Both the position numbers and the translations under genes were made by a program. The notes under the pieces are model-generated. The model made no database searches and was not told the DNA's origin. It saw only the letters and a program-made list of their open reading frames with translations. Positions 1 through 64,000 of a stretch of 64,000 bases of DNA are shown here, in pieces (positions within the stretch are counted from its first letter, which is position 1; every line of letters starts with the position of its first letter). Source of the stretch: a virus (taxonomy: Duplodnaviria; Caudoviricetes). The stretch lies in IMG/VR virus record IMGVR_UViG_3300025892_000008; one strand, written 5' to 3'.

Positions 1-333
1 TCTAACAATATCGTCATGATTAAATTCAGCCCAGTACAATTCAAAAGCAACTCCATCTTCTAGTCCTTCAAACTGATGTATCTTTCCTGGCTTTACCTGT
101 GTGAATTCACCTGCTTCGAGAATAGTTTCATCTACTAGTCCTTCTTGATCAGCATCTTGCCAAACACGTACAATCATCTTGCCCGATTCAACAAAGAATC
201 CGTTCCATTTATATTGATGTTCGTGTTCTGAACATTTATAACCTGCTTTATATTCAATACGATGAAACTCTAGTACACCGTTCGCATGAATGAGTTCTGT
301 TTGTCCCCATATTTTACCTGCTTTCATAGTCAT
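1..333 (-). CDS. Cupin-fold protein (sugar isomerase/epimerase-like), 3' end runs off the window
   Basis: Not in the ORF track. Manual translation: MTMKAGKIWGQTELIHANGVLEFHRIEYKAGYKCSEHEHQYKWNGFFVESGKM...KPGKIHQFEGLEDGVAFELY. It has cupin HxH and PGxxH motifs, an AGGAAGG SD and GATAAGTA upstream. Confidence 0.75.
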   Translation of the reverse strand, partial: MTMKAGKIWGQTELIHANGVLEFHRIEYKAGYKCSEHEHQYKWNGFFVESGKMIVRVWQDADQEGLVDETILEAGEFTQVKPGKIHQFEGLEDGVAFELYWAEFNHDDIVR

Positions 334-369
334 ATACCTTCCTTTTCTTTTCGGCGTTATCAATACTTA

Positions 370-876
370 TCACATCAAATCTCCCACAGAAACTATTTCT
401 GATTGTCTGCTTATTTCTTTTACAAAAAATGCACATGGTGGGTTGTACTCGTTGTGTAGTGGTACTGATAGTAATTGTCCGTTTTTCATTTTAGGAAAAT
501 ACCATCTAACATCTTGATAGATGTTAATTATTTCTATATCAGTATAATCTAATTTATATCCTTTAATTGGATTAAAAACAAATGCTTCAAATCCTCTTTC
601 GTTGATAGATGTAAGCGGCAATATTTCTGGGTCAGACCCGCTTTCACTATCTCCAACTAGTATTGACCAATCTAAAGGCATCTTAACTTCATGCCCACCA
701 ATTTTCATCAGTATGGCTGGGCTGTTAAATGATTCTAAAAATATAAGTGGTTGGAAAAAGAAGTCCGGATTCTTAGGATCCGAATTATCCAACACACTAA
801 ATCTAGCATCTGCTTCAACTTCTTCTGGCAATTCATTCAAGTCAAATGCTTTGTTCTCTAAGGTTAATATTCTCAT
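370..876 (-). CDS. Hypothetical protein (168 aa), beta-rich, downstream of the helicase
   Basis: Start moved to MRILTLEN because ATG 874-876 overlaps the upstream TAA (TAATG coupling). Confidence 0.7.
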   Translation of the reverse strand: MRILTLENKAFDLNELPEEVEADARFSVLDNSDPKNPDFFFQPLIFLESFNSPAILMKIGGHEVKMPLDWSILVGDSESGSDPEILPLTSINERGFEAFVFNPIKGYKLDYTDIEIINIYQDVRWYFPKMKNGQLLSVPLHNEYNPPCAFFVKEISRQSEIVSVGDLM

Positions 877-1412
877 TAGTTCTCCTGTATTCCTGTGTAT
901 ACCTTGTCTTGTTTGGCAAACCAAACATTATCAGGACCAACTTCGTAGTATCCTATAACATCTTTTACTGCTGCTTCTACAGATGGATAATCGATATCAT
1001 GACCCATCATCCAACCTGTAGGTTTAAGTTTAGGTAACCAGGCTTGTAAATCTTTTTTAACGTTTTTGTATGTGTGCGAAGCATCGATAAAGAAAAAGTC
1101 TAAAGAATAATCTTCGACAAAATCTGGAGATACTCTGCTATCTGTTTCGTATGTTTTTAAACGGTAACCGTATTTTTCTTTTACATTATTATTAAAGAAT
1201 TGGTTTATATCTTTGTCTATTGCATACATTTCACACTGTACATTATTATTTAAAATGTGAAAAGTTGTTTTGCCTGTTCGTACGCCTATTTCTGCACCTA
1301 ATTTTAAGTTATTATTCTTTACAATATCTGAAACAAAGTGCTCTCTTGTTCCGCTAGTAACTGATGTAAATTTTACATCATGTTTTATCTTTATGTCGTT
1401 GCTTACTTTCAT
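876..1412 (-). CDS. Class I SAM-dependent methyltransferase (Methyltransf_24-like)
   Basis: GAEIGVRTGKTT motif I; DFFFIDASHTY; W..LK..G.M.GHD. Confidence 0.8.
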   Translation of the reverse strand: MKVSNDIKIKHDVKFTSVTSGTREHFVSDIVKNNNLKLGAEIGVRTGKTTFHILNNNVQCEMYAIDKDINQFFNNNVKEKYGYRLKTYETDSRVSPDFVEDYSLDFFFIDASHTYKNVKKDLQAWLPKLKPTGWMMGHDIDYPSVEAAVKDVIGYYEVGPDNVWFAKQDKVYTGIQEN

Positions 1413-2860
1413 GTATCTACCTTTGTTACTGAGTGTGGATATTTTGCTTCTCTGTAAAATCTTTTTCTTTCTGTAAGATGTCTTTTTGCATATTTACAAG
1501 TAGAAGTTATATCCCAAATCTGGACAAAATCTTTGTCCTCTGCTTTCCGTATACCGCGGCCAATTGACTGAATAACACGAACAAAAGACTTACCAGGCTC
1601 AATAAGAACAAGGTTAAAAATCCTAGGAATGTTAATACCCACAGCGGCAACTCCGTAAGTAGCAACAATGATTTTGCCATCACTTGTTTTAATTTCGTCA
1701 TATTGTTCTTTACGGTCATCAAGTTTTACATCCCCTTTGATAAATGTAGCATCTGGTATATTTTTTATTAACTTATTACCTGTGTCTATTCTGTTTACAA
1801 GTACAAGTGTATTACCGTTGTTTGCAACTTTCTTAATATGATTGCTAATATATGTTAATCGCTTTTCATCTGTAACTAACCATGTATATTCTTCTTGATA
1901 ATTTCTAAATTCTTCAATGTCTTTTGTTTGTACAATTTGTATATCAAGTTTTGCCAACACACCTCGTTCCTGCAAGTCGTGTGCCGATACGTTATTAATT
2001 ACAGGACCAATTCCTGCAAGTATGCCTTGAAACTCCCACTTTTCCTTAGGCACTGTACCAGTTAGTCCCCAACGTATAGGAGCATTACGAAAGTTTACGG
2101 TAAGTAGTTTTTTCAGTACGTCTGCTTTTGCTTGATGCACTTCATCTATGATTACTGCACTTACTCCTTCAGTAAATTCAGCAAGTGTTAGGCTATCAGT
2201 ATCATGTTTTTTCTTATCTAACACATTAAGACTTTGCCATGTACAAATAGTATGTGTATGATTTAATTCTTTTCTATCACCAAAATATACACCTACATCT
2301 AATCCACAGTTTTTATAATCTTCTTCAGTTTGCACAACAAGACTTTTATTTGGCACAATAACCATTGTACGACCATAAGGCTCGCATAGATGCGAAAGGG
2401 TAGCAGTTGTAATTGTTTTACCTGCGCCAGTTGCTACTTCTTGTAAACTTTGTGGATTTTCTAAAAACTTGTTAACTACATCATATTGATAATCACGAAG
2501 AATAACAGGCTTGCCTGCTTCAGCATGTCCTTCTGGCCAACATATACCTTGGTCGGCCCAATAATTTTCTGTAATTTTCTCAAAGTCTAATTTAGTAGGA
2601 TTGCGCTGATCTATTACTTCTATATCATATCCTGACTCTTCAACTATAGGCAATGCAATGTCAAGATGTGCTACAAATCCATTACCACCAATACCAAAGA
2701 AACTGACAGTGCCGTCCCATCTGCCTAGTTTAAAGGCAGGCATATGACGTGCATAAGGTAAATCAAATTTAAGTTTGTTTACAATCTTTCTGCGTGTTTC
2801 AACAGCAAGTCCTTCAAACTTTACGTTTACTTCGTCTTTTATAATTAACTTACAGTTCAA
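1409..2860 (-). CDS. uvsW: UvsW-like superfamily 2 DNA helicase
   Basis: LRDYQ Q-motif, ATGAGKT Walker A, DEVH, GLTGT, QSIGRGIR; length and T4-like context match. Confidence 0.9.
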   Translation of the reverse strand: MNCKLIIKDEVNVKFEGLAVETRRKIVNKLKFDLPYARHMPAFKLGRWDGTVSFFGIGGNGFVAHLDIALPIVEESGYDIEVIDQRNPTKLDFEKITENYWADQGICWPEGHAEAGKPVILRDYQYDVVNKFLENPQSLQEVATGAGKTITTATLSHLCEPYGRTMVIVPNKSLVVQTEEDYKNCGLDVGVYFGDRKELNHTHTICTWQSLNVLDKKKHDTDSLTLAEFTEGVSAVIIDEVHQAKADVLKKLLTVNFRNAPIRWGLTGTVPKEKWEFQGILAGIGPVINNVSAHDLQERGVLAKLDIQIVQTKDIEEFRNYQEEYTWLVTDEKRLTYISNHIKKVANNGNTLVLVNRIDTGNKLIKNIPDATFIKGDVKLDDRKEQYDEIKTSDGKIIVATYGVAAVGINIPRIFNLVLIEPGKSFVRVIQSIGRGIRKAEDKDFVQIWDITSTCKYAKRHLTERKRFYREAKYPHSVTKVDT

Positions 2861-4052
2861 CTATTGTTTCTCCATATTGTTTAACAGGCTTATAATCACC
2901 GATGTATATTACACAAGGATGTGATTTAAGCATTGCTTTACCACTTGAATTTAGTCCAGGTAGAAGTTCGTTACTTGCAACTATTATAACATCTTTTTCG
3001 TCTTTGAACAACCACTTTGCAGGCTTTTCTCTGAATATTAAAAATTTAGCAGTATCAATCTTGCCGCCGAAGCCATTTTCGCTTACCCAATTGTTAAAAT
3101 CTTTATCCGTTTTGTTACTAGGTCTGAAGCAAACTCTAAAATCTATTTTATTATAACCGCCTGCATCAATGTTATCTGCTAATTGTTTAATCCATTCAAT
3201 TGCATGATCAGGAGCATTTTGTAAAGGTTTGTCTAGCAAAATAACAATTTTTCCTGTAACTCCATAACATATTTTTAGAAATTTTTGTATATCACTACAA
3301 TGAAATATATTTGTTTTATTACTTGCTATTTTTTTCCAAACTGTACTTTTCTTTCCGTAATAAAGATGTCCTAAATTTTTAGCAAGCATCAAATCATTAT
3401 TTGTCCTATTATTTTTATGCTTATTAAAGTACCTTTGTGTTTCATCAACAGCATTATGCAATCTAATTTCGCCATTTATATCTGACATTGTTTTTAAATA
3501 TTGATCTTGATTGTTCCAAATTTCTTCAACTTGTGATAGTGCTTCAATTGCACTGTCCATTATTTCAAAGTCTTTATTTTTTAAAAACTCAATTAGATTT
3601 ACTAGATTAAAATCATACAACGATAATTTTCTAACCTTTCTTTCTTGATCCCAAAGACTCTTAGCAATCATGTATTCATCAGATTTTCCAATGCTTTCAT
3701 CAAACTCTGCCTTAAACGCAAAAGGAAACTTTAAGCAAATCCAATGCGTTTTATCTTCGTCTTGTTCAACCCATACTAGTTTTCTGTTATCAACTGTTCT
3801 AAAAGGTTTAGCCCATACAGGATTTTCTAATAAGTCTCTATAATCGTAAAACTGAGCGCAAGTATTTCTATACTTTGTAAGTATTTTTAAAATGTATGCA
3901 CCTTGCTTTTCTGTAATATCTTTACCTTCTGCTAATGTTAAATTAAAACTAGATGCTGCTCTTAAATCATGAGGTTGCATACCAAGACGGTTTGCTTGCA
4001 TAGTGGAATAAAATTCCAAGAATATTTCTTCAATAAAAAACTTGTTTAACAT
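2850..4052 (-). CDS. Hypothetical protein (400 aa) coupled to uvsW
   Basis: Long ORF overlapping the uvsW start by 11 nt; sigma70-type promoter immediately upstream. Confidence 0.75.
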   Translation of the reverse strand: MLNKFFIEEIFLEFYSTMQANRLGMQPHDLRAASSFNLTLAEGKDITEKQGAYILKILTKYRNTCAQFYDYRDLLENPVWAKPFRTVDNRKLVWVEQDEDKTHWICLKFPFAFKAEFDESIGKSDEYMIAKSLWDQERKVRKLSLYDFNLVNLIEFLKNKDFEIMDSAIEALSQVEEIWNNQDQYLKTMSDINGEIRLHNAVDETQRYFNKHKNNRTNNDLMLAKNLGHLYYGKKSTVWKKIASNKTNIFHCSDIQKFLKICYGVTGKIVILLDKPLQNAPDHAIEWIKQLADNIDAGGYNKIDFRVCFRPSNKTDKDFNNWVSENGFGGKIDTAKFLIFREKPAKWLFKDEKDVIIVASNELLPGLNSSGKAMLKSHPCVIYIGDYKPVKQYGETIVEL

Positions 4053-4058
4053 ATTGTT

Positions 4059-4087
4059 ATTATAACGTAGTTGAGCTAAGAAGTCAA
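4059..4087 (-). promoter_or_regulatory. Sigma70-type early promoter TTGACT-17-TATAAT
   Basis: -35 at 4087-4082 and -10 at 4064-4059; ATG of the 400-aa gene follows 6 nt after the -10. Confidence 0.75.
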
Positions 4088-4944
4088 TGACTTACTTGCG
4101 TTTTAATAAACTTTTCTAATCGTTTGATAGGAATACCTTGTTGAATTTCTTCAACTGTCCACTCACAATGTGTAAGTTTAGTAAACCATAAAAGTCTATC
4201 ATCAGGCAGTTTAGGGTCTTCAATATTATCTATAGTATCACTTACAGGATATGCTAGGCTGCTCTTGTCTGTAATTACCGGCGTGCCTGCAATTGCAGCA
4301 AGTATCGGAGGTCCACTGTTATGATTTATAACTACATGATAATTATATACAATATCAAAGTTATCATATGTGCCACTTACTTGTATAGGTTGCTGTCTTG
4401 TTACATTTGTAAATTCATGTTCAATACCAGGCATCGGCGACCTTGGATGCGGCCTAATAACAATAGGGCGATTTGTAATTTTTCTAATCTTATCTATTGT
4501 TTGCATAGTCCAATCAGTCATAGAAGTCATACCTTTCCACTGCAAACTTTTTTCGTGCTGTGTAGCAATTAATATCTTGTTGCTTCTATTGACGTTAGGT
4601 AAAGACATTTGTAATCCTAACTTCTTAGGTCTGTCTACATCGATATCCTCGTTAGCACCAAATTCTCCTAAGCCATTGATATGGTTAAGACATATACGCC
4701 AAGTTTCATTTCTTTTTAAATTACCTACTTCTATAATTATAATAGGTTTATTTTGTGCAATACATGCTTCGTAAATTTGTTGATTAGGACTCATTCTTCC
4801 ATGCCACAACACACTCCAAATAACAGTAACATCTTCGTTATTATCTACTATTTGGTGTCCTTGTGCTTTAAGTCCTTGTTCAAATGCATCAAATATGCTA
4901 GGACTGTTTAGTGCTCCGTGCTGTCGGAAAAGTTTGAAACGCAT
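4084..4944 (-). CDS. GT-B glycosyltransferase-like protein, KpsS/KpsC (capsule synthesis)-like, paralog A
   Basis: RPIVIRPHP, VINHNSGPPILAAIAGTPV, WTVEEIQQG; start moved to MRFKLF (GGAGA SD). Confidence 0.6.
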   Translation of the reverse strand: MRFKLFRQHGALNSPSIFDAFEQGLKAQGHQIVDNNEDVTVIWSVLWHGRMSPNQQIYEACIAQNKPIIIIEVGNLKRNETWRICLNHINGLGEFGANEDIDVDRPKKLGLQMSLPNVNRSNKILIATQHEKSLQWKGMTSMTDWTMQTIDKIRKITNRPIVIRPHPRSPMPGIEHEFTNVTRQQPIQVSGTYDNFDIVYNYHVVINHNSGPPILAAIAGTPVITDKSSLAYPVSDTIDNIEDPKLPDDRLLWFTKLTHCEWTVEEIQQGIPIKRLEKFIKTQVSH

Positions 4945-4983
4945 GATGTCTCCAATAAATATAGTAGTATTTAATGGTTTAGA

Positions 4984-5382
4984 ATGAATAAATTTCAAAA
5001 AAGATTATCAAAAAACATAAGAAATCATCCAAACGACTGCCTTGTGATCGGAGACGGCTTTGGACATATTCAAGACTTTTTAGGTATGTTTAATACAGTG
5101 TTTGTACTAGAAAGTACATTAGAACTTAAAGTAAAAAATCTTATACAACGAAAAGATTTTCAAAGTGTATTTCAGTTAGCCAACGTAAGTGGAGTTTTTA
5201 TTGATTTGGATAAAGTAGAATTTATAGATAATATATCTCCTTTACTAACTAAAGGCCCTGATGTGTTTGTTGAAGGTAACGATGTACTTGAAAGGAAATA
5301 TACTAAAGTCTTATATCAATTAGGATATGTAGCAGTTGCACAGTTAGGATATATGCATCAGTGGAGTTCAAGAGGAGTTTAA
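4984..5382 (+). CDS. Hypothetical protein (132 aa)
   Basis: ORF divergent from paralog A, preceded by AATAAATA; abuts the next + strand gene. Confidence 0.65.
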   Translation: MNKFQKRLSKNIRNHPNDCLVIGDGFGHIQDFLGMFNTVFVLESTLELKVKNLIQRKDFQSVFQLANVSGVFIDLDKVEFIDNISPLLTKGPDVFVEGNDVLERKYTKVLYQLGYVAVAQLGYMHQWSSRGV

Positions 5383-5383
5383 A

Positions 5384-6232
5384 ATGAATGTAACAGTTAT
5401 TACTACTTTTCATAAGCAGGGTTACGATACCTATGGAAAACGTATGATAGAATCGTTCTTAAAAAATTGGCCTAGTAGTATTAAGTTGTACGTGTACGCA
5501 GAAGATTGCACAGTAACTGAATCTGCACCAAACTTAATTGTTAAAGACTTACATCAATCTAGTCCTGAGCTTGTAGCATTTAAAAATAAATGGAAAGGCG
5601 TACCTAAAGCAAATGGTGATGTTAGTGCTGATCCAATTAGAAGTAAAAGAAAAGACAGCGGCAAGGGATTTAAATGGCATGCTGTTCGTTTTGCACACAA
5701 GGTTTATAGTATTTTTTCTTGTGCAAAAGAATGCAATACGGAATGGTTAATGTGGATGGATGCAGATACTATTTGTCACAGTCCTATATCAGAAAAACAA
5801 ATATCAAGGTTACTACCAGATAAGCAAGAACTTTGTTACTTAGGAAGAAAAGGAAAATATAGTGAATGCGGATTATACGCTATGCGTTTAACTTCTGAAA
5901 ACACTATAAACTTTTTAAAAGAATTTCAACGTGTATATGATGATGCAGAAGGTAATGGCGGCATCTTTTCAATGGCAGAATGGCATGATAGTTTTGTATT
6001 TGACGGTGTAAGAACACGCTTCTCTAATTTTAAACAAACTGATTGGGCAGCATCATTAAATGATATTAGACCACGACCGGGTATGAGTACAGGTGAAGGT
6101 CATCCACTAATAAACTGCGAGTGGGGTGCATATCTAGATCATCTTAAAGGTGGTAGAAAACAACTTGGACAAAGTAAAAGAGACGATTTAAAAGTTCCAA
6201 GAACAGAACCTTATTGGCAACAGTTTAAATAA
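5384..6232 (+). CDS. GT-A fold glycosyltransferase
   Basis: VITTFH..GY N-terminus, FAHKVY, WMDADT DxD motif, EWHDSFVFD, DHLKG; GGAG SD. Confidence 0.75.
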   Translation: MNVTVITTFHKQGYDTYGKRMIESFLKNWPSSIKLYVYAEDCTVTESAPNLIVKDLHQSSPELVAFKNKWKGVPKANGDVSADPIRSKRKDSGKGFKWHAVRFAHKVYSIFSCAKECNTEWLMWMDADTICHSPISEKQISRLLPDKQELCYLGRKGKYSECGLYAMRLTSENTINFLKEFQRVYDDAEGNGGIFSMAEWHDSFVFDGVRTRFSNFKQTDWAASLNDIRPRPGMSTGEGHPLINCEWGAYLDHLKGGRKQLGQSKRDDLKVPRTEPYWQQFK

Positions 6233-7142
6233 ATTTTCTAAAAAACTGCCAGGCTTCACCGGATCTTAATTCATCAAAATTCCAATGACACATAGAAAGT
6301 TTTTCAATCCATGCTTGTCTATCAAACATTTTTGGATCTTCTAAACTTTTTAGATTAGTATTACAAACATCTGCTGCTTGGCTTTCTTGAGCATTAGTTA
6401 AAAATACAGGTACACCTTCAATTGAACTTGCAACTGCTGGACTACTATTGTGCAATACTGTTGCCCAAGCATTTTGTAAATCCTGTAGTACATGTTGTGT
6501 GCTTAATGTAACATTTTTATACTTGTTAAGTAAAAGATAGTTACGCCATTTCTTATCACCAGGATGAGGCCTTACAACAATAGGTCTATCAGTGAACGTT
6601 TGTATTTGTTTGATAGTTTGATCTAACCAGTTTTGTACAGGAATACCTTTCATGCTCCACCCACCGTTGCGTTGACAACATACTAGTATATGATTACCAG
6701 TTTTTCTATATGGTTTTAAACTAAGTCCGAGATTAGCACTAATCTTTTGCCAACGTGTCGGATCAACTTCTTCAGTAAAATAATAACCCGTAGTAGGAAA
6801 TACTCCGTCAAAACTATATCTTAGGTAGTGTTTAGTATTGCCAGGATCAGCATAAAGAAATAAATTACTATCAACTATCAAACTTCTTTTACCTGTTTGT
6901 TTCTGTTGTTCTACTGCACGCTGTCGCAACTGCAAGTGCGGTGCTGTCTTACCGTGTTCATGAACAAATCCTTGTATAAGTGCAACATCACAATCAATAG
7001 TATTGAAACCCTGATGTGCAATTGCACGATCACCAGTTACTTGTACTCCTTGTAGGAAGTTATTAAGTATTAACGGTTTTTCTGGATTATTGTTATTAGG
7101 AGGAATACCTCCAAAATATGCCACTGCTGTAAAATTAGCCAT
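6225..7142 (-). CDS. GT-B KpsS/KpsC-like protein, paralog B
   Basis: RPIVVRPHP, VLHNSSPAVASSIEGVPV, WNFDELRSG; start taken at MANF. Confidence 0.6.
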   Translation of the reverse strand: MANFTAVAYFGGIPPNNNNPEKPLILNNFLQGVQVTGDRAIAHQGFNTIDCDVALIQGFVHEHGKTAPHLQLRQRAVEQQKQTGKRSLIVDSNLFLYADPGNTKHYLRYSFDGVFPTTGYYFTEEVDPTRWQKISANLGLSLKPYRKTGNHILVCCQRNGGWSMKGIPVQNWLDQTIKQIQTFTDRPIVVRPHPGDKKWRNYLLLNKYKNVTLSTQHVLQDLQNAWATVLHNSSPAVASSIEGVPVFLTNAQESQAADVCNTNLKSLEDPKMFDRQAWIEKLSMCHWNFDELRSGEAWQFFRKFI

Positions 7143-8277
7143 GATACTTATCAACTATCCTTTTTGCTGTTCCATTTATTAGTTCTTCTTTGGTAAACTG
7201 GCTATAACTTAGCATGCACAACCATTTAGATATATCTCCATAATATAGGTCGTTTATATCACTAAGTTTGTTTCTAGTTACAGGATTAGTTATATGTGTT
7301 CCTAATGTTATTGCAGGTATACCAGCCCATATTGCTTCTGTAGCAGCATTACTATTAATACTTACTACACAACAATAATCCTCGTCTAATAACTGCTTAA
7401 TCAACTTAGGACGCTGTCTAAGAGGTGCTTTCTTTCTAAATACAATACGTTTGTCTGTGTATTTTCTTAATTCTTTAGCAACATCATACTTCCATGTTTT
7501 TAAATTTATATGAAAAACATTTGCTGCAAATGGTCCAGGTTCTATCACATAAATTATCTCACCATTCTTGCGCCACGGCACAGGAAAAATAGGAAAGTTC
7601 TTCAATCTACTTGTAGGTGCATCAAATGATTTACCAAAGTGCATATGATTACGAACTAGTCTATGCCATTTTTTATTTGGTTCTAGAAAATTTGTATAAC
7701 CACTATCTATAAACCACATAGGATATTGTTTATCAATTTTCGTTACTAATAGTTCTTCATTACCTACAGTATTCCTAATTAAGCAATCTTCTTTGTAGTT
7801 TTTAAACTCTTTTCTTCTTATTAGTTGAGGGTTCTTTGTTAACGTATTACCTGTACCTTTTACAAAATCTTTATAAGGGCTTTTTTGATACTTTTGTAAA
7901 ATATATTCTTTACCTAATCTTTCTATAAATGTTTCTATATTGCTGTGAACTCCGTGAAATATATCTTGTTTAGTTTTTCCTCTTTCTTCTTTTATAGTTC
8001 TAACATATAACTCTAGATCTCTACTTACACCTTTAAATATTTTTTCGTAGAGTTTGTTCTTGCCAGCATCATCTATATGATCTTTTGGTGGAATAAAATC
8101 TTGTCCTTTTAACATAGCACGACGTTTACGTTCTGACTCTCTTTCTGCAAATGCGTTAGTAACTTCGTTCAAATTAAAATCTGTTACTTCATCAATTCTT
8201 TTTGCTACTTGCTTTTCCAAATTTATTAAACTTATTAAAAAATTTGCAATTTCTTTATTGTTTAATAAAAGTTTCAT
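7135..8277 (-). CDS. GT-B KpsS/KpsC-like protein, paralog C, with N-terminal helical extension
   Basis: FIDSGY, VSINSNAATEAIWAGIPA, SQFTKEELING. Confidence 0.6.
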   Translation of the reverse strand: MKLLLNNKEIANFLISLINLEKQVAKRIDEVTDFNLNEVTNAFAERESERKRRAMLKGQDFIPPKDHIDDAGKNKLYEKIFKGVSRDLELYVRTIKEERGKTKQDIFHGVHSNIETFIERLGKEYILQKYQKSPYKDFVKGTGNTLTKNPQLIRRKEFKNYKEDCLIRNTVGNEELLVTKIDKQYPMWFIDSGYTNFLEPNKKWHRLVRNHMHFGKSFDAPTSRLKNFPIFPVPWRKNGEIIYVIEPGPFAANVFHINLKTWKYDVAKELRKYTDKRIVFRKKAPLRQRPKLIKQLLDEDYCCVVSINSNAATEAIWAGIPAITLGTHITNPVTRNKLSDINDLYYGDISKWLCMLSYSQFTKEELINGTAKRIVDKYHG

Positions 8278-9053
8278 GAATATTCTTCCGTTAGTTCGTA
8301 TGCTGTACCGTTTTCTATTTCTTCAATAGTAAACTGCCCGTAGGCTAGACTTGCACATTGTTGTTCAATTATTTGTTGGGTTGGCTTAAATGGGTTTGAT
8401 AAATCTTCAATGTTATGCGATGCTAAAGGACTTGCGGCACACGGAACACTTACAAATGCAGGAACACCATGTACTACAGATTCCATTGCAGCCATACTAT
8501 TCATAGTTACTGTTGCATATGTTCCGCTGTCTAAAGCATCGTATATTGTGTATTCTTTTACTCTTGCGGATCTTGATCCTTTTACTCTTACTTCAATTGG
8601 TAAGTTGCTATACTTTTCAATATTTGAAGTAGTTTCTTTTACCCACGTATCATAATCTATTCCATAATATCTACATGCTTTGGGGTTAGGTAAAACTAAT
8701 AAAATTTTCTTGTTATTATTTTTCCATCCAGACCAACTAAGACTAGGATCTTGTTCTAGTAGTTTCTGCCATCTGTCAGTTGGAACATTTCTTATTTTAG
8801 AATGCTGGTTTTCGTTTTTAACTACTCTGTGCCAAAGTTTTTTACCGCTTGGATTTCCTTTACTAACAAAGTTACCAAGATAGCCTGTATCAATATAGTA
8901 AAAATCTCTGCCTGCTTTGATGCATGCATTTACATGATCTTTTTTTATTACGCCTCTAACAACAAGAGGTTTAGAAGTATCTTTAGGGTCTGTAGTTAAC
9001 TTACCGCCAGAACCTATAACTAGTGATTCTTCTAAACTAAGTTTGTTTGCCAT
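8274..9053 (-). CDS. GT-B KpsS/KpsC-like protein, paralog D
   Basis: YYIDTGY, WHRVVKN, VTMNSMAAMESVVHGVPA, GQFTIEEIENG. Confidence 0.6.
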   Translation of the reverse strand: MANKLSLEESLVIGSGGKLTTDPKDTSKPLVVRGVIKKDHVNACIKAGRDFYYIDTGYLGNFVSKGNPSGKKLWHRVVKNENQHSKIRNVPTDRWQKLLEQDPSLSWSGWKNNNKKILLVLPNPKACRYYGIDYDTWVKETTSNIEKYSNLPIEVRVKGSRSARVKEYTIYDALDSGTYATVTMNSMAAMESVVHGVPAFVSVPCAASPLASHNIEDLSNPFKPTQQIIEQQCASLAYGQFTIEEIENGTAYELTEEYS

Positions 9054-9733
9054 TAAACCTCGTCTTCCATCATATTAAATAATTCATTTTTCCATTCAGC
9101 ATGAAATTCACAGTCTCTATAATTTTCAAACCACGGTCCACCTTCTGTGTAATGAATTAGTTTTGGTTTTTTAATATCATCATATACACCTACTAGATAG
9201 TTCCATGTGTGATCAATGCTACCAATTTCTTCATCTTTTAACCAACTAAAGCGATGCATATATGCTCCGTTGAGTTCAGTTTCGTTTACAAAGTCTTGAT
9301 TAACAACTTTGTTACTAGGGTGTCCACAGTTCCATAATACCATCGAGCTCCAATTCTTACGTGGATAGATTGTTTGTTTTTGACCATCCATCTTTGTAGT
9401 TTCAGTTACTTTATAATCATGTTGTACACACATAACAGCATACTTGTCATCTGCTTGTTCAAACAGTTCTGCAATATCTGTTGTTAATATCATGTCACTG
9501 TCCATGAACACTGCCCAACCTTTAAAGTTAGTTAGTTCTGGTATCAAAAATCTTGTAAACGTAAATTCTGTTGATGCTAATTTATCAATGGGTCTTTTGT
9601 ACCATCCTGCATCTCTTAGTTCTTGTTGTTTAAGAGGAATTACTTCAGCCTCTTTACTTCTTGCAATAATGCTGTGCTTACATACTTGATATGCAATATC
9701 TTCTCTTGTATCGTATCCTACAAATACTTTCAT
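9053..9733 (-). CDS. GT-A glycosyltransferase (GT8-like)
   Basis: KVFVGYD.RE, FTFTRFLIP, FMDSDM DxD motif, YPRKNWSS, IHYTEGGPW. Confidence 0.8.
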   Translation of the reverse strand: MKVFVGYDTREDIAYQVCKHSIIARSKEAEVIPLKQQELRDAGWYKRPIDKLASTEFTFTRFLIPELTNFKGWAVFMDSDMILTTDIAELFEQADDKYAVMCVQHDYKVTETTKMDGQKQTIYPRKNWSSMVLWNCGHPSNKVVNQDFVNETELNGAYMHRFSWLKDEEIGSIDHTWNYLVGVYDDIKKPKLIHYTEGGPWFENYRDCEFHAEWKNELFNMMEDEV

Positions 9734-10533
9734 TGTTCTAATATCCTTCTAGCCTTACCTGTTTTTAACTCACTCATATGAAATTGTCCGTAAGCCAAAT
9801 GACAACCCCATTCGTATAATTTATCTTTGTCCGGGTAGTACGGATTTTCTATTTGAGATAAATCTTTTGAACCGACAGGAGAAGCAGCACTTGTAGGTGC
9901 TAACGGAAATACTGGTATTCCATGAAATACTGATTCTACAGCAGCATTACTATTAAATGTAACTAGTGCGTATACATCATCATCTAGTGCTTGTTGTAGA
10001 GTATCGGTTACAACTCTATCTATCCTATTTTTACTTCTTGATCTTATTTCTATAGGTCTATCGGTATGCTTTTTTAATTCAGCAGTTGTATCTTCTATCC
10101 ACTGTTCTAAATCTTTTTCATAAAACTTCATTGGTTTTTCGTCGGGTGCTGCAATTAAAATTTTTCTTCCGTCTTTCTTCCACGGGTTAAACTTTTTTTT
10201 AAACGAATCAAATCTGTTAGAAGGGCGTTTTATTATATCGTTGTGTTGTAAATCGTTTTTAACAATTCTGTGCCAATACTTCCAACCATTAGGATTACTT
10301 ATTGTTTGTTCATTACCAAAGTATCCTGTATCCATATAATAAAAATCTCTACCATCTTTCCAGCATTTACGTATCCATTTCTTTTTTAGAATACCTCGTA
10401 ATACAATTGGATCTTCAGAAGCGTCATAATCAAAGTTGTTAGAGTCTACAGTCATTACACCACAACCTCTTGCAAAGTCATTTATATAAGGGTCTTGATT
10501 ACCTTTGCTTATAAAAATCCAATTACGTTTCAC
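9730..10533 (-). CDS. GT-B KpsS/KpsC-like protein, paralog E
   Basis: YYMDTGY, WHRIVKN, VTFNSNAAVESVFHGIPV, GQFHMSELKTG. Confidence 0.6.
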   Translation of the reverse strand: MKRNWIFISKGNQDPYINDFARGCGVMTVDSNNFDYDASEDPIVLRGILKKKWIRKCWKDGRDFYYMDTGYFGNEQTISNPNGWKYWHRIVKNDLQHNDIIKRPSNRFDSFKKKFNPWKKDGRKILIAAPDEKPMKFYEKDLEQWIEDTTAELKKHTDRPIEIRSRSKNRIDRVVTDTLQQALDDDVYALVTFNSNAAVESVFHGIPVFPLAPTSAASPVGSKDLSQIENPYYPDKDKLYEWGCHLAYGQFHMSELKTGKARRILEQ

Positions 10534-11299
10534 GTCTTTCTATATCCTCTTCTATACATTCGCTGCCCCATTGTATCTCTAACACATGTGCATTCACACC
10601 GCCAGGGTTACTTGCTTGATGCCAAACTTCTTTATCTATTTCATATGATCTTGTATGTGGTAATAAATGCACATCATCTACTCTATTATCCCATTCTGTT
10701 TTAATTTTTACAACACCTTGAAGTATTGACCAAACTTCTGATCTCTTAAAATGTTTTTGGTCGCTTAAACTTTTACCTGGATATATTACAAGCTCTTTTA
10801 CTTTGTATCCTGCTTCTGGATTGTGATCTAACACTCTCCAATATCCCCAATCTCTTTCTGTCTTTTGTGTCTTCCATTCGTCTAGAATCCAACTACTTGA
10901 ATTCATTTTGTTTGTACCACCAACACCAAATGCAAATTCTATATTAGGATGATCGCCGTAAATTTTGCTCTCAGGTGTCGTTAAATCTGTCCTGTCACCA
11001 CCATTAGCAAAAACATAATTACAATCTGCTGTTGTCGCCATTAGTTTATATATTGCACCACATGCACTATCGTCATCGTCATTAAATGACAATACTCTAT
11101 CAACAACTTCTAAACTGTTGATAATAGCACACCTGTCTTTGAATGTCATAAATGGTCTGCCTTTTTTACGAGTCAGCCATTCATCAGAATTTAATCCAAT
11201 AACTAGTTCGTCTCCTAGTTCTTTTGCTGCTTTGAAATATTCAATGTGTCCACTATGCAGTGGGTCGAACCCACCTGTTACTAATACTATGGTTTTCAT
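10523..11299 (-). CDS. Fusion of HIGH-family nucleotidyltransferase (TagD/RfaE-II-like) and cupin (MPI type II-like)
   Basis: TGGFDPLHSGH, GLNSDEWL..KKG, FANGGDR, SSS; C-terminal ERDWGYW...LSDQKHFKRSEVW...WHQ. Confidence 0.8.
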   Translation of the reverse strand: MKTIVLVTGGFDPLHSGHIEYFKAAKELGDELVIGLNSDEWLTRKKGRPFMTFKDRCAIINSLEVVDRVLSFNDDDDSACGAIYKLMATTADCNYVFANGGDRTDLTTPESKIYGDHPNIEFAFGVGGTNKMNSSSWILDEWKTQKTERDWGYWRVLDHNPEAGYKVKELVIYPGKSLSDQKHFKRSEVWSILQGVVKIKTEWDNRVDDVHLLPHTRSYEIDKEVWHQASNPGGVNAHVLEIQWGSECIEEDIERRET

Positions 11300-11335
11300 A
11301 GTAGTATTTATGTGCGTAGTTAATGGGAGATAAAA

Positions 11336-12664
11336 TTAAAGAGTTTTGTGCTTTTTCTTTTTTTGTCCAACATTAAACCCTTTCTTTTCAGAAGGTTTAA
11401 AAGGAAAATTGTTTCTAGTAAGGTATTCGTGTAAACAACTTTTATATACACTATTTTTTAATGCAGGAGATAACCAAAGGAATTCTTGTACTAAGTCATT
11501 ATCAAGGAATGGATATCTAGTTTCAACTCCAAAATGTCCTGCTACATATTCTTCTTTATTAAGATATTTTATTTGTGTTCCGTCATAAAAACTTTGCCAA
11601 GGAAAGAATCCATCTAAACTTTCAGGGAAAAGTCCACCGAAGCCGCTGTGTTTATATTTCTTAACCCCACCAAATCCGTAATCACTTATAATTTCATCTG
11701 CACCCTGTCCTGAGAAATAAATTTTTCTTTTCTCTTTATTAGCCCTATGACAAATTGCTGCTAGGCCTTTTGATGCTTGATCTTCTTTTATGTTATATTT
11801 CTTTTTGCCAGTGCCGTAAATAAAATCTTCGCAGTTATTATCTAGCTCTTGTTGCCAATGATTGTATTCGTCTGTAGTAAGATTAAATGCTTCTGCATTA
11901 GTAACTAGTTTTAATCTTCTTTCCATAATTTTAGGATTTTCTGTATTAAGTATGGAATATGTTTTAAAGGAAACATTTTGTTTTTCTAGCTCACAGGTTA
12001 TAGCACCACTGTCATAACCTGAACTTAAACCTACAAACATACCTTGTTTTGTATTTGCAGTTCGTTTACGAATACTATTACTAAATGCTGTTAACCAATC
12101 GTCAAATGTTGTTTTGTGCTGTTTTATATCAAATGTTCTGTTTTCATAACTAGTAAGTTGTGTTAGTGTAGATAAATTAAAAACAAGTGTTGTATTTGAT
12201 TTAAGTTTTTTGCCATTCTTAAATCCTAATCCATCTAGTTGACTATTGTATGATGCAATACAAAATTTATCGTCTCTCATTTCATACCAAAGTGGTTTGC
12301 AACTAAAAGTATCTACAGAAATAATTAGTTTTTGTTTCTTGTAATCAATTAAACATAATGCAAATTCTCCGTCTAAATCTTTTACAAAATGTTCGCCTTT
12401 AGTATTATATAGATCTATAATACATTCACTGTCACTATTATAATTTCCAAATGATGTATAATTATAAATTTCTCCGTTAAAGACACATACTACATCATCT
12501 TTTATTAACGGTTGAGGAGTCAACTCACCTGTAATATGTAACAAATTATGTAGATAATATACTCCACGGATTTTTTCAGCAGTAGTCATGTCAGGACCTC
12601 GGTTCTGACAATGTTTATTTGAGGTTATCGGATCACTATAATTTGTGGCTGCAAATCCGCACAT
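11336..12664 (-). CDS. asnB: Asparagine synthase (glutamine-hydrolysing)-family amidotransferase
   Basis: N-terminal MCG (Ntn Cys), RGPD, FNGEIYN, LSSGYDSG, SGQGADE, RYPFLD. Confidence 0.85.
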   Translation of the reverse strand: MCGFAATNYSDPITSNKHCQNRGPDMTTAEKIRGVYYLHNLLHITGELTPQPLIKDDVVCVFNGEIYNYTSFGNYNSDSECIIDLYNTKGEHFVKDLDGEFALCLIDYKKQKLIISVDTFSCKPLWYEMRDDKFCIASYNSQLDGLGFKNGKKLKSNTTLVFNLSTLTQLTSYENRTFDIKQHKTTFDDWLTAFSNSIRKRTANTKQGMFVGLSSGYDSGAITCELEKQNVSFKTYSILNTENPKIMERRLKLVTNAEAFNLTTDEYNHWQQELDNNCEDFIYGTGKKKYNIKEDQASKGLAAICHRANKEKRKIYFSGQGADEIISDYGFGGVKKYKHSGFGGLFPESLDGFFPWQSFYDGTQIKYLNKEEYVAGHFGVETRYPFLDNDLVQEFLWLSPALKNSVYKSCLHEYLTRNNFPFKPSEKKGFNVGQKKKKHKTL

Positions 12665-12665
12665 A

Positions 12666-13304
12666 TTAAGTCTTTAATTTACTTCTTGCTTTTTTATCTT
12701 TGCCGTCTATATACATGCCGCCTTTTGGGCCTTCCATTCTATGAATCTTAGAATGTAATTGATCAGCATCGATAAATTTATCGCCTGTTTTTCTTACAGC
12801 GTATAAGCGCCAGCGAGATAGTAAAGCAGTTCCTAAAAAAGTATAATCAGAATAATTAGTTATATTATCCCAAAAAGGAATATCGTAATAATATTGACAA
12901 TGTCCAGGCTTTGTTACTCCAAGTTCAGGACCAATGTGTATTGCTATGCCGCCAATTTTTAAACTATTATGAACGTTTAAAAATGCAGTATGTTGAGACT
13001 CGTATGGTTCAACATGTTCTATTGTTCCGGCATTTGTAATTACATCAAAATAATTTTTGAATTCAGTAAAGTCTTCAAGTTTAGACAAATCTTTTACTAG
13101 CGCACCGTCTAATCCATTAAGATCAACTGACGTATGCTCGTAACCTAGTCTTGTAAAATATGCCTTGCCCGTAGTTTCGTGTATTTGTTTGTCTGGACGA
13201 ATAACTTGATTACCAAGTTCTAGCATCTTTAATCCGTATGTGTTTGGATAAATTGGAGTAATATGATCATTCATCCAATTAAGATAAGAGGGTTTGTATC
13301 CCAT
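12666..13304 (-). CDS. Class I SAM-dependent methyltransferase
   Basis: LELGNQ, SVDLNG, FDVITNAGTIEHV. Confidence 0.7.
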   Translation of the reverse strand: MGYKPSYLNWMNDHITPIYPNTYGLKMLELGNQVIRPDKQIHETTGKAYFTRLGYEHTSVDLNGLDGALVKDLSKLEDFTEFKNYFDVITNAGTIEHVEPYESQHTAFLNVHNSLKIGGIAIHIGPELGVTKPGHCQYYYDIPFWDNITNYSDYTFLGTALLSRWRLYAVRKTGDKFIDADQLHSKIHRMEGPKGGMYIDGKDKKARSKLKT

Positions 13305-13892
13305 CTATTTTTCCTTTCTTATGAAAAACAGTCCGCTTTCATTAATATGCTTACCGTTTTCATTATTTTGTTTTGTGCCGGTACATAGTTTTCTTATTTC
13401 TTTTGAATCTGCCTCTGCATAGTTAAACCCTCGGGCTTCCATATGTTCTATCCAATATTCTTGCCATTGACAGTTTACATGATGATGTCCACGTTGTCCG
13501 GGAATACCGTGAGTCATAAAGATATATTTGCCACACGTTAATGTTGTTAATAAGTTATCAATATATTTCTCTTCGACATGCTCTACTACTTCAATACAAT
13601 TTACCATTTCAACTTCCGTAGTGTAACTACCTTCTGTTAAGTCAACTCTTCTTGTCGGGTATACTGCATTGTCTACATTTTGTTGTAAACCTTCAATAGC
13701 ATAAGACCTTAATCCTTGTTGTGCAAACCATTTTGAATGATGGCCGTATCCGCTTCCTACATCAAGTACTGATCTAATATTATATTTTTCTATAATATAT
13801 GTCCATGCTTCTGGAGCAAATGTATGTCTGTTTAATGAAACGTTATTACCACCTAAGTGTGGTTGTGTATTATCTATTATTACTTCTGCCAT
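13305..13892 (-). CDS. Class I SAM-dependent methyltransferase
   Basis: VLDVGSGYG, CIEVVEHV, GHHHVNCQ..EYW; AAGGAG SD. Confidence 0.8.
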   Translation of the reverse strand: MAEVIIDNTQPHLGGNNVSLNRHTFAPEAWTYIIEKYNIRSVLDVGSGYGHHSKWFAQQGLRSYAIEGLQQNVDNAVYPTRRVDLTEGSYTTEVEMVNCIEVVEHVEEKYIDNLLTTLTCGKYIFMTHGIPGQRGHHHVNCQWQEYWIEHMEARGFNYAEADSKEIRKLCTGTKQNNENGKHINESGLFFIRKEK

Positions 13893-13939
13893 TTAGTCTC
13901 CTTATACAGTTACTTATCTGTATGCCATTTATTATATAC

Positions 13940-14398
13940 TTATAGTGATGCATCATCTAGTCCAGCAGTTCTAAGTTTAACAATATTAGATAACTGCCAT
14001 TGTTTAATGTCTAGTCCTTTAATTATTCCTAGCCATTTGTTACGTAGTAGTGCGAATTCATTTATAATTTTTTCGAAGTCAACAACATCGGCTTCGCCAT
14101 CTACAAATTTTTCAGCGTCTCTTGAGCTTAATTGACGTTGATAATTTTCAACATATTTTCTAAAATGTGTTGCACGTAAACGGCGAAGTTCGATGTTTAA
14201 GTATTCGAGTATTGCTTCAATTTCTTGAAGTTGCCCAAATCGAGTTTCAACAAGTGCTGGCATAACCGACGATGCTTTTTCAATACGACCTGTAATATTT
14301 GTTTCCTTTTTTGCTTGCAATAATTCTGCTTCGTAATATTGTACTGCCGCAGGGATATTGTTTACATCTTTAGAAACTTTATCATACCAATTTGTCAT
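13940..14398 (-). CDS. uvsY: UvsY-like recombination mediator
   Basis: Helical protein with Y.ENY.R.LSSRDAEKFVDGE and KGLDIKQWQLSNIVKLRTAG; downstream of uvsX; start moved to MTNWYD. Confidence 0.75.
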   Translation of the reverse strand: MTNWYDKVSKDVNNIPAAVQYYEAELLQAKKETNITGRIEKASSVMPALVETRFGQLQEIEAILEYLNIELRRLRATHFRKYVENYQRQLSSRDAEKFVDGEADVVDFEKIINEFALLRNKWLGIIKGLDIKQWQLSNIVKLRTAGLDDASL

Positions 14399-14399
14399 A

Positions 14400-14621
14400 T
14401 TAATTCCAATCTTCTTCTTCGTCAGTTGGTTCGTCTTCGAGAACATATTCAAGTGCAGCATCAAGATATGTATCTATACCCATCATACCTTCTAATGTTG
14501 ACTCAGGAATATCGTAATCAAGTAATGTATTAACGTATTCTTGAGCAGCCTCTGCTTTATCTTTCTCTGCAATCTTCTCGCTTAAGACACCCCATATGTC
14601 TGCTATCATGTTTGCTTCCAT
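14400..14621 (-). CDS. Small acidic hypothetical protein
   Basis: Fills the uvsX-uvsY gap with 1-3 nt spacing. Confidence 0.7.
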   Translation of the reverse strand: MEANMIADIWGVLSEKIAEKDKAEAAQEYVNTLLDYDIPESTLEGMMGIDTYLDAALEYVLEDEPTDEEEDWN

Positions 14622-14624
14622 ATC

Positions 14625-15695
14625 TTACTCCGCTACAGGTTCAGTTATCTCCTCTAACTCGACTTCGACTGGTTCTACAGTCTCAGGCTCCTTACCAAGT
14701 TCTTCCATAATTATGTTTAGTTTGTCGCCAGTCCAGTTTTTACGATACTCTAAATGGACTTCTCCATTCAAGTCTGTATATTTAAGTCTATTACCATCTT
14801 TCTTAAGCAAACCTTTTGCTTCAAACAAGTCAACACATCCACTGTATGGATCCATTCCTGTTTCATATGGAATCTGTACTTGTACTGCTTCAAACGGCTT
14901 TGCATAACGTGTTTTCATTACCTTACACGCAGCACGAATACCTTGTACTGTAGTAGTCTTATTACCATCTGCGTCTACTTTTAGTTTAAGTTTACGCATA
15001 GCAACAACAATACTTGATGCATATATAAAGCCTTGTCCACCACTAATCTTGTCATCTGGATCAAACATATCTTGTGATGCATATGTGTGGTTAGTACATA
15101 CCATACCTACGTTATAACTACCAATCATATTAACAGTATTACGTACAAGTGATGTTAGTGCTTTAGGCTTACGACCCATATCACCTTTCATATCACCTTT
15201 GTTAAACTGATCAACATCTGTAGGTGTTAGTAACATACCAAGTGAGTCAATTACAAACAATACTTTAGGGCGTTCTTCTTCTGCCATATCTCTGTATTCT
15301 TTCATAAACTCTGATATTGTTTTAGCAACATCATCAATCATGCTCATGTTAAGTTTAAGAATCTTTTCTGGAGATGTGTCTACATCTAATGCGTGTAGCC
15401 ATTTCTCATCTAAGGCATTCTCTGTGTCAATTAGTACTACAAAGATACCTTGTTCTTGTGCCGATTTTACAATATTACCGGCAGCAATATATGATTTACC
15501 TGCACCCGATTCTCCTGCTAATACAGTTACCTTGCCTAGTGGAACACCTTTGTGGAAGTCGCCACTTACAAGATAGTTAAGTGCATAGTTGCCTGTGCTG
15601 ATCCAATCTGTAGGATCATTAAAGCCAATACCAAGTCCGTCAATAGACTTTGTAAGACTTTTTCTAAATTTAGTTACGTCAAACGCTTTTGCCAT
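14625..15695 (-). CDS. uvsX: UvsX/RecA recombinase
   Basis: GESGAGKS Walker A, DTENALD, VIDSLG, ISGGQGFIYASS. Confidence 0.92.
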   Translation of the reverse strand: MAKAFDVTKFRKSLTKSIDGLGIGFNDPTDWISTGNYALNYLVSGDFHKGVPLGKVTVLAGESGAGKSYIAAGNIVKSAQEQGIFVVLIDTENALDEKWLHALDVDTSPEKILKLNMSMIDDVAKTISEFMKEYRDMAEEERPKVLFVIDSLGMLLTPTDVDQFNKGDMKGDMGRKPKALTSLVRNTVNMIGSYNVGMVCTNHTYASQDMFDPDDKISGGQGFIYASSIVVAMRKLKLKVDADGNKTTTVQGIRAACKVMKTRYAKPFEAVQVQIPYETGMDPYSGCVDLFEAKGLLKKDGNRLKYTDLNGEVHLEYRKNWTGDKLNIIMEELGKEPETVEPVEVELEEITEPVAE

Positions 15696-15717
15696 AATTA
15701 CCTTTCCTTTGTTAAAG

Positions 15718-15769
15718 TATGAGAGACCTCGCTGGTTACCGTAAGGAGGTTTTTGCCGGAACTCTCATA
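15718..15769 (-). other. Candidate structured RNA in the ssb-uvsX intergenic region
   Basis: Nested stems UAUGAGAG/CUCUCAUA and ACCUC/GAGGU with an 11-nt bulge and a 15-nt loop; no U-tract. Confidence 0.4.
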
Positions 15770-15775
15770 AACTCT

Positions 15776-16774
15776 TTATTGTTGTCTATTACGGATCATT
15801 GCTAAAATGTCCTGTGCTCTGTTAGCACTGTCGCCACCTTCTGCTGGAGCCGCTTCAGCCACTGGTGCTGTAGTTGCTGCAGGAGCCGGAGCAGTTTCTG
15901 CTACTGGAGCAGGTGCCGCCGCTGGCGCTGGTGTTGCCGCTGGAGTACTTTGAGCTTTGTTTGGATCACCTGTACGTTGTGACACACCCGCTGGACGGAA
16001 GTATTGTCCCCATCTGTCCATATCGTATGCTTCACCATCTACTGATGCTTCGAACATTTCTTTCATTACTTTAAGTTCAACTTCGCCTGGCTTCTTAGGA
16101 AGGAAGTCTGACAAGTTAAACACACCGTTTGAGTCAACTGCTGCTTTTTCTTCATCGCTCAATGCACGCTCTCTACGTGACCACTGTGATGTTGAATAAT
16201 CAGCATAACCACCTTTAGAAGTTTTCTTGATTCTAAAGTCTACACCCTTCATAAAATCAGTTGGCAATTCTTCCAATTCAGGATCCATTAATGCACCCTT
16301 AATAATTTGGAAAATTTGTGGACCAATAATAAAACGTCTAATTGGATTTTCTGGAGTTGAATCCTCACCAATCGGATCTTCGTTTACAAAGCCTTGGAAA
16401 ATGTAAGAACGCTTTTTCCAATACTTACGACCCATATCTTCAAGACTCTTATCTTTAAACCATGGACGTACTTCTGTTAGAATCGGACAAGTAGTACCAT
16501 CGTTGTACATTTCCACACATGGAACCTGCACAATTAAGTTACGGTTATCTGATTCGCCTTTAATACCTGCGAAAGGTAATTTAATCATCGCACGTTCTAC
16601 CCAAAAGAATGTGTTGTCAGTGTTACCGTCTGGTAAGAATCTTACCACGGCTTCCTTGCCTTCTTGCATATTCCAATGTGGGTAAATTGCGTTGTCTCCG
16701 CCTCCAGTAGAATTACCAGATGAGCGATTTTGTTGTTCCGCTAGTTTTGCGCGGATCTCTGCTAATGATGCCAT
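15776..16774 (-). CDS. ssb: Single-stranded DNA-binding protein (T4 gp32-like)
   Basis: VRFLPD, VQVPCVEMY..G.TCPI, KYWKK, IGPQIF, GYADYSTS; Ala/Pro-rich linker; GGAGG SD. Confidence 0.85.
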   Translation of the reverse strand: MASLAEIRAKLAEQQNRSSGNSTGGGDNAIYPHWNMQEGKEAVVRFLPDGNTDNTFFWVERAMIKLPFAGIKGESDNRNLIVQVPCVEMYNDGTTCPILTEVRPWFKDKSLEDMGRKYWKKRSYIFQGFVNEDPIGEDSTPENPIRRFIIGPQIFQIIKGALMDPELEELPTDFMKGVDFRIKKTSKGGYADYSTSQWSRRERALSDEEKAAVDSNGVFNLSDFLPKKPGEVELKVMKEMFEASVDGEAYDMDRWGQYFRPAGVSQRTGDPNKAQSTPAATPAPAAAPAPVAETAPAPAATTAPVAEAAPAEGGDSANRAQDILAMIRNRQQ

Positions 16775-16833
16775 TTTGTAGCCTCCTTTGTTTGCCTAAT
16801 TTAAATGTCATTTATGCCTTATGCATACGTACT

Positions 16834-16862
16834 ATTATATGCAACTTTATTTATCTTGTCAA
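16834..16862 (-). promoter_or_regulatory. Consensus sigma70 promoter TTGACA-17-TATAAT for ssb-uvsX-uvsY, with GATAAATA inside the spacer
   Basis: TTGACA at 16862-16857, TATAAT at 16839-16834, 17-nt spacer. Confidence 0.85.
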
Positions 16863-16896
16863 GTGTATTTTTAACTAAATGTGATTTTGTTTAGCC

Positions 16897-16929
16897 AAAA
16901 GGAAAGGATCCGAAGATCCTTTCTTTATT
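16897..16929 (-). terminator. Rho-independent terminator with cUUCGg tetraloop, downstream of pqqA
   Basis: GAAAGGATC-TTCG-GATCCTTTC followed by CTTTT; T-rich on the other side as well. Confidence 0.8.
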
Positions 16930-16962
16930 CGCAGTCTAATGTTTCTATTAGTCTGCTCATAT

Positions 16963-16988
16963 CTACTTCTACTTCTACTTCTACTTCT
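16963..16988. repeat. Hexamer tandem repeat (CTACTT)x4
   Basis: Directly visible just downstream of the pqqA stop. Confidence 0.9.
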
Positions 16989-16992
16989 TTGT

Positions 16993-17064
16993 CTATCGGT
17001 TGGCTATGTACATCGTTACTTCGAAGCCGAATCTCATCTCTATTGCTTGAGGTTTTGTCCACAT
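16993..17064 (-). CDS. pqqA: Pyrroloquinoline quinone precursor peptide PqqA
   Basis: Manual translation [23 protein letters not shown] (23 aa). It has the MWTKP start and GFEVTMY core with Glu15/Tyr19; AAAGGA SD lies 7 nt upstream. Confidence 0.93.
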
Positions 17065-17081
17065 ATTGATTTCCTTTATAT

Positions 17082-17117
17082 AAAAAAAATAGTGTAGCAG
17101 TTTCCTACTACACTATT
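17082..17117 (-). terminator. Rho-independent terminator (GAAA loop) after the 982-aa gene
   Basis: AATAGTGTAGTAG-GAAA-CTGCTACACTATT followed by a T run; TAAATA at 17122-17117 abuts its 5' arm. Confidence 0.8.
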
Positions 17118-17157
17118 ATTTAAACATCTTTACGTATAAAATCAATACGTAAAATCA

Positions 17158-20106
17158 TTAAAATTTAATAAGATCTTTAATTCTACCTAGTTCTTCTAGT
17201 TCGTCTGCGCCTTGTTCTTGTGCAGGAGCCATTCTCTCTACCATCTTACGTGCAACCTGCTCAGCCTGTTCACCAAACTTCTTGCCTACCATTGTTGCTA
17301 CACCTTCTGGGCCTTTTGGAAAAGTGCCTGTAGTACTATCATAAAAAGATTTAATAAATTCTGCTAAACCTTCTAATGTGTGTTCTTCACCATCTGATGT
17401 TTTAAACTTAGTGCCTTTCTTAGCACCTTGTGCTTTAAGAGACGAAACTTTATCGCCGTATTCGTTTCCTTCAGTTTCTTGTCCTTCTAAATCAACAGGC
17501 TCACCCATTACATCTTCAGCGTCTACATCACGTTTTACTTTTTCAAGTCCGTGCTTTTTAATTTTTTCGATATAGTCTTTGGTAATCATATCAGCATATG
17601 CATCATCAGCATCTTTGCCGCCTGTTATTTCTGCTTCTAGTTGCTTAATGCATTCTTCTTCACTATCACAGTTTGAAATAATTTCCATTCCACCTGTAAG
17701 TGCCATATCCCAAGCATTACCACCTTCTGAAACTGATCCTTCTTGTGGTGCTTGATTGTCCATATAATCTTGCATAACCCACATATGAAATTCTTCCATT
17801 CCTTCTAATTCTTCCATATCTCCGGAGTCAACTTCTGTACCGTCTGTGTAATACACAGGAGCATTTACATTAAACATCTCATCACTAACATCTTGCATGT
17901 CGTAATCTAGTTTGTCCATATCAACTTCTTTGCCTTTAAACATTATTGGATCATTCATTTGTCCATAATATCCACCGGCTTCTTGTGTTTTGCTATAAGA
18001 TTCGCCTGACAGTTTCATAATATCATTTAGTTCATCTGCTTCAGGATCTTTGCCTTTGAAACCTTTGAATGCACTACCGCCACCTTTTAACTCTGGTTGC
18101 GTATCTTTGTAGTCATCATCGGAGTCTTTGTTCATTAATTCTTCTTGATGCTTTTTAAGTTCATCAATAGTGTCAAATGGTCCGCCTGTAATTTTCTTAT
18201 CTTTAATACTAAAGAACATACCGTCCTTTTGAATAGCAGCAAGTCCATACTTGTTCATACCCATTGATGGATCTTTCATAAACTTACTTGTCACACCTTC
18301 TTCTTGTTGTGGTTCAACTTCGGCTGCGCCTGCTGTTGGCTCATCAATCATATCACCAAAATCTAATTCGGATAATACGTCTGGTGCATTTTCTTCAACC
18401 CAAGCCTTAACCATAGGACGAACATCTGCTTCTGGCTCTGCCTTTTTAATATCTTGCTCTAGTTTAGGATCTTCAATAATGCCTTCTAAACTTTGAATAG
18501 CATTAATACCTTCTACGCCTGCTTGGAATTCTGTCTTAAGCATTCCATTTAGTTTTTTAACCATGTCTGACTTTTGTTCTTCGTCTGCCGTTGTTAGTGG
18601 AGATTCTTCGCCTAGTTGATTAACCCAATTTTCAAACTTTGCAAAGCCTTCCATACCACCAGCATAAGCATCTGCGGCTGGACGGCCTTTTGGTCCTTTG
18701 TTACCTTGCTCCTGATCTTGATGTTCTTGAGCACCTAATATTTTAAGACATTTCTTACCTGTCTCATAAACGTCTGCTGGATCTGCATCAATCATATCTC
18801 TCATCGCTGAATAACAACTTAATGTTTTATCGTCGGCTTTAAGATGCATGTTGGCAAAGTGGTCTCCCATTTCATCTGCAATATGATCATTGTCAGTAAA
18901 GTCGTCACTGGCTTTATTCATTAAATGATAGATGTCGCCTTCTAGCTCGTCTTTAAGTTCTTCTGCATTTAGTTGACTATTATTTTCTATGTCTTCTGGA
19001 CCAAATAAATTAAGTTCTTCTGGATCTGTAATTCTATCTGCCTTATCAAATGCATCTTCCATGCCTGTCATTGCGACTATGTCGTCATAGCCTACAGTTT
19101 CTTCTTCCTTCATTAATTTATAAATGATAGGAAATGCGTTAGCAATATCTTCTTTAAAGTTTTTAACTGTAAATTTTTCTGTGTATTCTTTCATTACATC
19201 ATCTGGTATTTCCATTGCCTCTGGCTCTTGGAATTCTGCTACATAGTTTTCGTAATGTGCCTGTTTAGATAATTTTGCAATTCTTTCTCTTAACCCGTTG
19301 AGCTGTGCTTTGCTGCGTTCAACAATTGAATTAGTGTCGGAGTTCATTAAATCGTTACGTACACAGTAATTTGTAAAACTTTTTAGTTGAGCAATTTCTT
19401 CGCTTGTTTTAATAATGCTTTCGCCGATAGCATCATATGGTAACCCGCCGTTAGCCACATGTCGCTGCATAGCTCTTGCACCTGCTAAGTGAACAAAAGG
19501 ATATTTAAATCTTTCACCGTCTTGGTTCTCAACAAATAGTGCAGAAATATTTCTACTTCTATCACCTGGTTTTTGTTCAAAGTCATCAGCAAGTTTCTTG
19601 CTGTGCTTAATAATTAATCTCGTGTCTTCCAACTTTTGGAAACTTTGTGTTTTCGTTCCATAAAGATTACTCTCATTCATTACTGCTTCTCCGACGGGTT
19701 TAGTTATTGTATCGTTATCCGATTGTGGCGTTGAGTGTTGACTAAGGAAAGCATAATCACGTTTGTCTAAATTATCCTTTGCAATGTCTCTAGTATCAAA
19801 TGCCAATAGTCTGCGTTTTGCAAACATTCTAAGTTCTTTTAGGAAAGCGTACCAATTACCTTTTTGATCTTGGTCCATACCTTCGGTAATACCACTCGAA
19901 AAGTATACCTTCATTGAATTAGGTTCTGCTAAACTAATGCTTACATGCCCTATGTTTTTATCGTTTTCCATGTAGTCAAAATCAAAGAAACGAGCATTTT
20001 CAGGGTTAATTGTAATTTGCCCTGTTGATTCGCCTAGTTTTAAACCTGTAAATCTACTTCTAATTTTATAGAACAGATCGGTTGAAATGTTGTTGGTTGC
20101 ATCCAT
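17158..20106 (-). CDS. Large acidic modular protein (982 aa), probable virion/head-associated protein
   Basis: Co-transcribed after the terminase; start moved to MDATNN (TAAATA-5nt-ATG; the track start is a TTG); strongly D/E-rich. Confidence 0.7.
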   Translation of the reverse strand: MDATNNISTDLFYKIRSRFTGLKLGESTGQITINPENARFFDFDYMENDKNIGHVSISLAEPNSMKVYFSSGITEGMDQDQKGNWYAFLKELRMFAKRRLLAFDTRDIAKDNLDKRDYAFLSQHSTPQSDNDTITKPVGEAVMNESNLYGTKTQSFQKLEDTRLIIKHSKKLADDFEQKPGDRSRNISALFVENQDGERFKYPFVHLAGARAMQRHVANGGLPYDAIGESIIKTSEEIAQLKSFTNYCVRNDLMNSDTNSIVERSKAQLNGLRERIAKLSKQAHYENYVAEFQEPEAMEIPDDVMKEYTEKFTVKNFKEDIANAFPIIYKLMKEEETVGYDDIVAMTGMEDAFDKADRITDPEELNLFGPEDIENNSQLNAEELKDELEGDIYHLMNKASDDFTDNDHIADEMGDHFANMHLKADDKTLSCYSAMRDMIDADPADVYETGKKCLKILGAQEHQDQEQGNKGPKGRPAADAYAGGMEGFAKFENWVNQLGEESPLTTADEEQKSDMVKKLNGMLKTEFQAGVEGINAIQSLEGIIEDPKLEQDIKKAEPEADVRPMVKAWVEENAPDVLSELDFGDMIDEPTAGAAEVEPQQEEGVTSKFMKDPSMGMNKYGLAAIQKDGMFFSIKDKKITGGPFDTIDELKKHQEELMNKDSDDDYKDTQPELKGGGSAFKGFKGKDPEADELNDIMKLSGESYSKTQEAGGYYGQMNDPIMFKGKEVDMDKLDYDMQDVSDEMFNVNAPVYYTDGTEVDSGDMEELEGMEEFHMWVMQDYMDNQAPQEGSVSEGGNAWDMALTGGMEIISNCDSEEECIKQLEAEITGGKDADDAYADMITKDYIEKIKKHGLEKVKRDVDAEDVMGEPVDLEGQETEGNEYGDKVSSLKAQGAKKGTKFKTSDGEEHTLEGLAEFIKSFYDSTTGTFPKGPEGVATMVGKKFGEQAEQVARKMVERMAPAQEQGADELEELGRIKDLIKF

Positions 20107-20117
20107 ATTATTATTTA

Positions 20118-21707
20118 TCAAAAACCGCCGCTTATGAATATAGGCATTGGGTACTGGTCTTCGGTCATTCTCTCCGTCATTTTTTCATATATTTTAGGAT
20201 CCCAATCAGCCAATTGACTTGCCATGCGTATGATTAGTAAGCAAGCACTGACTAAATCGTCATGTTCGCCTGTTTTAGCACCGTATCCTACACCGTGTGC
20301 TACAAATGTCTTTAACTCTGATATTAACGGTTTACTATTAATCTTCAACTTGTTTCTTTCTAGTGCATTTTTAAAAGTGCTACAGGCAGTAATCTTTGTT
20401 TTGTGTGTGGTGTTAAATCCTTTTCTAAATTTTCTTACATGTCCTTTTCTCATAGGTTCACTTAGGAATAGCCCGTGGAAGTTTTCTTCACCTATATCTT
20501 TAATAACAACTAATGCTGCTTCGCCTATGGTGTTATTCTCACAACTGTAATATATTGTAGGATTTGCATTGCCGCCGGCAGTTTGTTCATCATAAATGTA
20601 TTTTAAGATGCTCTTTAAATGTCTTATCTGTTGCTGTATAGGTGTAAGATTGTGTCTCCATTCTCCAACCTGTTCCATTGCAGGCATTTCAAATATCTGT
20701 ATGGCTGAGTAGTCGCCACCAGTTCCTAGTGATGGATCAAGTGATAACAAATAAGTTGCTTTAGGATTAATTTTTTTATACCAACGTGTTTGCCCCATAT
20801 TTTGAATTGGTTCTTTGCCTTCAAGTTCAGCAAGTTTCACACTATTAATTAATGTTTCATCAAAGATTAAAAATTCGCAATCAAACTCACGACGGAATCG
20901 TTCGTCTCCAATTTTGGAACGTTCTTCTGCTGCCCATGCATCATCTCTATCTGGATGCTCTGTCCATGGAGCAAAATAAGGATAGAAGCCGTTGGTTCCT
21001 ACAACGTTGTCATTACCAAATTCGTCAAACTTTTTATTTGCTTCTGTCCAAATCATAGCAAACTGATCTTCATCTGAGTTTGGTGTGCTTGTAACAATCG
21101 CTTTACCACCTGTTGACAGTGTAGGAGAAAGTGCAGTCCAAAACTCTTTGGCTTTTTCTGGTGGTTGCACAAACGCAAACTCATCACAGTATATTAATGA
21201 AAGTGATTTACCACGTCCAGTATCTTCTGTTGTGGTTGTTGCTTGTATTCTACTGCCGTTATCAAATTCAATTGTGTTTCTGTTGTATGTATAGATACCA
21301 GCACGAACAAAGTCAGGCAATGTTTCATACCCGTATCTAAATCTGTTCATGATGTCCTGCGCACCTGTATATTTGTGTGCAGCAATTAGCACCTGCGATT
21401 CAGGAGTAAACATTGTATACCATAATAAATATCCAGCAGCACAGGTTGTCTTGCCCATCTGTCTTGGTAGCATAGCAACACAGTATCTGTTTTCTGCATA
21501 TGCTTGAATTAGTTCTCGTTGAAATCCATAAGGTACAAACTTCATTGAACCTTTTACAGGGTGTTGAATGGTTAGAAAGTTTTCACAAAAGTATAATGGA
21601 CCCGTGATAGGATCCATACAAGCCTCTAAGTGCTTGACTTCCTCTAGTGTATATTTTTGCTTTTCATGGGCTTTCTTAATCTGAACGCCATCTAAACTCT
21701 TTGCCAT
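20118..21707 (-). CDS. terL: Terminase large subunit (T4 gp17-like)
   Basis: PRQMGKTT Walker A, IYCDEFAF Walker B, TSTPN motif III, LDPSLGTGGDYS and HDDLV nuclease motifs. Confidence 0.95.
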   Translation of the reverse strand: MAKSLDGVQIKKAHEKQKYTLEEVKHLEACMDPITGPLYFCENFLTIQHPVKGSMKFVPYGFQRELIQAYAENRYCVAMLPRQMGKTTCAAGYLLWYTMFTPESQVLIAAHKYTGAQDIMNRFRYGYETLPDFVRAGIYTYNRNTIEFDNGSRIQATTTTEDTGRGKSLSLIYCDEFAFVQPPEKAKEFWTALSPTLSTGGKAIVTSTPNSDEDQFAMIWTEANKKFDEFGNDNVVGTNGFYPYFAPWTEHPDRDDAWAAEERSKIGDERFRREFDCEFLIFDETLINSVKLAELEGKEPIQNMGQTRWYKKINPKATYLLSLDPSLGTGGDYSAIQIFEMPAMEQVGEWRHNLTPIQQQIRHLKSILKYIYDEQTAGGNANPTIYYSCENNTIGEAALVVIKDIGEENFHGLFLSEPMRKGHVRKFRKGFNTTHKTKITACSTFKNALERNKLKINSKPLISELKTFVAHGVGYGAKTGEHDDLVSACLLIIRMASQLADWDPKIYEKMTERMTEDQYPMPIFISGGF

Positions 21708-21712
21708 ACTAG

Positions 21713-21720
21713 TATTTATA
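21713..21720 (-). promoter_or_regulatory. T4-type late promoter TATAAATA, 5 nt before the terL ATG
   Basis: Exact T4 late consensus; the same core recurs before many structural genes. Confidence 0.75.
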
Positions 21721-21725
21721 GAAGG

Positions 21726-21749
21726 AAATAGGCTCCGAAGAGCCTATTT
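21726..21749 (-). terminator. Terminator-like hairpin with cUUCGg loop
   Basis: AAATAGGCTC-TTCG-GAGCCTATTT, immediately upstream of the terL late promoter. Confidence 0.7.
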
Positions 21750-21771
21750 GGATAGTATAAAACGTACTAAC

Positions 21772-22206
21772 TTATGCTAGTTCTAGTGTAGTTTTTACTG
21801 TGCAAGTTACGCCAGTAAAATCAATTTGTGCTGGTGTAGCACCTGATAAATCAGTTAGTGCAATAATCTCATCTTCGATTTGCTCAACAAGTGTTTCAGC
21901 ACCTGCACCATCATAATCTAATGAATCATTTGGTTGCTCAACTACAAGTGCAAACTTTTGGTTTGTACCATATAGTGCGCCACGAATAACAACAGTACAA
22001 TATTTTTCGACAATACGCATAATGCTTTCAATTGCTAAACCGCTTCCTGTTTGAGCATTTACTGCTGCGCCACATGCAACTTCAAAAACTGTTAAAGTTT
22101 TGTTACCGTTGTAATGTATTGCTGTCATATCAGCGTATGGTTTTCTGTTTGCAGCCACTAATACTGCACTACCGCCGCCGATTGTTGCTTGTGTTAAATC
22201 TGCCAT
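21772..22206 (-). CDS. Hypothetical protein, probable structural protein (144 aa)
   Basis: AAGGAG SD; Ala/Gly/Thr-rich; within the head module. Confidence 0.7.
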   Translation of the reverse strand: MADLTQATIGGGSAVLVAANRKPYADMTAIHYNGNKTLTVFEVACGAAVNAQTGSGLAIESIMRIVEKYCTVVIRGALYGTNQKFALVVEQPNDSLDYDGAGAETLVEQIEDEIIALTDLSGATPAQIDFTGVTCTVKTTLELA

Positions 22207-22208
22207 CT

Positions 22209-22961
22209 TTATGCTCCTTTATGTTCTTCTAATGCTTTTAGCAATTGGTCTTTGATAGAAGCACGTAAGTCTGATTCCCCAACTTTCTGCATAGGATTAT
22301 CTCCGCCTGCAACTTTTGGATGTGTTCCTTTACGTCTATGCATACCACCTGCTGTTTTTTGAGTAATGTAATCAATATCTTTATACTCTTCGTCAGGCTC
22401 ATTTGCGTATGCTTCTTCTTTATCTTTATCATCTTCCTTATCATCTTTTTCCATATCATGATCGTCCATATCATGATCGCTGTCACCGTCTTTATCAAGT
22501 GACTTAATCATAACGTGATCTTTGTCATGGTCTTTTGGAAGATCCATTGAATCTTTTTCTCCGCCTGGCATATCGTCATTGTCGTCATCAAAGTCCGGAA
22601 TTAATTTATTAATTGGCTTTGGCATTGGCGGCATATCTGGACCTTCTGGTCCGTCCATTGGTCCGTCCATTCCTGGTGACATAATAGACAATGTAGGCAT
22701 TTCAGGTTTTTCTGGTTGGTTGATCATATCAGGATTAACTTTAGTCATTAATCTTAAAATATCATCAATTGCATCGCCTTGTGCATTTATATTAATACTC
22801 ATTGACGCTTTGTCTTTCTGCTCTGCGGGTGGCATATTAGGTGCCATCATTGGCGGCATTTCGTTCATTCCGCATTCATCTGTGCTTTGATCTAAAGGTG
22901 CTGCTTCAGTTTTTGCTGTATCAATTTCCTGCATCTTTGATAGTAGTTCATGAAAGTTCAT
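22209..22961 (-). CDS. Acidic low-complexity (Met/Pro/Asp-rich) protein, possible prohead core/internal protein
   Basis: GGGAG SD; MNFHELL start; PMDGPMDGP and DKDGDSDHDMDD tracts. Confidence 0.65.
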   Translation of the reverse strand: MNFHELLSKMQEIDTAKTEAAPLDQSTDECGMNEMPPMMAPNMPPAEQKDKASMSININAQGDAIDDILRLMTKVNPDMINQPEKPEMPTLSIMSPGMDGPMDGPEGPDMPPMPKPINKLIPDFDDDNDDMPGGEKDSMDLPKDHDKDHVMIKSLDKDGDSDHDMDDHDMEKDDKEDDKDKEEAYANEPDEEYKDIDYITQKTAGGMHRRKGTHPKVAGGDNPMQKVGESDLRASIKDQLLKALEEHKGA

Positions 22962-22962
22962 G

Positions 22963-23553
22963 TTAATTACTCCCTACAGGACTCTTGACCCCTGCTTTGT
23001 CTTGTTTTAATTTTGGTGTGTCTTGATAAACATCTGCTTTTAGTTTATCATGCCCTAGTTCTTTTTTTCTTGCTTTTGCTTCTTTAGAAAGTTCTTTTAA
23101 GAAACCTTTATTGAAGTCATCTCCAAAGTAATCCTTTTGCTTTACGTTCATGCCATCTTTATATTCGTTGTCATGTAGTAATGCACCTTCGTAATCTGCT
23201 TTGCTTCCCATAGTAATTTGATCAATTTCTGTTGGGCTTGCACTATTTCTAACTTTGTAATAACCTGCTTCACAACATTCCATTTCAAAAATTTCTTTTT
23301 CAATTTCTGAAGTAGTAATTGGATACTCAGTCATTACATCAAATGTGTGTACCTCCATGTTTTTCAACGTTGGAAAATCATGTGGTACTTCTGTAACCGG
23401 AGTAGTTTTCATTTGTTCAAATTGCATAATACCGCGATTATCAAGTCTTGCTTTTAAATCGTCTGCAAAACTTTCTGGTAAATCACCTGCAACTTTTACC
23501 TTAAAACTATAGGTTTTTTTGGCTTCTGATAGATATTGTGTGTACGTCTTCAT
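22963..23553 (-). CDS. Hypothetical protein with T4 internal-protein-like N-terminus
   Basis: Begins MKTYTQYLSE; TAAATA-5nt-ATG. Confidence 0.7.
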   Translation of the reverse strand: MKTYTQYLSEAKKTYSFKVKVAGDLPESFADDLKARLDNRGIMQFEQMKTTPVTEVPHDFPTLKNMEVHTFDVMTEYPITTSEIEKEIFEMECCEAGYYKVRNSASPTEIDQITMGSKADYEGALLHDNEYKDGMNVKQKDYFGDDFNKGFLKELSKEAKARKKELGHDKLKADVYQDTPKLKQDKAGVKSPVGSN

Positions 23554-23561
23554 GTAAGTAT

Positions 23562-24050
23562 TTATTCCTTTTCGCTTAATTTCTTAATTAATTCATTGCG
23601 ATCAAGCATTACATAGCCCTTTCCATCGAGAACATCATTAGAATCTTCGGGTGAATCTTGGTCCAATTTAAATTTTTTCAACTGTAAATCTACTGCTTTT
23701 AGTTTTTTATCTACTTTTGCAGTTTTAGCATCTATAGCATTTTTAAGCATACTACTAGCAACTTCAAATATTCGTCCACTATAACGTACTTCTACGTTCA
23801 TGCCTAAATCCATTAGATCATCATATGCTTTTTCTGCTTTATCTGCAAGACTATCTAAATCTTTTTCTTCTAAAGCATCTAGTTCGTTTATCTTAGGCAA
23901 ATCGCCTGTTATTTTAGTTACTTCTTTGTAACTTTCTTCAATGCTTTTAATTTGTTGAGGTGTTACTTCAACAGGAACTGACTCTTCTGCTTGCTTTTGG
24001 GCAGTTTTTTTATCTTCCATATTAAACAGTTCTTCTAATTTCTTTGTCAT
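23562..24050 (-). CDS. Probable terminase small subunit (T4 gp16-like)
   Basis: Helical; GRIFEVASSMLKNAIDA resembles the gp16 central segment; size and head-module context fit. Confidence 0.5.
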   Translation of the reverse strand: MTKKLEELFNMEDKKTAQKQAEESVPVEVTPQQIKSIEESYKEVTKITGDLPKINELDALEEKDLDSLADKAEKAYDDLMDLGMNVEVRYSGRIFEVASSMLKNAIDAKTAKVDKKLKAVDLQLKKFKLDQDSPEDSNDVLDGKGYVMLDRNELIKKLSEKE

Positions 24051-24058
24051 ACTATTAC

Positions 24059-24499
24059 TTATCGTCTCTTGTTGCCAGTGTGAAAAATATCTTCTTCATT
24101 TACAATACGGAATCTAACACGTTTTTGTTTACACCATGCTCCTGCTGCTTCCCATTTTGCCATATTTTTAATATACTGTTCTTGATTGAATCTGCTTTTT
24201 CCAACATGTTCTCTCATAGTTTGGTTTTTAGGTTTTACTTCTATAACTTCCGCTCTCTTCTTTCCACCTTTTTGCAAATATACAACAAAAAAGTCTGGAA
24301 CATATATTGAATACTTTCCTGTTAATGGATCTCTATATGGTATCTTGATACTTTCACTTGCCCATGTTTCTACACCTGGATGTTCATCCAGCATTCTCAT
24401 AAAAACAAACTCCCAACTACTTCTAGCAAGGGGTTTTTTTGTACCTACATATTTTGCAGGATTCTTCATTTCGAATCTTCCTTGTGCAAACTTAGGCAT
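24059..24499 (-). CDS. Head completion nuclease (T4 gp4-like, TnsA-type PD-(D/E)xK)
   Basis: RSSWE, WASE..IPY, Y.PDF, EVKP, KWEAA..WC, F.IVNE. Confidence 0.88.
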   Translation of the reverse strand: MPKFAQGRFEMKNPAKYVGTKKPLARSSWEFVFMRMLDEHPGVETWASESIKIPYRDPLTGKYSIYVPDFFVVYLQKGGKKRAEVIEVKPKNQTMREHVGKSRFNQEQYIKNMAKWEAAGAWCKQKRVRFRIVNEEDIFHTGNKRR

Positions 24500-24867
24500 T
24501 ATGGTACCACGTTACGTTGTTTTGATATATCTTGAGATGGGTTTCTATAGCCTAGCGTAGATGTAGGCGGTCGGTTGTTGTTAAGTATTTCAGATACTAA
24601 ACCACTTATTTCTAATCCTTCTAATTTTTTCAAATCATCTAGTATAGAAAAAATTGGTGTATTTTCAAGTTTTGCTTGTTTTAGAACACTCATTGAAATA
24701 CTTGATGCTGCTTCTTTTGAAAATCCTCTGCTTTCAAAAAAACCTATAGTCGCATCAACTTCAGTTGCGTTAAATTCTAACGGTGCAGTACCGTATGTGT
24801 CAAAAAACAATTTTGTTTTTGCAGCACTGTCAGTAAGTTTTTTTGCTGGTAAATTTGTTGTAGCCAT
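24499..24867 (-). CDS. Hypothetical protein (122 aa)
   Basis: Start moved to MATTNL, 1 nt after the upstream stop. Confidence 0.65.
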   Translation of the reverse strand: MATTNLPAKKLTDSAAKTKLFFDTYGTAPLEFNATEVDATIGFFESRGFSKEAASSISMSVLKQAKLENTPIFSILDDLKKLEGLEISGLVSEILNNNRPPTSTLGYRNPSQDISKQRNVVP

Positions 24868-24868
24868 A

Positions 24869-25981
24869 TTATTGTCCGATGTCCTGTCTTCCTGTGCCGG
24901 ATCCACCTAATTTTTTCGGTGTGCCTTTAGTAGTTGAGTTGCTAGGATCATTTTTATTAAACACTGAGCCTGCAATTCCGCTTATTGTATTTGCAACTGC
25001 TTGTGTACCAACTGGGCTAGTAAGTATATTTGTTGCTTCTGATAATAATCCTGCTTTGCTTAATCCTTTAGCACCCTTATAAGTATTTACTGCTTTAATT
25101 GCAGTGCTTAAAAAATTTCCTCCAGAACTAAATGCTGTACCATCTCCAACTGCACCAAACACAGATTCTAATCCATCTAGTACTCCACCTGCTCCTAATA
25201 AATTTCCTGTGCCGCCGCCTCCGACAGTTAAAGGTCCAGGTGTATTATCATAATGTAATGTAGCAAACCCTTTAGGTTCGCCTTCGCTAACTGTTCCTGC
25301 AGAGTAAACAACTGCTTCATACTGTAAAGTCATTGTGCTTTCAGCAGGCTCAGATGTTGCTGCATAATCTCTATTGCCGTGTTGCCAAGTTTTAATTTTA
25401 GGATTGACAAGTGTATATCCTATAAATCTTCGTCTGCCCATTGTATACAAAGTTACACTTTTAAATAGTGGACTACTAACATCGTTATCTAATCCATATC
25501 TAAACTTATCAAATTCTGTACCTGTTGCTCTATAAGGATCTGTTTTATCACTATACGCTGAACTAGGTAAGTTTCTATCTTTAACATAATAACCATAGTA
25601 AATTGCCCATAATGCATTTATAACACCTTGGTTATCATCGTGGAATGTAAAACTTACATCTTCATAATTAATATTTTTGTAAACAATTCTTTTTCGATTA
25701 TACTGATTAAAAGTTTCTGTGTCAAAATTAAACTTTGGTAAGTCAGCAGTCTTTACTAGTAATCCTGTTTCGTCAGCATGCTTTGCTGTAAAATTAGCAG
25801 CCTTGTGTGCAGATGGATCTAATTCAATTTTTAAATAATAATTAAATTTCGTCTTTGGTGCAAGACGCATATTATCATCAATAAACAATCTAGTAGCATG
25901 TGTATAGTTCGCTACTCTACCTTTAGGATTTGTAATACCTGTGAATACGTCTGTCAGAAATCTAGTAAACTTATTTGCCAT
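24869..25981 (-). CDS. Tail-tube-fold baseplate hub/tube initiator protein (gp48/gp54-like)
   Basis: VKTADLPKF.FDTE..NQYNRKR......YEDVSFTFHDD tube-fold pattern; adjacent to the tube gene. Confidence 0.65.
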   Translation of the reverse strand: MANKFTRFLTDVFTGITNPKGRVANYTHATRLFIDDNMRLAPKTKFNYYLKIELDPSAHKAANFTAKHADETGLLVKTADLPKFNFDTETFNQYNRKRIVYKNINYEDVSFTFHDDNQGVINALWAIYYGYYVKDRNLPSSAYSDKTDPYRATGTEFDKFRYGLDNDVSSPLFKSVTLYTMGRRRFIGYTLVNPKIKTWQHGNRDYAATSEPAESTMTLQYEAVVYSAGTVSEGEPKGFATLHYDNTPGPLTVGGGGTGNLLGAGGVLDGLESVFGAVGDGTAFSSGGNFLSTAIKAVNTYKGAKGLSKAGLLSEATNILTSPVGTQAVANTISGIAGSVFNKNDPSNSTTKGTPKKLGGSGTGRQDIGQ

Positions 25982-25997
25982 ACTAGTATTTAGCCAT

Positions 25998-26029
25998 AAA
26001 AAAAGCCCGGGGTTTTAAGCCCGAGCTTT
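25998..26029 (-). terminator. Rho-independent terminator after the tail tube gene
   Basis: AAAGCTCGGG-8nt-CCCGGGCTTT followed by a T run. Confidence 0.8.
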
Positions 26030-26053
26030 CTAATATCAATACTAAAATTAGTA

Positions 26054-26695
26054 TTAGCCTTGTGCTGTACCAGAACCAGTAGTAGATGCGCCAAGCGTTC
26101 TTTCCACTGCTGCACCAATTCCAACGCCAACGCCTTGTTCGCCTGCACCCCATTGTACCATGTTGTCAAAACGTATAGTTAATGCTACACGCATGTCTTC
26201 GTTAGTACCGTAGTTTGCATCGCCATAATCAGCGGACGTTAAGAAACAACCATACATATTTGCTGTTTCTAACACGTTAACTCCGGAAGCATTGTTTCCA
26301 TTGCCACCGTCTAATACTTCAATCTTAGTAGTAAATTTGTAATCAATACCTGATCTAGCAGATGCTTGTTCAACAAAATCGAACTGCTTCTGAACCTGTT
26401 GACCAACAAGTTTTTGAACTTCGCCACTAGCGTCATCACGCAAATTAAGCGTGATAGTCTCAAATGTATACTTACCTGCTAAGAATACTTTTGAGTTGTA
26501 AACGTCTAGCGTCATTTCTTCAAAACCAACTTTTGGTCTTGTAACGTCAACTACTTGTTTTGTTAATTCAGTTGCAGAACTTACTCCAAATCCTAAAAGT
26601 GTCACCCTAAAGCGATACTTTAGTTTAGGCATCAAGAGCACTTGGTTGCCTGCGTCTGTTGGTACTGAAAAGTTATTTAATGATGTAATAGGCAT
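26054..26695 (-). CDS. Tail tube protein (gp19-like)
   Basis: PKLKYRFRV, DVTRPKV.FEE, YLAGK..FETITL.LRDD, IRFDN; directly downstream of the sheath. Confidence 0.85.
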   Translation of the reverse strand: MPITSLNNFSVPTDAGNQVLLMPKLKYRFRVTLLGFGVSSATELTKQVVDVTRPKVGFEEMTLDVYNSKVFLAGKYTFETITLNLRDDASGEVQKLVGQQVQKQFDFVEQASARSGIDYKFTTKIEVLDGGNGNNASGVNVLETANMYGCFLTSADYGDANYGTNEDMRVALTIRFDNMVQWGAGEQGVGVGIGAAVERTLGASTTGSGTAQG

Positions 26696-26698
26696 GTC

Positions 26699-29600
26699 TT
26701 ATATCTCCCCTGTGTTCTTGACACGCAACGGAATGTATATAAACTCAATAGCCTTGACTGGTTCAATCGCAATATCAACATATAGTTCGTTGCGGTCGAC
26801 TCTAGCCGGAGTATTGTTTGTTTCATCACATACTACTGCGAAATCGTAAATTGCTCTAAGACCAACTAGTTCAAGAAGTAGACTTTCAACTGCCTGTTTT
26901 ACTTCATCTCTAGTAATCTTGTCATTTGGTTCAAAGATATACGGACGAGCCAATTTGTTAAGTTGACTACGCATGTATACAACTAAACGTGCTACGTTTA
27001 TTCTATCTAGTGCAGAAGCGTTTCTTGCTCTAGTTTTTTGTCCGTAGTTTACTAACCCTACACCATTAAAGAATGTAATTGGATTAACTTTTAGATCATA
27101 CAATGTATCTCTTTGTCCTTCGTTAAGTGCAACTGTTTGGAACTCGCCTGTTGCTGCATCAATAAATCCTACTGCTGTAGCATTTGAAATGCCGCCTCGT
27201 CTTGTTCCTGCAGGTGCAAACCATGGAAACGATACTTGATCACTTAGTGCAATAGTTCTCATCATCATGTGTGATGCTGGAACAACTGCGTTTGAACCAC
27301 CTAAGTCTGTTGTAAATCCATTTGGATAAAACGCACCTAAGTATTCATCGTATGTTACTAAGCCGTCATCGCCATTGTCTGTTACTAAGGAAGCATTTGT
27401 TCCCCAGTTAGTCAATGTAGTTGCATCTGCTGCTAATCTAAGTGGTGTATCACCAATAACAAACGCTGTTAAGCCTCTGTCAATGTTTAGATTAACTAGG
27501 TTGCTCATTAGCTCAGGATAACCAGGAGCAGCAATTATGTTAAAGTTGCGTCTCTCTTCGTCACGTACCTGGCTGCTTGTATCAACTGCACTCTTCATTC
27601 TTTGTACAACAACTTTACGTTGTGCTTTTCTACCGAATGAACCTGATCCGTCTTCGTTGTTACCTGATTCAGTAACCCAACGGTCAGTTGCATATGCACC
27701 CATCGCTTCGTCGTTATTGAAACGTTGGTTATCTGCTGTGATATCAATGTAGTTGTTAGCATAACGTTTAACGTTACCGCCACTTCTACGTAGATTCCAT
27801 AAAAGCATACCTTGTGGGTATAATGCAGGATCTGGAGCATCTGGATCTAAGAAGTCTACTTTTTGTAAATCCTTAATTGTTGCTGCTGTGTTACCAGTAG
27901 CACCAGTTGAACCATAACGTGCATCACCAAACAATACACCATCTTCAGATGTTTGATCAGTTTTATCAACTAAAACCCATCTTTCTGAAACTGGTCCTGA
28001 TTGGTTACCGTCATACTTGTAAATTGTTGGATAGTTTTCAATATCTGCTGTTGAAATCCAAAGGTCGCCTGTAACAGTTGTTCCTGCTACATACGGATTA
28101 GAAGCACTTACAGTTGGAACATAACCAACTCTATCGCTTGCTGCTTCAGTGTATGGACTTGTTGCACTTCTGTAACCTACCCAAGTAGTACCATCGTGTA
28201 TCATCATGTCTACATCTGAAAACTCTGGGTTGTACCAAAGTTGTCCGTCTGCTGGCTCTGCTTCTGGATTGTCTGAACTAGCATAAAAATCACTTGATGA
28301 AAGTGGCTGCCAGTTTGAAGCAAGATATCTATTTTCAGCAGTTGAATCATCAGCACCTGGTGCTAATTGACTTGAACCTGCTGTTAATGATGCGTCTGAC
28401 AAGTTGTAGAAGTTAGCAGTACCTGCTGCTGTATCAATGTTATATGGTGTAAACAATGCACCAAGAGCATCTCTTCCTACATCACGAAGTCTAATTTCAC
28501 CGCCTGTTTTGTGTGAAATTGTAATTTCGTTATTTGCTGTAACAGCCGCTTCAACATTTGTAAAGCCTGCTGCGTTAATAGCCGCTGCCATTGTGTTAGC
28601 ATCTGAACTTGAACCTGAACTTGAAAATGTAACATTTATTGCTGCATTTAATGCTTCTTGTCCTTGAATTGATTCTTGGATTTCAAATGTGTAATCATCT
28701 GCTATCAATTGTGTTGCAACAACTGCTGATGTAACTGTTGTTACTCCAGTGTTAGCTCTACGCCATGTACGGAACACTGCTGTTGCTGGAGATGAATCAT
28801 ACATGCTATGCTCAAATGCATTAGTTTGTACAAACAAACTGTCTGCTGCTAAATTAATGCCTGCTCCGCTTCTGTCTAATGAATAAATTGCTGAATGTCC
28901 GCTTGCATATAATGGAGCATCATATGATACCCAAGTTGCAGTTGCTGAATTCCACTTTGCTGCTCTCCATCTTGAACCGTTGTTTGGTTCTGTAGTTTTG
29001 ATCCAAACTGATCCTGTTGGTCTAGCGCCTGCATCTGTTCCAGGAGTACCTTTCCACTGTGGCACAAGTGTGTGTGGCGCCTGGTAAAGTTCTGGACCTT
29101 TGTATGTTACTGGTGAAATTTCTAATTCAGTTAAGTCAGCATTGTTTGCTCCAATAACAACTGTGTTTGCATTTGTATTAGAAGTTCCATCAGTGTAAAT
29201 GTAAATTCTATCACTTACATTCTTTGCTGTAGTACCTGCAATACTTAGACCGTTAATTGTTGCTACAATATCATCTACTGAATCACTGCCGCCTATTGCA
29301 ACTGTTGTACTATTAATAGTAAAGTTACCTGCTGCTGCTGTAATTTTAGATCCTGTTAATTGTGCTGTAATTACTGTTGGAATACTTGCTCTCCACTCCT
29401 GAGAACCTACTAGTACCCAATTACCTGCTGCAACACCTGCTTGTGTGTTACCTGGTGATTTGTAATACATTCTTGCTGGGTCTTTAGAAAAACTAAATGA
29501 CCCTGTTGCTGCTGTTCCTACAGTTTCAAATACAACTGCATAGTCACCAATTGATCCTACTGATCCTAGTGGAGCGTTATTTGAAATCTTCGCTGCATCT

Positions 29601-30118
29601 GCATCAGTTAAAACAATAGGAGTCTTAGCAGCAAATTTTTGTCCGCCTGTAGTGCTTAATGCTGCACTATTCCATTGTTGGATACCCCATGCTGTAGATC
29701 CAGTGTTAATCCACCAAGTTCCATCAGGTGGGTTCGCTCCCGGAGCCTCTGCTGTTCCTGTTAGTTGCCCTAAATCAACATTTGCTCTCGTTACGAACGC
29801 TGCGTTAGATACACCTAGTAAACTGTATGCTGCCAATAGGCCATATTCATTAAGTTCGCTACCATGAATAGGTGTATTGCTCGCTGTCTTTTCGAAGTTA
29901 GGAACTCCAAAAAGATCTACTAATTCTTTTTGACTTGTCACTTTAAATGCATTCCCTGCATTCGCCGCCGAAGTTGCTGAAGCAACGCCAGTGCCTGCGG
30001 CATTAGTTTTGTCTTGGGCCGTTGCTACTATAATAAGTGGAGTTGTTCCGGGTTCAGCCGGAGTATAAAAACTCTCATCTATTACACTAACTTCTACGCC
30101 GGGTGATGTAAGTGCCAT
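26699..30118 (-). CDS. Contractile tail sheath protein (gp18-like) with large insertions
   Basis: MALTSPGVEVSVIDES, ELNEYGLLAAY, WFAPAG..RG, NPIT, GQKT, ALDRINVARL, IEPVKAIEFIYIP. Confidence 0.92.
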   Translation of the reverse strand: MALTSPGVEVSVIDESFYTPAEPGTTPLIIVATAQDKTNAAGTGVASATSAANAGNAFKVTSQKELVDLFGVPNFEKTASNTPIHGSELNEYGLLAAYSLLGVSNAAFVTRANVDLGQLTGTAEAPGANPPDGTWWINTGSTAWGIQQWNSAALSTTGGQKFAAKTPIVLTDADAAKISNNAPLGSVGSIGDYAVVFETVGTAATGSFSFSKDPARMYYKSPGNTQAGVAAGNWVLVGSQEWRASIPTVITAQLTGSKITAAAGNFTINSTTVAIGGSDSVDDIVATINGLSIAGTTAKNVSDRIYIYTDGTSNTNANTVVIGANNADLTELEISPVTYKGPELYQAPHTLVPQWKGTPGTDAGARPTGSVWIKTTEPNNGSRWRAAKWNSATATWVSYDAPLYASGHSAIYSLDRSGAGINLAADSLFVQTNAFEHSMYDSSPATAVFRTWRRANTGVTTVTSAVVATQLIADDYTFEIQESIQGQEALNAAINVTFSSSGSSSDANTMAAAINAAGFTNVEAAVTANNEITISHKTGGEIRLRDVGRDALGALFTPYNIDTAAGTANFYNLSDASLTAGSSQLAPGADDSTAENRYLASNWQPLSSSDFYASSDNPEAEPADGQLWYNPEFSDVDMMIHDGTTWVGYRSATSPYTEAASDRVGYVPTVSASNPYVAGTTVTGDLWISTADIENYPTIYKYDGNQSGPVSERWVLVDKTDQTSEDGVLFGDARYGSTGATGNTAATIKDLQKVDFLDPDAPDPALYPQGMLLWNLRRSGGNVKRYANNYIDITADNQRFNNDEAMGAYATDRWVTESGNNEDGSGSFGRKAQRKVVVQRMKSAVDTSSQVRDEERRNFNIIAAPGYPELMSNLVNLNIDRGLTAFVIGDTPLRLAADATTLTNWGTNASLVTDNGDDGLVTYDEYLGAFYPNGFTTDLGGSNAVVPASHMMMRTIALSDQVSFPWFAPAGTRRGGISNATAVGFIDAATGEFQTVALNEGQRDTLYDLKVNPITFFNGVGLVNYGQKTRARNASALDRINVARLVVYMRSQLNKLARPYIFEPNDKITRDEVKQAVESLLLELVGLRAIYDFAVVCDETNNTPARVDRNELYVDIAIEPVKAIEFIYIPLRVKNTGEI

Positions 30119-30246
30119 TTACTTTTCTCCTGGTAATAATTCAATTCATTACGTAATGTATTGTTATATTGTATTTAGCGGAATGATTAAAAAATGGTGC
30201 GTTAAGGCGCTTTAGACAAAGGGATAGAAAAGGTGTAAATACATGT

Positions 30247-30582
30247 ATGAGACCTTTATGCAAGTGCGGTTTAAGACCCAAAGCAGTAAACTATAAGAAA
30301 TACGGTAAAACGTATTATAGAAGTCTATGTGAAGCATGTTCTAAACATGGATTATATCATGGTATACCTAGATGGTATAGAGCAGGTTACAGAATCAAGA
30401 AACAGTGTGATAAATGCGGCCACAAATCGCCGCACAAAGAAGTATTTAGAGTATATCATGTTGATGAGAATCTAGATAACTGTAAACACAGCAATTTAAA
30501 AAGTGTATGTGCTAATTGCCGTACTGTACTATCTAAAGAAGGTGTTAAATGGAAACAGGGCGATTTAGTTGCTGATTATTGA
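30247..30582 (+). CDS. Zinc-binding HNH-like protein
   Basis: CKC, CEAC, CDKC; VYHVDENLDN...NLKSVCANC. Confidence 0.6.
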   Translation: MRPLCKCGLRPKAVNYKKYGKTYYRSLCEACSKHGLYHGIPRWYRAGYRIKKQCDKCGHKSPHKEVFRVYHVDENLDNCKHSNLKSVCANCRTVLSKEGVKWKQGDLVADY

Positions 30583-31182
30583 TTTTATATCTGTATACAA
30601 GTCATCAATACTATTATCATTAGCAATTATATGATCAAACTTTGTTCCTACCCATGCCCATTCAGACGAGTGTATTTTACGAATCTTCATTTCATTTATA
30701 TTTAAGTTTGAACCGTTGACTGCTTTTACAGCATGCTCATACCATTCAGGTAAATCACCGCGTGTTACCCAAAGTATTTCACCACCTAAATTCTTAATTG
30801 CTTTGATTTCGTTAGGAAAACGTACATCACTAATAACAATATTATCTTTGCTTTGACGTAATTTGTTTTCAATACTAGCAATCCATATATCATCATGAAA
30901 AGTTTTACGACATACTTCAGTACCCCAATATTGTAATACCCAACGAGGAGTAAGTGTAGGCATATCTAATCTTTCAGCCCACCATTTATCTACCTGCTCA
31001 CGCCATTCTCGAGACTCTTTTGTTCTTCCTTCAAGCATGATTCTATCCCAGCCAAATACTGCTGCTACTGAATCTTTTAGTGAATCTGCGAAACTTTCTC
31101 TACGGTACTCATGGAAATTAACCAGATAGTCTGCTACTGTATCTTTACCACAACCGATAAACCCGCAAACGCCTATAATCAT
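30565..31182 (-). CDS. Deoxynucleoside monophosphate kinase (T4 gp1-like)
   Basis: GFIGCGKDT P-loop, SFADSLKD, TPRWVLQYWGTE, ISDVRFPNE, HSSE. Confidence 0.9.
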   Translation of the reverse strand: MIIGVCGFIGCGKDTVADYLVNFHEYRRESFADSLKDSVAAVFGWDRIMLEGRTKESREWREQVDKWWAERLDMPTLTPRWVLQYWGTEVCRKTFHDDIWIASIENKLRQSKDNIVISDVRFPNEIKAIKNLGGEILWVTRGDLPEWYEHAVKAVNGSNLNINEMKIRKIHSSEWAWVGTKFDHIIANDNSIDDLYTDIKSIISN

Positions 31183-31205
31183 ATAACTCTCTCCTTTAAA
31201 GTTAT

Positions 31206-31233
31206 ATTATAGCATCTATTGCGTGTATGTCAA
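31206..31233 (-). promoter_or_regulatory. Sigma70 promoter TTGACA-16-TATAAT with extended TGn -10, upstream of the dNMP kinase
   Basis: TTGACA at 31233-31228, TGCTATAAT ending at 31206. Confidence 0.75.
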
Positions 31234-31237
31234 GTGT

Positions 31238-31579
31238 TTAATAAAAAGGTTTTGGTTGTCCTGGCTTACCTGTGTTAAGTTTTCTTGCCAAAACACTTGC
31301 TGTGTTAATTGATTTACTTCTCTTCTGTCTACGTGCTTGTGTTGGTGAAGTTCTAGCACGAGTAGTTTTCATTTTTTGTGCTCTAGCAACATTGTACTGT
31401 TGTACACATTTAGAAGGATGACTAACTTGTCTGCCTTTTCTTGGACCTACTGAGCATCTAAAACGCAGTTTAGTTTTGCCGCCTTTAGCAGTAGGAGCAG
31501 CTCTACCCCACACCATTTTAGCAACCTCATTAAAGATTTCCTGATGCTCTTCTTCTGTTACTAATTCGTGTATTTTCAT
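31238..31579 (-). CDS. Basic hypothetical protein (113 aa)
   Basis: Start MKIHELVTE coupled by TAATG to the neck gene; Arg/Lys-rich body. Confidence 0.7.
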   Translation of the reverse strand: MKIHELVTEEEHQEIFNEVAKMVWGRAAPTAKGGKTKLRFRCSVGPRKGRQVSHPSKCVQQYNVARAQKMKTTRARTSPTQARRQKRSKSINTASVLARKLNTGKPGQPKPFY

Positions 31580-32337
31580 TAACCTATAATCCAACTGTAG
31601 CCGTGTCCGCCTGCAACTTGTGTTCCAAGTTCCATGGTCAGTCTTTCAATATCATTAAAGCCTTCTGCTTTAATACTTGCACCGTTAAGTGCTGTACCAC
31701 CTTGTGGACCTGCAATACTTGCAAATTTTTCTCTTGCTTGTCCTACTATTACTTTACAGTTTGCAAGAGTATAATCTTTAACCCATTGTCCTGAATAAAC
31801 ATCTTCGAGTATTACATGATCAGGCTTATCATTGTATGCCCATAATAAAACTTCTTCAGTTCCTCTTGGACGTTGCATAATAATTAGTTTTTTGCTCTGT
31901 GGATTCCAAGTAAAGTTGATAAATGATCCAAACATTTTTCCAACTAGTTCTTGATATTGAGCAAATAATTCGTATGTTGCTAGTCCGCCCATATTGGTTG
32001 AACTTAACAAATATGTATTTGTGTATGCTAAGTTGAACGGTTCAAATACTGTACCACCTGTTCCACTACCTGTACGTGATCCTACACTTCTACGATAAAT
32101 TTGCCTAACTTGTTGTATTTCTTTAGGCAATATATATTCGTTTTGATTCTCTTCTAAACTTAAAGTTATGTAACTTTCTTCCACAGAATTATCGCTACGC
32201 TGTCTAAAAACGCCTAGTGATCTCTGTAATGCTGTTTCATAATGGCCAGGATCAAGCTCGACATCAATCATACCATCGCCTAGCATTAGTCTTACATAAT
32301 CAAATACTTCTTGTTTTGCTTTATCTATTTGGCTCAT
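31579..32337 (-). CDS. Neck protein (T4 gp13-like)
   Basis: YVRLMLG..MIDVEL, W.KDYTLA..K...GQAREKF, PQGG..LNG; start moved to MSQIDK. Confidence 0.8.
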   Translation of the reverse strand: MSQIDKAKQEVFDYVRLMLGDGMIDVELDPGHYETALQRSLGVFRQRSDNSVEESYITLSLEENQNEYILPKEIQQVRQIYRRSVGSRTGSGTGGTVFEPFNLAYTNTYLLSSTNMGGLATYELFAQYQELVGKMFGSFINFTWNPQSKKLIIMQRPRGTEEVLLWAYNDKPDHVILEDVYSGQWVKDYTLANCKVIVGQAREKFASIAGPQGGTALNGASIKAEGFNDIERLTMELGTQVAGGHGYSWIIG

Positions 32338-32381
32338 GTAAGTATTTATGCCTTGTGACGGATTAGGTAAATACATATACT

Positions 32382-33710
32382 ATGCCAAGACTGAGTTTAT
32401 ACCGTCCCGAGAAGGGAAACGATTACAAGTTTATTGATAAAACTGCCTGGGAAATGTTTCAGGTAGGTGGTACCGATGTGCTTATGCACAAGTATTTAGG
32501 TACCGAAGCATCAAGCAAAGAAGCAACTCCAAGCGAGCCTAAATACGATACTCTAAGTCCTACTAATATACAGGATATGCTATTCCTTGAAAATAGAGAT
32601 AGAAAATATGATTCTGATGTTTTTGTTATGCGTGGAGTATACAATGTACAAGACATTGATTTTAATCTAAGCCAATTTGGTTTGTTCTTACAGAACGATA
32701 CGGTTTTTATTACATTCCATATTTCAGATACTGTTGAGAAACTTGGTAGAAAAATTATTCCTGGTGATGTAATAGAATTACCTCACTTAAAAGATGAGTA
32801 TGCTCTTAATGATTTAAATTATGCACTGAAAAGATTTTATGTTGTAGAAGATGTAAACAGAGCGGCAGAAGGATTTTCTGTAACATGGTATCCTCATTTA
32901 TACAGAGCAAAGTGTAAACCACTAGTAGACTCACAAGAGTTCAAAGGTATACTGGATCAAATTGCAGATTCAGAAAACTTCAAAGGAACCTGGAATCCAG
33001 ATTCAACATATTATCCTGGAGATACAGTAACAGCACCTAATGGTCAACAGTATACAGTAACACAAGAAGTTACAGGTACTGCTCCACCTGATACAACATA
33101 TTATAAACTTGCAGATACACTCAAAGATATTATGTCTACGTATGAGAAAGAAATGCAAATTACCAAGGCTGTTGAAGATCAGGCAAATGCAGATACTCCG
33201 CAAAGCGGTTATGACACTACAAAATTATACACACTACAGCAAGACGAAACTGGTAAAACAGAACTTGTTACTGCTGATGGTACAATAGATGATGCAGACA
33301 TTGATACTGTAACTGCTGATACTGTATTCCAATCAGCAGAAGCAAACGGATACAAAGGTTACTTAATAGGAGATGGTATTCCACCTAACGGAGCACCATT
33401 TACTCAAGGTATTGCATTTCCGATGGGACCTGCAGAAGGACAATTCCATCTTAGAACGGATTATAAACCAACCAGACTGTTTAGATTTGCTAAAGGTAGA
33501 TGGAGCAAAGTTGAGGATGATGTGAGAACAAATATTACAAACTTAGGACCAAGTGATACAGCAGCAGGTAAAGATTTTGCTGGTGACGAAAAACGAGAAA
33601 CACAAAAAACTTCATTTATTAATAATACAAACCAACAAGTTATTGATGGTCAAACAGTAAAAGAAAGACAAAGTCTTTCTAAAGCACTAAAACCAAAGGC
33701 GGATGAATAA
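32382..33710 (+). CDS. Neck/head-closure protein (T4 gp14-like) with accessory insert
   Basis: QFGLFL.ND..FITFH, IIPGDVIELPHL, FYVVEDV, W.PHL.R; divergent from gp13. Confidence 0.7.
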   Translation: MPRLSLYRPEKGNDYKFIDKTAWEMFQVGGTDVLMHKYLGTEASSKEATPSEPKYDTLSPTNIQDMLFLENRDRKYDSDVFVMRGVYNVQDIDFNLSQFGLFLQNDTVFITFHISDTVEKLGRKIIPGDVIELPHLKDEYALNDLNYALKRFYVVEDVNRAAEGFSVTWYPHLYRAKCKPLVDSQEFKGILDQIADSENFKGTWNPDSTYYPGDTVTAPNGQQYTVTQEVTGTAPPDTTYYKLADTLKDIMSTYEKEMQITKAVEDQANADTPQSGYDTTKLYTLQQDETGKTELVTADGTIDDADIDTVTADTVFQSAEANGYKGYLIGDGIPPNGAPFTQGIAFPMGPAEGQFHLRTDYKPTRLFRFAKGRWSKVEDDVRTNITNLGPSDTAAGKDFAGDEKRETQKTSFINNTNQQVIDGQTVKERQSLSKALKPKADE

Positions 33711-33889
33711 TGCGTATAGATGAAATATTAGGGTTTGCATCAAAAACTCCAAAGAGAACTACAATTAAGAAAAAAGTACGCAGAGATGATGACGAGCCTC
33801 TTGCAATTAAGTTACAGCAACGAAGAGCTGCTGCTGCAAAAGGTGATAAAAATGCATACACACATAATTTTAAGAAGGCAAGTAACTAA
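33710..33889 (+). CDS. Small basic protein (59 aa), not in the ORF track
   Basis: MRIDEILGFASKTPKRTTIKKKVRRDDDEPLAIKLQQRRAAAAKGDKNAYTHNFKKASN*; TAATG-coupled at both ends and fills the gap exactly. Confidence 0.75.
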   Translation: MRIDEILGFASKTPKRTTIKKKVRRDDDEPLAIKLQQRRAAAAKGDKNAYTHNFKKASN

Positions 33890-35319
33890 TGGATTTTTTC
33901 TACGACGGACAGATTAGAAGATATGTAACACAGTTTATGCGTATCTTTATCGGCTTTAAATATGAAGCAGGTAACGGCGATCAGCAATCTGTTCCTGTAA
34001 TGTACGGCGATTTGACACGCCAGGTAGCAAACATTATTAGAGAAAACTCTGAAAACAAATTGCCAACAGTACCTAGAATGGCAGCATATATTACTGGAAT
34101 GGACATTGATACAAGTAGATTAACTGATCCTACATTTGTAAGTAAAGTAAACATACGTGAAAGAAACTATAATGTAGACGAATCAGGAAATAGAGAATAT
34201 ACAGGCGCTCCAGGAAAGAATGTAACCGTAGAAAGATTGATGCCAACACCATATATGATGACATGTAAACTAGATATATGGACAAGTAATACAGATCAAA
34301 AATTACAATTGCTAGAACAAATAATGGTCTTGTTTAATCCTGCATTTGAAATACAAACTAACGACAACTACATTGACTGGACTAGTTTAAGTGTAGTAAG
34401 AATGACTGGAATGAATTTTAGTTCTAGAAGTATACCTGCTGGAACTGAGTCAGAAATTGACATTTGCTCAATAGATTTTGAAATACCAATGTATGTTTCT
34501 CCTCCTGCCAAAGTAAAAAAACTAGGTGTTGTAAGAAGCATAATAGCAAACATATTTACAGAAGAAGGTGATATACAAAACTTATCAAGTCTAGTTTACA
34601 ATCAGAAAGTTTCAAATGATGTATATGTAAATCCAAGATACCCTGTATTGTTATTCAAAGCAAATAATGGTAATCCTAATGATTATGACTTATCTATATT
34701 AGATCAGAATGCTGCAATACAAAGTTTAGGACTAGATAAAAAAGAATTTACAGATGATAAAAAACTTGACTGGAATGCTGTATTAGCAGCACTAGGAAGT
34801 TTTACAGAAGGTACTAGTACAATACATTTCCGTCAACCTAATGGTGAAGACATCACAGGAACATTTGCAATCAATCCTGTTGATAACTATATTCTCTTAG
34901 TAACAATTGATAAAGATTCTCCAGGATGGACAGAAAATACTTTACTTGTAAGTCCTCAATATCCTGACGGCAAGGGAACGTTTGATGCAATTGTAGATCC
35001 AACTACCTATAATCCTATTGCTAGATTAGGTACTATTCCAACAGGACATAGATTACTAATCTTAGAAGATGTAGCAGATAATGCTGATGGCTGGAAAAAC
35101 AACGACAGCACTAATACATCTATCAAAGCAAACAGTGTTGCTGAATGGAATGGAGCAAGTTGGGCAGTGGTATTTGATCCGGCTACTGTCGAAAATTTTA
35201 CATATCTCAGTAATATTACTACAGGAATACAGTATAAGTGGGATGGTATACAGTGGATTAAATCTTTCGAAGGCGAGTATGCACCAGGTTATTGGAGACT
35301 AGATCCTGAAGGTGCATAA
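33889..35319 (+). CDS. Tail terminator/sheath stabiliser (T4 gp15-like) with C-terminal extension
   Basis: FFYDGQIRRY, VPVMYG, VPRM, MPTPY, DQKLQLLEQI..LFNP. Confidence 0.8.
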   Translation: MDFFYDGQIRRYVTQFMRIFIGFKYEAGNGDQQSVPVMYGDLTRQVANIIRENSENKLPTVPRMAAYITGMDIDTSRLTDPTFVSKVNIRERNYNVDESGNREYTGAPGKNVTVERLMPTPYMMTCKLDIWTSNTDQKLQLLEQIMVLFNPAFEIQTNDNYIDWTSLSVVRMTGMNFSSRSIPAGTESEIDICSIDFEIPMYVSPPAKVKKLGVVRSIIANIFTEEGDIQNLSSLVYNQKVSNDVYVNPRYPVLLFKANNGNPNDYDLSILDQNAAIQSLGLDKKEFTDDKKLDWNAVLAALGSFTEGTSTIHFRQPNGEDITGTFAINPVDNYILLVTIDKDSPGWTENTLLVSPQYPDGKGTFDAIVDPTTYNPIARLGTIPTGHRLLILEDVADNADGWKNNDSTNTSIKANSVAEWNGASWAVVFDPATVENFTYLSNITTGIQYKWDGIQWIKSFEGEYAPGYWRLDPEGA

Positions 35320-35327
35320 GTAGTTTT

Positions 35328-35714
35328 ATGCAAAAGAGAGTAGGACTATTATATCTATCTAGAGATTCGCACAGAATACTTCTTATTTTAGAAAACGAAA
35401 AATGGACCGTACCAACATTTTCACTTGAAAATAGTGTAATACAAGATAGTGAAGATTTACAACAAAAATTTTCTAGAGGTAAAATAATACCTATAGAATT
35501 GTATCTTTCAAAAGACAAAGGTTTTGAGTACGGAACGTATATTTGTCTTGTAAAAGAAGAATTTATTACTGAAGAAATACCAACATTTTGTTGGGCTGAT
35601 TTAGGTTACCTGCCCAAGAATGTACACACTGGACTACGAAGTACATTAAATAATAGTCTTATACGTACAAAAATAGAAACTGTACTGGAGTTAGAAGATG
35701 CTGTCAATATATGA
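35328..35714 (+). CDS. Degenerate Nudix-fold-like protein
   Basis: GLLYL..RILLIL...W and F.Y.TY..LV.EEF..W flanking pattern, but no Nudix box. Confidence 0.4.
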   Translation: MQKRVGLLYLSRDSHRILLILENEKWTVPTFSLENSVIQDSEDLQQKFSRGKIIPIELYLSKDKGFEYGTYICLVKEEFITEEIPTFCWADLGYLPKNVHTGLRSTLNNSLIRTKIETVLELEDAVNI

Positions 35715-35970
35715 GTCTGAATCATTTCAAAATGATTATAACAATTACAAAAATAAAATTGAAAAAATTACAGATGAAAGTCTTAAAAATCAATTACAAA
35801 ATTTTCTTAATAAGTTAGTTGCACATGTAAAAGCATTTGACAAAGAGCATTCTGAAATGATATATTCTAAAAGTATCAGATTAGGAAACGATCACAAAGA
35901 CGGAATTGCTGAAGTAAGAAAAGTTATTGAGAGAAAACTTCGTGATTGGGATCAAATACAAAAAACTTAG
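35698..35970 (+). CDS. Hypothetical helical protein (90 aa)
   Basis: Overlaps the upstream gene; convergent with the fibre gene. Confidence 0.6.
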   Translation: MLSIYESESFQNDYNNYKNKIEKITDESLKNQLQNFLNKLVAHVKAFDKEHSEMIYSKSIRLGNDHKDGIAEVRKVIERKLRDWDQIQKT

Positions 35971-37547
35971 ATTGAACCAAAGTTCTTAACAATTATTGCT
36001 CCTACCATTGCACCATGTAATGAACACTGATATCTATAAGTACCACTAATAGCAGATGGTATTTTCCAATATAACGTACCGCTTTCCTTACCTTGTGCAG
36101 CAGAACCAACACTACATGTTCCGTTAGTTGCTACATGAATCAATCCAGTACTGTAGTTAACACCTGACGAATTTTGAATAAGGAACGGATGACTAGAATC
36201 CATAGCACTAAGATTAAATGCAATAGTAGTTCCGTTAATTCCATATATTGTAGGATTGTCAGTAGATCCGTATTGATCAAATCTATATGAAGATGTACCA
36301 TTTGCAGTTACATCTAATCTAGTAATTGCTGGAAGATATAATTTATCTATTGTAAGTTGAGCAGTAATTGCATCTGACAATCCGCTAAACGCAGTAATAA
36401 TTGTTCCCGGTCCAGTAAATGTTACAATGTCCGATGCAGCGTTAGTTGTAATAGTAATGCCGCTGGCGCCTGCAAAGGTTACTGTATCAGTTGTTGTGTC
36501 AGCCTCTACATCACTTTGCCCTGTAACAGAAATTGTACTAAATGCATTTTGATTTGCATCGCCACCACCTGCTGACGCAGAAGGCACCCAATTAGATCCG
36601 TTCCATTGTAAAACATCGTCTGATGATGCTCCTGATGTATCTACATCACTAAGTGCATTTATGCTTGAACTACCAGTTAGATATGTTCCTAAATCACTTA
36701 TTTGACTTTCAGTAATACTTAATGCTGCTTGGTGCTGTGTTACACTTGACTCAGTAATATTTGTATTTGGTACATTTGCCCACGTAACTGCTGCTGTTAA
36801 GTCATTTGTTTCTGCAGATAGTGCACCAATACCTGCGGCAGTGGGAGGTGTAAATTTAAATTCTCCAGTACTATTGTTGTAACTAATTGCACCGTTACCA
36901 CTAGCACTGTTCTCAACACCTACACTTAAAGCCGATAACGCTAAAATTGTAGGTTTGTTATTTAAATTATTGTAATTAAGATAGTATGATCCGTCTTGAC
37001 CGTCAAGAGTATCTGCATCAGTACCACCGCCACCAGTAGTAGCATCAGTTCCTGGTGCCCACTTTGCTCCGTCCCATTTTAATACACTACCTGTACTTGG
37101 TGGTGATGTTGTTGTATCAACATCTGATAAAAAGTCTACACTAAATGTACTCATATTAACTGTTACAATATCTGAGTCTGTAGCAATAGCAGTTGCTATG
37201 TTAGTACCGCCTACTATATTAAGTGTATCATTTATACTTGCCGCTGCTGTTGAACCTTCATCAGCAGTTATAGTGCCAAATGCATTTCCGCCGCCGGCTG
37301 TACCATTAATCGTAATTGTATCGCCGCTAATTTCAGTAGTAATATTAGAACCACCAGTTACTGTTAAACTATCTGTAGGAATGTTAGCAATAGTAAATCC
37401 TGTATCAGCATTAAATCTTGTAAACACATTCGGGGCTGCTGCCGGAGAAGAAGTTACATTCCAAGTAGTACCATCATACTGCCAGGTAGTACTACCTTCT
37501 GTAAATGTTTCATTAAGTGCCGGTGTACCCGGAAAATTTATTGCCAT
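35967..37547 (-). CDS. Virion structural/tail fibre-like protein
   Basis: MAINFP.TP..N....G..TW.YDG..W start; repeated F.TI.(A/V).G...A....DTL..GG segments; L.WDG..W motifs; C-terminal cupredoxin-like YQCSLHGAM.G. Confidence 0.7.
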   Translation of the reverse strand: MAINFPGTPALNETFTEGSTTWQYDGTTWNVTSSPAAAPNVFTRFNADTGFTIANIPTDSLTVTGGSNITTEISGDTITINGTAGGGNAFGTITADEGSTAAASINDTLNIVGGTNIATAIATDSDIVTVNMSTFSVDFLSDVDTTTSPPSTGSVLKWDGAKWAPGTDATTGGGGTDADTLDGQDGSYYLNYNNLNNKPTILALSALSVGVENSASGNGAISYNNSTGEFKFTPPTAAGIGALSAETNDLTAAVTWANVPNTNITESSVTQHQAALSITESQISDLGTYLTGSSSINALSDVDTSGASSDDVLQWNGSNWVPSASAGGGDANQNAFSTISVTGQSDVEADTTTDTVTFAGASGITITTNAASDIVTFTGPGTIITAFSGLSDAITAQLTIDKLYLPAITRLDVTANGTSSYRFDQYGSTDNPTIYGINGTTIAFNLSAMDSSHPFLIQNSSGVNYSTGLIHVATNGTCSVGSAAQGKESGTLYWKIPSAISGTYRYQCSLHGAMVGAIIVKNFGSI

Positions 37548-37558
37548 GTTCCTGCCCT

Positions 37559-40063
37559 CTATTCCTTTGTTATAGCAAATGCATTTGCACTTGCATATCT
37601 ACTATATATTATTTTTAAATCTTGTCCAAATGTACTTGTACTTATCTGATTATAGTCGGCATTTTGGCCTGTACTATACACAACACTTTTTGCATCTGCT
37701 AAAATTTTTGATTTTAATTGTGCCGGAGTAAGTGTTGAATCTGATTCTAGATGTAAACATAATAGTCCTGCAACTTGTGGTGCTGCCATAGATGTTCCGC
37801 TTATGCTCATTTGGTAAAAACTGCCATTGTCAAAATATGCTATCGGCGCAAACTTAGTGTTATTATATGGAGTACTACAAGCACTCATGATATCTGAACC
37901 TGGTGCCCATATATTACATCCTGGTCCTCTACTTGAAAAAATACTTGTTCTATCTTTTTCAGCACCGCTATCGTCTTGTGTAGTGCTATCTAAACTAGCA
38001 ACCATGTATGCATTTGAGCTATACGGTGAACTGCCTCTATGATAAGTTGTTGTACTTCCCTGCCATAATACATCATTATCATAATCAGTACCGCCAGATG
38101 CTTCTATTTTGTTATAGTTATTACCTGCTGCAATTACTACATGTATTCCTGCTGATACCATATCTTCTATTTCAGCATCGACTGATGCTACTCTGACACT
38201 CAGTTTACATGCTGACGAAGCGCCTAAGGTTGTTCTATTTTCATTTACTCCAGTTGCTGCTTCTAACGCTGCTCGAGTACTATATTCAACACCATATGTC
38301 CAGGCTGTTCCCCTGTATGTTCCGCTTGTTGGATCTCCTGTCCTTGTAGTTCCGTATCCCCAACTCATGTTAACAACCGTGGGCCTATTGTTTGATTTAT
38401 TATTGTGCCAAAGTCTAATTGTATCAAATGCGTTAGTGATACTAATGCCATCATTTGGATCTAATGTACCTTCTAGTCCACCTAATTTTTGAGCATATAT
38501 TCTTGCATTTTTTGCCCAGCCAAATGTTTTACCTACGGAAATACCTGCACAATGAGTGCCGTGGCCGTCATAGTCTGTGTAAAAGTTTGAGTCTTGTGTT
38601 TCACCTACAATACCACTGTCAGCAAACCAATCAATTTCTTGCACTCGTGATGCAGACGGTTGTGCTACATAGCCAGATACTCCAGCATCATTATCTTGAA
38701 ATATACGTTTTAGTATATTAAAATCTGGTTTACTAAGTACTGGTGCAAAGTATTTGTTAAACATGGCATAACCTAGTGGATTATTTGCTAACATACCTGC
38801 AGGTGTTTTTAAAGTATCATCCCATTCAGGACTAAGACTTTCTCCGTCCCAAAACTCACTCATATCCCACATTGACCAATTTACTAAGTAAGTATATTCT
38901 TTATATGCTACTACGGCTGCATCAGAATCTGTTGCCCAATCAGTAGCATAACCACTTGGATCATATAACCCTGCGTCAATTGCTTCTTTCATAGCAAGAT
39001 GTAATTCTGTAGTCGTCCAAGAAAAACTTGGGTTACCATTTAATATCATCAGCAATGTTTCCATTGGAACTTGTGTTGCACTTCCTTCTACAGCCCCCGG
39101 AATACCAAAGTTGTGTATTGTATGGAACAAGTGTTCCATAATTTCTTCAATGTCTCTATCACTCTCACTAGGATCAGGACCGCTTGTGTTTTTATACCAA
39201 ACCATATCATTAACTGCATGACTGTCTAAAAAATCTGTATATCCAGAGTACTGTGCCGCGCCAGCATCTGTCAACCAATTTGGTGTATATGATGCTCCGC
39301 CACCATAACCAATTCGTTGTGCTGTTGGAGTTCCTGCATGTGTTGTTCCTGCATCACCTTTAAGTGTTGCAATTAAATTTTTCTGTTGTGTAATATCAAT
39401 GCTATCTCCGTTAGGATCAATTAATAACTTTACAGCCTGCGCTGTTTTCTTTACCCATTCATCTGGTACAGTTGTTTGTCCGCCGACCGCTCCTGCTGCT
39501 ACAAGTTTTACACCCCTTACAGTTAAACTTCTGTCAAAAACTGCTCCATTGGTTGCATCACTTCCTAATGCACCACTAGCATATTCAGTTGTGTTAGGCA
39601 TGTAAAACTCAGGATGGTCTGCTTGTATTCCGCTATCTTGTACAATAAAGTCTACACCTGTTCCGTCTAAAGCGTAAAGATGATCTCCTGATAATGTAGT
39701 TGCATCAGCAAACGTATTTGTTGCTTCATCGCATCTACGCAATCCCCAGTTTACCCAAGTTGCGTTATTTCCAGACTGTCTTTGAAAAGTTGCTGTTTGA
39801 CTTGCATGAAGTCCTATACTAATATCATCTCTTTGATCTGGTGGAATCTCTACAGCAACAACTCTTTCGTCTTGTTCTAAAGTTTCTGCTTCTTCGTCTG
39901 TGAGCATCCAATGTGTCATACGCTTTGATCCAATTCTTGGATTGGCTACTGTAACAGCTCTATTAGGTATCTGTCCTGAACCTGTATCTGCGGCTACTTC
40001 AGCATCAAATGCTTCAAGATCAACATCGGCTTTTACAATTACTACGTATTCTTTTTCACTCAT
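37559..40063 (-). CDS. Subtilisin-family (S8) serine protease with ~318-aa insertion
   Basis: Catalytic triad in VDFIVQDSG, DGHGTHCAG and SGTSMAAPQVAG; oxyanion-hole AAGN; N-terminal propeptide-like region. Confidence 0.9.
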   Translation of the reverse strand: MSEKEYVVIVKADVDLEAFDAEVAADTGSGQIPNRAVTVANPRIGSKRMTHWMLTDEEAETLEQDERVVAVEIPPDQRDDISIGLHASQTATFQRQSGNNATWVNWGLRRCDEATNTFADATTLSGDHLYALDGTGVDFIVQDSGIQADHPEFYMPNTTEYASGALGSDATNGAVFDRSLTVRGVKLVAAGAVGGQTTVPDEWVKKTAQAVKLLIDPNGDSIDITQQKNLIATLKGDAGTTHAGTPTAQRIGYGGGASYTPNWLTDAGAAQYSGYTDFLDSHAVNDMVWYKNTSGPDPSESDRDIEEIMEHLFHTIHNFGIPGAVEGSATQVPMETLLMILNGNPSFSWTTTELHLAMKEAIDAGLYDPSGYATDWATDSDAAVVAYKEYTYLVNWSMWDMSEFWDGESLSPEWDDTLKTPAGMLANNPLGYAMFNKYFAPVLSKPDFNILKRIFQDNDAGVSGYVAQPSASRVQEIDWFADSGIVGETQDSNFYTDYDGHGTHCAGISVGKTFGWAKNARIYAQKLGGLEGTLDPNDGISITNAFDTIRLWHNNKSNNRPTVVNMSWGYGTTRTGDPTSGTYRGTAWTYGVEYSTRAALEAATGVNENRTTLGASSACKLSVRVASVDAEIEDMVSAGIHVVIAAGNNYNKIEASGGTDYDNDVLWQGSTTTYHRGSSPYSSNAYMVASLDSTTQDDSGAEKDRTSIFSSRGPGCNIWAPGSDIMSACSTPYNNTKFAPIAYFDNGSFYQMSISGTSMAAPQVAGLLCLHLESDSTLTPAQLKSKILADAKSVVYSTGQNADYNQISTSTFGQDLKIIYSRYASANAFAITKE

Positions 40064-41586
40064 TATACTAAGCTCGCCCAGCCACCGTTTTCGTATACCT
40101 GTGCTTTGTTCAACGTAGTGTCATATATCATATCACCGTTTGCAGATGTTAATGCATTCTTTTCTGTTGTAGTAAAACTTGGTAATCTAAATGGAGCACC
40201 GGTAACTCTTACACCGTCTGTGGTTGTAAGTGTTATTGTACTTGCACTTGTTAAGTTAGTAACACCAAGTCCAGCAGTTAATGATGCACTTATGTTAGGA
40301 ACAGTTAATGTATTAGTAGTACTGTTGTACGTAAAATCACTGTCGCCGGTAAATGCACCTGCATTATTAAATTGTACTTCAGTTGTACTGCCGCCTGGTG
40401 CACCTGTGTTTGCCGCCCAGGCATAATCTGAACCGTTCCAACTTAGTACATAACCACTTGTAGGGTTTGATTGATTTAGATGTGCATCAACATCTGTGTT
40501 TGCATATCCATCTGTGATACCATACCCTGCGAGTGTAGTTGGTTTAGTTGTTAATGAAGCAAACGCTCCATCAAACGCATCTGTGATACCATACCCTGCT
40601 ATTGTAGTTGGTTTACTAGTAATTGCAGAGAAAGCAGGAATAGCATCTGTTATTCCATATCCTGCTATTGTAGTAGGCTTACCTGTTAAATCAGCAAAGG
40701 CTGTCGATGCCGACACATCGCCAAACGAGAAGTTACCAGCACCGTCTGTTTTCAGTGCCTGTCCGTTTGTTCCGTCTGCAATACCTAATCCTAATAGTGT
40801 TCCTGGAGCAGGAGCAGCAGGTTGTACCCATTGACTGCTATCAGTATCTTGTACATACACATATAGTTTTGCACTTGTGCTATTATACCAAATATCTCCT
40901 TGTGTAGGACTGCTAGGAGCAGTATCAGACACTGCAAGACTTGCGCCTCCGCCGCCGGCACCTGGCTCGGCTACAGTTACACTATTCCCCATACCACTAT
41001 GATTTTTACACCATATATAAAGTGTTGATGGAGTGTTACTTGTAATTGTTATCTGTACAGAACGTGTAGTTGCAGTGGCAAACTTTGCCCAATATTGTGT
41101 TTTGTTTACAGTAACTCCATCTATTATATAAAGAACGTTATTAAGATATGCAGTACCGCTACCTAATTCGCCGTTAGCATCATCTGAACTAAAGTTTAAA
41201 GGATGTTGGTTTAATGTTGTTCCGTTACTGTTAGGAAAATATAAATTTGTTAAATCTGTTTGATCAAATACATATGTATAACCAACAACTAGTGTTAGTT
41301 CAGGATTTTCAACTCCGTTATAATAATATACATTTGCTGTATCTCCAGCATTTCTTGCAACTGTTGTACTAAAAGTAACTGTTGCAACACCTGAAGATGT
41401 AATTTGTTTTGCTACGTTTGTAGGTGTTAGAATATGTGTTCCGCCAATGTTGGAACCATCGAATATTCTAAGTGATTGATTATCCTTATCGAAGAAAATT
41501 TCACCTCGAGAGCCTGATTTTCTATCAAGATAATCTTCATCTCTAGGTACTATTCTTACGCCAGGAAAAATTGGAATTAGTGACAT
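40063..41586 (-). CDS. Tail fibre-like structural protein
   Basis: KPTT(I/L)AGYGITD repeats, VSDTAPSSP..GDIWYNS, YIWCKNHSGMG, QFNNAGAF.G, NGDMIYDTT. Confidence 0.75.
   Translation of the reverse strand: MSLIPIFPGVRIVPRDEDYLDRKSGSRGEIFFDKDNQSLRIFDGSNIGGTHILTPTNVAKQITSSGVATVTFSTTVARNAGDTANVYYYNGVENPELTLVVGYTYVFDQTDLTNLYFPNSNGTTLNQHPLNFSSDDANGELGSGTAYLNNVLYIIDGVTVNKTQYWAKFATATTRSVQITITSNTPSTLYIWCKNHSGMGNSVTVAEPGAGGGGASLAVSDTAPSSPTQGDIWYNSTSAKLYVYVQDTDSSQWVQPAAPAPGTLLGLGIADGTNGQALKTDGAGNFSFGDVSASTAFADLTGKPTTIAGYGITDAIPAFSAITSKPTTIAGYGITDAFDGAFASLTTKPTTLAGYGITDGYANTDVDAHLNQSNPTSGYVLSWNGSDYAWAANTGAPGGSTTEVQFNNAGAFTGDSDFTYNSTTNTLTVPNISASLTAGLGVTNLTSASTITLTTTDGVRVTGAPFRLPSFTTTEKNALTSANGDMIYDTTLNKAQVYENGGWASLV
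40507..40699 (-). repeat. Three tandem KPTT(I/L)AGYGITD fibre repeats
   Basis: Visible at both protein and DNA level (catctgtgataccataccctgc recurs). Confidence 0.85.
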
Positions 41587-41684
41587 ATTTTATATTCTCT
41601 CCGTTACCATAATATTTATCCATATGCGTCATTATTATTTTTTGTGGGTTACAGTAACTAGATAAATAATAAACTACACATATA

Positions 41685-42464
41685 ATGGATAAAATGCATA
41701 CACGTTTAGAAGGAAAAATTAAAAAAGGTTGGGGCTATGAATTAATATGGGCCACTAATGAAAAGTACTGTGGAAAAATTATGGTATTTGAAAAAGTAGG
41801 TGCTAAATTTAGCATGCATTTTCATAAAGAAAAAGAAGAAACATGGTTTGTAAATTCGGGTAAATTTTTGCTTAAATGGATTGATACTAAAGATGCAACG
41901 GTACACACAAAAGAATTAGTAGAAGGCGACAAATGGCATAATCCTCCTTTACAGCCACATCAACTAGAGGCACTTGAAGAAATGAGTGAGATATTTGAAG
42001 TAAGCACAGCCGACAGTGTCGAAGACAACTACAGAGTTTTTCCAGGTAGCAGTCAGCAGTCAGACAAAAAAATTATTGTAAATGGTAGTTTTGATATTAT
42101 TCATAAAGGGCATATTGAATTATTAAACTATGCAAAATCATTAGGGGATCATTTGTTAGTTGCTATAGATAGTGATAATAGAATTAAACAATTAAAAGGT
42201 TCAGACAGACCTATTAATTCTTTAGATGAAAGACTAAACTTACTATCTAATCTAAAAGCAGTTGATGATATTTCTTATTTTGATTCAGAACAAGAACTAG
42301 TAGATATTATAAAAAAGTATAATCCTGATATAATGGTAAAAGGCAGTGATTATAAAAATCAAAGAATTGTTGGCAAGGAATATTGCAAAGCAATCGAATT
42401 CTATGAGATAAATGATGGTTATTCAACAACAAAAAAATTACAAGATATTATTAATCGGGGATAG
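41685..42464 (+). CDS. hldC: Fusion of cupin and D-glycero-beta-D-manno-heptose 1-phosphate adenylyltransferase (RfaE domain II/HldC-like)
   Basis: KKGWGYE...SMHFH..KEETW cupin; NGSFDIIHKGH, IDSD.RIK.LKG.DRPIN, VKGSDY, YSTT. Confidence 0.8.
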   Translation: MDKMHTRLEGKIKKGWGYELIWATNEKYCGKIMVFEKVGAKFSMHFHKEKEETWFVNSGKFLLKWIDTKDATVHTKELVEGDKWHNPPLQPHQLEALEEMSEIFEVSTADSVEDNYRVFPGSSQQSDKKIIVNGSFDIIHKGHIELLNYAKSLGDHLLVAIDSDNRIKQLKGSDRPINSLDERLNLLSNLKAVDDISYFDSEQELVDIIKKYNPDIMVKGSDYKNQRIVGKEYCKAIEFYEINDGYSTTKKLQDIINRG

Positions 42465-43167
42465 TTGTACTGACGAGTACCATTATGGTAGTACCGATCG
42501 TATAAGTCCCGAAGCACCCGTTCCTGTATTTCAATATAAAAATACAAAAACAAATCCTGGCATGGCTGCTAATGTTAATGAAAACTTATTAGCATTTGGG
42601 TGCGATGTAGAGTTTGTTACCAACAAAGAACAAATAACTAAATCAAGATATATTGATTACAGATCAGGACAGCATTTAATAAGAGTTGACAAAGAAGACA
42701 AAGTCAAATCTTGCAACGTTGAATTTCATAATTTAGACTATGATGCTATAATAATAAGTGACTATAACAAAGGATTTGTAACTGAAGATTTAATTATAAG
42801 TCTACGTAGTAAATTTAAAGGACCTGTATTTGTTGATACTAAAAAACTTTATCTTGATAAATTTGAAGGCTGCATACTTAAAATAAACGATCTTGAATAT
42901 AATCGTGCAAAAACCTTTTGTAGCGATTTAATAGTAACAAAAGGTAAACAAGGTGCTACATACAAAGGTAATACTTATAATGCACCTGTAGTTGAAGTTC
43001 ACGATGTATGCGGTGCCGGTGATACATTTTTATCTGTGCTTGCATATTCATATTTAAACTGCAACAACATTGAACAGTCAATTATGCACGCTAACAATGC
43101 CGCTGCACTATCTGTACAGCATAGCGGAGTATACGTGCTTACAGAAGAGGATTTAAAACAAATATGA
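42412..43167 (+). CDS. hldA: Heptose 7-phosphate kinase (RfaE domain I/HldA, PfkB family)
   Basis: IGDSCTDEY, RISPEAPVPV, GMAANV, SDYNKG, DVCGAGDTF; start codon uncertain. Confidence 0.88.
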   Translation: MMVIQQQKNYKILLIGDSCTDEYHYGSTDRISPEAPVPVFQYKNTKTNPGMAANVNENLLAFGCDVEFVTNKEQITKSRYIDYRSGQHLIRVDKEDKVKSCNVEFHNLDYDAIIISDYNKGFVTEDLIISLRSKFKGPVFVDTKKLYLDKFEGCILKINDLEYNRAKTFCSDLIVTKGKQGATYKGNTYNAPVVEVHDVCGAGDTFLSVLAYSYLNCNNIEQSIMHANNAAALSVQHSGVYVLTEEDLKQI

Positions 43168-43976
43168 TAATATTAGTTACAGGAGATACTGGGTTTATTG
43201 GAAGACATCTAATTGATAAACTAAAAACAGAACACGAAGTTCATGGCTATGATTATAATGAAAATCATAAACCTTGTATTGACGGATATGATTGGGTAAT
43301 ACATCTAGGAGCAATATCAGATACTACAGAAAGAGATGTTGACAAGATTATGTTACAAAACTATGAATTTTCTAAATGGATATTCAAAGAATGTAATTCT
43401 AAAGGTGTAAATTTTCAATATGCATCTAGTGCAAGTGTATATGGACCATATGAAAAGTTTGGAGAAGATGATCCTAAACAACCTCAGAGCCCTTATGCTT
43501 GGAGCAAGTATCTATTTGATAGATGGATATTGCAGCAAAAACATAACGTATGTGTACAGGGTATGAGATATTTTAATGTATACGGACCTAGAGAAGAACA
43601 CAAGGGCACACAGGCAAGTCCTGTAACAAAGTTTACAAAACAAGCAAAGGAAGAAGGTGTTATTACTTTGTTTGAAAACAGTGACAAGTACCTAAGAGAT
43701 TTTATCTTTGTAGGCGATGTGTGTGACATACATGAGCAAATGATGCTGCATGTTAAAAAGTCTGGCTTGTACAATATTGGTACAGGCTCTGCAACTAGTT
43801 TCCAAACAGTTGCAGAAATAATTGCAAAAAAATATAATGCAGATATAAAGTATATTCCAATGCCAGAGGAATTACAAGGGCAATATCAAGAATATACCTG
43901 TGCAGATATAACTAAGTTACTAAATATTTTTGATATACAGTTTAAAACTGTAAAAGAATATATTGAAGGTGTCTAA
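43164..43976 (+). CDS. hldD: ADP-L-glycero-D-manno-heptose 6-epimerase
   Basis: TG..GFIG, HLGAISDTTE, YASSASVYG, YAWSK, RYFNVYGPREEHKG, RDFIFV.DV, YQEYTCADI. Confidence 0.88.
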   Translation: MIILVTGDTGFIGRHLIDKLKTEHEVHGYDYNENHKPCIDGYDWVIHLGAISDTTERDVDKIMLQNYEFSKWIFKECNSKGVNFQYASSASVYGPYEKFGEDDPKQPQSPYAWSKYLFDRWILQQKHNVCVQGMRYFNVYGPREEHKGTQASPVTKFTKQAKEEGVITLFENSDKYLRDFIFVGDVCDIHEQMMLHVKKSGLYNIGTGSATSFQTVAEIIAKKYNADIKYIPMPEELQGQYQEYTCADITKLLNIFDIQFKTVKEYIEGV

Positions 43977-44596
43977 ACAAAAGATGCTTTTATACCTGCA
44001 GACGATGTAATTTCTTTACATGCTGCATTTTCTATTTCAGGATCTGGTAAAGAACTAGCAAATGCCCACAAGTTATCAAACACCATAACTTTTCTTGCAA
44101 GGTTTTTGTAGGTAAATTTCTTTAACTTTTTTTCTGTTTCTTCTCCATACCCGGTACGAACTAATATAGGTGTTGCTCCTATTTTTTCTGCTGCTTTTAA
44201 ATCTGTTAATTTATCTCCAACATAAAATCCGCCTTTAAATTTTAAGTTGCATTCAGATTCTGCTTTTTTAAACATACCAATATTTGGTTTAGCAAACATA
44301 TCGTTCTTCTGGCTTGTATGACTATAGTAAATTCCATCTATGCTATCACAACCTGCTTCTCCTAGTAAATTAAGCATGTAATCATGTACAACAGCAACTT
44401 CTTCAGTAGTCATTATACCTTTACTAACTCCGGCTTGATTAGTTAGTACAACAATATTGTAACCTTTTTTTCTAAGAAGTGTTACCGCTTCTATACTATT
44501 TTCTATAGGTTTAAATTGCATAGGATGAGTAACATAAGTTCCAAGATCTTCGTTTATTGTTCCGTCTCTATCTAATCCTATAGTAATATTATTCAT
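43973..44596 (-). CDS. gmhB: D,D-heptose 1,7-bisphosphate phosphatase (HAD family)
   Basis: LDRDGTIN, TNQAGV, KPNIGM, VGDKLTDLKAA, LVRTGYG. Confidence 0.85.
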   Translation of the reverse strand: MNNITIGLDRDGTINEDLGTYVTHPMQFKPIENSIEAVTLLRKKGYNIVVLTNQAGVSKGIMTTEEVAVVHDYMLNLLGEAGCDSIDGIYYSHTSQKNDMFAKPNIGMFKKAESECNLKFKGGFYVGDKLTDLKAAEKIGATPILVRTGYGEETEKKLKKFTYKNLARKVMVFDNLWAFASSLPDPEIENAACKEITSSAGIKASFV

Positions 44597-45119
44597 CTAT
44601 TGATATATCCATGTTCCATGAAATAATTGTTTTTGTTTCTTCTGTATTATTAACAGGAGCTCTATGTATAACCCAACTAGGAAATGTAACTATATCTCCT
44701 TCGTGTACGTCAAATGTATGTGTATCTTTAGTTAACGGATTAATCCATTCTGTTTGTGCATCTTCTGGCAAGTTTACGTAATAAACATTTGTAAAGTTGT
44801 TACTGTGTGTATGCCATGCGTGCTTGCCGCCTTTTGCATATTGTTGAAACCAAATTTCAGTAATGCCAAATGTTTTATATCCCATTTCTTCACACCACTT
44901 ATTAATGTGCGTAGAAAGAGAAGGATTTATTAGTTTCAACCACTCTCTATCTCCATCATATCTTGCAGTATTCCAATCACATTTAACAATATCACTGTCG
45001 GGTGCAGTCATATGTTCTGCATTTTCTTGTGCATGAATAGCATCTAGTACTTGCTGTTTTAGTTGATTGTGTTCCTTAAATGGTCTTACAGTAATAGGAA
45101 ACGGAATAATATCATCCAT
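44589..45119 (-). CDS. 2OG-Fe(II) oxygenase (TIGR02466-like)
   Basis: WFQQY...HAWHTH, VYYV, EGDIVTFPSW..H, IISWN. Confidence 0.8.
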   Translation of the reverse strand: MDDIIPFPITVRPFKEHNQLKQQVLDAIHAQENAEHMTAPDSDIVKCDWNTARYDGDREWLKLINPSLSTHINKWCEEMGYKTFGITEIWFQQYAKGGKHAWHTHSNNFTNVYYVNLPEDAQTEWINPLTKDTHTFDVHEGDIVTFPSWVIHRAPVNNTEETKTIISWNMDISIDE

Positions 45120-45733
45120 TAGTATAAGTTACCTTTTCTTTTAACAATTATATTTGATGAAAACACAACTCTAGGTTCAGATGTTTGATTAAAATGTACA
45201 TAGTGTTCTAAACAAGAAGGAAACATTAGTAATAATCCTTCTTTCATTTCAGGGTAGAAAGCATTAGGATAATCATTCATAGGATCTAATTCTAAATACT
45301 TTAAATGGTTTGATAAGTTAGGTGTCCTAAAAACAAATTGTCCTGCTTCTGGACTAGGCTGTTTTAAAATTACAACACAAGAAAACGCTGGCACGTTAGT
45401 TGTAATATGATCATGTAATTGTTGATGATCGTGTTGCTCATGTACGTTATACCAAGTCTCTATGTCTACACTATAAGGAAATTTAAACAAATATGAATCA
45501 ATATAATCTTGTATATAAGGTGATGGTAGTAATGTATCATTCCATTTTTTAAAAAAATCTGAATCGTCCCAACGTTGAGATAGATTCTTAGAAATTTTAC
45601 TAGCATTATTAGAACTTCCTGTATTACTTCCATCTAAAATTAACGGTAGGTAATAATCCTGTAAACTTTTAAGATCCTGTGGTTCTAATTCTTTTATACC
45701 AACTGGATATCCTTCAAGTGAAAGTTTTAACAT
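45119..45733 (-). CDS. 2OG-Fe(II) oxygenase (TIGR02466-like)
   Basis: WYNVH...QQLHDH, FSCV, EGLLLMFPSCLEH, RVVFSSN. Confidence 0.8.
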   Translation of the reverse strand: MLKLSLEGYPVGIKELEPQDLKSLQDYYLPLILDGSNTGSSNNASKISKNLSQRWDDSDFFKKWNDTLLPSPYIQDYIDSYLFKFPYSVDIETWYNVHEQHDHQQLHDHITTNVPAFSCVVILKQPSPEAGQFVFRTPNLSNHLKYLELDPMNDYPNAFYPEMKEGLLLMFPSCLEHYVHFNQTSEPRVVFSSNIIVKRKGNLY

Positions 45734-46461
45734 GTTTCTAATATTTCCTTTGTCATTATACTAGTTTTAAATCCAGATGTTAAGTCAATACTTTCGCCTG
45801 TATTAAAAAAATTAATTATTTTACTTGCTAAAATTTTATGATTAACTTCAGAAAAATGATTAAATCTATTGTCACCGGTTTTTTCATGGTATGCTATAGA
45901 AGTTTTTTCATTGTCAAATTCTGATCCGGATGCTTCACACAAATTCCCTTCTATACCTTGAATATTGTGAAAGCCTGGTAAAATTAAGCACTTAATATTT
46001 TGTTCTCCATATAATTTTGTTCTAAGAGTTAATGCATCAAGTAGTGTATGATAATGCAAAATGAGGCGCCTTTCTGAATATAAATGTCGTTTATACATTT
46101 CTAATGCAGCATACTCTTGTTCAGTAATATCTACACCTGGAGTCATTTGTGTTGCCATATGAACAGCCATATATGGTTTATTTTCAAAGAACCATTCTCT
46201 ATATAAATTAGTTAATTGTATTATAACACAGTCTCCTGATTTGAACAACAATTCTTTTTCACGTAATTGCTGATAAATGTAATCATTAGAGCAGCCTAAA
46301 ATAGCATAGTTAGTATGAGGATCGTTACTTATAGCATCACTTACTATAGTTGTCCAACTTTTTTCTAAAGGTAGATATGTTACTTCAGTCTTATCTGGAC
46401 CAAATACTTCGTCCATATGGTTCTGGGGGATTGAAAAACTATCTCCAAAAATATGCAACAT
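45727..46461 (-). CDS. SGNH/GDSL-like protein
   Basis: IFGDSF, GCSND, NHFSEVNH.ILA. Confidence 0.55.
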   Translation of the reverse strand: MLHIFGDSFSIPQNHMDEVFGPDKTEVTYLPLEKSWTTIVSDAISNDPHTNYAILGCSNDYIYQQLREKELLFKSGDCVIIQLTNLYREWFFENKPYMAVHMATQMTPGVDITEQEYAALEMYKRHLYSERRLILHYHTLLDALTLRTKLYGEQNIKCLILPGFHNIQGIEGNLCEASGSEFDNEKTSIAYHEKTGDNRFNHFSEVNHKILASKIINFFNTGESIDLTSGFKTSIMTKEILETC

Positions 46462-47081
46462 TATACTGCGCCTGTTTCTAACAAGATATTAAAAGACATA
46501 CTAATTCTATCTCCGTTAGTTTTGTTTTCATTAACACTGTGGTCTAAAAATCCTGGAAACAAAATTAGTCTACCTTGCTCAGGCGAAAAAGAATTTTCAT
46601 GTGCAATAGAACTTCCAATAGGATTGCATTTTAACGCTTTCAGTGTATTTCTAAAAACAATATCTCCGTCATCTCCACTAGTTTTAAACCAATATACTCC
46701 ACTAATATGGGCATTACCATGATCATGAATATGCGAGGAAAGTCCAGGCTTGTTTAAAGTTAACCATGAAGAAGTCATCGCTGCTTTGTAGGCAGGTTGG
46801 ACATTCATTGCTGCCATATAATTTACACAGTGGTGCATAATAGTTTCACCAGTTGTTTTCATATTTTCTAATTGCAATAAATGCTCAAAAAAGTCGCCTT
46901 GGTTAGATAGATATTGTGAAGATGAACCCCAATTTGGATTTTGTCCCCAACTTCCTTCGTTATATAGTTTATCAACTATAGGCTGTAATTCGTTTTGCAC
47001 ATCTGTATATGCTTGGTTTTCTAATTTATAGGTATATAGAGGTGTTGGAAATAATTGAAAAATTTGTCCTTCGACATCCAT
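46461..47081 (-). CDS. 2OG-Fe(II) oxygenase (TIGR02466-like)
   Basis: LFPTP, SWLT, HIHDH, ISGVYW, GRLILFPGFLDHSV, RISMSFN. Confidence 0.88.
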   Translation of the reverse strand: MDVEGQIFQLFPTPLYTYKLENQAYTDVQNELQPIVDKLYNEGSWGQNPNWGSSSQYLSNQGDFFEHLLQLENMKTTGETIMHHCVNYMAAMNVQPAYKAAMTSSWLTLNKPGLSSHIHDHGNAHISGVYWFKTSGDDGDIVFRNTLKALKCNPIGSSIAHENSFSPEQGRLILFPGFLDHSVNENKTNGDRISMSFNILLETGAV

Positions 47082-47083
47082 AG

Positions 47084-48910
47084 TTACTGCCTTTCATTAT
47101 GATCTATATTTACTAGCATTTTCGTTGCAGGAAAATAGATATAATTTATTCCTGAATTATAAAGAGTACGCATAGCATCGTCAATAGTTTCAACTAGTGG
47201 CTCGCCGCCTAAATTAAAACTAGTATTAAACAATGCAGGTACTCCTGTTTGGTTTTTAAATTCTTTAATCAAATTGTACCAATGTTTGTTTTGTTCTTTA
47301 GTAACTGTTTGTATTCTACATGTATCGTCTACGTGTATAACTGCTGGTATTTTTTCTTTTACGCCAGGCTGACAATTGACAGCATACATCATACTAGGTG
47401 AATCTTCCATCCCACGTAAATCAAACCAATCATGTACATCATCCTGTAATACAGTTGCAGCAAACGGTCTAAAATATTCACGCTTCTTAACCAAGTTAAC
47501 AAAATCTTTGCCGTTTGGATCTGTTGGGTCATACATTAAAGAACGATTACCTAATGCACGAGGACCGCTTTCTCCTCTTTCTTGATATAGTGCTACAATA
47601 TTTTTGTTTCTAATAGTATCTATAACTTGTTTATAATCTACATCTGTTGTTACATTACCATTGTATTTCTTTGCAGTTTCTCTAATTATATCTTCAGTAA
47701 TATTTTGTACTGGTCCTAAAAATAAGTTTTCATCTTTAGTTCTTAATTTGTTATCTTGAGATGTAAGATAATAATGATAAAATGCTGCGCCCATTGCAGT
47801 ACCTGCATCATTGCTAACAGGTTCTACATATATTTTTACACCTTCTGGTAAATGTTTTAAAAAGAAATAATTAGCAACACAATTTAAAGCATAGCCGCCG
47901 CTGATAACAATATTTTTATTACCAGTGCGTTCAATTGATTTTAATATTAAATCAAGTACTAGTTGTTGAGATTCTACTTGAACATTATATGCCATGTTTC
48001 TGCGTGATGGAAGTAGTGTAACATCTTCTCTGTCAGATTTTCTAAGCAGTTCTTGAATTCTGTCTTGTTCATCTTGGTTGTCTGGATCTTTAGCAGATCG
48101 AATTATATCACTCGGATCATATATTCTATCTCTAATCTCTGGAAATTCAGATTCATCTACCCATGCTCCATTAGGATATGTACAAGTAAATAAATCTTTG
48201 TTGCCACCAAAAGCATTAGTGTAAATCTTAGGTGCTTTGTTTGGTTCACCATATGGAAATAGTCCCATTGTTTTACCGGCTTCAATTGAATCAAATCCGC
48301 AAAATCTAGTTACTGCTTCGTATGCTTTAACAATACCTGCTTTATCGTTTATCATTACTTCTGTAGCACTACCGTCGGCATTATAGTGCTCAGTTCTCCA
48401 AGGCCCGTTTCCTCCAAAATGCTTATAAATTTCTGTAAACGTTGCAGGATATGCGCAATCGTATATACTTTCAACCTCAAACATAGTTTGTCCATCTGGT
48501 CGTTCTACAAATGTTCCTGCTCCATCAACAATTATAGCACTTGCCTTTTCAAATCCTGATCTATAAAATGCTAGTGCAGCATGACTTCTGTGATGTTGCG
48601 CATGATATTTAACAACCTGTGTTTCAGGGTCTTCAATTAATCTTAATTTTCTAGCAAGTGCAGTATATACATCTTGACGGACGTAATCGTTTAGAGGTTC
48701 GTCTGCGTCTTGCGTATGAGATATTGCAAGATAATCAATCTTATCTGTATAATCTAAAATTTTAATCATACTTGCAAGAGGTCCTCCGTCGTATTTGTAA
48801 CGGGATAATCTTTCTTCTTCAATTGCAAATACAATTTCGCCGTCTTTTAAAAGACAAACACCTGCATTGTGCCCTCTAGCAATTCCTGCAATGTAGCCTG
48901 TTTTTCTCAT
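47084..48910 (-). CDS. O-carbamoyltransferase (NodU/CmcH/TobZ family)
   Basis: GHNAG, EEERLSR.K, HHRSHA, VDGAG, AGKTMGL.PYG, GGYALNC, E.GPRALGNRS, REYFRPFA, NTSFNL.GEP. Confidence 0.93.
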   Translation of the reverse strand: MRKTGYIAGIARGHNAGVCLLKDGEIVFAIEEERLSRYKYDGGPLASMIKILDYTDKIDYLAISHTQDADEPLNDYVRQDVYTALARKLRLIEDPETQVVKYHAQHHRSHAALAFYRSGFEKASAIIVDGAGTFVERPDGQTMFEVESIYDCAYPATFTEIYKHFGGNGPWRTEHYNADGSATEVMINDKAGIVKAYEAVTRFCGFDSIEAGKTMGLFPYGEPNKAPKIYTNAFGGNKDLFTCTYPNGAWVDESEFPEIRDRIYDPSDIIRSAKDPDNQDEQDRIQELLRKSDREDVTLLPSRRNMAYNVQVESQQLVLDLILKSIERTGNKNIVISGGYALNCVANYFFLKHLPEGVKIYVEPVSNDAGTAMGAAFYHYYLTSQDNKLRTKDENLFLGPVQNITEDIIRETAKKYNGNVTTDVDYKQVIDTIRNKNIVALYQERGESGPRALGNRSLMYDPTDPNGKDFVNLVKKREYFRPFAATVLQDDVHDWFDLRGMEDSPSMMYAVNCQPGVKEKIPAVIHVDDTCRIQTVTKEQNKHWYNLIKEFKNQTGVPALFNTSFNLGGEPLVETIDDAMRTLYNSGINYIYFPATKMLVNIDHNERQ

Positions 48911-49842
48911 TATTGTTTTCCTAAAGTATCTTTAATTTGTTTTACAATTTTTTTCTTAGTGTCTGAGCTCAGTTTCATTAAGTTTTCATTCTGTCTATCA
49001 ATCCTAATATCTATTGCTACTCTTAAAGGAGAATATTTTCTTTCACCTATTCCGTTGTCTATAATTTTTAGTGTAGTGCTTTCCGGATAGGAAATGTTTT
49101 CAGGAAATGTACTACCTATAACTACTGTGCCAGGTTTTTTAAGAGCGTGAACAACATGTTGTCCTACTGAATCACAACCTAAGAAATAATCCGCAGCATT
49201 GATAATTGCAGTCCATTGTAATAAACTTACTTCTTCTGGAAACATTACATTAAGATTTTTATCAGTTGGTATTTTCATAGAGCTCATTAGTATGACAGCA
49301 TAATCTTTATTCAATTCTTCAAGTAAGTCTATAATATCATCTACTTCAAACGACCTGCCGCTTTCATCAACAATTACACCGCCATGTATTGTAGCAGTAG
49401 ATCCAAATGGTTGAAATATTATAACTTTATCTTTTTTGAAATGTCTTTTTGCTTCTGCTACTAGCTCTTCTCCTGTTGCAATATCTTTTTTTCCTACAAA
49501 GAGTTCGTTATATTCTTTTGTTTCTGGAATTGTTTCAGGTGGATAATCATAGTTAATCAACATGTCAAAGGATTGAACTAGATTGGCTCGTTGAGTAAAA
49601 TACGCATTAAGTTTGTAAGGTTCAGGTGTAATGATTTCTCTATCTTTCAATTTGTCAAAAAGATTAGGATCATTAGCAGGAAAGGTATTGTTTACTAATA
49701 TTTTGCTAGTAAGATATAAATCAATCCAACCTTCTACAATAATAGGTGCTGTTGGATCTATATTTTTTAAATGATATTCTAGTGCTGGAATCGCACAAAG
49801 AACGCGACCTGCGCCACCGTTAATAAAGAATGCTTTTTTCAT
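48910..49842 (-). CDS. GT-B glycosyltransferase, GT9 (heptosyltransferase)-like
   Basis: INGGAGRVLCAIPAL (compare GG.GD), IIFQPFG, IINAADYFLGCDSVGQH..HAL.KP..V. Confidence 0.6.
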   Translation of the reverse strand: MKKAFFINGGAGRVLCAIPALEYHLKNIDPTAPIIVEGWIDLYLTSKILVNNTFPANDPNLFDKLKDREIITPEPYKLNAYFTQRANLVQSFDMLINYDYPPETIPETKEYNELFVGKKDIATGEELVAEAKRHFKKDKVIIFQPFGSTATIHGGVIVDESGRSFEVDDIIDLLEELNKDYAVILMSSMKIPTDKNLNVMFPEEVSLLQWTAIINAADYFLGCDSVGQHVVHALKKPGTVVIGSTFPENISYPESTTLKIIDNGIGERKYSPLRVAIDIRIDRQNENLMKLSSDTKKKIVKQIKDTLGKQ

Positions 49843-49921
49843 TAATATTATAACCTTTGCTAAATGCTGTAGTTATAATATTTATTTTATAGATTTATGC
49901 TAAGGTAGTAATGTGAATAGT

Positions 49922-50647
49922 TTAATTTACACCGTTTGGAAGCATGCTAATAGCATCATCATCGTCACTAGTTCTTTCAGCGATCATTGTAACTCTAACA
50001 TTTTCATCATTAAAGTTTGGATCAGGAGCATCGTCAGGTGCTAATGGAAATCTTACCAAATTTCCAGGAACTCCATCCCACGTTACTGGCATATCTCTTA
50101 GTTTTTGTCTATATTCTCGCCATTGAGTTTTTAATGAGTCTGGCATATCTTCTGCTAGTTTGCCATCGGTGTTTGCTAATCGCAGATTTCTTTCTTGTCT
50201 TAAGAAATCCCAACCTTCAACATAGGCTGCTCTATCCATCGGTGCCCATTCTAAAGGTTTTTTATAATCATCGTATAATGCATATTCGTTATAAACTTCA
50301 CAAATGTGTGTAGGATCAGGAATGATAGCGTTTGGTTGATCACTAGGACCAACTGCTACTTCGTATACTTTTGGTTCTTCTATACCGCCCCACAATAAAG
50401 CAATTTTAATTGTGTTAACATCAGTATCTGCCTTTAATATTTCTCTTCTTAGGTTTTGTGGAAGTGGACAATCAGGCTCTTCTTCATGTGAATGACACTG
50501 TTCTAAGTATCCTGTTTCTTTATCAATCCATAGTACGATCTCTGCCGGACCGTTATAATGCATAGTACTAGTTTTACCCAGATCAGTTGTTGATGAATAC
50601 ATAGTATCTGGTAAACTGTAAGTTAGTGTTTTTTGTATATTTGCCAT
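49922..50647 (-). CDS. Tail fibre assembly chaperone-like protein
   Basis: C-terminal LRQERNLRL..TD...W..YRQ.LRDMP motif. Confidence 0.75.
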   Translation of the reverse strand: MANIQKTLTYSLPDTMYSSTTDLGKTSTMHYNGPAEIVLWIDKETGYLEQCHSHEEEPDCPLPQNLRREILKADTDVNTIKIALLWGGIEEPKVYEVAVGPSDQPNAIIPDPTHICEVYNEYALYDDYKKPLEWAPMDRAAYVEGWDFLRQERNLRLANTDGKLAEDMPDSLKTQWREYRQKLRDMPVTWDGVPGNLVRFPLAPDDAPDPNFNDENVRVTMIAERTSDDDDAISMLPNGVN

Positions 50648-50656
50648 GTTTAATCC

Positions 50657-51484
50657 TTAACTGTATGTTACTCTTACTAATCCGCCTGCACCGAATGATC
50701 CCCAACAAGCATTACTTGAACCAGTACCGTGTCCTGCTCCACCACCGCCTGGAAATGCTGCGTGTGCTGAACAACAAGCCAAGTTACCTGTACACCAGTG
50801 TTTGCCGCCTACTCCGTGTGGTGCTGCAAATGGTCCTGAAGGGCCGCCTGCTACCGAGAAGTAATCAGCACAACAGTTGTACTGTCTGTTCATTGAACCT
50901 GCTGTTCCTCTAAATGACATATCAGCGCCATAAGTTGCTTCGTTACATGCATTTGCTTGCCAACTACTGTTATATAAACCTCTGTTACACTGAACGTTAC
51001 CAATATGACAGTTATAACAGTTTGAAGATTTATCCCAAACTGTAGGACCGCCCATGCCGCCTGTTGCACAGAAATTACTTAAACCTGTACCATTAACATA
51101 ACTTCTGCAACCATGACGGTTGTTTACGTTACATCTACAACAACAACTACATGCTGAAGATCCAGCAGCACAAATTGTGTATGATGTGCCATCGCTAAAT
51201 CCGTGTACTGATTTTTGTAGTGTTTTTACAGCGTAGTTTCCGCCCTGTCCACCAATTCCGTTATCATAGTCACCACCTGATGAGCCACCTGGGCCTCCAC
51301 CTGATAGTATTTCAAATTTAATTGATGTAGTTCCTGCTGGTACAGACCAACTACAACATCTTCCGCCATTACATGGTGTCCACCAATCGCCGTCATATAC
51401 ATAAAATTCGTAACCTTCGGCAATTTTACATTGATGTTGATTGTTTGAATAAACTATACCTTTGTCTGATAATTGTACTGGCAT
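50657..51484 (-). CDS. Gly- and Cys-rich fibre tip/adhesin-like protein
   Basis: WSVPAG...I.FEILSGGG.GG, further polyGly motifs, GAGGLVRVTY C-terminus; 22 Cys. Confidence 0.65.
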   Translation of the reverse strand: MPVQLSDKGIVYSNNQHQCKIAEGYEFYVYDGDWWTPCNGGRCCSWSVPAGTTSIKFEILSGGGPGGSSGGDYDNGIGGQGGNYAVKTLQKSVHGFSDGTSYTICAAGSSACSCCCRCNVNNRHGCRSYVNGTGLSNFCATGGMGGPTVWDKSSNCYNCHIGNVQCNRGLYNSSWQANACNEATYGADMSFRGTAGSMNRQYNCCADYFSVAGGPSGPFAAPHGVGGKHWCTGNLACCSAHAAFPGGGGAGHGTGSSNACWGSFGAGGLVRVTYS

Positions 51485-52356
51485 TATGCGTCTCCTCGTT
51501 TAATCATATCTAATTCTTCTTTTAAACTTTTTATAGATTCTATTAGCAGTGGAATAATTCTCTCATAATTTACAGCAAGATATCCATCTTCTCTTTCTAC
51601 TACTGCTGATGGAAGAACTTCTTGTACTTCTTGGGCAACAACCCCGTAGTCACGTTCTGTTCTTTCTGGATGCATCTCTTGCGCAATACTGTTCCAGTTA
51701 TATTCGTATCCTGAAATCTTTGCAATTTTTTCTAAACTGCCATCAATTTTTTCAAGGTTTTCTTTTAGTCTTTTGTCTGAAGATGCATATGAATATATAT
51801 CTCCACCTACATACATTGCTCCTGAAACTCCAACGCCGCCTGTTACTACTAATGTTCCAGTAGTTTTACTTGTTGACGCTGTGTTACCACCTAGTGTCAT
51901 TTTTCCTGTACTTGGCTGGAATGCTAATTTTGTTGTTGATACGTCTGTAACTGTTAGAAACCCTGAAGTTTGTGTTGTGATAACAGGGTAATATGTTGCA
52001 CTTGCTGCTGTTTCGTCAGTGTGTGTTGCACCTGCTGCTTGCCATGATAACACTCCACTACCGTTTGATACTAGAGCATATCCTGATACTGCTGCATCTG
52101 CTGCTGGTAAAGTCCATGTAACATCACTTGCAATAGTTGTAGGTGCTTTAAAAGCAACATAGTTTGAATCATCTGAGTCACCAAATCTTAAATCTGATTG
52201 TAACCCTAAATGCGTATTTGCTTGTATGTTAACTCTACCAGATCCTTGAGGATCAATAGTAATGTCTAGACCTGGTGCTGCGCTAATAGTAGTATTCGTA
52301 ATGTTAATTCCACCGAATGCACCACCAACTTCACCTGTTGTTATCTTTCTTGCCAT
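51484..52356 (-). CDS. Tail fibre protein with C-terminal intramolecular chaperone (peptidase S74)
   Basis: SDKRLKEN, Y.W, GVVAQEVQEVLP.AV, V.Y..IIPLLIESIKSL. Confidence 0.85.
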   Translation of the reverse strand: MARKITTGEVGGAFGGINITNTTISAAPGLDITIDPQGSGRVNIQANTHLGLQSDLRFGDSDDSNYVAFKAPTTIASDVTWTLPAADAAVSGYALVSNGSGVLSWQAAGATHTDETAASATYYPVITTQTSGFLTVTDVSTTKLAFQPSTGKMTLGGNTASTSKTTGTLVVTGGVGVSGAMYVGGDIYSYASSDKRLKENLEKIDGSLEKIAKISGYEYNWNSIAQEMHPERTERDYGVVAQEVQEVLPSAVVEREDGYLAVNYERIIPLLIESIKSLKEELDMIKRGDA

Positions 52357-52385
52357 TTAGTTTTCCTCTTAGTTACGACCTATCA

Positions 52386-52715
52386 TTATACAGTTGCTGT
52401 CTCAATACCCATTGCCACTGCGCTGATTCCAACGGTAGCAGCATAGATACTAATAATTTTACCTGTGTCTAAAACAAGTCCTGTTCTTTCTAACACACCA
52501 TTTGCTGCAATGCTTGTACCGTATTCGATAAACTCGCTATTTGCTGGTGCACCTGGACCTGCTGTTGTTGTAATTGCTACTCTAACTTGAATAGCACTAC
52601 TAGTTCTATTAGCAAGGCTAATTGAAGCCACTGCAAATGTATCTGCCGGAACTGTGTATAAATCAGTGTACGCTAACGCACCTAAATCTACTGCTCCTAA
52701 TCTTCCTGTTGCCAT
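52386..52715 (-). CDS. Small virion structural protein (109 aa)
   Basis: GGAG SD, CTAAATA upstream; LYTVPA, ERTGLVL. Confidence 0.7.
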   Translation of the reverse strand: MATGRLGAVDLGALAYTDLYTVPADTFAVASISLANRTSSAIQVRVAITTTAGPGAPANSEFIEYGTSIAANGVLERTGLVLDTGKIISIYAATVGISAVAMGIETATV

Positions 52716-52737
52716 TTTATTTGTTCTCCACTGTTAT

Positions 52738-55700
52738 TTAGTTCAAAAAGTAATTATATGCTAAAGGAAGGCCCACAACGCCACCTTTAAAGTTGAATTT
52801 AGCATTCATTTCAATTACACCGCCTGTTGTAGTAGTAATAGTGTTGTTTTGGATTGTAATAAATCCAGCCGTTACACTGTTAACGTTAAGAGAAGCACCA
52901 CCGCCACCAATTTGTGAACTGATGTACGATTTAATTGCTCTCTGCGTTGGAACAATATTATCACTATTAGCACTAAAGAATGGATCTGTACTAAACTCTT
53001 GTACACTTGCTGAGTTACCACCTAGTGTAACTTCACCTAGTGTAAGTTCTTGTAGTCCTGAAATATTAAATGCATCAGCATTCAATGTTGCAACACCAGT
53101 TGATTGTTCAATTGTAAACAAGTCGCCAACTCTAAAGTTACCGTCTTGGTCAGTTGATGTAAAGAATACTCTACCACCGTTGTTATCTTTTGTTTCATTT
53201 GCTTGATCTGGCAACTGAGTTGGTGTATTAGGATAGTTAGTAGTAGTAAATCCACCAGTACCAACATCTAGGAAATCGTGTCCTGTCAAACGTACCTGTG
53301 AATATCTAATTCTAGTAGTTACTGTTGCTCCATCTGGTGGTGTATCAAATACTGTTACATCTGGTGCAATTTGTAAGAATGCTGTATAACTTCCATCATA
53401 TGAACCTAGTAGTGAAATAACCTGTACCAGTTTAAATGTTCTTTCTGGCAAGTGTCCAAACACAACGTTTGATCCTACTGCTGGAATTTTTGAAAGTCTT
53501 CTTACAGCAACAAACTGTCCGCTTTGGAATAAGTCTGCAAAACCGTTACCACTTAACAAGTCTGCACTTGCTGAAGTATATCCTGTTCCTCTATTAGTAA
53601 AGGATGGGCAACCTAATGCACCTTTACCGATTCTAACTTGTGTAGGTGCTTCGTATGTATTATTAGGATCTGTAATAGTTAATGTAGGTGCTGTGCTATA
53701 TCCACTGCCTGGCTCTACAAGTCTAATTGCAAATATTTTTTCAGTTGCAACAAATGCTCTACCAGTAGTAGTTGCACCTGCTTTAATTTGCATTGCTCCG
53801 TTACCACTTCCTTGTCTAACTCCTAAGAAACTACCTACTTGCTGTGGATTACCAAATGCTGTTGCTACTAATCCATTGCTTTCTGCATGTGTTCTTGCAG
53901 TCCAAACAATACCATCTGGTGATGTAGCATAATTTGCACCGTTACTTACTGCTACAAACATACCTTGTCCGTATTCAATATTAGACCATTGTGCTGTAGC
54001 CGGAAGTGTACTTGCTATCCATGTTACTCCACCGTCAATACTTACTGCGGCTACTGTTCCGTTTGTTGATGAAACTGCAACGAATCTGTTATTACCATAA
54101 GTTACACTGCTCCAGTTTGAGCTGCTTGGTAAAGTTGCTGCTGTCCATGTTACTCCAAGATCGCTGGAGTATGCTGCTGCTGTGCCGCCACTTGCTACTG
54201 CTACCCAGTATCCTTGACCGTATGCAATGCTTTCCCAAGTTGTTGCACTAGGTAATGTTCCTGGGGAAGTCCATGATACGCCGTTAGTTATTGACAGTGC
54301 AACTGCGTTTGTACCAGTTTTGATTGCCATAAAGTTACCAGCACCGTATCCAATTGCGTTCCAAGTTCCTGTGCTTGGTAAATTACCACCTGCTACATAA
54401 GTTGCACCAGCGTCTAATGAATAAGCAACATCATCAACACCACTGCCTCCTGCTATAGCAACTATTGCTGCTGCATTTTCTCTTGCTTCACCTGCAATTG
54501 TTGTAAATGATCCTACACCAGTAGCAACAAATGTTGTTCCTGTAACAATTGAAGTTGATCCAATTGATAACCAAGGTGTGTCACCTGGTGTTGTAATTGT
54601 GTAAGAACGTCCTACAACAAAATTTCCTGCACTAATAACTCTTTGTAAGCGTCCTGCAGCAATTCCTGTCCAAGTTGTACTTACTGGTAATGCTGTGCCT
54701 GCAGTAAATGTAGATGCATCTAATGATGCGTTTGTAGTTGTACCACTTGCACTACTAATTGCAACAAATGTTCCACCTCGTGCTGTACCATCCTTATCAA
54801 ATGCTAGGATTGCACCAGAGGAAGCATTAACTGATGTAATTGTAATTGTAATGTTGTTTGCGCCGGTTGTTCCGCCAACTGCTGCACCGTTAAATGTTAA
54901 AACTTCATTTGCAGCATAGCCAGTTCCGCCAGCAATTAAATCAACTCTATACTTGGTACCTTTTGCAGTAACATTAAATGTTGCGCCAGATCCAGATCCT
55001 GTTGTTGAGTTTTGTGAAATAGTTGCATAAGTGTTATAGAACTCACTATATGTAATTCCTGTCCAAGTTGTACTTCCATTAGTAGTTCTAGCAGTAGTAC
55101 TATGAGTTGGTGCAGTAAACGCTACTTGAGGTTCAATTGTATAAGTTGTTGATGCATCAGGTGCTGCAATAGTAGTACCTGGTACTATATGATCCCAGCC
55201 TGCTGCGCCTGTTGAAGGTTTTGTAACAGTTGCTACTTTAGTACCTGAGTTATATGTTGCAATATTACCAAACTGCCCAACACCTGTACCGCCATCTAGG
55301 TAAACTCTCATACCTATATAAGCCAAAGATGTTTCAGAGTCAGTTGCAGCAATTGTAATTTGTGATGTTGTTCCGCCCTGTGCAGTGTTTGAATTTGTAA
55401 TGTATCCAAACCCACCGTAGTTTCCTGCTGCTTCTGGTGCTGATGTTGAATCATCAACATTATCAAGAAGTCTTACTTCGAATACAGAGTCATCTCTAAA
55501 TTCTTTATCTTGTTCTGCTGTTGCATTTGATCCTGCACCAAACAGTCCCCATTGAGTTTCAGTGTATTCTGAACCAGCATTAGTAAATTCAAAGTTAAGA
55601 ATTTTATTAGCAGCGTCAGTCATAACACTTCCAACTGTTGATTCAAACTGTAATCTGTTATCAACAATCGCTGTTCCAGGAGTTTCAGTTGAATCAAAAC

Positions 55701-58700
55701 CTTCTGCTACTGAACCAAACGATCCGTATGAGTTGTTACCGTTTGTACCTCTAATTCTTCCACCTTCTGTAGCCAAGTAACCAATGTGTGAGTAATATGT
55801 AAACACTGATACAAGCTCTGCTCTACCATTGTTTGCTACCCAAGCACCAATACCATCACTAATTAATTGTGTAAAGTCGTTTGATACTATTGAATCGTTA
55901 CCGCCTGCGTGTAATGCTCCATCAATTTTTTGTCCAATTGCAGCATTACCAAATGTTGCAACGTTTTGTACATATGGTGAACGTGCAATAATCCAAGTAC
56001 GGAAGTCATCTACTCCCCAACCTGGATCTAATGAAGCGTAAGCACCTGCTGATACTCTAGATGTTCCATATTCGTTTGGTGGTAATACGTCTCCACGTAA
56101 TCCGTCAAGTGTCATATTACGTAAACCAGTTCCGTTACGTAAGTAGAAGAAATCTTCTTCCATGCTACCTGTAACTGAATTGGCATAATATCTTGCGCAA
56201 TATCTTGATTTATAATTTGAAGACCATTGTAAATCCCATTTCATTGCATCAATATATTTGTCTACATCTCTAGCACATGCTGTTTCGCTATAAACTATTT
56301 CAACACCCATTGTACCGCCTGATGCTGTTGATAATCCAAGAGCATTAGCACCGTATCTAGTTGTGCTTACAGTAAACGATGTTGCATTAATAATTTCTTT
56401 TACATAATAAGTTGTGCCTGTTGCTAATCCACCAATTACAGTTCCTGTAAATTGTATTGCAACATTTCTTACTAGCCAACTAGTATCAGTTATTGTTAAA
56501 GAATTTGTACCAGCGTCTGTTGCTGTTGCAGTATCGCTAAATGTTTGATCGATATATGCAGCAACTTCTGCTTTAATAAATGCTCTATTTTCTTCAAGTT
56601 TTAATCTAGCATAGTCTCTGTTTCTAACATCAGTTGCACAAACATCTCCTTCGTTTGTTGCACTAAAGAATATTGTGTCTAATTTATCCATCAATAATAC
56701 AACTCTTGCTGCGGCTGTTGCATCACTGTTTAAGTATGTTGCAGTATCAGCAGCAATTATTCTTGCTAGTTCTTTGAAAGACGCTCTAGTAGCGGCTTTT
56801 TGTCCTTTAGTGTATACATCGCTTGAAGTACTACGCAAATATGCTATTGCTGCAATGTGTGTTGCAAAATTTGTTGAGTCTGCGTTAGATGCTCCAGCAC
56901 CTAACATAAAGTCAAACATAACTGCTTCGAGAATTAATCTTGTATCTCTTTTACACTTAGCAGAATCATATGTAAGTGTAGGAAAGTTGTTAGTAATGTA
57001 AGTAGTAACCAGTGTTGCAAGGGCCTCTTGCTGCGCATCTAAGGTCTCTGCAGCGGTGATAAGTGCTGTTGTTGAACTTACAGCATTAGTAACTGCTGGA
57101 TAGTTCTCAACGTGAGCTGGTACACTTAGTCCTGTTGCATCTGTTAATGTAACAACACTTCCACCAAATGTTAAACTAACTGTGAAAGTAGTTGCTGCTG
57201 GTGTGCTTATAATCCAATATTTTGTATTTGCTACTAAGTTATTTGAACTTTCTAAAGGAATAAATGCATCGCCAACTTGTAATCCGTGTGCTGCACTTGT
57301 TGTAATAACATTTGATGCTGTTGTAGTTACAGTAACAAACGGTAAGTCTGCTCCTGTTGAATCTCCAGCAAGTGTATTAAGTATAATATCAAAGTTATCT
57401 GATACAAATGTTGCGGGTGTAGCACCTGCATCTGAATTCAGATAACGTGGAGTATTAGTTTGTAAAGGTGTAATTGCTTGGTTCCTTACAATTTGTCCTA
57501 ATAATGTTTTTAAGTAATTGTATGCTGCAATAGTCTGTGTAACTGCATTACTATTCAATGCACTTGTAGAACTTTCTCCATCCCAATATGCTTTTGCTGC
57601 ATTTAGTGTTTGATAATTTCCACCATAAGTTAAATCATAACTTAAAGCATCTACAATGTAACCAACATCTTGTCTACATTTAGTTTTACTGTATTTTAAA
57701 GTTGAATAGTTATTTGTAATATACTGAATAACTTCTTCTTGTAGGAATTTTTTATTTTCAGTAACGTTTTCTTTAGCGGTACCATAACCTGCCAAGTAAC
57801 CCGCATTGTATCCTGTTGGCTCTGTTAAATTGGTTGTATGTTTTACACCAAGTTTAAAATCAATTTGCTCCATGATTACATCGGCTAACTTCGCTGTAAG
57901 TGCTGGTGTTTCGGTATCGTCTGCTACAGGCCATGTTTGGTCTTGTGTAGTTGTGTTTCCTGTAGTAGGAGTTACTGTTGTACCTTGTACAACATTGTCA
58001 ATGAATCCTTTCAAGTGTTTCAAAGTTTCTATAGAGTAGTATGAATCAGTTATGTCAGTACCGCTTTCAGTTGCGTCAGCCGCATCAACGTTTACTGTTC
58101 TAACTTCATCACCTAATATACAAACTTCTGCTGGAACAATGATAGGTAATATTTCTTTGTACTGTCCTGCTTTTACATACACTAATGCATTAGGTACAAT
58201 TCTTTCTGGAATTGCACTTGTGTCGCCTGCTGTGACAGTATCTGTTACAATCTTTAATAGTGATGCTACAGATGTAGTAACACCTGTTTCAGTTACAAGA
58301 GTAGTGTTAAAGTATTGGTCTGCAACTGCTGTTGAGTCAGTACCATCTTGATATGCAACTGCTGGTGCTGTATTTGCTAATACATTACCCATAATTGTTT
58401 CTAGGTATGTGTATGCTGCTACAGACTGTTGAGCTTCTGCTGCAAGTCCTGCACCACCATAAACTTTATCTTCTGATGCTGCTGAAAATTCGCCATCTGC
58501 ACTAAATCCGTTAACAAAAGATAGTGCTGCTGCACGTACTTTTAAATTTCCGCCGTGTCCAAGATCCCAAATAATTCTATCAATTATAAAACCAACGTCT
58601 CTTTCACATTTGTATTCGTCGAAATCAAAACCGTTCCAAATACCAGAGCCGCCTGCGTTAGCAACTTGATATTGGATCCAACTTGAAGTTTCTCTTTGTA

Positions 58701-60477
58701 AGAATACTCTATTTCTTTCTAACAAATGCTGTGCGTTAGGATTTCTTGGTCCATCTTCTATTTGTTCACAAGCATATCTAATTGTTTTAAATGGTCTATC
58801 AAGTGATGAACCGTGAACTGGTGAAAGTCCATCTGTTCCGTGCGGAGCAACGTAATAGATTTGATCTGTTTTTCCTAATGATTTCCATTCTGGAAGTGTT
58901 CCTGTTGATACTAGAACTTGTCCTTCTTCTCCAATCGGAAGTCTTGTTGGTCCAGCACCTGAGTAGTAAACCATATCACCTTCAGTTGTCAATACTGAAA
59001 CATCACTACCAATTGTAAATGCATTCCAATACGTTCCTGAAATATCTTGATCTGGTCTTGAATTGTCTGCGCCGCCACCTGCTGCGCCTACTGTTGATCC
59101 ATCGTCACCTTCTGATCTATGATTTAGTATACAGATATAACTGTTTGAACCAAAGCGTACAACGTCACCTACAAAATATCCATTGTCATCAGTCCATGTA
59201 CCTTGCCAAGCAAAACCGCTGGCTACTTGATACCAATATGTTGTGTTAGGAGCAATTGCTGCTGCTCTACCAACCATAGTTCCTGTAGCAGTTGTAGGAA
59301 CAAATTCAGTTCCTGCTGGCGCTATAGAAATAGTAAACTTCGTTGCGTTAGTAACTGTTTTAATATAATATGTTGCACCTTCAAATACATTTCCAATTGT
59401 ACCTGATGTAAATCTAACAGCCATGTTTGCAACAAGTGCAGAAGTATCTGCTACTGTAAATGTGTTATCAACTGCAGATGTTGCAGTAACACTTAGTACA
59501 GTTGAAGGAGAATCCTTAACTGCTCTGTATGTATATCCGTTTAATCTAACAGCATCACCAATCTTATATGATGTGTTAATAGACCAATCGCCTTGGTATG
59601 TAAAGTTTTCGCTTAATAAATCCCAATCAGTTTGACTTGATGCTGTAGGAACTGTTCCTGTGTGTTGTGTTTTTGATACATATTGGTTACCACCATATCT
59701 TACAATATCGCCTGACTGATAAGGAGTACCAATGTTCCAATTATTTTCGTATTCAAAACCTTCTACAAACTGTTCCCAGTATCCGCTAGTTACGTCTGCT
59801 GCAAAATCTGTTGTTGAAGTATGACTCTGAGCTGCCTTGACTATCCATAAGCCAGCGCCTCTCTTAACAACATCATTAACTTTATATCTAGTTGCTGGTG
59901 CCCAATCGGCTTTGTATTCAATTCCTTGATTGAAATAATCCCAATAACTTTGTTGTGCTTCTAAACCATCTGCAACTGTAGCAGTTGAAGTATGTGCTGT
60001 TTTACAAACATAAGTTGTTCCGCCATACTTGACTAAATCGTTTACTTTGTATCTTGTTAATACAGTCCAATCAGTTTTCCAATCAAAACCTTCAGCAAAT
60101 AAATCCCACTTGGTTGTGTCTACTTCTAATCCAGTTGTAGTTTCAGCGCCTGCGGCTCCTGTTCCTAAACTTGAATTTGATGTGTGAGAATCATTACAAA
60201 GGTATAGTAAACCACCATATTTAACAACGTCGTTAATTTTGTAAAATGTAGATACTGCCCAATCGCCTTTCCAGGATTGACCATCGCTCATTTGATTCCA
60301 TTTAGTCGGACTATACTCTAAATCTGTGTTAAAATCTGTTGAGTCTGATGTATGTCCTACCGCACAAATGTAAGTACGGCCGCCATATCGTATAACGTCA
60401 TCGACGTAGTACGTTGAAGAAGGTGCCCAAGAGTCCTTCCAAACAAATCTAATTCTACCTAGTTTAAATTCAGCCAT
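52738..60477 (-). CDS. Giant virion structural protein (2579 aa; baseplate/long fibre-type)
   Basis: Seven W...T.Y...D.V.YGG..Y repeats, repeated helical and beta modules, beta-helix-like SPY.QN..TFG region, propeller-like W..V.YG repeats, C-terminal YSQVRLTGHDFL. Confidence 0.8.
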   Translation of the reverse strand: MAEFKLGRIRFVWKDSWAPSSTYYVDDVIRYGGRTYICAVGHTSDSTDFNTDLEYSPTKWNQMSDGQSWKGDWAVSTFYKINDVVKYGGLLYLCNDSHTSNSSLGTGAAGAETTTGLEVDTTKWDLFAEGFDWKTDWTVLTRYKVNDLVKYGGTTYVCKTAHTSTATVADGLEAQQSYWDYFNQGIEYKADWAPATRYKVNDVVKRGAGLWIVKAAQSHTSTTDFAADVTSGYWEQFVEGFEYENNWNIGTPYQSGDIVRYGGNQYVSKTQHTGTVPTASSQTDWDLLSENFTYQGDWSINTSYKIGDAVRLNGYTYRAVKDSPSTVLSVTATSAVDNTFTVADTSALVANMAVRFTSGTIGNVFEGATYYIKTVTNATKFTISIAPAGTEFVPTTATGTMVGRAAAIAPNTTYWYQVASGFAWQGTWTDDNGYFVGDVVRFGSNSYICILNHRSEGDDGSTVGAAGGGADNSRPDQDISGTYWNAFTIGSDVSVLTTEGDMVYYSGAGPTRLPIGEEGQVLVSTGTLPEWKSLGKTDQIYYVAPHGTDGLSPVHGSSLDRPFKTIRYACEQIEDGPRNPNAQHLLERNRVFLQRETSSWIQYQVANAGGSGIWNGFDFDEYKCERDVGFIIDRIIWDLGHGGNLKVRAAALSFVNGFSADGEFSAASEDKVYGGAGLAAEAQQSVAAYTYLETIMGNVLANTAPAVAYQDGTDSTAVADQYFNTTLVTETGVTTSVASLLKIVTDTVTAGDTSAIPERIVPNALVYVKAGQYKEILPIIVPAEVCILGDEVRTVNVDAADATESGTDITDSYYSIETLKHLKGFIDNVVQGTTVTPTTGNTTTQDQTWPVADDTETPALTAKLADVIMEQIDFKLGVKHTTNLTEPTGYNAGYLAGYGTAKENVTENKKFLQEEVIQYITNNYSTLKYSKTKCRQDVGYIVDALSYDLTYGGNYQTLNAAKAYWDGESSTSALNSNAVTQTIAAYNYLKTLLGQIVRNQAITPLQTNTPRYLNSDAGATPATFVSDNFDIILNTLAGDSTGADLPFVTVTTTASNVITTSAAHGLQVGDAFIPLESSNNLVANTKYWIISTPAATTFTVSLTFGGSVVTLTDATGLSVPAHVENYPAVTNAVSSTTALITAAETLDAQQEALATLVTTYITNNFPTLTYDSAKCKRDTRLILEAVMFDFMLGAGASNADSTNFATHIAAIAYLRSTSSDVYTKGQKAATRASFKELARIIAADTATYLNSDATAAARVVLLMDKLDTIFFSATNEGDVCATDVRNRDYARLKLEENRAFIKAEVAAYIDQTFSDTATATDAGTNSLTITDTSWLVRNVAIQFTGTVIGGLATGTTYYVKEIINATSFTVSTTRYGANALGLSTASGGTMGVEIVYSETACARDVDKYIDAMKWDLQWSSNYKSRYCARYYANSVTGSMEEDFFYLRNGTGLRNMTLDGLRGDVLPPNEYGTSRVSAGAYASLDPGWGVDDFRTWIIARSPYVQNVATFGNAAIGQKIDGALHAGGNDSIVSNDFTQLISDGIGAWVANNGRAELVSVFTYYSHIGYLATEGGRIRGTNGNNSYGSFGSVAEGFDSTETPGTAIVDNRLQFESTVGSVMTDAANKILNFEFTNAGSEYTETQWGLFGAGSNATAEQDKEFRDDSVFEVRLLDNVDDSTSAPEAAGNYGGFGYITNSNTAQGGTTSQITIAATDSETSLAYIGMRVYLDGGTGVGQFGNIATYNSGTKVATVTKPSTGAAGWDHIVPGTTIAAPDASTTYTIEPQVAFTAPTHSTTARTTNGSTTWTGITYSEFYNTYATISQNSTTGSGSGATFNVTAKGTKYRVDLIAGGTGYAANEVLTFNGAAVGGTTGANNITITITSVNASSGAILAFDKDGTARGGTFVAISSASGTTTNASLDASTFTAGTALPVSTTWTGIAAGRLQRVISAGNFVVGRSYTITTPGDTPWLSIGSTSIVTGTTFVATGVGSFTTIAGEARENAAAIVAIAGGSGVDDVAYSLDAGATYVAGGNLPSTGTWNAIGYGAGNFMAIKTGTNAVALSITNGVSWTSPGTLPSATTWESIAYGQGYWVAVASGGTAAAYSSDLGVTWTAATLPSSSNWSSVTYGNNRFVAVSSTNGTVAAVSIDGGVTWIASTLPATAQWSNIEYGQGMFVAVSNGANYATSPDGIVWTARTHAESNGLVATAFGNPQQVGSFLGVRQGSGNGAMQIKAGATTTGRAFVATEKIFAIRLVEPGSGYSTAPTLTITDPNNTYEAPTQVRIGKGALGCPSFTNRGTGYTSASADLLSGNGFADLFQSGQFVAVRRLSKIPAVGSNVVFGHLPERTFKLVQVISLLGSYDGSYTAFLQIAPDVTVFDTPPDGATVTTRIRYSQVRLTGHDFLDVGTGGFTTTNYPNTPTQLPDQANETKDNNGGRVFFTSTDQDGNFRVGDLFTIEQSTGVATLNADAFNISGLQELTLGEVTLGGNSASVQEFSTDPFFSANSDNIVPTQRAIKSYISSQIGGGGASLNVNSVTAGFITIQNNTITTTTGGVIEMNAKFNFKGGVVGLPLAYNYFLN
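59112..60441 (-). repeat. Seven ~50-aa carbohydrate-binding-module (CBM5/12, ChtBD3)-like repeats
   Basis: For example WAPSSTYYVDDVIRYGGRTYIC, WAVSTFYKINDVVKYGGLLYLC, WTVLTRYKVNDLVKYGGTTYVC. Confidence 0.7.
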
Positions 60478-60527
60478 TGTATCTTTCCATTGTTATATTA
60501 TATTTATCCATGTTACTATAGTTCTCC

Positions 60528-63500
60528 CTAAAGATCCTCTTCTCTTCTTAAAAATAGTTGTTGTCCTACTAACGTTCCGCTAATATTTGCATCAGATCCT
60601 CTAAACGCTACAGGTCCTGGGAACAATACTTCGAGGCTAGCAACGTTGTCAATTAGATTAGGTCCTACCTTAATAGTACCAGCAATAAAGCTCGCTGTTA
60701 GTAGATCAGATCCACCAACATTTAATCTATTTTGTAAGTATGCTTTAATTGCTCTTTGTGTTGGTACAACATTATTACTATCTTGTGTAAATGCAGGATC
60801 TGTTGAAAATTCTCTAACAACTGCTCCTGAACCACCTAGTCTAACACCACCAAGTGCTAGTTCAGTTAATCCACCTAGATCAAAGAAGTCAGCACTAATA
60901 GTTACAATACCTGTTGCCTGTTCAACAGCAAATAATTCTCCACATCTAAAGTTACCGTTTTGGTCTGTTGATGTATAGAATACACGTCCACCGTTAAGTT
61001 CTACAACTTCATTTTCTGGTGCACCTGTATAAATTCCTGTTGAATAAAGTACAGGATAGTTTGTTTGTACTGCGTTTCCTGTTCCTACGTCAAGGAAGTC
61101 GTGTCCAGTAATCCTAACCTGTGAATATCTTTCTCTAATTTCTACTTGTGACGTATGTTCTAAGAAATCACTTAGTGTTAGTTTAGGAGTTATTCTAAAT
61201 AATACTGTTTGGCTTCCGTTACTATCAGTGTTTTCAAGTGTTGAAGTTTGAGTAGTATAAAATTCTGTTGCACCACGGAATCTTAACTGTGTTCCAGGAC
61301 CTGGTACTGGACCAATTATTCCTGAAATAGTTACAAACTGTCCTTTTGGTATAACATCTGCAAAACCATCTCCTAATACGCTTACCTGTGTGCTTGAAGT
61401 TCTATAACCTGCGCCTCTGTTTACCCAACTAGGTTGGCCAAGTACAGCATCGCCCATTCTTATTTCAACATATGCATCAATTGTATTACCAGGATCAGTA
61501 ATTGTAAGTGTTGGTTGACTATCGTTGTATCCGCTACCTACGTCCCACATTCTTACTTCAGAAATATTTCTGCTTTCAACAATAATTCTTCCTTTTGCTC
61601 TTGATCCTGTTAAAATTTTATTACCAGTAGCAACATCTTTAGCAACTGCAATCCATGTGCCTGTGCTGTTTGATTGTGTAGTTGAGTCACCAGTTGAAAT
61701 ATCAGGATTTCCAAAACCTATTCCTGTCCAATTAGATGTTTGTGTTAATGTTCTCTCTGTCCATGTTACTCCATCTTCTGATGATGCAGCATAATTAGAA
61801 GTAGCATCTACAGGGTCGTCTCCACCAATAGTACGTTGATCAGTATCACCAATTGCAATGAAAACACCTTGTCCGTATCTAACCATTTTCCAGTCATGTG
61901 CTGTTGAACCATCTTGTGTTGGCATTACAGATCCATACCATATCGTTCCGTCGAAACTGTATGCAATTTCGCCAGTTCCTGATATAGTAACAAATCTGTT
62001 ATTACCATATGTGATTGTTTTCCAATCCTTAGTTGATGAATCATCAATCACGTCCATAATTTCTGGATTCCATGTCCAAGCATCTGTAACTGAATTATAT
62101 TCGCCTACTGCTACAAAGTTACCACTGTTTGCAACTGCTACAAATCTTCCTGCACCATAAGCAACATCAACCCATTCGTTAAATGTTGAATCACCTATGT
62201 CAGGTAATGTAGTTGCTTTCCAAGTTTGACCGCCGTCTGTACTATATACACCTGCATCAGTATTTGCTGCAACTGCTAGGAATACTCCGTTGCCGGTGCC
62301 GTTAGATGATTTACCATATACAACTGAATTCCAATTTCTATCATAAGGCAAACTAACAGAAGTCCAACTAGTTCCATTTGTACTGTATGCTGCAAAACTA
62401 GTACCTCTAGATAATGTAACAAAAGCATTTCCGCCTGCTGCAACACATTTCCAATTTCCAGACAGTGGAAGTGTTCCTACTGTCCAAGTTTCGCCATCGG
62501 AACTGTATGTAAAATCTGCTCCAGCGGTTGGTGTTACTACAAATTTTCCACTATCTGCTGTTCCTGTATGTTCCCATCTTACTAATGTATTTGTACTATC
62601 TTCAGAAACTTCTAATACAGTAATAACTAAATCATGTTCACCGGCTGTTCCGCCCAGTGCAGCGCCGTCGATAGTAATTTCTTGGCCAACTTCGTATCCT
62701 GACCCTACTTCAACATTTGTTATTGTATATTTTCTTGCAACTTTTGTAACATTCCATGTTGCTTCTGCAATAGGTGTACCTGTTCCGCCTGTTGTTGTTC
62801 CTTGAACAGCACTAAAAGATGCTGTAGTTTCTCCATATGCAACATTTGCCCATGCGTTAGTAGCACCCATGTTAATATCGCCTACTGTAAACCCTGGATG
62901 GCTAAATGTTGGTCTTGGTTCTAATCTGTAAGTATTGTCTGTGAACAATGATGTTTGTGCTGGTGTTCCTGGAATAACATGATCCCAGCCTGCAACGTCA
63001 TCTGATTCTCTTGACACATTACAAACTTTTGAAGTAGGATTATAAGAAGTTACGTAACCGTACTGCCCAGCACCTTTTCCGCTTGTAATAATTAATCTTA
63101 AACCTAGTATTTCTGCTTCTGTACTATCATCATTAGTTGCTAGTGTTAGTGATGTTGTTGTTCCTGTCTGTGCATTGTTACCTTTGTTAGTATAACCGCC
63201 AGCACCTACAGTTCCGCCTGGATCTGTTGGAGCATTTTTTACTAATGCTTCAAAAACTGCATCATCGCGGAAATCTTCTTGTTTAACTTGTGCATTAACA
63301 CCAGACCCAACAAATGTGTAATCAGCCTGGGTATAATTTTCGCCTGCGTTTGTATATTCAAGTATTAGTATTTCGTCATTTACTTCTCCAGCAAACGCTG
63401 ATGCAACTATTGCTTGTCCTGTTCTGTTGTCAACTTCTGCAAATGCAGGTGTTTCTGTAGGATCGTTACCATCTGAAACTGCACCAAAGTCACCATATGA

Positions 63501-64000
63501 ACTGTTACCGTTAGTAGCACGAATAACTCCGCCTTTCTCTGCAAACATACCAATCTGATTGTAGTATGTAAACACTGATACTAGTTCTCCTCTACCATTG
63601 TTTAACACCCATGCACCTATACCATCACTGATAACCTGTGTAAAGTCATTTGATGTAATTGATTTGTTTCCGCCGTTATGTAATGCACCATCAATTTTCT
63701 GTCCTATACAATTTGCTCCAAATGTTGTACAGTTTTGTATGTATGGTGAACGCTTCATAATCCAACATCTTGTATCGGCCGGACCCCAACCTGGATCAAG
63801 TGAAATATATGCACCGCCGGTTGGTCTTTTATATAATTCAAAAACTTCTGGTGGATTAAGTGTTCCTGATAAGTTTTTAAGTGTAAAATCTTTTATGCCT
63901 GTAGCATTTCTAACATAAAACATGTCTTCAGTGTCAGACCCGTTAACTTTATTTTTATAATATCTTGCAGCCTGAAAAGAAGCATAATTTCCAACGTAAG
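60528..64000 (-). CDS. Paralog of the giant virion protein; 5' end lies beyond the window
   Basis: The frame stays open to base 64000 (YVGNYASFQAARYYKNKVNGSDTEDMFYVRN aligns with SNYKSRYCARYYANSVTGSMEEDFFYLRN of the 2579-aa protein), so the track start is internal. Confidence 0.85.
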   Translation of the reverse strand, partial: YVGNYASFQAARYYKNKVNGSDTEDMFYVRNATGIKDFTLKNLSGTLNPPEVFELYKRPTGGAYISLDPGWGPADTRCWIMKRSPYIQNCTTFGANCIGQKIDGALHNGGNKSITSNDFTQVISDGIGAWVLNNGRGELVSVFTYYNQIGMFAEKGGVIRATNGNSSYGDFGAVSDGNDPTETPAFAEVDNRTGQAIVASAFAGEVNDEILILEYTNAGENYTQADYTFVGSGVNAQVKQEDFRDDAVFEALVKNAPTDPGGTVGAGGYTNKGNNAQTGTTTSLTLATNDDSTEAEILGLRLIITSGKGAGQYGYVTSYNPTSKVCNVSRESDDVAGWDHVIPGTPAQTSLFTDNTYRLEPRPTFSHPGFTVGDINMGATNAWANVAYGETTASFSAVQGTTTGGTGTPIAEATWNVTKVARKYTITNVEVGSGYEVGQEITIDGAALGGTAGEHDLVITVLEVSEDSTNTLVRWEHTGTADSGKFVVTPTAGADFTYSSDGETWTVGTLPLSGNWKCVAAGGNAFVTLSRGTSFAAYSTNGTSWTSVSLPYDRNWNSVVYGKSSNGTGNGVFLAVAANTDAGVYSTDGGQTWKATTLPDIGDSTFNEWVDVAYGAGRFVAVANSGNFVAVGEYNSVTDAWTWNPEIMDVIDDSSTKDWKTITYGNNRFVTISGTGEIAYSFDGTIWYGSVMPTQDGSTAHDWKMVRYGQGVFIAIGDTDQRTIGGDDPVDATSNYAASSEDGVTWTERTLTQTSNWTGIGFGNPDISTGDSTTQSNSTGTWIAVAKDVATGNKILTGSRAKGRIIVESRNISEVRMWDVGSGYNDSQPTLTITDPGNTIDAYVEIRMGDAVLGQPSWVNRGAGYRTSSTQVSVLGDGFADVIPKGQFVTISGIIGPVPGPGTQLRFRGATEFYTTQTSTLENTDSNGSQTVLFRITPKLTLSDFLEHTSQVEIRERYSQVRITGHDFLDVGTGNAVQTNYPVLYSTGIYTGAPENEVVELNGGRVFYTSTDQNGNFRCGELFAVEQATGIVTISADFFDLGGLTELALGGVRLGGSGAVVREFSTDPAFTQDSNNVVPTQRAIKAYLQNRLNVGGSDLLTASFIAGTIKVGPNLIDNVASLEVLFPGPVAFRGSDANISGTLVGQQLFLRREEDL

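Follow-up and report, generated by a model that had tools for sequence, protein, structure and literature searches.

Late transcription in T4 is a textbook system in which the mRNAs carry leaders. The T4 late-promoter box spans positions -13 to -6 (PMC1524935, PMC2988020), and in the jumbo phages CBB and GAP32 the late motif is ATAAATA, with a gp55-like sigma factor and no recognisable gp33 or gp45 (PMC5259590). Leaderless transcription is described elsewhere: in the Thermus phages phiYS40 and Lalka27a "most transcripts are leaderless" (bioRxiv 10.64898/2026.04.20.719267), and leaderless mRNAs occur commonly in the phylum to which the hosts of those phages belong, Deinococcus-Thermus (PMC12340547). 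In pelagimyophages, searches for late promoters have failed (PMC7029224). The DNA analyzed here (the window) is a stretch of 64,000 nucleotides from IMG/VR record IMGVR_UViG_3300025892_000008, derived from an uncultured giant marine T4-type phage, i.e., a jumbo phage of the T4 superfamily with a GC content of approximately 36%; a megablast search of the window against phages returned no match. Nine of its genes, mostly virion genes, lie behind a TAA(A/G)TA box placed 5 nt before the ATG (N5). We propose, with a probability of roughly 0.7, that the mRNAs of these N5 genes begin at the AUG itself, the late-promoter box being fused to the start codon. A literature search for leaderless mRNAs in connection with late promoters, gp55, T4-like phages, or jumbo phages returned no description of such a layout.

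The first-pass annotation had placed the TAA(A/G)TA box exactly 5 nt before the ATG at starts 11299, 20106, 21707, 23553, 24050, 25981, 30247 (plus strand), 32337, and 35328 (plus strand). All nine sites were found again, with the coordinates and spacers as claimed, although two of the boxes are TAAGTA and four lie at or next to an upstream stop codon. To define the enrichment, the pattern TAARTA-N5-ATG was searched on the window with 100 dinucleotide shuffles as the control; a gene start was taken as an ATG opening at least 80 codons, and spacings of 0 to 40 nt were compared. The window contained 11 matches, versus 3.74 ± 1.87 in the shuffles (largest value, 9; 0 of 100 shuffles reached 11). 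Nine of the 11 ATGs open at least 80 codons, and each of the other spacings between 0 and 40 yielded 0 to 2 such starts; the remaining two matches (43043, minus strand, and 57511, plus strand) lie antisense within genes, neither being a gene start. Run on the window, the comparison of box-to-ATG distances that had been proposed as a genome-wide check gave a sharp peak at N5. The N5 peak is also present in a 269.7-kb relative, with 14 at a spacing (k) of 5, 5 at k = 4, and no more than 7 at any other spacing. One could put the pattern down to chance or to the base composition of an AT-rich genome, since at approximately 36% GC the sequence TAAATA is common and the shuffles themselves yield about 4 matches. 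However, 9 of the 11 matches fall at gene starts while other spacings are unenriched, and the layout is kept across relatives with 76 to 100% TerL identity while the spacers vary. The spacing peak and the conservation among orthologues already refute the chance reading, which we regard as having almost no likelihood.

Conservation was surveyed in eight gene families at 80 related IMG/VR loci (TerL identity, 76 to 100%) comprising 259 distinct upstream sequences, and the ninth family, that of the 35328 gene, was surveyed separately with 44 distinct orthologues. The box lay 4 to 5 nt from the ATG in 238 of the 259 distinct upstream sequences of the eight families. The terL gene (20118-21707, minus strand) has an N5 box at 21713..21718 that bears the full TATAAATA, just upstream of which is a terminator hairpin (21726..21749, minus strand). 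The spacing was N5 in 29 and N4 in 9 of 38 distinct terL upstream sequences, and the order of hairpin, T-run, box, and ATG was the same in 79 of the 79 loci having upstream sequence. In 26 sequences of the terL hairpin, 96.5% of cells were paired and compensatory changes occurred at 3 pairs (27 cells), with a covariation score of 0.25 versus 0.08 in shuffles (0 of 500 shuffles as high). The tail-tube gene (24869-25981, minus strand) is similarly arranged, with a box at 25987..25992 and a hairpin and T-run upstream at 25998..26027; N4 or N5 spacing was present in 38 of 39 distinct orthologues, the hairpin and T-run always stood ahead of the box, and pairing was kept despite changes in the stem sequence. 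Since both genes sit directly behind terminator hairpins, only about 20 nt is left for a promoter. On the same strand, the box of a cytidylyltransferase-like gene (10523-11299) lies at 11305..11310, with N5 spacing in 17 of 18 distinct upstream sequences and a 25-nt leader plus AAAGG in the other one; the upstream stop is 37 nt from this start. Also on the minus strand, the head-tail adaptor/neck gene (31579-32337) has its box at 32343..32348, with N5 in 5 of 5 distinct orthologues. Its divergent partner, a virion protein gene starting at ATG 32382, has a plus-strand box at 32368..32373, 8 nt before the ATG, and would be near-leaderless; in relatives, the reverse-complemented orthologue sequences give this spacing as 7 nt. 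An HNH-like gene encoding 111 amino acids (30247-30582, plus strand) has its box at 30236..30241, and its spacing was N4 or N5 in 32 of 33 distinct orthologues.

At the remaining four starts (20106, 23553, 24050, and 35328), an upstream stop codon lies within a few nucleotides. The minus-strand box at 20112..20117 abuts the terL TGA and precedes a 982-residue virion protein gene (17158-20106), for which spacing was N5 in 33 and N7 in 10 of 43 distinct orthologues. The box at 23559..23564 (minus strand) takes its TAA from the stop codon of the preceding open reading frame (ORF), and the gene that follows (22963-23553), encoding a virion or internal-head-like protein, had N5 spacing in 38 of 41 distinct orthologues. 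The two TAAGTA variants have the same arrangement. At 24056..24061 (minus strand), the TAA ends the upstream ORF, and the box stands 5 nt ahead of the start of a 162-residue protein gene (23562-24050); N4 or N5 was found in 37 of 42 distinct orthologues, the box being TAAGTA at those short spacings, and in the other 5 the box was 18 to 23 nt upstream instead. At 35317..35322 (plus strand), the TAA is the stop of a gp15-like gene and the start is that of a 128-residue protein gene (35328-35714); the box was TAAGTA at N4 or N5 in 36 of the 44 distinct orthologues, TAATTA in 8, and TAAATA in none, and one orthologue, 49% identical, was without a box. The assignment of the TAAGTA sites at 24050 and 35328 as promoters is less certain, and they may be either weak promoters or reinitiation contexts.

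Across orthologues, the spacer was variable and the box nearly invariant, with some sequences having N4, N7, or N8. Information content was approximately 2 bits at positions -11 to -6 (1.5 bits at -8) and 0.2 to 0.6 bits in the spacer, apart from T at -1 (1.38 bits); T at -1 and A at +1 are consistent with the usual rule of a pyrimidine at -1 and a purine at +1 of a start site. Codon-position entropies over codons 2 to 9 were 0.47, 0.32, and 1.02 for positions 1, 2, and 3, i.e., periodicity is present from codon 2, and the alignment of TerL with that of phage PA5oct starts at residue 10. The reading frame begins at the N5 ATGs. The corrections of two ORF-track starts that had been put forward, at 20106 and 32337, were likewise backed by the orthologues and the codon periodicity: the TTG at 20121, upstream of 20106, is not in frame in relatives, and the ATG at 32376, upstream of 32337, lacks in-frame conservation among orthologues. 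The start codon is ATG at all nine sites, and no N5 gene begins with GTG or TTG. These data also bear on the alternative that the box is a late promoter from which initiation is offset, leaving a leader of 1 to 5 nt or beginning inside the ATG with use of a downstream start codon. The N4, N7, and N8 spacers among orthologues, and the fact that the start-site distance is borrowed from T4, would accommodate such an offset; nevertheless, truncation at the N terminus would lose conserved TerL residues, the codon periodicity from codon 2 argues against a downstream start, and the spacing is sharply 5 with T(-1)/A(+1) and without GTG or TTG. We therefore consider offset initiation unlikely.

The N5 genes had also been claimed to lack a Shine-Dalgarno (SD) sequence, and indeed their mean SD pairing energy was weaker than that of the remaining genes (-2.6 versus -5.3 kcal/mol; p = 0.0014). 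Structure in the 5' coding region did not differ between N5 genes and other genes and was not weaker in the former. Where the same core lies farther upstream (starts 333, 4944, 13892, 30118, 41586, 49842, 52715, and 60477), an SD-like element had been placed between it and the ATG; the spacings, 18 to 53 nt, were borne out, and the SD was clear at six of the eight sites and weak only at 49842 and 60477. The tail-sheath gene (ATG 30118) provides the leadered comparison: its box (30172..30177, minus strand) precedes the ATG by 53 nt and the SD is strong, and in 32 of 32 distinct orthologues a box at 28 to 64 nt was accompanied by CCAGGAGA or TAGGAGA.

Several lines of evidence agree with the earlier identification of the box as a T4-type late promoter, namely, its association with virion genes, its variable distance from the ATG where an SD is present, the terminators upstream of it, the lack of a -35 element, and a gp55-family sigma factor in the lineage. 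The boxes match the (T/A)ATAAATA consensus, in that TAAATA is nearly invariant and A is present at -12 in seven of the nine sites, while -13 is free, as is likewise reported for RB49, KVP40, and S-PM2. No -35 element was detected in the orthologous upstream sequences (no more than 0.41 bits at each position from -30 to -12). Boxes stand ahead of the terL, tube, sheath, neck, tail-fibre, and baseplate genes; in the window, no box occurs within 60 nt of the UvsX, SSB, and 31182 genes. The box was also absent from orthologues of the recombinase gene (15695) and of the 22206 and 31182 genes, and 31182 orthologues have TTGACA/TATAAT promoters in its place. The SSB gene (16774) is a less clean negative, most of its orthologues having a TAARTA match 52 to 74 nt upstream. 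A gp55-family sigma was encoded in 5 of 5 relatives' contigs (E values of 7e-7 to 5e-6 versus T4 gp55), and the 284-residue sigma ORF of one relative matched phrog_12791, "sigma factor for late transcription" (3.9e-80). T4 gp33 and gp45 queries gave no match in five relatives' contigs, which are incomplete. A sigma-70 reading of the box was rejected, as TAAATA agrees with TATAAT at only three of six positions, and the final T, a key position, is missing. Elsewhere in the window, there are true TTGACA/TATAAT promoters.

The adjacency of boxes and stop codons raises the alternative that the box is a translational element, such as an A/U-rich, S1-type enhancer or a termination-reinitiation context, acting on longer mRNAs, leadered or polycistronic, that are not leaderless; it would then not be a promoter. 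Three of the nine boxes begin with the stop codon of the preceding ORF (TAA, 8 nt before the ATG), and the box at 20106 abuts a stop; these four genes could also be served by termination-reinitiation on read-through mRNA. Moreover, the TAAGTA sites retain a non-consensus G, and internal genes without an SD need some translation from read-through transcripts in any case. However, stop adjacency is found at only four of the nine sites, so that translational coupling cannot explain the whole class; the other five (two behind terminators, two divergent intergenic, and 11299) have no ORF ending nearby. Furthermore, a box 28 to 64 nt upstream of late genes that bear an SD cannot act on initiation, and the box fits the late-promoter consensus of the superfamily, whose cognate sigma is encoded by the lineage. 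A purely translational role is thus improbable, and we favor the leaderless late promoter.

We infer from the sequence both that the N5 genes are late and that their messages are leaderless. Under the leaderless late-promoter model, (A)TAAATA would be read by host RNA polymerase together with the phage gp55-family sigma with no need for a -35 element, and at about half of the late promoters in the window the box would have shifted so that exactly 5 nt, or occasionally 4 nt, separates it from the ATG. Because the T4 box lies at -13 to -6, a 5-nt spacer sets +1 on the A of the ATG, if the start-site distance assumed for the sigma of this lineage is that of T4. Initiation 6 nt past the box, following the T4 rule, would then yield a transcript beginning pppAUG, with neither a 5' untranslated region nor an SD, and a ribosome with initiator tRNA would bind the 5'-terminal AUG by the leaderless route. 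Such messages may, as suggested in the first-pass annotation, allow 70S initiation or an escape from translational shut-off. With N5 spacing and no ribosome-binding site, the AUG is very probably where the messages begin; orthologues with N4, N7, or N8 spacers would have a shifted start or a leader of 2 to 3 nt. Other late genes (sheath, tail fibres, and baseplate) would retain a leader of 13 to 59 nt with an SD. A more far-reaching proposal, which we regard as doubtful, is that the fused promoter and start codon constitute a deliberate translational switch that frees late virion genes from SD dependence and arose in at least two marine lineages of the T4 superfamily. Early and middle genes would need SD pairing and a large late virion set would not, such that the phage or a host response could stop SD-dependent initiation late with virion production unharmed; the occurrence of the trait in two lineages would reflect the translation apparatus of streamlined hosts. 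No homologue of a RegB-type SD-cleaving nuclease was found in the relatives' contigs, a result from which nothing follows, as these contigs are incomplete. A link to phage-encoded ribosomal protein bS21 was rejected, since bS21 is present in pelagiphage HTVC008M and was not found in the contigs of four relatives.

If abundant marine relatives make leaderless terL, tail-tube, neck, and other mRNAs, gene callers that rely on ribosome-binding sites would misplace starts, and two starts in the window are affected in this way. The late promoters of pelagimyophages that were missed by published searches would become easy to find, and virion production in some of the most abundant phage-host pairs of the ocean would rely heavily on SD-independent translation.

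Compared with known systems, the layout has in common with T4 late promoters (TATAAATA; gp55 sigma, gp33 co-activator, and gp45 clamp) the core box, the lack of a -35 element, the virion genes served, and a gp55-family sigma. The terL site bears the full T4 sequence, whereas elsewhere in this lineage TAAATA alone is fixed, usually with A at -12. The main difference is position: about half of the boxes here abut the ATG, while T4 has 0 N5 starts versus 27 leadered ones, with leader lengths peaking at approximately 23 nt. The Rak2-like jumbo phages CBB and GAP32, of the same supergroup, have the same ATAAATA before structural genes. PA5oct, the nearest cultured relative (TerL 53% identical), has SD-bearing leaders of 20 to 35 nt at syntenic genes, including terL, and 15 N5 matches versus 12 in the control; with no enrichment in PA5oct and no N5 starts in T4, a layout common to the whole supergroup was rejected. 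In the Thermus phages phiYS40 and Lalka27a and in the lambda cI mRNA, a -10-type element sets the transcription start on the initiator codon; the Thermus phages differ in lineage, promoter type, and sigma, and in the present phage the arrangement is confined to some of the late genes. A parallel in layout is Pelagibacter phage HTVC008M (147 kb; encoding bS21), which belongs to the Kyanoviridae, a separate family of the T4 superfamily. Its TAAATA-to-ATG spacings likewise peak at N5 (12 at k = 5 versus 0 to 3 elsewhere), and its N5 and leadered boxes have flanking bases in common.

The window is part of the genome of an uncultured jumbo myovirus with a GC content of ~36%. The best TerL match, at 53% identity, belongs to Pseudomonas phage PA5oct, followed by Phosso, Atu_ph07, and the GAP32 group, and PHROG matches identified terL, tail sheath, tail tube, head-tail adaptor, sheath stabiliser, and baseplate and tail-fibre proteins as well as T4-type UvsX, UvsY, and SSB. 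The comparison set consisted of 80 IMG/VR loci with TerL identities of 76 to 100% and one 269.7-kb relative contig (G002). In the first-pass annotation, a T4-style late-promoter core (TAAATA or TAAGTA, here TAARTA) was reported exactly 5 nt before the ATG (N5 layout) at nine genes, with starts at 11299, 20106, 21707 (terL), 23553, 24050, 25981 (tail tube), 30247(+), 32337 (neck), and 35328(+), and every one of these sites was found as described. When only ATGs opening at least 80 codons were counted, nine gene starts lay at a distance of 5 nt, compared to 0 to 2 at any other distance from 0 to 40 nt; TAARTA-N5-ATG occurred 11 times in the window versus 3.74 ± 1.87 times in shuffled controls. 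With curated starts for 58 genes, anti-SD pairing was also much weaker at the N5 genes (mean, -2.6 versus -5.3 kcal/mol; Mann-Whitney P = 0.0014). The SD said to follow each of the eight boxes lying further upstream (18 to 53 nt) was clear at six, and only weak at 49842 and 60477. The variant TAAGTA was used at two of the nine N5 sites, the TAA of the box doubled as the stop codon of the upstream ORF at three of nine, and the 20106 box came directly after the TGA of terL.

Across relatives, the N5 layout is under strong selection. Among 259 distinct upstream sequences from eight of the nine N5 gene families, the nearest box lay at 5 nt in 202, 4 nt in 36, 7 to 8 nt in 13, and 1 nt in one, and 7 had a leadered arrangement (18 to 27 nt). 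Where the spacer was 5 nt (202 sequences), box positions -11 to -6 carried ~2 bits of information (1.5 at -8) and the spacer 0.2 to 0.6 bits, with 1.38 bits for T at -1. RNA polymerases favor a pyrimidine at -1 and a purine at +1 as start-site context, which is what this T before the ATG provides. Upstream of terL, all 79 loci with upstream sequence had the same order of hairpin, T-run, 2 to 3 nt, box (TAAATA, or TAAGTA in two loci), 4 to 5 nt, and ATG, while the hairpin and spacer sequences themselves differed. Since the hairpin was 96.5% paired with compensatory changes at three pairs in 26 diverse sequences, a covariation score reached by none of 500 shuffles, it is a real terminator, and only ~20 nt is therefore left for terL's own promoter. 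The TAAGTA sites (24050 and 35328) are weaker members of the set. In the ninth family (35328), TAAGTA was present at 4 to 5 nt in 36 of 44 distinct upstream sequences and TAATTA in eight, TAAATA was found in none of the 44, and a 49%-identical orthologue had no box. Both TAAGTA boxes (24056-24061, - strand; 35317-35322, + strand) share bases with the preceding gene's stop codon, and their G is kept across relatives; the consensus A never substitutes for it at these short spacings, and T does so in some 35328 orthologues.

The ATGs of the N5 genes are real start codons. The entropy over codons 2 to 9 was 0.47, 0.32, and 1.02 at codon positions 1, 2, and 3, and coding constraint therefore starts immediately after the ATG; variability of the spacer equaled that of third codon positions. 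The ORF finder's TTG at 20121 and ATG at 32376 were not conserved in frame in relatives, consistent with the earlier correction of ORF starts. The alignment with PA5oct TerL began at TerL residue 10; after its start codon, terL has no further in-frame ATG until 30 codons downstream.

That the box is a promoter is well supported, and its reading as a T4-type late promoter is supported by the tail-sheath orthologues, the placement of boxes before virion genes across the window, and a gp55-family sigma factor. All 32 distinct tail-sheath orthologues had a TAAATA box 28 to 64 nt upstream and a strong SD (CCAGGAGA or TAGGAGA). A protein matching T4 gp55 was encoded in five of five relatives' contigs; the 284-aa ORF matched phrog_12791 ("sigma factor for late transcription"; 3.9e-80). 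T4 queries detected no gp33 or gp45 homologues in these five incomplete contigs; both were likewise reported as not found in jumbo phage CBB, for which a late motif, ATAAATA, is predicted (PMC5259590). Orthologues of the recombinase gene (15695), 22206, and 31182 lacked the box. The 31182 gene (205 aa), placed centrally within the late virion module, is driven by a perfect sigma-70 consensus, TTGACA-16-TATAAT with TG (31206-31233, - strand); similar TTGAC/TATAAT pairs preceded its orthologues in the relatives' sequences shown, and its syntenic place in PA5oct is that of a dNMP kinase gene. No box was found within 60 nt of the window's SSB gene (16774), a contrast made less clean because most SSB orthologues carry a TAARTA match 52 to 74 nt upstream.

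With the T4 box spanning -13 to -6 (PMC1524935, PMC2988020), a 5-nt spacer would put +1 on the A of the ATG in the window's lineage. The N5 layout most likely results in leaderless transcription and translation, with a probability of roughly 0.7.

Single loci showed further elements. A purine-rich tandem element (AAAGGG(G), 4 to 6 nt, AAAAGGTG; 30213-30235, + strand) adjoins the box of the HNH-like gene 30247 and is kept in ~30 distinct orthologues; at 11 to 12 nt from the ATG, it is too distant to be a normal SD. The 44-bp intergenic region 32337-32382 holds two divergent back-to-back TAAATA boxes, one at 5 nt for the neck gene (- strand) and one at 8 nt (7 nt in relatives) for a virion protein gene (+ strand), the latter spacing implying a 2- to 3-nt leader. 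At 41663-41685 (+ strand), 16 nt separate a TAAATA box from the ATG of a gene for a cupin/cytidylyltransferase-like fusion that has no SD, which would mean an SD-less leader of ~11 nt. As a second cytidylyltransferase-like gene is the N5 gene 11299, sugar-nucleotide genes appear to be under late-promoter control.

Literature searches on leaderless transcripts in connection with late promoters, gp55, or T4-like or jumbo phages turned up no account of the N5 layout. Late-promoter prediction in a pelagimyophage study "was unsuccessful" (PMC7029224), and Thermus phages YS40 and Lalka27a are precedents for largely leaderless phage transcriptomes (bioRxiv 10.64898/2026.04.20.719267). G002 showed a peak of 14 box-to-ATG matches at 5 nt, with 5 at 4 nt and a broad hump at 16 to 22 nt from leadered genes. 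Unlike the window, T4 had no N5 gene starts compared to 27 leadered boxes, peaking near 28 nt, and PA5oct had 15 N5 matches versus 12 in a reversed-pattern control, its syntenic genes having SD leaders rather than the window's N5 arrangement. Pelagibacter phage HTVC008M encodes ribosomal protein bS21 (91237-91392; PF01165, 65.7 bits), which was found in none of four contigs related to the window. Like the window, HTVC008M had an N5 peak (12 matches at 5 nt versus 0 to 3 elsewhere), and its N5 and leadered boxes shared flanking preferences (A at -12, G at -5, and T at -4). Given peaks in both the window's clade and HTVC008M, at least two marine phage lineages within the T4 superfamily carry the N5 trait, T4 and PA5oct not being among its carriers.

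Follow-up and report, generated by a model that had tools for sequence, protein, structure and literature searches.

A lone pqqA gene carried as a small moron by a marine jumbo myovirus, with a probable role in sustaining host PQQ synthesis during infection

A stretch of viral DNA of 64,000 nucleotides (IMG/VR record IMGVR_UViG_3300025892_000008), referred to here in its entirety as the window, carries a gene of 23 codons whose product is a genuine PqqA, the ribosomally made precursor of the cofactor pyrroloquinoline quinone (PQQ). The gene stands alone in what appears to be a self-contained moron of ~230 nt, within a spacer that is a hot-spot for small cargo in its group of marine jumbo myoviruses, and, when the nature of the insertion and its function are considered jointly, it is probable that the moron is functional and that it sustains PQQ synthesis by the host during infection. 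In bacteria PqqD binds the leader of PqqA, the radical-SAM enzyme PqqE cross-links a Glu and a Tyr, and the trimmed peptide is finished by PqqB and PqqC, with one peptide being consumed per cofactor (PMC10906245). The most likely role of the phage copy would be to keep precursor flowing to the PqqD, PqqE, PqqB and PqqC of the host.

The original prediction was of a 23-codon ORF with a good Shine-Dalgarno sequence, and both the frame and the translation given for it are real, though the gene lies on the minus strand, running from 17064 to 16993 and ending in a TAG stop codon; the plus strand holds no meaningful ORF at these positions. The ribosome-binding site has an AGGA core and a spacing of 7 nt from the ATG (Table 1). 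Comparison with the HMMs for PqqA, which had been proposed as a check of the ORF, made the identification secure. Pfam model PF08042 scores 43 bits against a cutoff of 21.1 (E=4e-11, model positions 1-19 of 19) and the NCBIfam equivalog model TIGR02107 scores 41.4 bits against a cutoff of 20 (E=9e-11, positions 1-21 of 21), so that both curated models give about twice their cutoff and the match is far above chance. The leader residues W2, P5, R11 and G13 are all kept and the core, E15-x3-Y19, is intact, which bears out the assignment of Glu15 and Tyr19 to the ExxxY motif, and the same two residues are kept in five phage-isolate copies that were located by tblastn without any constraint on the motif. 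The gene is the only PqqA-like ORF within the window, and the particular variant that it encodes (Q6, I8 and an IANR tail) has no identical copy in the sampled genomes or viral contigs. Linkage to pqqBCDE, which is typical of the PqqA family without being universal, is absent at the window gene, and this is not disqualifying because an adjacent pqqB is likewise missing at many of the pqqA loci sampled from Methylophilaceae (see also PMC4109929).

That the gene is borne by a phage, as had been proposed, is evident from the TerL, tail, SSB, UvsX and UvsY genes that surround it. The gene order on the minus strand is TerL, the 987-aa virion protein, pqqA, a gp32-like single-stranded DNA-binding protein (SSB), UvsX and the UvsY-like protein, so that pqqA is flanked by viral genes on both sides, with TerL and the virion protein upstream and SSB/UvsX/UvsY downstream (Table 1). 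The 987-aa protein has no Pfam match and is assigned by its PHROG alone, and the SSB, at 26.2 bits, falls slightly below the 26.8-bit cutoff of PF08804, its relatives found by tblastn and blastn being annotated as ssDNA-binding protein. The synteny of the 987-aa gene and the SSB gene is kept in dozens of relatives. Further genes in the window encode a 1139-aa tail sheath, a gp15-like sheath stabiliser, a tail tube, and baseplate and fibre proteins. Two sugar-nucleotide/modification clusters are also found in the window. The TerL is 53% identical to that of PA5oct-type Pseudomonas jumbo phages and 48-52% identical to those of Atu_ph07 and Phosso, and no isolate phage is close to the window at the DNA level. 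IMG/VR relatives of 115-142 kb are rated 33-40% complete, from which a genome of ~350 kb may be estimated for the carrier, and the stretch recurs near-verbatim in marine metagenomes of at least six further studies (2014-2025); the carrier is thus a marine jumbo myovirus of about that size, abundant and uncultured.

Table 1. Features of the pqqA cassette and the neighbouring genes, with positions counted from the first letter of the window
Feature	Position	Strand	Evidence and remarks
TerL gene	20118-21707	-	directly upstream of the 987-aa gene
987-aa virion structural protein gene, probably late	17158..20121	-	PHROG 13484, E=1.7e-10
Conserved 40-nt non-coding element	17118..17157	-	5' edge of cassette; inverted repeat TTTACGTAT-N7-ATACGTAAA and TTTAAATA box
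13-bp hairpin and U-tract, terminator-like	17080..17117 (hairpin 17117-17088)	-	terminator scan
Shine-Dalgarno sequence AAAGGAAA, core AGGA	17077-17070	-	ends 7 nt before the pqqA ATG; read directly
pqqA	16993..17064	-	ATG to TAG, 23-aa PQQ precursor peptide; translation, PF08042, TIGR02107
(GAAGTA)x4 tandem hexamer repeat	16964..16987	-	5 nt past the pqqA stop codon; unexplained
Intrinsic terminator GAAAGGATC-TTCG-GATCCTTTC and U-tract	16895..16923	-	terminator scan
Sigma-70-type promoter TTGACA-17-TATAAT for SSB	16834..16862	-	12/12 match; downstream boundary of cassette
gp32-like SSB gene	15776..16774	-	PF08804, E=9.4e-6
UvsX gene	14625-15695	-	RecA, 59.9 bits; follows SSB
UvsY-like gene	13940-14464	-	PHROG 231; after UvsX

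At least 593 relatives of the SSB are present in IMG/VR, 74 of them with enough upstream sequence for the neighbouring spacer to be read. A search of related phages at the locus upstream of ssb, which had been suggested as a further check, gave a divided answer: the two closest relatives (L242 and L243, with SSBs 84% and 82% identical) share the pqqA locus with the window, and pqqA lies beside the SSB gene in none of the other 72. In many of these 72 the spacer is occupied by small cargo of another kind, the commonest being a secreted peptide rich in Ala, Lys and Pro. A more distant relative, G137 (TerL 61% and SSB 76% identical), carries a pqqA 64 kb from its SSB locus and on the opposite strand. 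Since pqqA is found beside SSB only in the closest relatives and the G137 copy is so far removed, the gene has entered this phage group, or moved within it, more than once.

Comparison of these spacers shows how the cassette was inserted. The spacer between the 987-aa gene and SSB measures 384 nt in the window and 392 nt in L242, the closest relative; the short spacers of other relatives (about 125-215 nt) consist of the stop codon, a CTTCGG-loop terminator, a near-perfect sigma-70 promoter and the SSB leader. Homologues of the CTTCGG-loop terminator lie directly after the 987-aa gene in relatives that have no pqqA, and the window terminator at 16895..16923, which is 97% identical to that of L242, is the ancestral terminator of the 987-aa gene, now ending the pqqA cassette. 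Because the terminator of the empty-spacer relatives sits 3' of pqqA in both the window and L242, the cassette of ~230 nt was inserted after the stop codon of the 987-aa gene and ahead of the terminator that originally served it. It is placed just upstream of the SSB promoter, which is kept in all aligned relatives, and is made up, from 5' to 3', of the 40-nt element, the 13-bp hairpin with its U-tract, the Shine-Dalgarno sequence, pqqA and, in the window only, the GAAGTA repeats, which in L242 are missing as a 27-nt alignment gap.

The 40-nt element is 95% (38/40) identical between the window and L242, compared with 72% for the pqqA coding sequence, and is absent from the "empty" spacers of relatives. 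Its inverted repeat is of 9 bp and its TTTAAATA box is T4-late-like. The box resembles those of the TAAATA type that lie just ahead of TerL and of other late genes in the window; counting both strands of what is an AT-rich genome, the window has 11 occurrences of TTTAAATA. The element is a candidate promoter/operator for pqqA, with the late-type box as a lead only. A promoter scan of the cassette found no sigma-70 promoter for pqqA. The terminator-like site with the 13-bp hairpin follows the 987-aa gene and is separated from the pqqA ATG by 15 nt (17079-17065), a different hairpin is found at the same place in L242 and L243, and the RNA fold of the whole cassette has a z of -5.9. The TTTAAATA box abuts the 5' arm of the 13-bp hairpin and, to judge from these motifs, a transcript starting at the box would lack the full hairpin and could enter pqqA, while transcripts from the upstream gene would terminate.

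The occurrence of pqqA in viruses extends well beyond this group. When the window peptide was compared by tblastn with 50,697 phage records there were 12 matches, nine of which are Methylophilales or Methylophilaceae phage records (Venkman, four Melnitz variants, MEP301, MEP401, MEP402 and P19250A). These nine records correspond to five phages (Venkman, Melnitz, MEP301, MEP401/402 and P19250A), all with intact PqqA ORFs. One further match is the Manatee Spring virus from a freshwater spring. The two matches to "Acinetobacter phage MD-2021a" were discarded, the one inspected being a bacterial contig with ppk and pqqBCDE. NCBI taxonomy holds further Methylophilales phages outside the match list, so that what is said here applies to the carriers named and is not a claim of carriage by all such phages. 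The annotation was inspected in five records: pqqA lies in an unannotated gap in those of Venkman, P19250A, MEP301 and MEP402, and in that of one of the four Melnitz variants a hypothetical gene has been called over it on the opposite strand. In the paper describing Melnitz, PQQ appears only as a medium supplement, at 1 nM in the medium used for isolation, the lone pqqA of cultured Methylophilales phages is not mentioned in the papers searched and no link between pqqA and OM43 was found in the literature searched.

A degenerate GFEVTMY pattern located pqqA in at least 120 IMG/VR contigs, and in all 120 of those listed the motif lies within a complete PqqA ORF of 23-24 aa, whose start is 12-13 codons ahead of the motif and whose stop comes 4 codons past it. 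Of these 120 viral copies, 103 encode a peptide of the Methylophilaceae type and seven one that resembles the window variant, a few of the listed peptides resembling Pseudomonas/Marinobacter or gammaproteobacterial methylotroph types; for 38 of the 120 there is an identical copy in 1.3-Mb Methylophilaceae genomes. The original prediction had allowed that a viral pqqA might have been seen before, and this has proved correct: viral PqqA was reported from Lake Baikal, next to a viral methanol dehydrogenase (Coutinho 2020, PMC7678222), and a 2026 study of a reservoir (PMC13188868) includes PqqA in its list of viral genes. Viral pqqA is thus already known, and what is added here is a marine jumbo-phage member, the exact anatomy of its insertion, the repeated gain, and the finding that pqqA, alone and for the most part unannotated, occurs widely in methylotroph phages of unrelated lineages, cultured ones included.

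An important consideration is whether the gene does anything for the phage, or is a passive passenger, that is captured host DNA, the core of an att site or a recombination scar with no phage function. The variable spacer that holds pqqA gathers other small cargo too, and several of the carrier methylophages are small siphoviruses with recombinases nearby, both of which would suit a passenger. Against this, no bacterial copy in the sample is more than 79% identical in nucleotides to the window gene, the longest stretch shared without a mismatch being 20 nt, and the composition of the window gene has been ameliorated to that of the phage, mean GC being 36% for viral pqqA and 44% for bacterial. 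The pattern of codon use points the same way. Among 98 distinct viral nucleotide sequences listed, W2, P5 and R11, all of which lie outside the search pattern, are invariant, P5 and R11 each being written with four synonymous codons; N22 is present in 97 of the 98, with AAC and AAT near 1:1, and positions 4, 6 and 8 vary freely. The pattern itself fixes seven codons, G13 among them, so that the invariance of G13 in this set is no test. Such synonymous variation under strict amino-acid conservation indicates that pqqA in phages is under purifying selection and, with the low identity to host copies, excludes a recent host fragment, an att core and a decaying passenger; an att-site or fresh-capture origin was rejected on the nucleotide identity and codon evidence. 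Further points against a passenger are that the ORF is intact in 120 of 120 viral copies listed, that pqqA is also found in the strictly T4-like Melnitz and in jumbo phages, and that it has been gained independently at different loci. A passive passenger is, on this evidence, extremely improbable. Viral copies also tend to have signals of their own: an SD-like motif precedes all 110 copies with adequate flanks (by a lenient motif set and with no control), and a terminator-like hairpin follows within 150 nt downstream in 51 of the 110, compared with 8 of 330 control windows.

The original prediction also held that no pqqB, pqqC, pqqD or pqqE is present in the window, and two approaches agree with it. 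Methylophilus PqqB/C/D/E queries gave no tblastn match in the window, the same queries, as a positive control, matching 46-65 of the 120 bacterial pqqA loci listed, and Pfam and PHROGs scans of the 58 window ORFs found no radical-SAM, PqqB-E or PQQ-dehydrogenase domain. The more general proposal, that the phage supplies only the substrate, holds within the window. The sequence flanking the 120 viral pqqA copies listed, 1.02 Mb in all, gave no PqqB-E match, and whole-record searches of the 50 longest viral records with pqqA gave no PqqE above the cutoff in any. These 50 include eight records of 32-66 kb that are rated by CheckV as at least 90% complete, with PqqE in 0/8. A lone pqqA is the rule in viral genomes, including complete ones, and the maturation enzymes are absent from them. 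One contig, G105 (72 kb, ~20% complete), encodes a full-length PQQ-dependent dehydrogenase of the methanol/ethanol type (608 bits against a cutoff of 480), 6 kb from its pqqA.

It has to be asked whether the phage might process PqqA with enzymes of its own, so as to make PQQ without help from the host, or else some other product. This is distinctly unlikely, and the specific form of it in which a radical-SAM/SPASM-type enzyme encoded outside the window acts on PqqA, in a partial or alternative pathway leading to PQQ or to a new cross-linked peptide, is a shade less likely again. The small complete phage genomes with pqqA lack PqqE, so that host processing suffices there; five large relatives, in records only 12-40% complete, gave no match to PqqE or PqqD; and the window peptide is of the ordinary host type.

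Candidate hosts are well provided with the pathway. In 81 of 81 sampled Methylophilaceae genomes pqqA is present, with a median of 5 matches (range 1-12) and two or more in 78 of the 81, and these counts agree with an earlier description of 3-12 pqqA copies and a single pqqBCDE in Methylophilaceae (Beck 2014, PMC4109929). Five 1.3-Mb genomes of OM43 size have exactly three pqqA each, with PqqE above the cutoff in 5/5, and pqqBCDE operons are present at many of the sampled bacterial pqqA loci. The closest match to the window peptide among the 120 bacterial loci listed shares 20 of its 23 residues and comes from an uncultured betaproteobacterial MAG, followed by Methylophilaceae and Burkholderiales MAGs at 19/23 and the OM43-size genomes at 17-18/23. 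The peptide is thus of the betaproteobacterial/Methylophilaceae kind, as had been proposed, but as a pointer to the host this is weak, given that the best match is 20/23 to an uncultured MAG. From the likeness of the peptides, the host of the window phage is probably a marine methylotrophic betaproteobacterium, either one of the Methylophilaceae or a neighbour.

The window-like YIANR ending, which also occurs in Burkholderiales MAGs outside the Methylophilaceae, could be taken to favour some other use of PQQ, such as antioxidant protection or service to another quinoprotein (a glucose, alcohol or other dehydrogenase) in a host that is not a methylotroph, and the few viral peptides resembling the Pseudomonas/Marinobacter or gammaproteobacterial methylotroph types would fit with this. 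With 103 of the 120 listed viral copies being of the Methylophilaceae type, all cultured carriers infecting methylotrophs, and the only viral quinoprotein beside a pqqA (that of G105) belonging to the methanol/ethanol dehydrogenase family, such a use is very unlikely.

Work on cultured bacteria gives some indication of how a phage-borne precursor might act. In Ketogulonicigenium vulgare pqqA is transcribed ~1000-fold above pqqB-F, and its over-expression brought no gain in PQQ, when more of the enzymes did raise PQQ (PMC10520945). Taken with the expression data from a methylotroph given below, this points to a precursor that has to be expressed continuously and very strongly yet is not limiting in a healthy cell, and it is for this reason that a supply sustained after host shut-off is preferred here to a boosted one. 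Host PqqD would bind the phage-made peptide via its leader, host PqqE would cross-link Glu15 to Tyr19, and host PqqF/G, PqqB and PqqC would finish the peptide to PQQ, with one peptide used for each PQQ molecule. PqqA is the pathway component that needs by far the highest host expression, as judged by the ~1000-fold figure from one bacterium and the 1-12 copies in Methylophilaceae, and would on that account be the first to run short once the host genome is silenced or broken down by the phage, the catalytic enzymes meanwhile remaining in place. The phage gene, if expressed, could then keep PQQ synthesis going through the latent period, and the sustained PQQ would maintain periplasmic methanol dehydrogenase activity of the XoxF/MxaF type and, with it, an energy supply from which the phage would benefit. 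Against this proposal, PQQ is a stable, reusable cofactor, so that a requirement for fresh PQQ in the course of a single latent period has to be presupposed.

The stretch is found at 100% identity in two metatranscriptome assemblies from one study, at a flat depth that DNA carry-over could account for, and in two further RNA runs there is coverage of the SSB gene but none of pqqA. The terminator-like hairpin 15 nt before the start codon and the lack of a sigma-70 promoter for pqqA count against a sustaining role, and so does the observation that in K. vulgare, that is in at least one uninfected bacterium, the precursor is not limiting.

The original prediction went further and had the phage copy raise PQQ above the level in uninfected cells, with more dehydrogenase activity and energy as a result. 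That the phage carries the gene for the substrate has stood up, and the amplification of pqqA to 1-12 copies in Methylophilaceae does suggest that dosage matters. In a PQQ-overproducing mutant of a methylotroph with five pqqA copies, expression of pqqA1 and pqqA3 peaks with the rate of PQQ synthesis (PMC9851590), and the G105 contig also encodes an apo-enzyme that would need extra cofactor. The K. vulgare results, in which over-expressed pqqA gave no more PQQ and flux was limited by the downstream enzymes (PMC10520945), fit a sustained supply better, and such a boost is rather unlikely.

The opposite effect can also be envisaged, in that the RRE pocket of PqqD is in principle open to competition from a short peptide that carries a leader (for leader-PqqD binding see PMC10906245). 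The phage product would then be a decoy or inhibitor that occupies host PqqD/PqqE and lowers PQQ, redirecting radical-SAM reductant or SAM, or aiding takeover of the host. The window peptide retains both cross-link residues and all the conserved leader residues, and 38 of the 120 listed viral peptides are identical to host copies, an identical peptide being a substrate and not an inhibitor, which makes a decoy highly improbable.

Among the major methanol consumers of the sea and of lakes are Methylophilaceae such as OM43 and LD28, whose sole known entry into methanol metabolism needs PQQ. The lone pqqA spans unrelated lineages of methylotroph phages, namely siphoviruses, a podovirus and a T4-like myovirus, and now jumbo phages as well. 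Given that these lineages are unrelated, that the gene has been gained more than once and that it is under purifying selection, pqqA could be to methylotroph phages what psbA is to cyanophages, at once a hallmark gene and an indicator of the host. Its numbers in viral surveys are probably too low, since its small size escapes gene callers and it is unannotated in the five isolate records inspected. Several of the carriers are in culture together with their hosts, Venkman and Melnitz with OM43 strain H5P1 and P19250A with IMCC19250, so that the proposed mechanism of precursor supply is directly testable.

The likeness to cyanophage psbA is one of strategy. With psbA (D1) the phage encodes the fastest-used component of a host energy system and the host supplies the rest, and the same may be said of phage pqqA by inference only, expression and benefit having been demonstrated experimentally for psbA and being proposed for pqqA. 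The two have no relation in sequence or structure, D1 being a turnover-prone subunit and PqqA a stoichiometrically consumed substrate.

Morons are self-contained promoter-gene-terminator insertions between conserved genes, and were first defined in temperate lambdoid phages. The window cassette is likewise small, has signals of its own and is placed in an inter-operon spacer whose cargo varies among relatives. Whereas the classical morons of temperate lambdoid phages usually serve the lysogen, the window cassette belongs to a jumbo myovirus of lytic type and would probably serve the lytic cycle.

As regards the gene itself, bacterial PqqA (PF08042/TIGR02107) has the same length of 23 aa, the same MW.KP....R.G leader and the same E-x3-Y core; the window copy differs in being encoded by a virus, in a nucleotide composition shifted to the phage level and in its unique peptide variant. 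The orphan extra copies of pqqA in Methylophilaceae are mostly unlinked to pqqBCDE, and the window gene is similarly alone, with its own SD and terminator. The pqqA of the cultured Methylophilales phages matches the window at 17-18 of 23 residues and is also alone, without pqqB-E, and set between called genes, but its carriers (38-kb siphoviruses, a Zobellviridae podovirus and a 141-kb Kyanoviridae myovirus) differ in architecture from the window phage. The nearest published case is the PqqA of the Lake Baikal methylotroph viruses (VP_266; PMC7678222), which, like that of the window, is a phage-borne PQQ precursor; its gene was taken to be an auxiliary metabolic gene that serves methanol oxidation. 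The co-occurrence of pqqA and a viral methanol dehydrogenase seen in Lake Baikal is reproduced here in one contig, G105. Whereas the Lake Baikal viruses are from freshwater, the window belongs to a marine, PA5oct-related jumbo myovirus of ~350 kb with no methanol dehydrogenase in the window, and for this phage the anatomy of the insertion has now been resolved.

Genes for the PQQ precursor peptide are also carried by other viral contigs (coordinates in the table). In G105, a viral contig of jumbo size as estimated by CheckV, a full-length PQQ-dependent dehydrogenase of the methanol/ethanol type (608 bits) was found 6 kb from the contig's own pqqA, and the fragment gave no match to the TerL or SSB of the window. 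In G137, a relative of the window's phage (TerL 61%, SSB 76%), pqqA and the SSB locus are 64 kb apart and on opposite strands, which indicates either a second acquisition or a relocation of the gene.

The pqqA gene was unannotated in GenBank in all five of the methylotroph phage isolate records inspected (L001, which is Melnitz, L322, L323, L324 and L325), and over the real pqqA of Melnitz the annotation places gene 152, a "hypothetical protein", on the opposite strand. One further record from the phage collection, L326 (CAKLQF020000010.1, "Acinetobacter phage MD-2021a"), was rejected as a phage, being a bacterial chromosome contig with ppk, pqqBCDE and a dipeptidase. 1.3-Mb Methylophilaceae genomes (G045 and G060) carry three pqqA copies, two of which stand in tandem, some 200 nt apart.

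The spacer between the homologue of the 987-aa virion protein gene and the SSB gene is a cargo hot-spot. In relatives lacking pqqA (L250-L281) it often encodes a small secreted Ala/Lys/Pro-rich protein of 56-85 aa with the pattern MKS..AFAQAPAKKEEAKPAA..., and other short ORFs occur there as alternative cargo. The GAAGTA repeats behind the window's pqqA are absent from L242, the closest relative; read mapping flagged them as a repeat at which contigs break.

Features located in the window and in other sequences
Sequence	Position	Strand	Feature	Remarks
G105 (IMGVR_UViG_3300025120_009955), L328	34049-35731; 41887-41943		dehydrogenase; pqqA	
G137 (L117/L327)	86702-86758	opposite SSB locus	pqqA	
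G045 (L329/L335)	846723-846989		tandem pqqA pair	1.3-Mb Methylophilaceae genome
G060 (L330/L334)	852285-852552		tandem pqqA pair	1.3-Mb Methylophilaceae genome
Melnitz, MZ577097.1 (L001)	6001-6066		pqqA	inspection of GenBank record
Window	16964-16987	-	(GAAGTA)x4, perfect repeats	first repeat 5 nt past pqqA stop codon
Window	24059-24499	-	TnsA-like endonuclease domain protein	75 bits; within tail/structural module
Window	37559-40063	-	834-aa protein	S8 subtilase domain; among tail genes
Window	52738-60477	-	fibre-like protein, 2579 aa	three CBM5/12 carbohydrate-binding modules; among tail genes
Window	21708-21771	-	TATAAATACTAGT	T4-late-like box
Window	25982-26053	-	CTAAATACTAGT	T4-late-like box
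Window	11300-11335	-	CATAAATACTACT	T4-late-like box
Window	60478-60527	-	GATAAATAT	T4-late-like box

Elsewhere in the window, the TnsA-like protein is possibly a homing or mobile endonuclease. Directly 5' of several start codons, and often just past a terminator with a CTTCGG loop, there are boxes resembling the late promoters of T4, and these look like the late promoter type of this phage.

Follow-up and report, generated by a model that had tools for sequence, protein, structure and literature searches.

Why should a jumbo phage from the ocean, known only as an uncultured genome, carry inside its tail-fiber region genes for ADP-heptose supply together with those for a GT9-like glycosyltransferase, a carbamoyltransferase and several tailoring proteins? 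Here, we analyze this locus in a stretch of 64,000 nucleotides from the virus record IMGVR_UViG_3300025892_000008 (the window), and tentatively favor the view that its products place a carbamoylated heptose on a virion recognition protein. This module occupies what has been described as a hypervariable "host recognition cluster," where fiber genes and unrelated auxiliary genes reside together (PMC7029224), and the adjacency of its genes could therefore partly reflect a shared island ancestry.

Organization of the locus

An ORF check of the window confirmed the arrangement described in an earlier note on this DNA, with each cassette ORF at the coordinates given there. The plus-strand hldC-, hldA- and hldD-like genes converge on the minus-strand gmhB-like gene, with an overlap of 4 nt between the last two, and the minus strand reads in the order adhesin, chaperone, GT9-like transferase, carbamoyltransferase, then the oxygenase-like and SGNH-like genes, with tail-fiber or baseplate PHROG matches on both flanks (Table 1). 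Motifs of the form [AC]TAAATA stand upstream of both operons, as they also do before the genes for terminase, tail tube, sheath and fibers; on the strength of these late-promoter-like motifs, the module would be expressed late in the reading that we cautiously prefer.

Table 1. Features of the cassette and its flanks in the window
Feature	Coordinates	Strand	Basis or remark
Fiber/baseplate-like protein, 507 aa	40063..41586	-	PHROG match; other flank of cassette
Late-promoter-like ATAAATA	41662..41668	+	23 nt before cupin-HldC start
Cupin-HldC-like fusion	41685..42464	+	cupin residues ~10-120, adenylyltransferase ~125-256
HldA-like short PfkB kinase (heptose-7-P kinase)	42412..43167	+	TIGR02198, PDB 4e84
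HldD-like ADP-heptose 6-epimerase, SDR, N-terminal deletion	43164..43976	+	TIGR02197, identity with E. coli HldD
GmhB-like HAD-IIIA heptose-1,7-bisphosphate phosphatase	43973..44596	-	NF006506
PF13759 oxygenase-like protein 1	44589..45119	-	Pfam
PF13759 oxygenase-like protein 2	45119..45733	-	Pfam
SGNH/GDSL-fold esterase or acyltransferase-like protein, 244 aa	45727..46461	-	predicted fold, FGDSFS motif
PF13759 oxygenase-like protein 3	46461..47081	-	Pfam, synteny
NodU/TobZ-type O-carbamoyltransferase	47084..48910	-	Pfam and PDB matches
GT9-fold phage-specific glycosyltransferase, 310 aa	48910..49842	-	fold, donor motif; GGxGR replaces GD catalytic motif
Late-promoter-like ATAAATA	49879..49885	-	43 nt before GT9-like start
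Tail-fiber assembly chaperone (Phage_tail_APC)	49922..50647	-	domain match, PHROG
Cys-rich (8%), Gly-rich fiber-tip adhesin-like protein (Gly_rich_2), candidate acceptor	50657..51484	-	domain match, composition
Fiber segment with C-terminal S74 intramolecular chaperone	51484..52356	-	domain match, PHROG
Fiber-associated protein, 109 aa	52386..52715	-	PHROG; syntenic in all relatives
Tail-fiber protein, 2579 aa	52738..60477	-	PHROG

The encoded enzymes

By best-family assignment, HldA-, GmhB-, HldC- and HldD-like enzymes are all encoded: the best NCBIfam family of each gene is an ADP-heptose pathway enzyme, with every score below its equivalog cut-off. The kinase matches TIGR02198 rfaE_dom_I best (5e-44) and has HldA (4e84) as its sole PDB match, and the GmhB-like protein matches NF006506 (3e-41). 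The epimerase scores 252 bits against TIGR02197 (cut-off 274.6), aligns over its full length with E. coli HldD (37% identity, E 3e-53) and retains the YxxxK and RYFNVYGPRE motifs. The HldC-like domain that had been called earlier is present (PF01467, 7.8e-19; best NCBIfam family TIGR02199 rfaE_dom_II, 2e-36, below cut-off), but it is not free-standing, being fused to an N-terminal metal cupin with an HxH..E..H metal site. For GmhA, the SIS-fold sedoheptulose-7-P isomerase, a Pfam search of the cassette and flanking ORFs, some small window ORFs being left out, gave no SIS match, and three related fragments of 90-186 kb gave no match to PF13580. The cupin fused to HldC may carry out this missing first step, the isomerization of sedoheptulose-7-P to heptose-7-P, a suggestion that has its parallel in the bifunctional PMI-GMP enzymes.

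The model of the 310-aa transferase (pLDDT 86.6) finds only GT9 structures among its top matches, with Z scores of 20.1 for 3tov (281 aa aligned, rmsd 3.8), 20.0 for WaaF, 18.6 for TibC and 18.1 for WaaC, and 11.5 for the next family; its top Swiss-Prot matches are all heptosyltransferases. The earlier GT9 call thus holds at the level of a confident fold and a conserved donor motif but not at that of Pfam, where the protein scores 15.7 bits against a PF01075 gathering threshold of 22, a bar that a few members of its phage family do pass, if weakly. The donor motif, D-S-x3-H, pairs phage D224-S225...H229 with WaaC D261-T262...H266 in an hhalign alignment and is invariant in 41 divergent family representatives. 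At the other critical site, WaaC G12-D13-V-L...P-A-L falls in the same register as phage G12-R13-V-L...P-A-L, so that the catalytic Asp13 is replaced by Arg; Arg or Lys occupies this position in 40 of the 41 representatives. Asp13, the residue of WaaC that deprotonates Kdo, occurs in all characterized heptosyltransferases, and the D13A change lowers activity 4688-fold (PMC5713226). Because this catalytic Asp is absent, both the activity and the acceptor chemistry of the phage protein are uncertain, and it does not simply repeat the chemistry of AAH/TibC or WaaC. From the GT9-like fold, the donor motif and the linked hld genes we infer that the donor is ADP-heptose, and we regard the protein as a phage-specific GT9-fold transferase predicted to use it.

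By its sequence, the carbamoyltransferase is an enzyme of the TobZ/NovN/GdmN O-carbamoyl type, which bears out its previous assignment as NodU-type: PF16861 (2e-55, 187 bits) and PF02543 (4e-25, 90 bits) are both above threshold, and the best PDB matches are the O-carbamoyltransferases 7xb6, NovN, GdmN and TobZ (3e-50 to 5e-41). There is a known precedent for such chemistry on this sugar, the 7-O-carbamoylation of heptose by the putative WapO (PMC8005017). The 244-aa protein, without a Pfam match, was rightly suspected to be SGNH-like; its predicted fold (pLDDT 92.8) has only SGNH enzymes as top matches (Z up to 9.8 over about 150 aa), and FGDSFS, the block I G-D-S, is nearly invariant at residues 5-10. 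D197, H202 and H208 are invariant, with a spacing unlike the DxxH of block V. The "three 2OG oxygenases" of the earlier note all pass PF13759 (2OG-Fe(II) oxygenases PF13759 / TIGR02466), but their conserved ligands form an H-x-H...H pattern, a His standing in place of the D/E of the usual HxD/E, and the sole structures found for them, 3bvc and 2rg4, are both of uncharacterized proteins. What these three and the SGNH protein contribute to tailoring is a matter of guesswork.

Linkage to cysteine-rich fiber-tip proteins

The Gly_rich_2 protein of the window has 22 Cys in 275 aa. We compared 160 related loci, which fall into the window clade and an S-CAM1 clade 38% identical to it and which, both clades being related T4-like phages, are not independent; in these the GT9-like gene is followed by the carbamoyltransferase gene beside Cys-rich (8-13%), Gly-rich tip proteins and a chaperone. 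Within the window clade, the carbamoyltransferase comes directly after the GT9-like gene in all 65 evaluable loci, PF13759 protein 3 directly after the carbamoyltransferase in every evaluable locus, and the Gly-rich protein and chaperone adjoin in 27/27. In the S-CAM1 clade, the next recognized gene is the carbamoyltransferase in 69/69, and Gly-rich proteins are found in 50 of 53 loci, the other three carrying proteins of 11-13% Cys instead. The Gly-rich/chaperone cassette is inverted and yet still adjoining in 9 evaluable loci. A protein with at least 6% Cys adjoins the GT9-like gene wherever this could be evaluated (79/79), and Gly_rich_2 proteins without a GT9-like gene, those of Syn9, S-SM1 and a second P-SSM2 locus, are Cys-poor (0-1.8%).

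In Vibrio phage D505 and three metagenomic contigs, distant GT9-like homologues have tail genes around them; the neighbors of another are not fiber genes but those for thioredoxin, dCMP deaminase and an HldC-like protein, together with nrdB. Many relatives have no hld genes within 8 kb. A synteny survey had been set beforehand as a refuting test, and in it the fiber linkage held in the 160 loci, in P-SSM2, S-CAM1 and D505, and in three of the four informative distant contigs.

Annotations from 2005-2010 onward list these genes as cyanophage "LPS genes." The cyanomyovirus cassettes (P-SSM2 PSSM2_307-313, T4-GC 302-308; S-CAM1 SXBG_00216-00222; also S-SSM7, S-CAM3 and Sf-FS3) have the same order and fiber flanks, with Cys-rich Gly-rich proteins, chaperone, GT9-like, carbamoyltransferase, nucleotidyltransferase, kinase, cupin and epimerase; the likeness is one of genes and order to a cassette whose own role is putative. 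Sullivan et al. (2010, PMC3037559) observed that T4-GC 304, 305, 307 and 308 occur together and considered a functional link among them probable. Identity with the window is only 38-53%, and the window differs in having the cupin fused to HldC, a recognizable GmhB, three PF13759 proteins and an SGNH protein between transferases and donor genes, a donor operon on the opposite strand, and an uncultured jumbo phage as its carrier.

Candidate acceptors and rival explanations

Gene families, the GT9 fold and the O-carbamoyl type make the donor-transferase-tailoring set proposed earlier a coherent one, but its proposed acceptor, Ser/Thr-rich fibers, gains no support: their Ser+Thr content is an ordinary 19-27%, and the comparison of loci speaks instead for the Cys-rich, Gly-rich tips, which by their composition and linkage are probably the better candidates. 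In the reading that we prefer, the phage transferase would pass heptose to an acceptor, for which the tip protein encoded two genes upstream, with the chaperone between, is the prime candidate; the TobZ/NodU-type enzyme would then O-carbamoylate the sugar, as happens to HepII of the Pseudomonas LPS core, and the SGNH and PF13759 proteins would tailor glycan or acceptor further. Several points count against this reading: GmhA is missing, hld genes are often not nearby, the catalytic Asp is lost and one distant homologue is not among fibers.

The best functional analogy is with TibC/AAH and their adhesins TibA/AIDA-I, where a GT9-fold enzyme is likewise encoded beside an adhesin, here a candidate substrate, and an ADP-heptose donor is predicted. 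The 310-aa protein does not, however, conform to the BAHT set of N-terminal beta-barrel, beta-hairpin thumb and four-Cys iron finger (PMC4358343); it has no barrel, its model aligning to TibC 97-393 only, and two Cys in place of a finger. Nor is there an equivalent of Asp110, the TibC catalytic base identified by superposition on WaaC (PMC4358343), since the phage residue in the D13 register is Arg13. The candidate substrate differs as well, a Cys/Gly-rich fiber tip as opposed to a beta-helix with Ser repeats. Phage-encoded glycosyltransferases are also the agents in Che8-type mycobacteriophages, which O-glycosylate their own virion proteins (Freeman et al. 2023, cited in PMC12619734), while such decoration is only proposed here; the two cases differ in transferase families, sugars and hosts, as well as in their targets, which in the mycobacteriophages are C-termini of capsid and tail-tube proteins, and the mycobacteriophage system has neither a phage-encoded donor pathway nor carbamoylation.

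Host LPS and DNA modification were the alternatives raised in the earlier note; the evidence weakens both, and both stay among the rivals. The first, that carbamoyl-heptose is added to host LPS or another outer-membrane glycan to block superinfection or the loss of progeny on debris, is unlikely, though the literature has read cyanophage and pelagiphage "LPS genes" in this way (PMC3037559, PMC7029224). The closest folds are LPS heptosyltransferases, and heptose with carbamoyl chemistry resembles the Pseudomonas inner core (PMC8005017): WaaC/WaaF and WapO (PA5005) share with the window the GT-B fold (Z 18-20), the D-[ST]-x3-H motif and an ADP-heptose pathway joined to a carbamoyltransferase. 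But the window's transferase has a sub-threshold GT9 score and, with Arg for the universal Asp13, lacks the residue that deprotonates Kdo in WaaC, and the genes are phage-encoded and fiber-adjacent, with late-type upstream motifs that, in a lytic phage, leave little time for envelope turnover. Moreover, cyanobacterial LPS is reported to contain neither heptose nor Kdo (PMC4515613), so that the hosts of cultured relatives do not have the acceptor on which GT9 enzymes classically act. Envelope remodeling also leaves unexplained the tight, inversion-surviving coupling to Cys-rich tip proteins.

That same coupling bears on a second and decidedly unlikely explanation, in which fiber and sugar genes are no more than neighbors on a hypervariable island, with no action on one another. 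Such islands do mix fibers and auxiliary genes (PMC7029224, PMC3037559), many relatives dispense with hld genes or have them at a distance, and Gly_rich_2 proteins occur in Syn9 and S-SM1 where a GT9-like gene does not; yet adhesin, chaperone, GT9-like and carbamoyltransferase genes keep one invariant order at identities as low as 38% and also after inversion, the Cys-rich/Cys-poor split tracks the presence of the GT9-like gene, and tail genes also surround distant homologues. Very improbable, in our view, is a soluble product, either a tailored nucleotide-heptose or a small heptose metabolite serving as cofactor, host-enzyme inhibitor or signal, with no protein glycosylated. TobZ, NovN and GdmN act in the tailoring of natural products, small-molecule pathways are where oxygenase and esterase folds are typically met, and the usual catalytic base is missing from the GT9-like protein, but the GT9-like gene of D505 adjoins tail proteins without any heptose or tailoring genes, and the coupling of adhesin and chaperone is again not accounted for. 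Hypermodification of phage DNA bases with heptose or carbamoyl scarcely deserves credence, even though GT-B enzymes glycosylate the DNA of T-even phages, nucleotide-metabolism genes surround one distant homologue and the window has a dNMP kinase (30565-31182), since three related fragments of 90-186 kb yielded no thymidylate-synthase-like hydroxymethylase and the module sits among late structural genes, not replication genes.

Decoration of a virion recognition protein, which we prefer, admits a more specific form. The GT9-like protein has no hydroxyl-activating Asp, and the carbamoyltransferase belongs to the superfamily of HypF, which S-carbamoylates a protein cysteine; cysteine-directed chemistry is considered for these reasons. 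That either or both enzymes S-heptosylate or S-carbamoylate, or do both to, thiols of the tip proteins, with their 8-13% Cys, is a long shot. If it were true, the receptor-binding tip of these phages would bear a type of post-translational modification with no described counterpart among viruses.

Content and setting of the heptose and fibre block

The window comes from the genome of an uncultured T4-like marine jumbo myovirus and encodes a terminase, a sheath of 1139 aa, a tube protein, and proteins resembling UvsX and gp32. Statements about the whole genome draw on related fragments, one of which, of 186 kb, has an estimated completeness of only 53%; because a search of these fragments for psbA gave no match, we do not take the host to be cyanobacterial. 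The open reading frames of the heptose and fibre block lie exactly where the earlier note had placed them, and PHROGs assignments put fibre or baseplate genes on both flanks. Searched at the nucleotide level, the cassette had no counterpart in 50,697 phage records. Elsewhere in the window, a T4 gp1-like kinase lies amid the tail genes, a subtilase-domain protein lies between fibre-like genes (the PF00082 protein of P-SSM2, PSSM2_297, occupies the same position), and a second sugar-type cluster, which also includes seven ORFs, each 259-400 aa long, that match no Pfam family, is found between the helicase and the UvsX/gp32-like genes.

Features of the window considered in this analysis
Feature	Position	Strand	Assignment
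Second sugar-type cluster	2850-13892	mostly -	
GT8-like protein	9053-9733		
Nucleotidyltransferase fused to PMI-type cupin	10523-11299		
Asparagine-synthase-like amidotransferase	11336-12664		S-SCSM1 counterpart 46% identical
Methyltransferase-like protein	13305-13892		
Deoxynucleotide monophosphate kinase, T4 gp1-like	30565-31182	-	PF21448, 5e-14
834-aa protein	37559-40063	-	subtilase S8 domain, 1e-25
Cupin-HldC fusion, two domains	41685-42464	+	N-terminal cupin; C-terminal cytidylyltransferase-like
Shortened PfkB kinase, HldA-like	42412-43167	+	best family TIGR02198 (HldA domain), 5e-44
HldD-like epimerase	43164-43976	+	37% identity to E. coli HldD, full length, E 3e-53
GmhB-like HAD-IIIA phosphatase	43973-44596	-	NF006506, 3e-41
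Three PF13759 paralogues	44589-47081		last is oxygenase 3, 46461-47081 (-)
Carbamoyltransferase, 608 aa	47084-48910	-	
GT9-like transferase, 310 aa	48910-49842	-	
Chaperone	49922-50647	-	Phage_tail_APC; fibre/baseplate flank
Cys-rich adhesin (fibre tip)	50657-51484	-	Gly_rich_2; fibre/baseplate flank
2579-aa fibre			fibre/baseplate flank
109-aa protein (p109)			fibre/baseplate flank
S74-chaperone fibre			fibre/baseplate flank

The donor operon consists of three overlapping genes on which the gmhB-like gene converges from the opposite strand. In the fusion protein, the cupin HxH..E..H ligands line up with the oxalate decarboxylase Mn site, and the C-terminal half has the HldC domain of HldE (TIGR02199, 2e-36) as its best family. 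The sole PDB sequence match of the kinase is Burkholderia HldA (4e84), and the epimerase retains the catalytic YxxxK and RYFNVYGPRE motifs. For all four genes the top family is a specific ADP-heptose enzyme, yet all score below the NCBI equivalog cut-offs; by sequence, they are divergent and shortened phage versions of these enzymes. As regards GmhA, neither the window ORFs scanned against Pfam nor three related fragments yielded an SIS domain. A 114-aa P-SSM2 protein annotated 'phosphoheptose isomerase' was discarded as evidence for GmhA, having neither a Pfam match nor similarity to the HAD protein of the window. The cupin and HldC parts are two separate genes in P-SSM2 and S-CAM1, and we infer that these split genes, together with the second cupin fusion (10523-11299), would fit a cupin isomerase in GmhA's place.

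Of the tailoring enzymes, the one of 608 aa matches both carbamoyltransferase domains (2e-55 and 4e-25); among solved structures it is nearest to the O-carbamoyltransferases 7xb6, NovN, GdmN and TobZ. A 244-aa protein with no Pfam family has a near-invariant N-terminal FGDSFS; its model (pLDDT 92.8) matches exclusively SGNH/GDSL enzymes, with Z at most 9.8 over about 150 residues. The three PF13759 paralogues, 18-26% identical to one another, keep an H-x-H...H set in their alignment (A5) in place of the usual HxD/E...H; the metal of this 'putative 2OG-Fe(II) oxygenase' family may be bound through three His; the only structures found for it, 3bvc and 2rg4, are both uncharacterised marine bacterial proteins.

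The motif [AC]TAAATA occurs 41 times in all, 12 of them no more than 120 nt upstream of a same-strand gene start, where an even spread would give about one (a figure that does not control for AT-rich intergenic composition). It precedes terminase, tube, sheath and fibre genes, as well as the cupin-HldC gene (at 23 nt) and the GT9-like gene (at 43 nt); this distribution suggests late, virion-phase expression.

A divergent GT9-like transferase

The homologue search brought together 1891 proteins at E <= 0.001 (590 clusters at 50% identity) in the family of the 310-aa transferase, which appears to be mostly viral. Its Pfam GT9 score is 15.7 bits against a threshold of 22, and PDB sequences, in both single-sequence and profile searches, gave nothing useful; the informative comparisons were those of fold and the hhalign alignments to E. 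coli WaaC and WaaF. A confident AlphaFold model built with 27 homologues (pLDDT 86.6, pTM 0.86) was matched by VIA-align to 3tov (Z 20.1, 281 residues aligned, rmsd 3.8), WaaF (Z 20.0), TibC (Z 18.6) and WaaC (Z 18.1), the first GT-B family other than GT9 reaching just Z 11.5. The top Swiss-Prot models were all LPS/LOS heptosyltransferases (16/16). LPS-type and protein-type GT9 enzymes are nevertheless effectively tied in fold score, so the acceptor cannot be read from the fold. The model also matches the plant GT9-like protein PnsB1, a chloroplast NDH subunit (Z 17-18), and the C-terminal part of Caulobacter FlbA, both non-LPS proteins with the GT9 fold.

In the profile alignment, D261-T262..H266 of E. 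coli WaaC pairs with D224-S225-x3-H229 of the phage protein, a set shared without exception by 41 representatives of 23-50% identity; because these align with donor residues of WaaC, we regard the phage enzyme, on sequence grounds, as GT9-like on its donor side. The two proteins also share an N-terminal register (G12, V14, L15, P19, A20, L21), within which the position of WaaC Asp13 is Arg13 in the phage protein and Arg or Lys in 40 of the 41 representatives. This Asp, which all heptosyltransferases have, is proposed to act as catalytic base, and the D13A exchange lowers activity 4688-fold (PMC5713226); its equivalent in TibC is Asp110 (PMC4358343). The phage protein thus falls short of GT9 membership on two counts, and it differs from TibC in having neither a beta-barrel nor an iron finger.

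Conservation of the locus among relatives

The cassette corresponds to the set annotated 'LPS genes' in P-SSM2 and S-CAM1, genes that co-occur in cyanophages and were judged probably functionally linked, with function unknown (Sullivan et al. 2010; PMC3037559). We sampled 80 loci near close relatives of the transferase (the window clade, 61-100% identity) and 80 of the S-CAM1 type (38% identical to the window transferase). Gene order in the window clade is invariant: giant fibre, p109, S74 fibre, one to three Gly-rich proteins, chaperone, GT9-like enzyme, carbamoyltransferase and oxygenase 3. The GT9-like gene is followed directly by the carbamoyltransferase in 65/65 evaluable loci of this clade, and the adhesin and chaperone genes lie next to this pair in 27/27. 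For the S-CAM1 clade, the first recognised gene after the GT9-like one is the carbamoyltransferase in 69/69, at times behind an additional unlabelled ORF, and Gly-rich proteins are adjacent in 50 of 53, the three exceptions having proteins of 323-351 aa with 11-13% Cys at the same place. Some loci of this clade (for example L119, L121, L124 and L128-L132) carry an extra ORF of 0.8-1.8 kb between the two enzymes, or two carbamoyltransferase-like ORFs. The chaperone/adhesin cassette is inverted, and lies downstream of the enzyme pair, in nine evaluable S-CAM1-clade loci; as it still adjoins the pair, the adjacency has survived rearrangement. The hld genes are linked less tightly (within range in 18/27 and 35/52 loci).

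The Gly_rich_2 protein of the window has 22 Cys in 275 residues. Its 18 aligned homologues are near-fixed in length (275-276 aa), 56-95% identical and share 20 invariant Cys, an unusually high conservation for a receptor-binding tip; tblastn with this adhesin gave no matches, presumably through low-complexity filtering. A protein with at least 6% Cys stands beside the transferase in all 79 evaluable loci overall, the count being identical with raw ORFs and with a greedy gene filter. No member of the transferase family was found in Syn9, S-PM2, P-SSM4, P-HM1 or S-SM1, a positive control having been run. The Gly_rich_2 proteins of Syn9 (30.6-32.2 kb) and S-SM1 (32.1-32.9 kb), and a second one in P-SSM2 (109.8 kb), are Cys-poor (0-1.8%), against 8-12% in those beside the transferase. 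The Cys-rich kind (8-13% Cys) is always found beside the GT9-like enzyme and carbamoyltransferase, and the Cys-poor kind where the GT9-like enzyme is absent.

Beyond the T4-like phages, Vibrio phage D505 (78 kb) has a homologue flanked by proteins of 2109 aa and 1756 aa, the latter a tail-tip protein, with no heptose or carbamoyl genes nearby and no relatives of the locus found in a related-locus search. On three metagenomic contigs, homologues 23-31% identical adjoin very large proteins or Collar/Mtd_N-domain proteins. One further metagenomic setting (L172/L173) is a counter-example: here a distant family member (P0294, 30% identical) is flanked by thioredoxin and the ribonucleotide reductase small subunit gene nrdB, with a dCMP deaminase and an HldC-like nucleotidyltransferase close by. 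No Cys-rich protein neighbours the homologue in any of these distant settings.

A proposed pathway and its probable acceptor

The best-supported reading is that ADP-heptose made by the phage would feed the divergent heptosyltransferase-like enzyme, whose product would then be O-carbamoylated. Chemically, a precedent exists in Pseudomonas cores, whose HepII carries a 7-O-carbamoyl group credited to the putative WapO (PMC8005017). The likeliest acceptor is a recognition protein of the virion, and the Cys-rich tip is the leading candidate; TibC and AAH, which act on adhesins encoded beside them, offer an analogy for the pairing of transferase and tip. Complex prediction for the transferase and adhesin families scored 0.00 in two runs, a result that counts neither way on binding.

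Two other explanations have a low probability: the heptose and tailoring enzymes could make a soluble product, or the genes could be merely co-located in a hypervariable host-recognition cluster (PMC7029224). Remodelling of the host envelope is a less likely reading than a virion acceptor, weakened by three observations: the promoter context counts against it, the Kdo-activating Asp is missing from the transferase, and cyanobacterial LPS is reported to be without heptose and Kdo (PMC4515613). That the enzymes serve in DNA modification is unlikely.

The gene set is already published, its function having stood unexplained since 2005-2010. New here are the family-wide replacement of Asp by Arg, checked against E. 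coli WaaC; the gap in fold Z-score between GT9 and other GT-B families; the loci with an inverted cassette; the contrast of Cys-rich and Cys-poor Gly_rich_2 proteins, with negative-control genomes; and the nucleotide-metabolism counter-example. The cultured carriers P-SSM2, S-CAM1 and S-SSM7 make the proposed heptose-to-carbamoyl pathway directly testable. If true, it would explain what the cyanophage 'LPS genes' do and mark out a GT9-fold family, some 590 clusters at 50% identity, whose members work in the absence of the canonical catalytic Asp. If the fibre tip is the target, protein heptosylation would be seen for the first time beyond the autotransporter adhesins, phages that infect Gram-negative hosts would have a virus-encoded glycosylation system extending from donor synthesis as far as the acceptor, and host-range determination would gain a new layer in phages that rank among the most abundant in the ocean.
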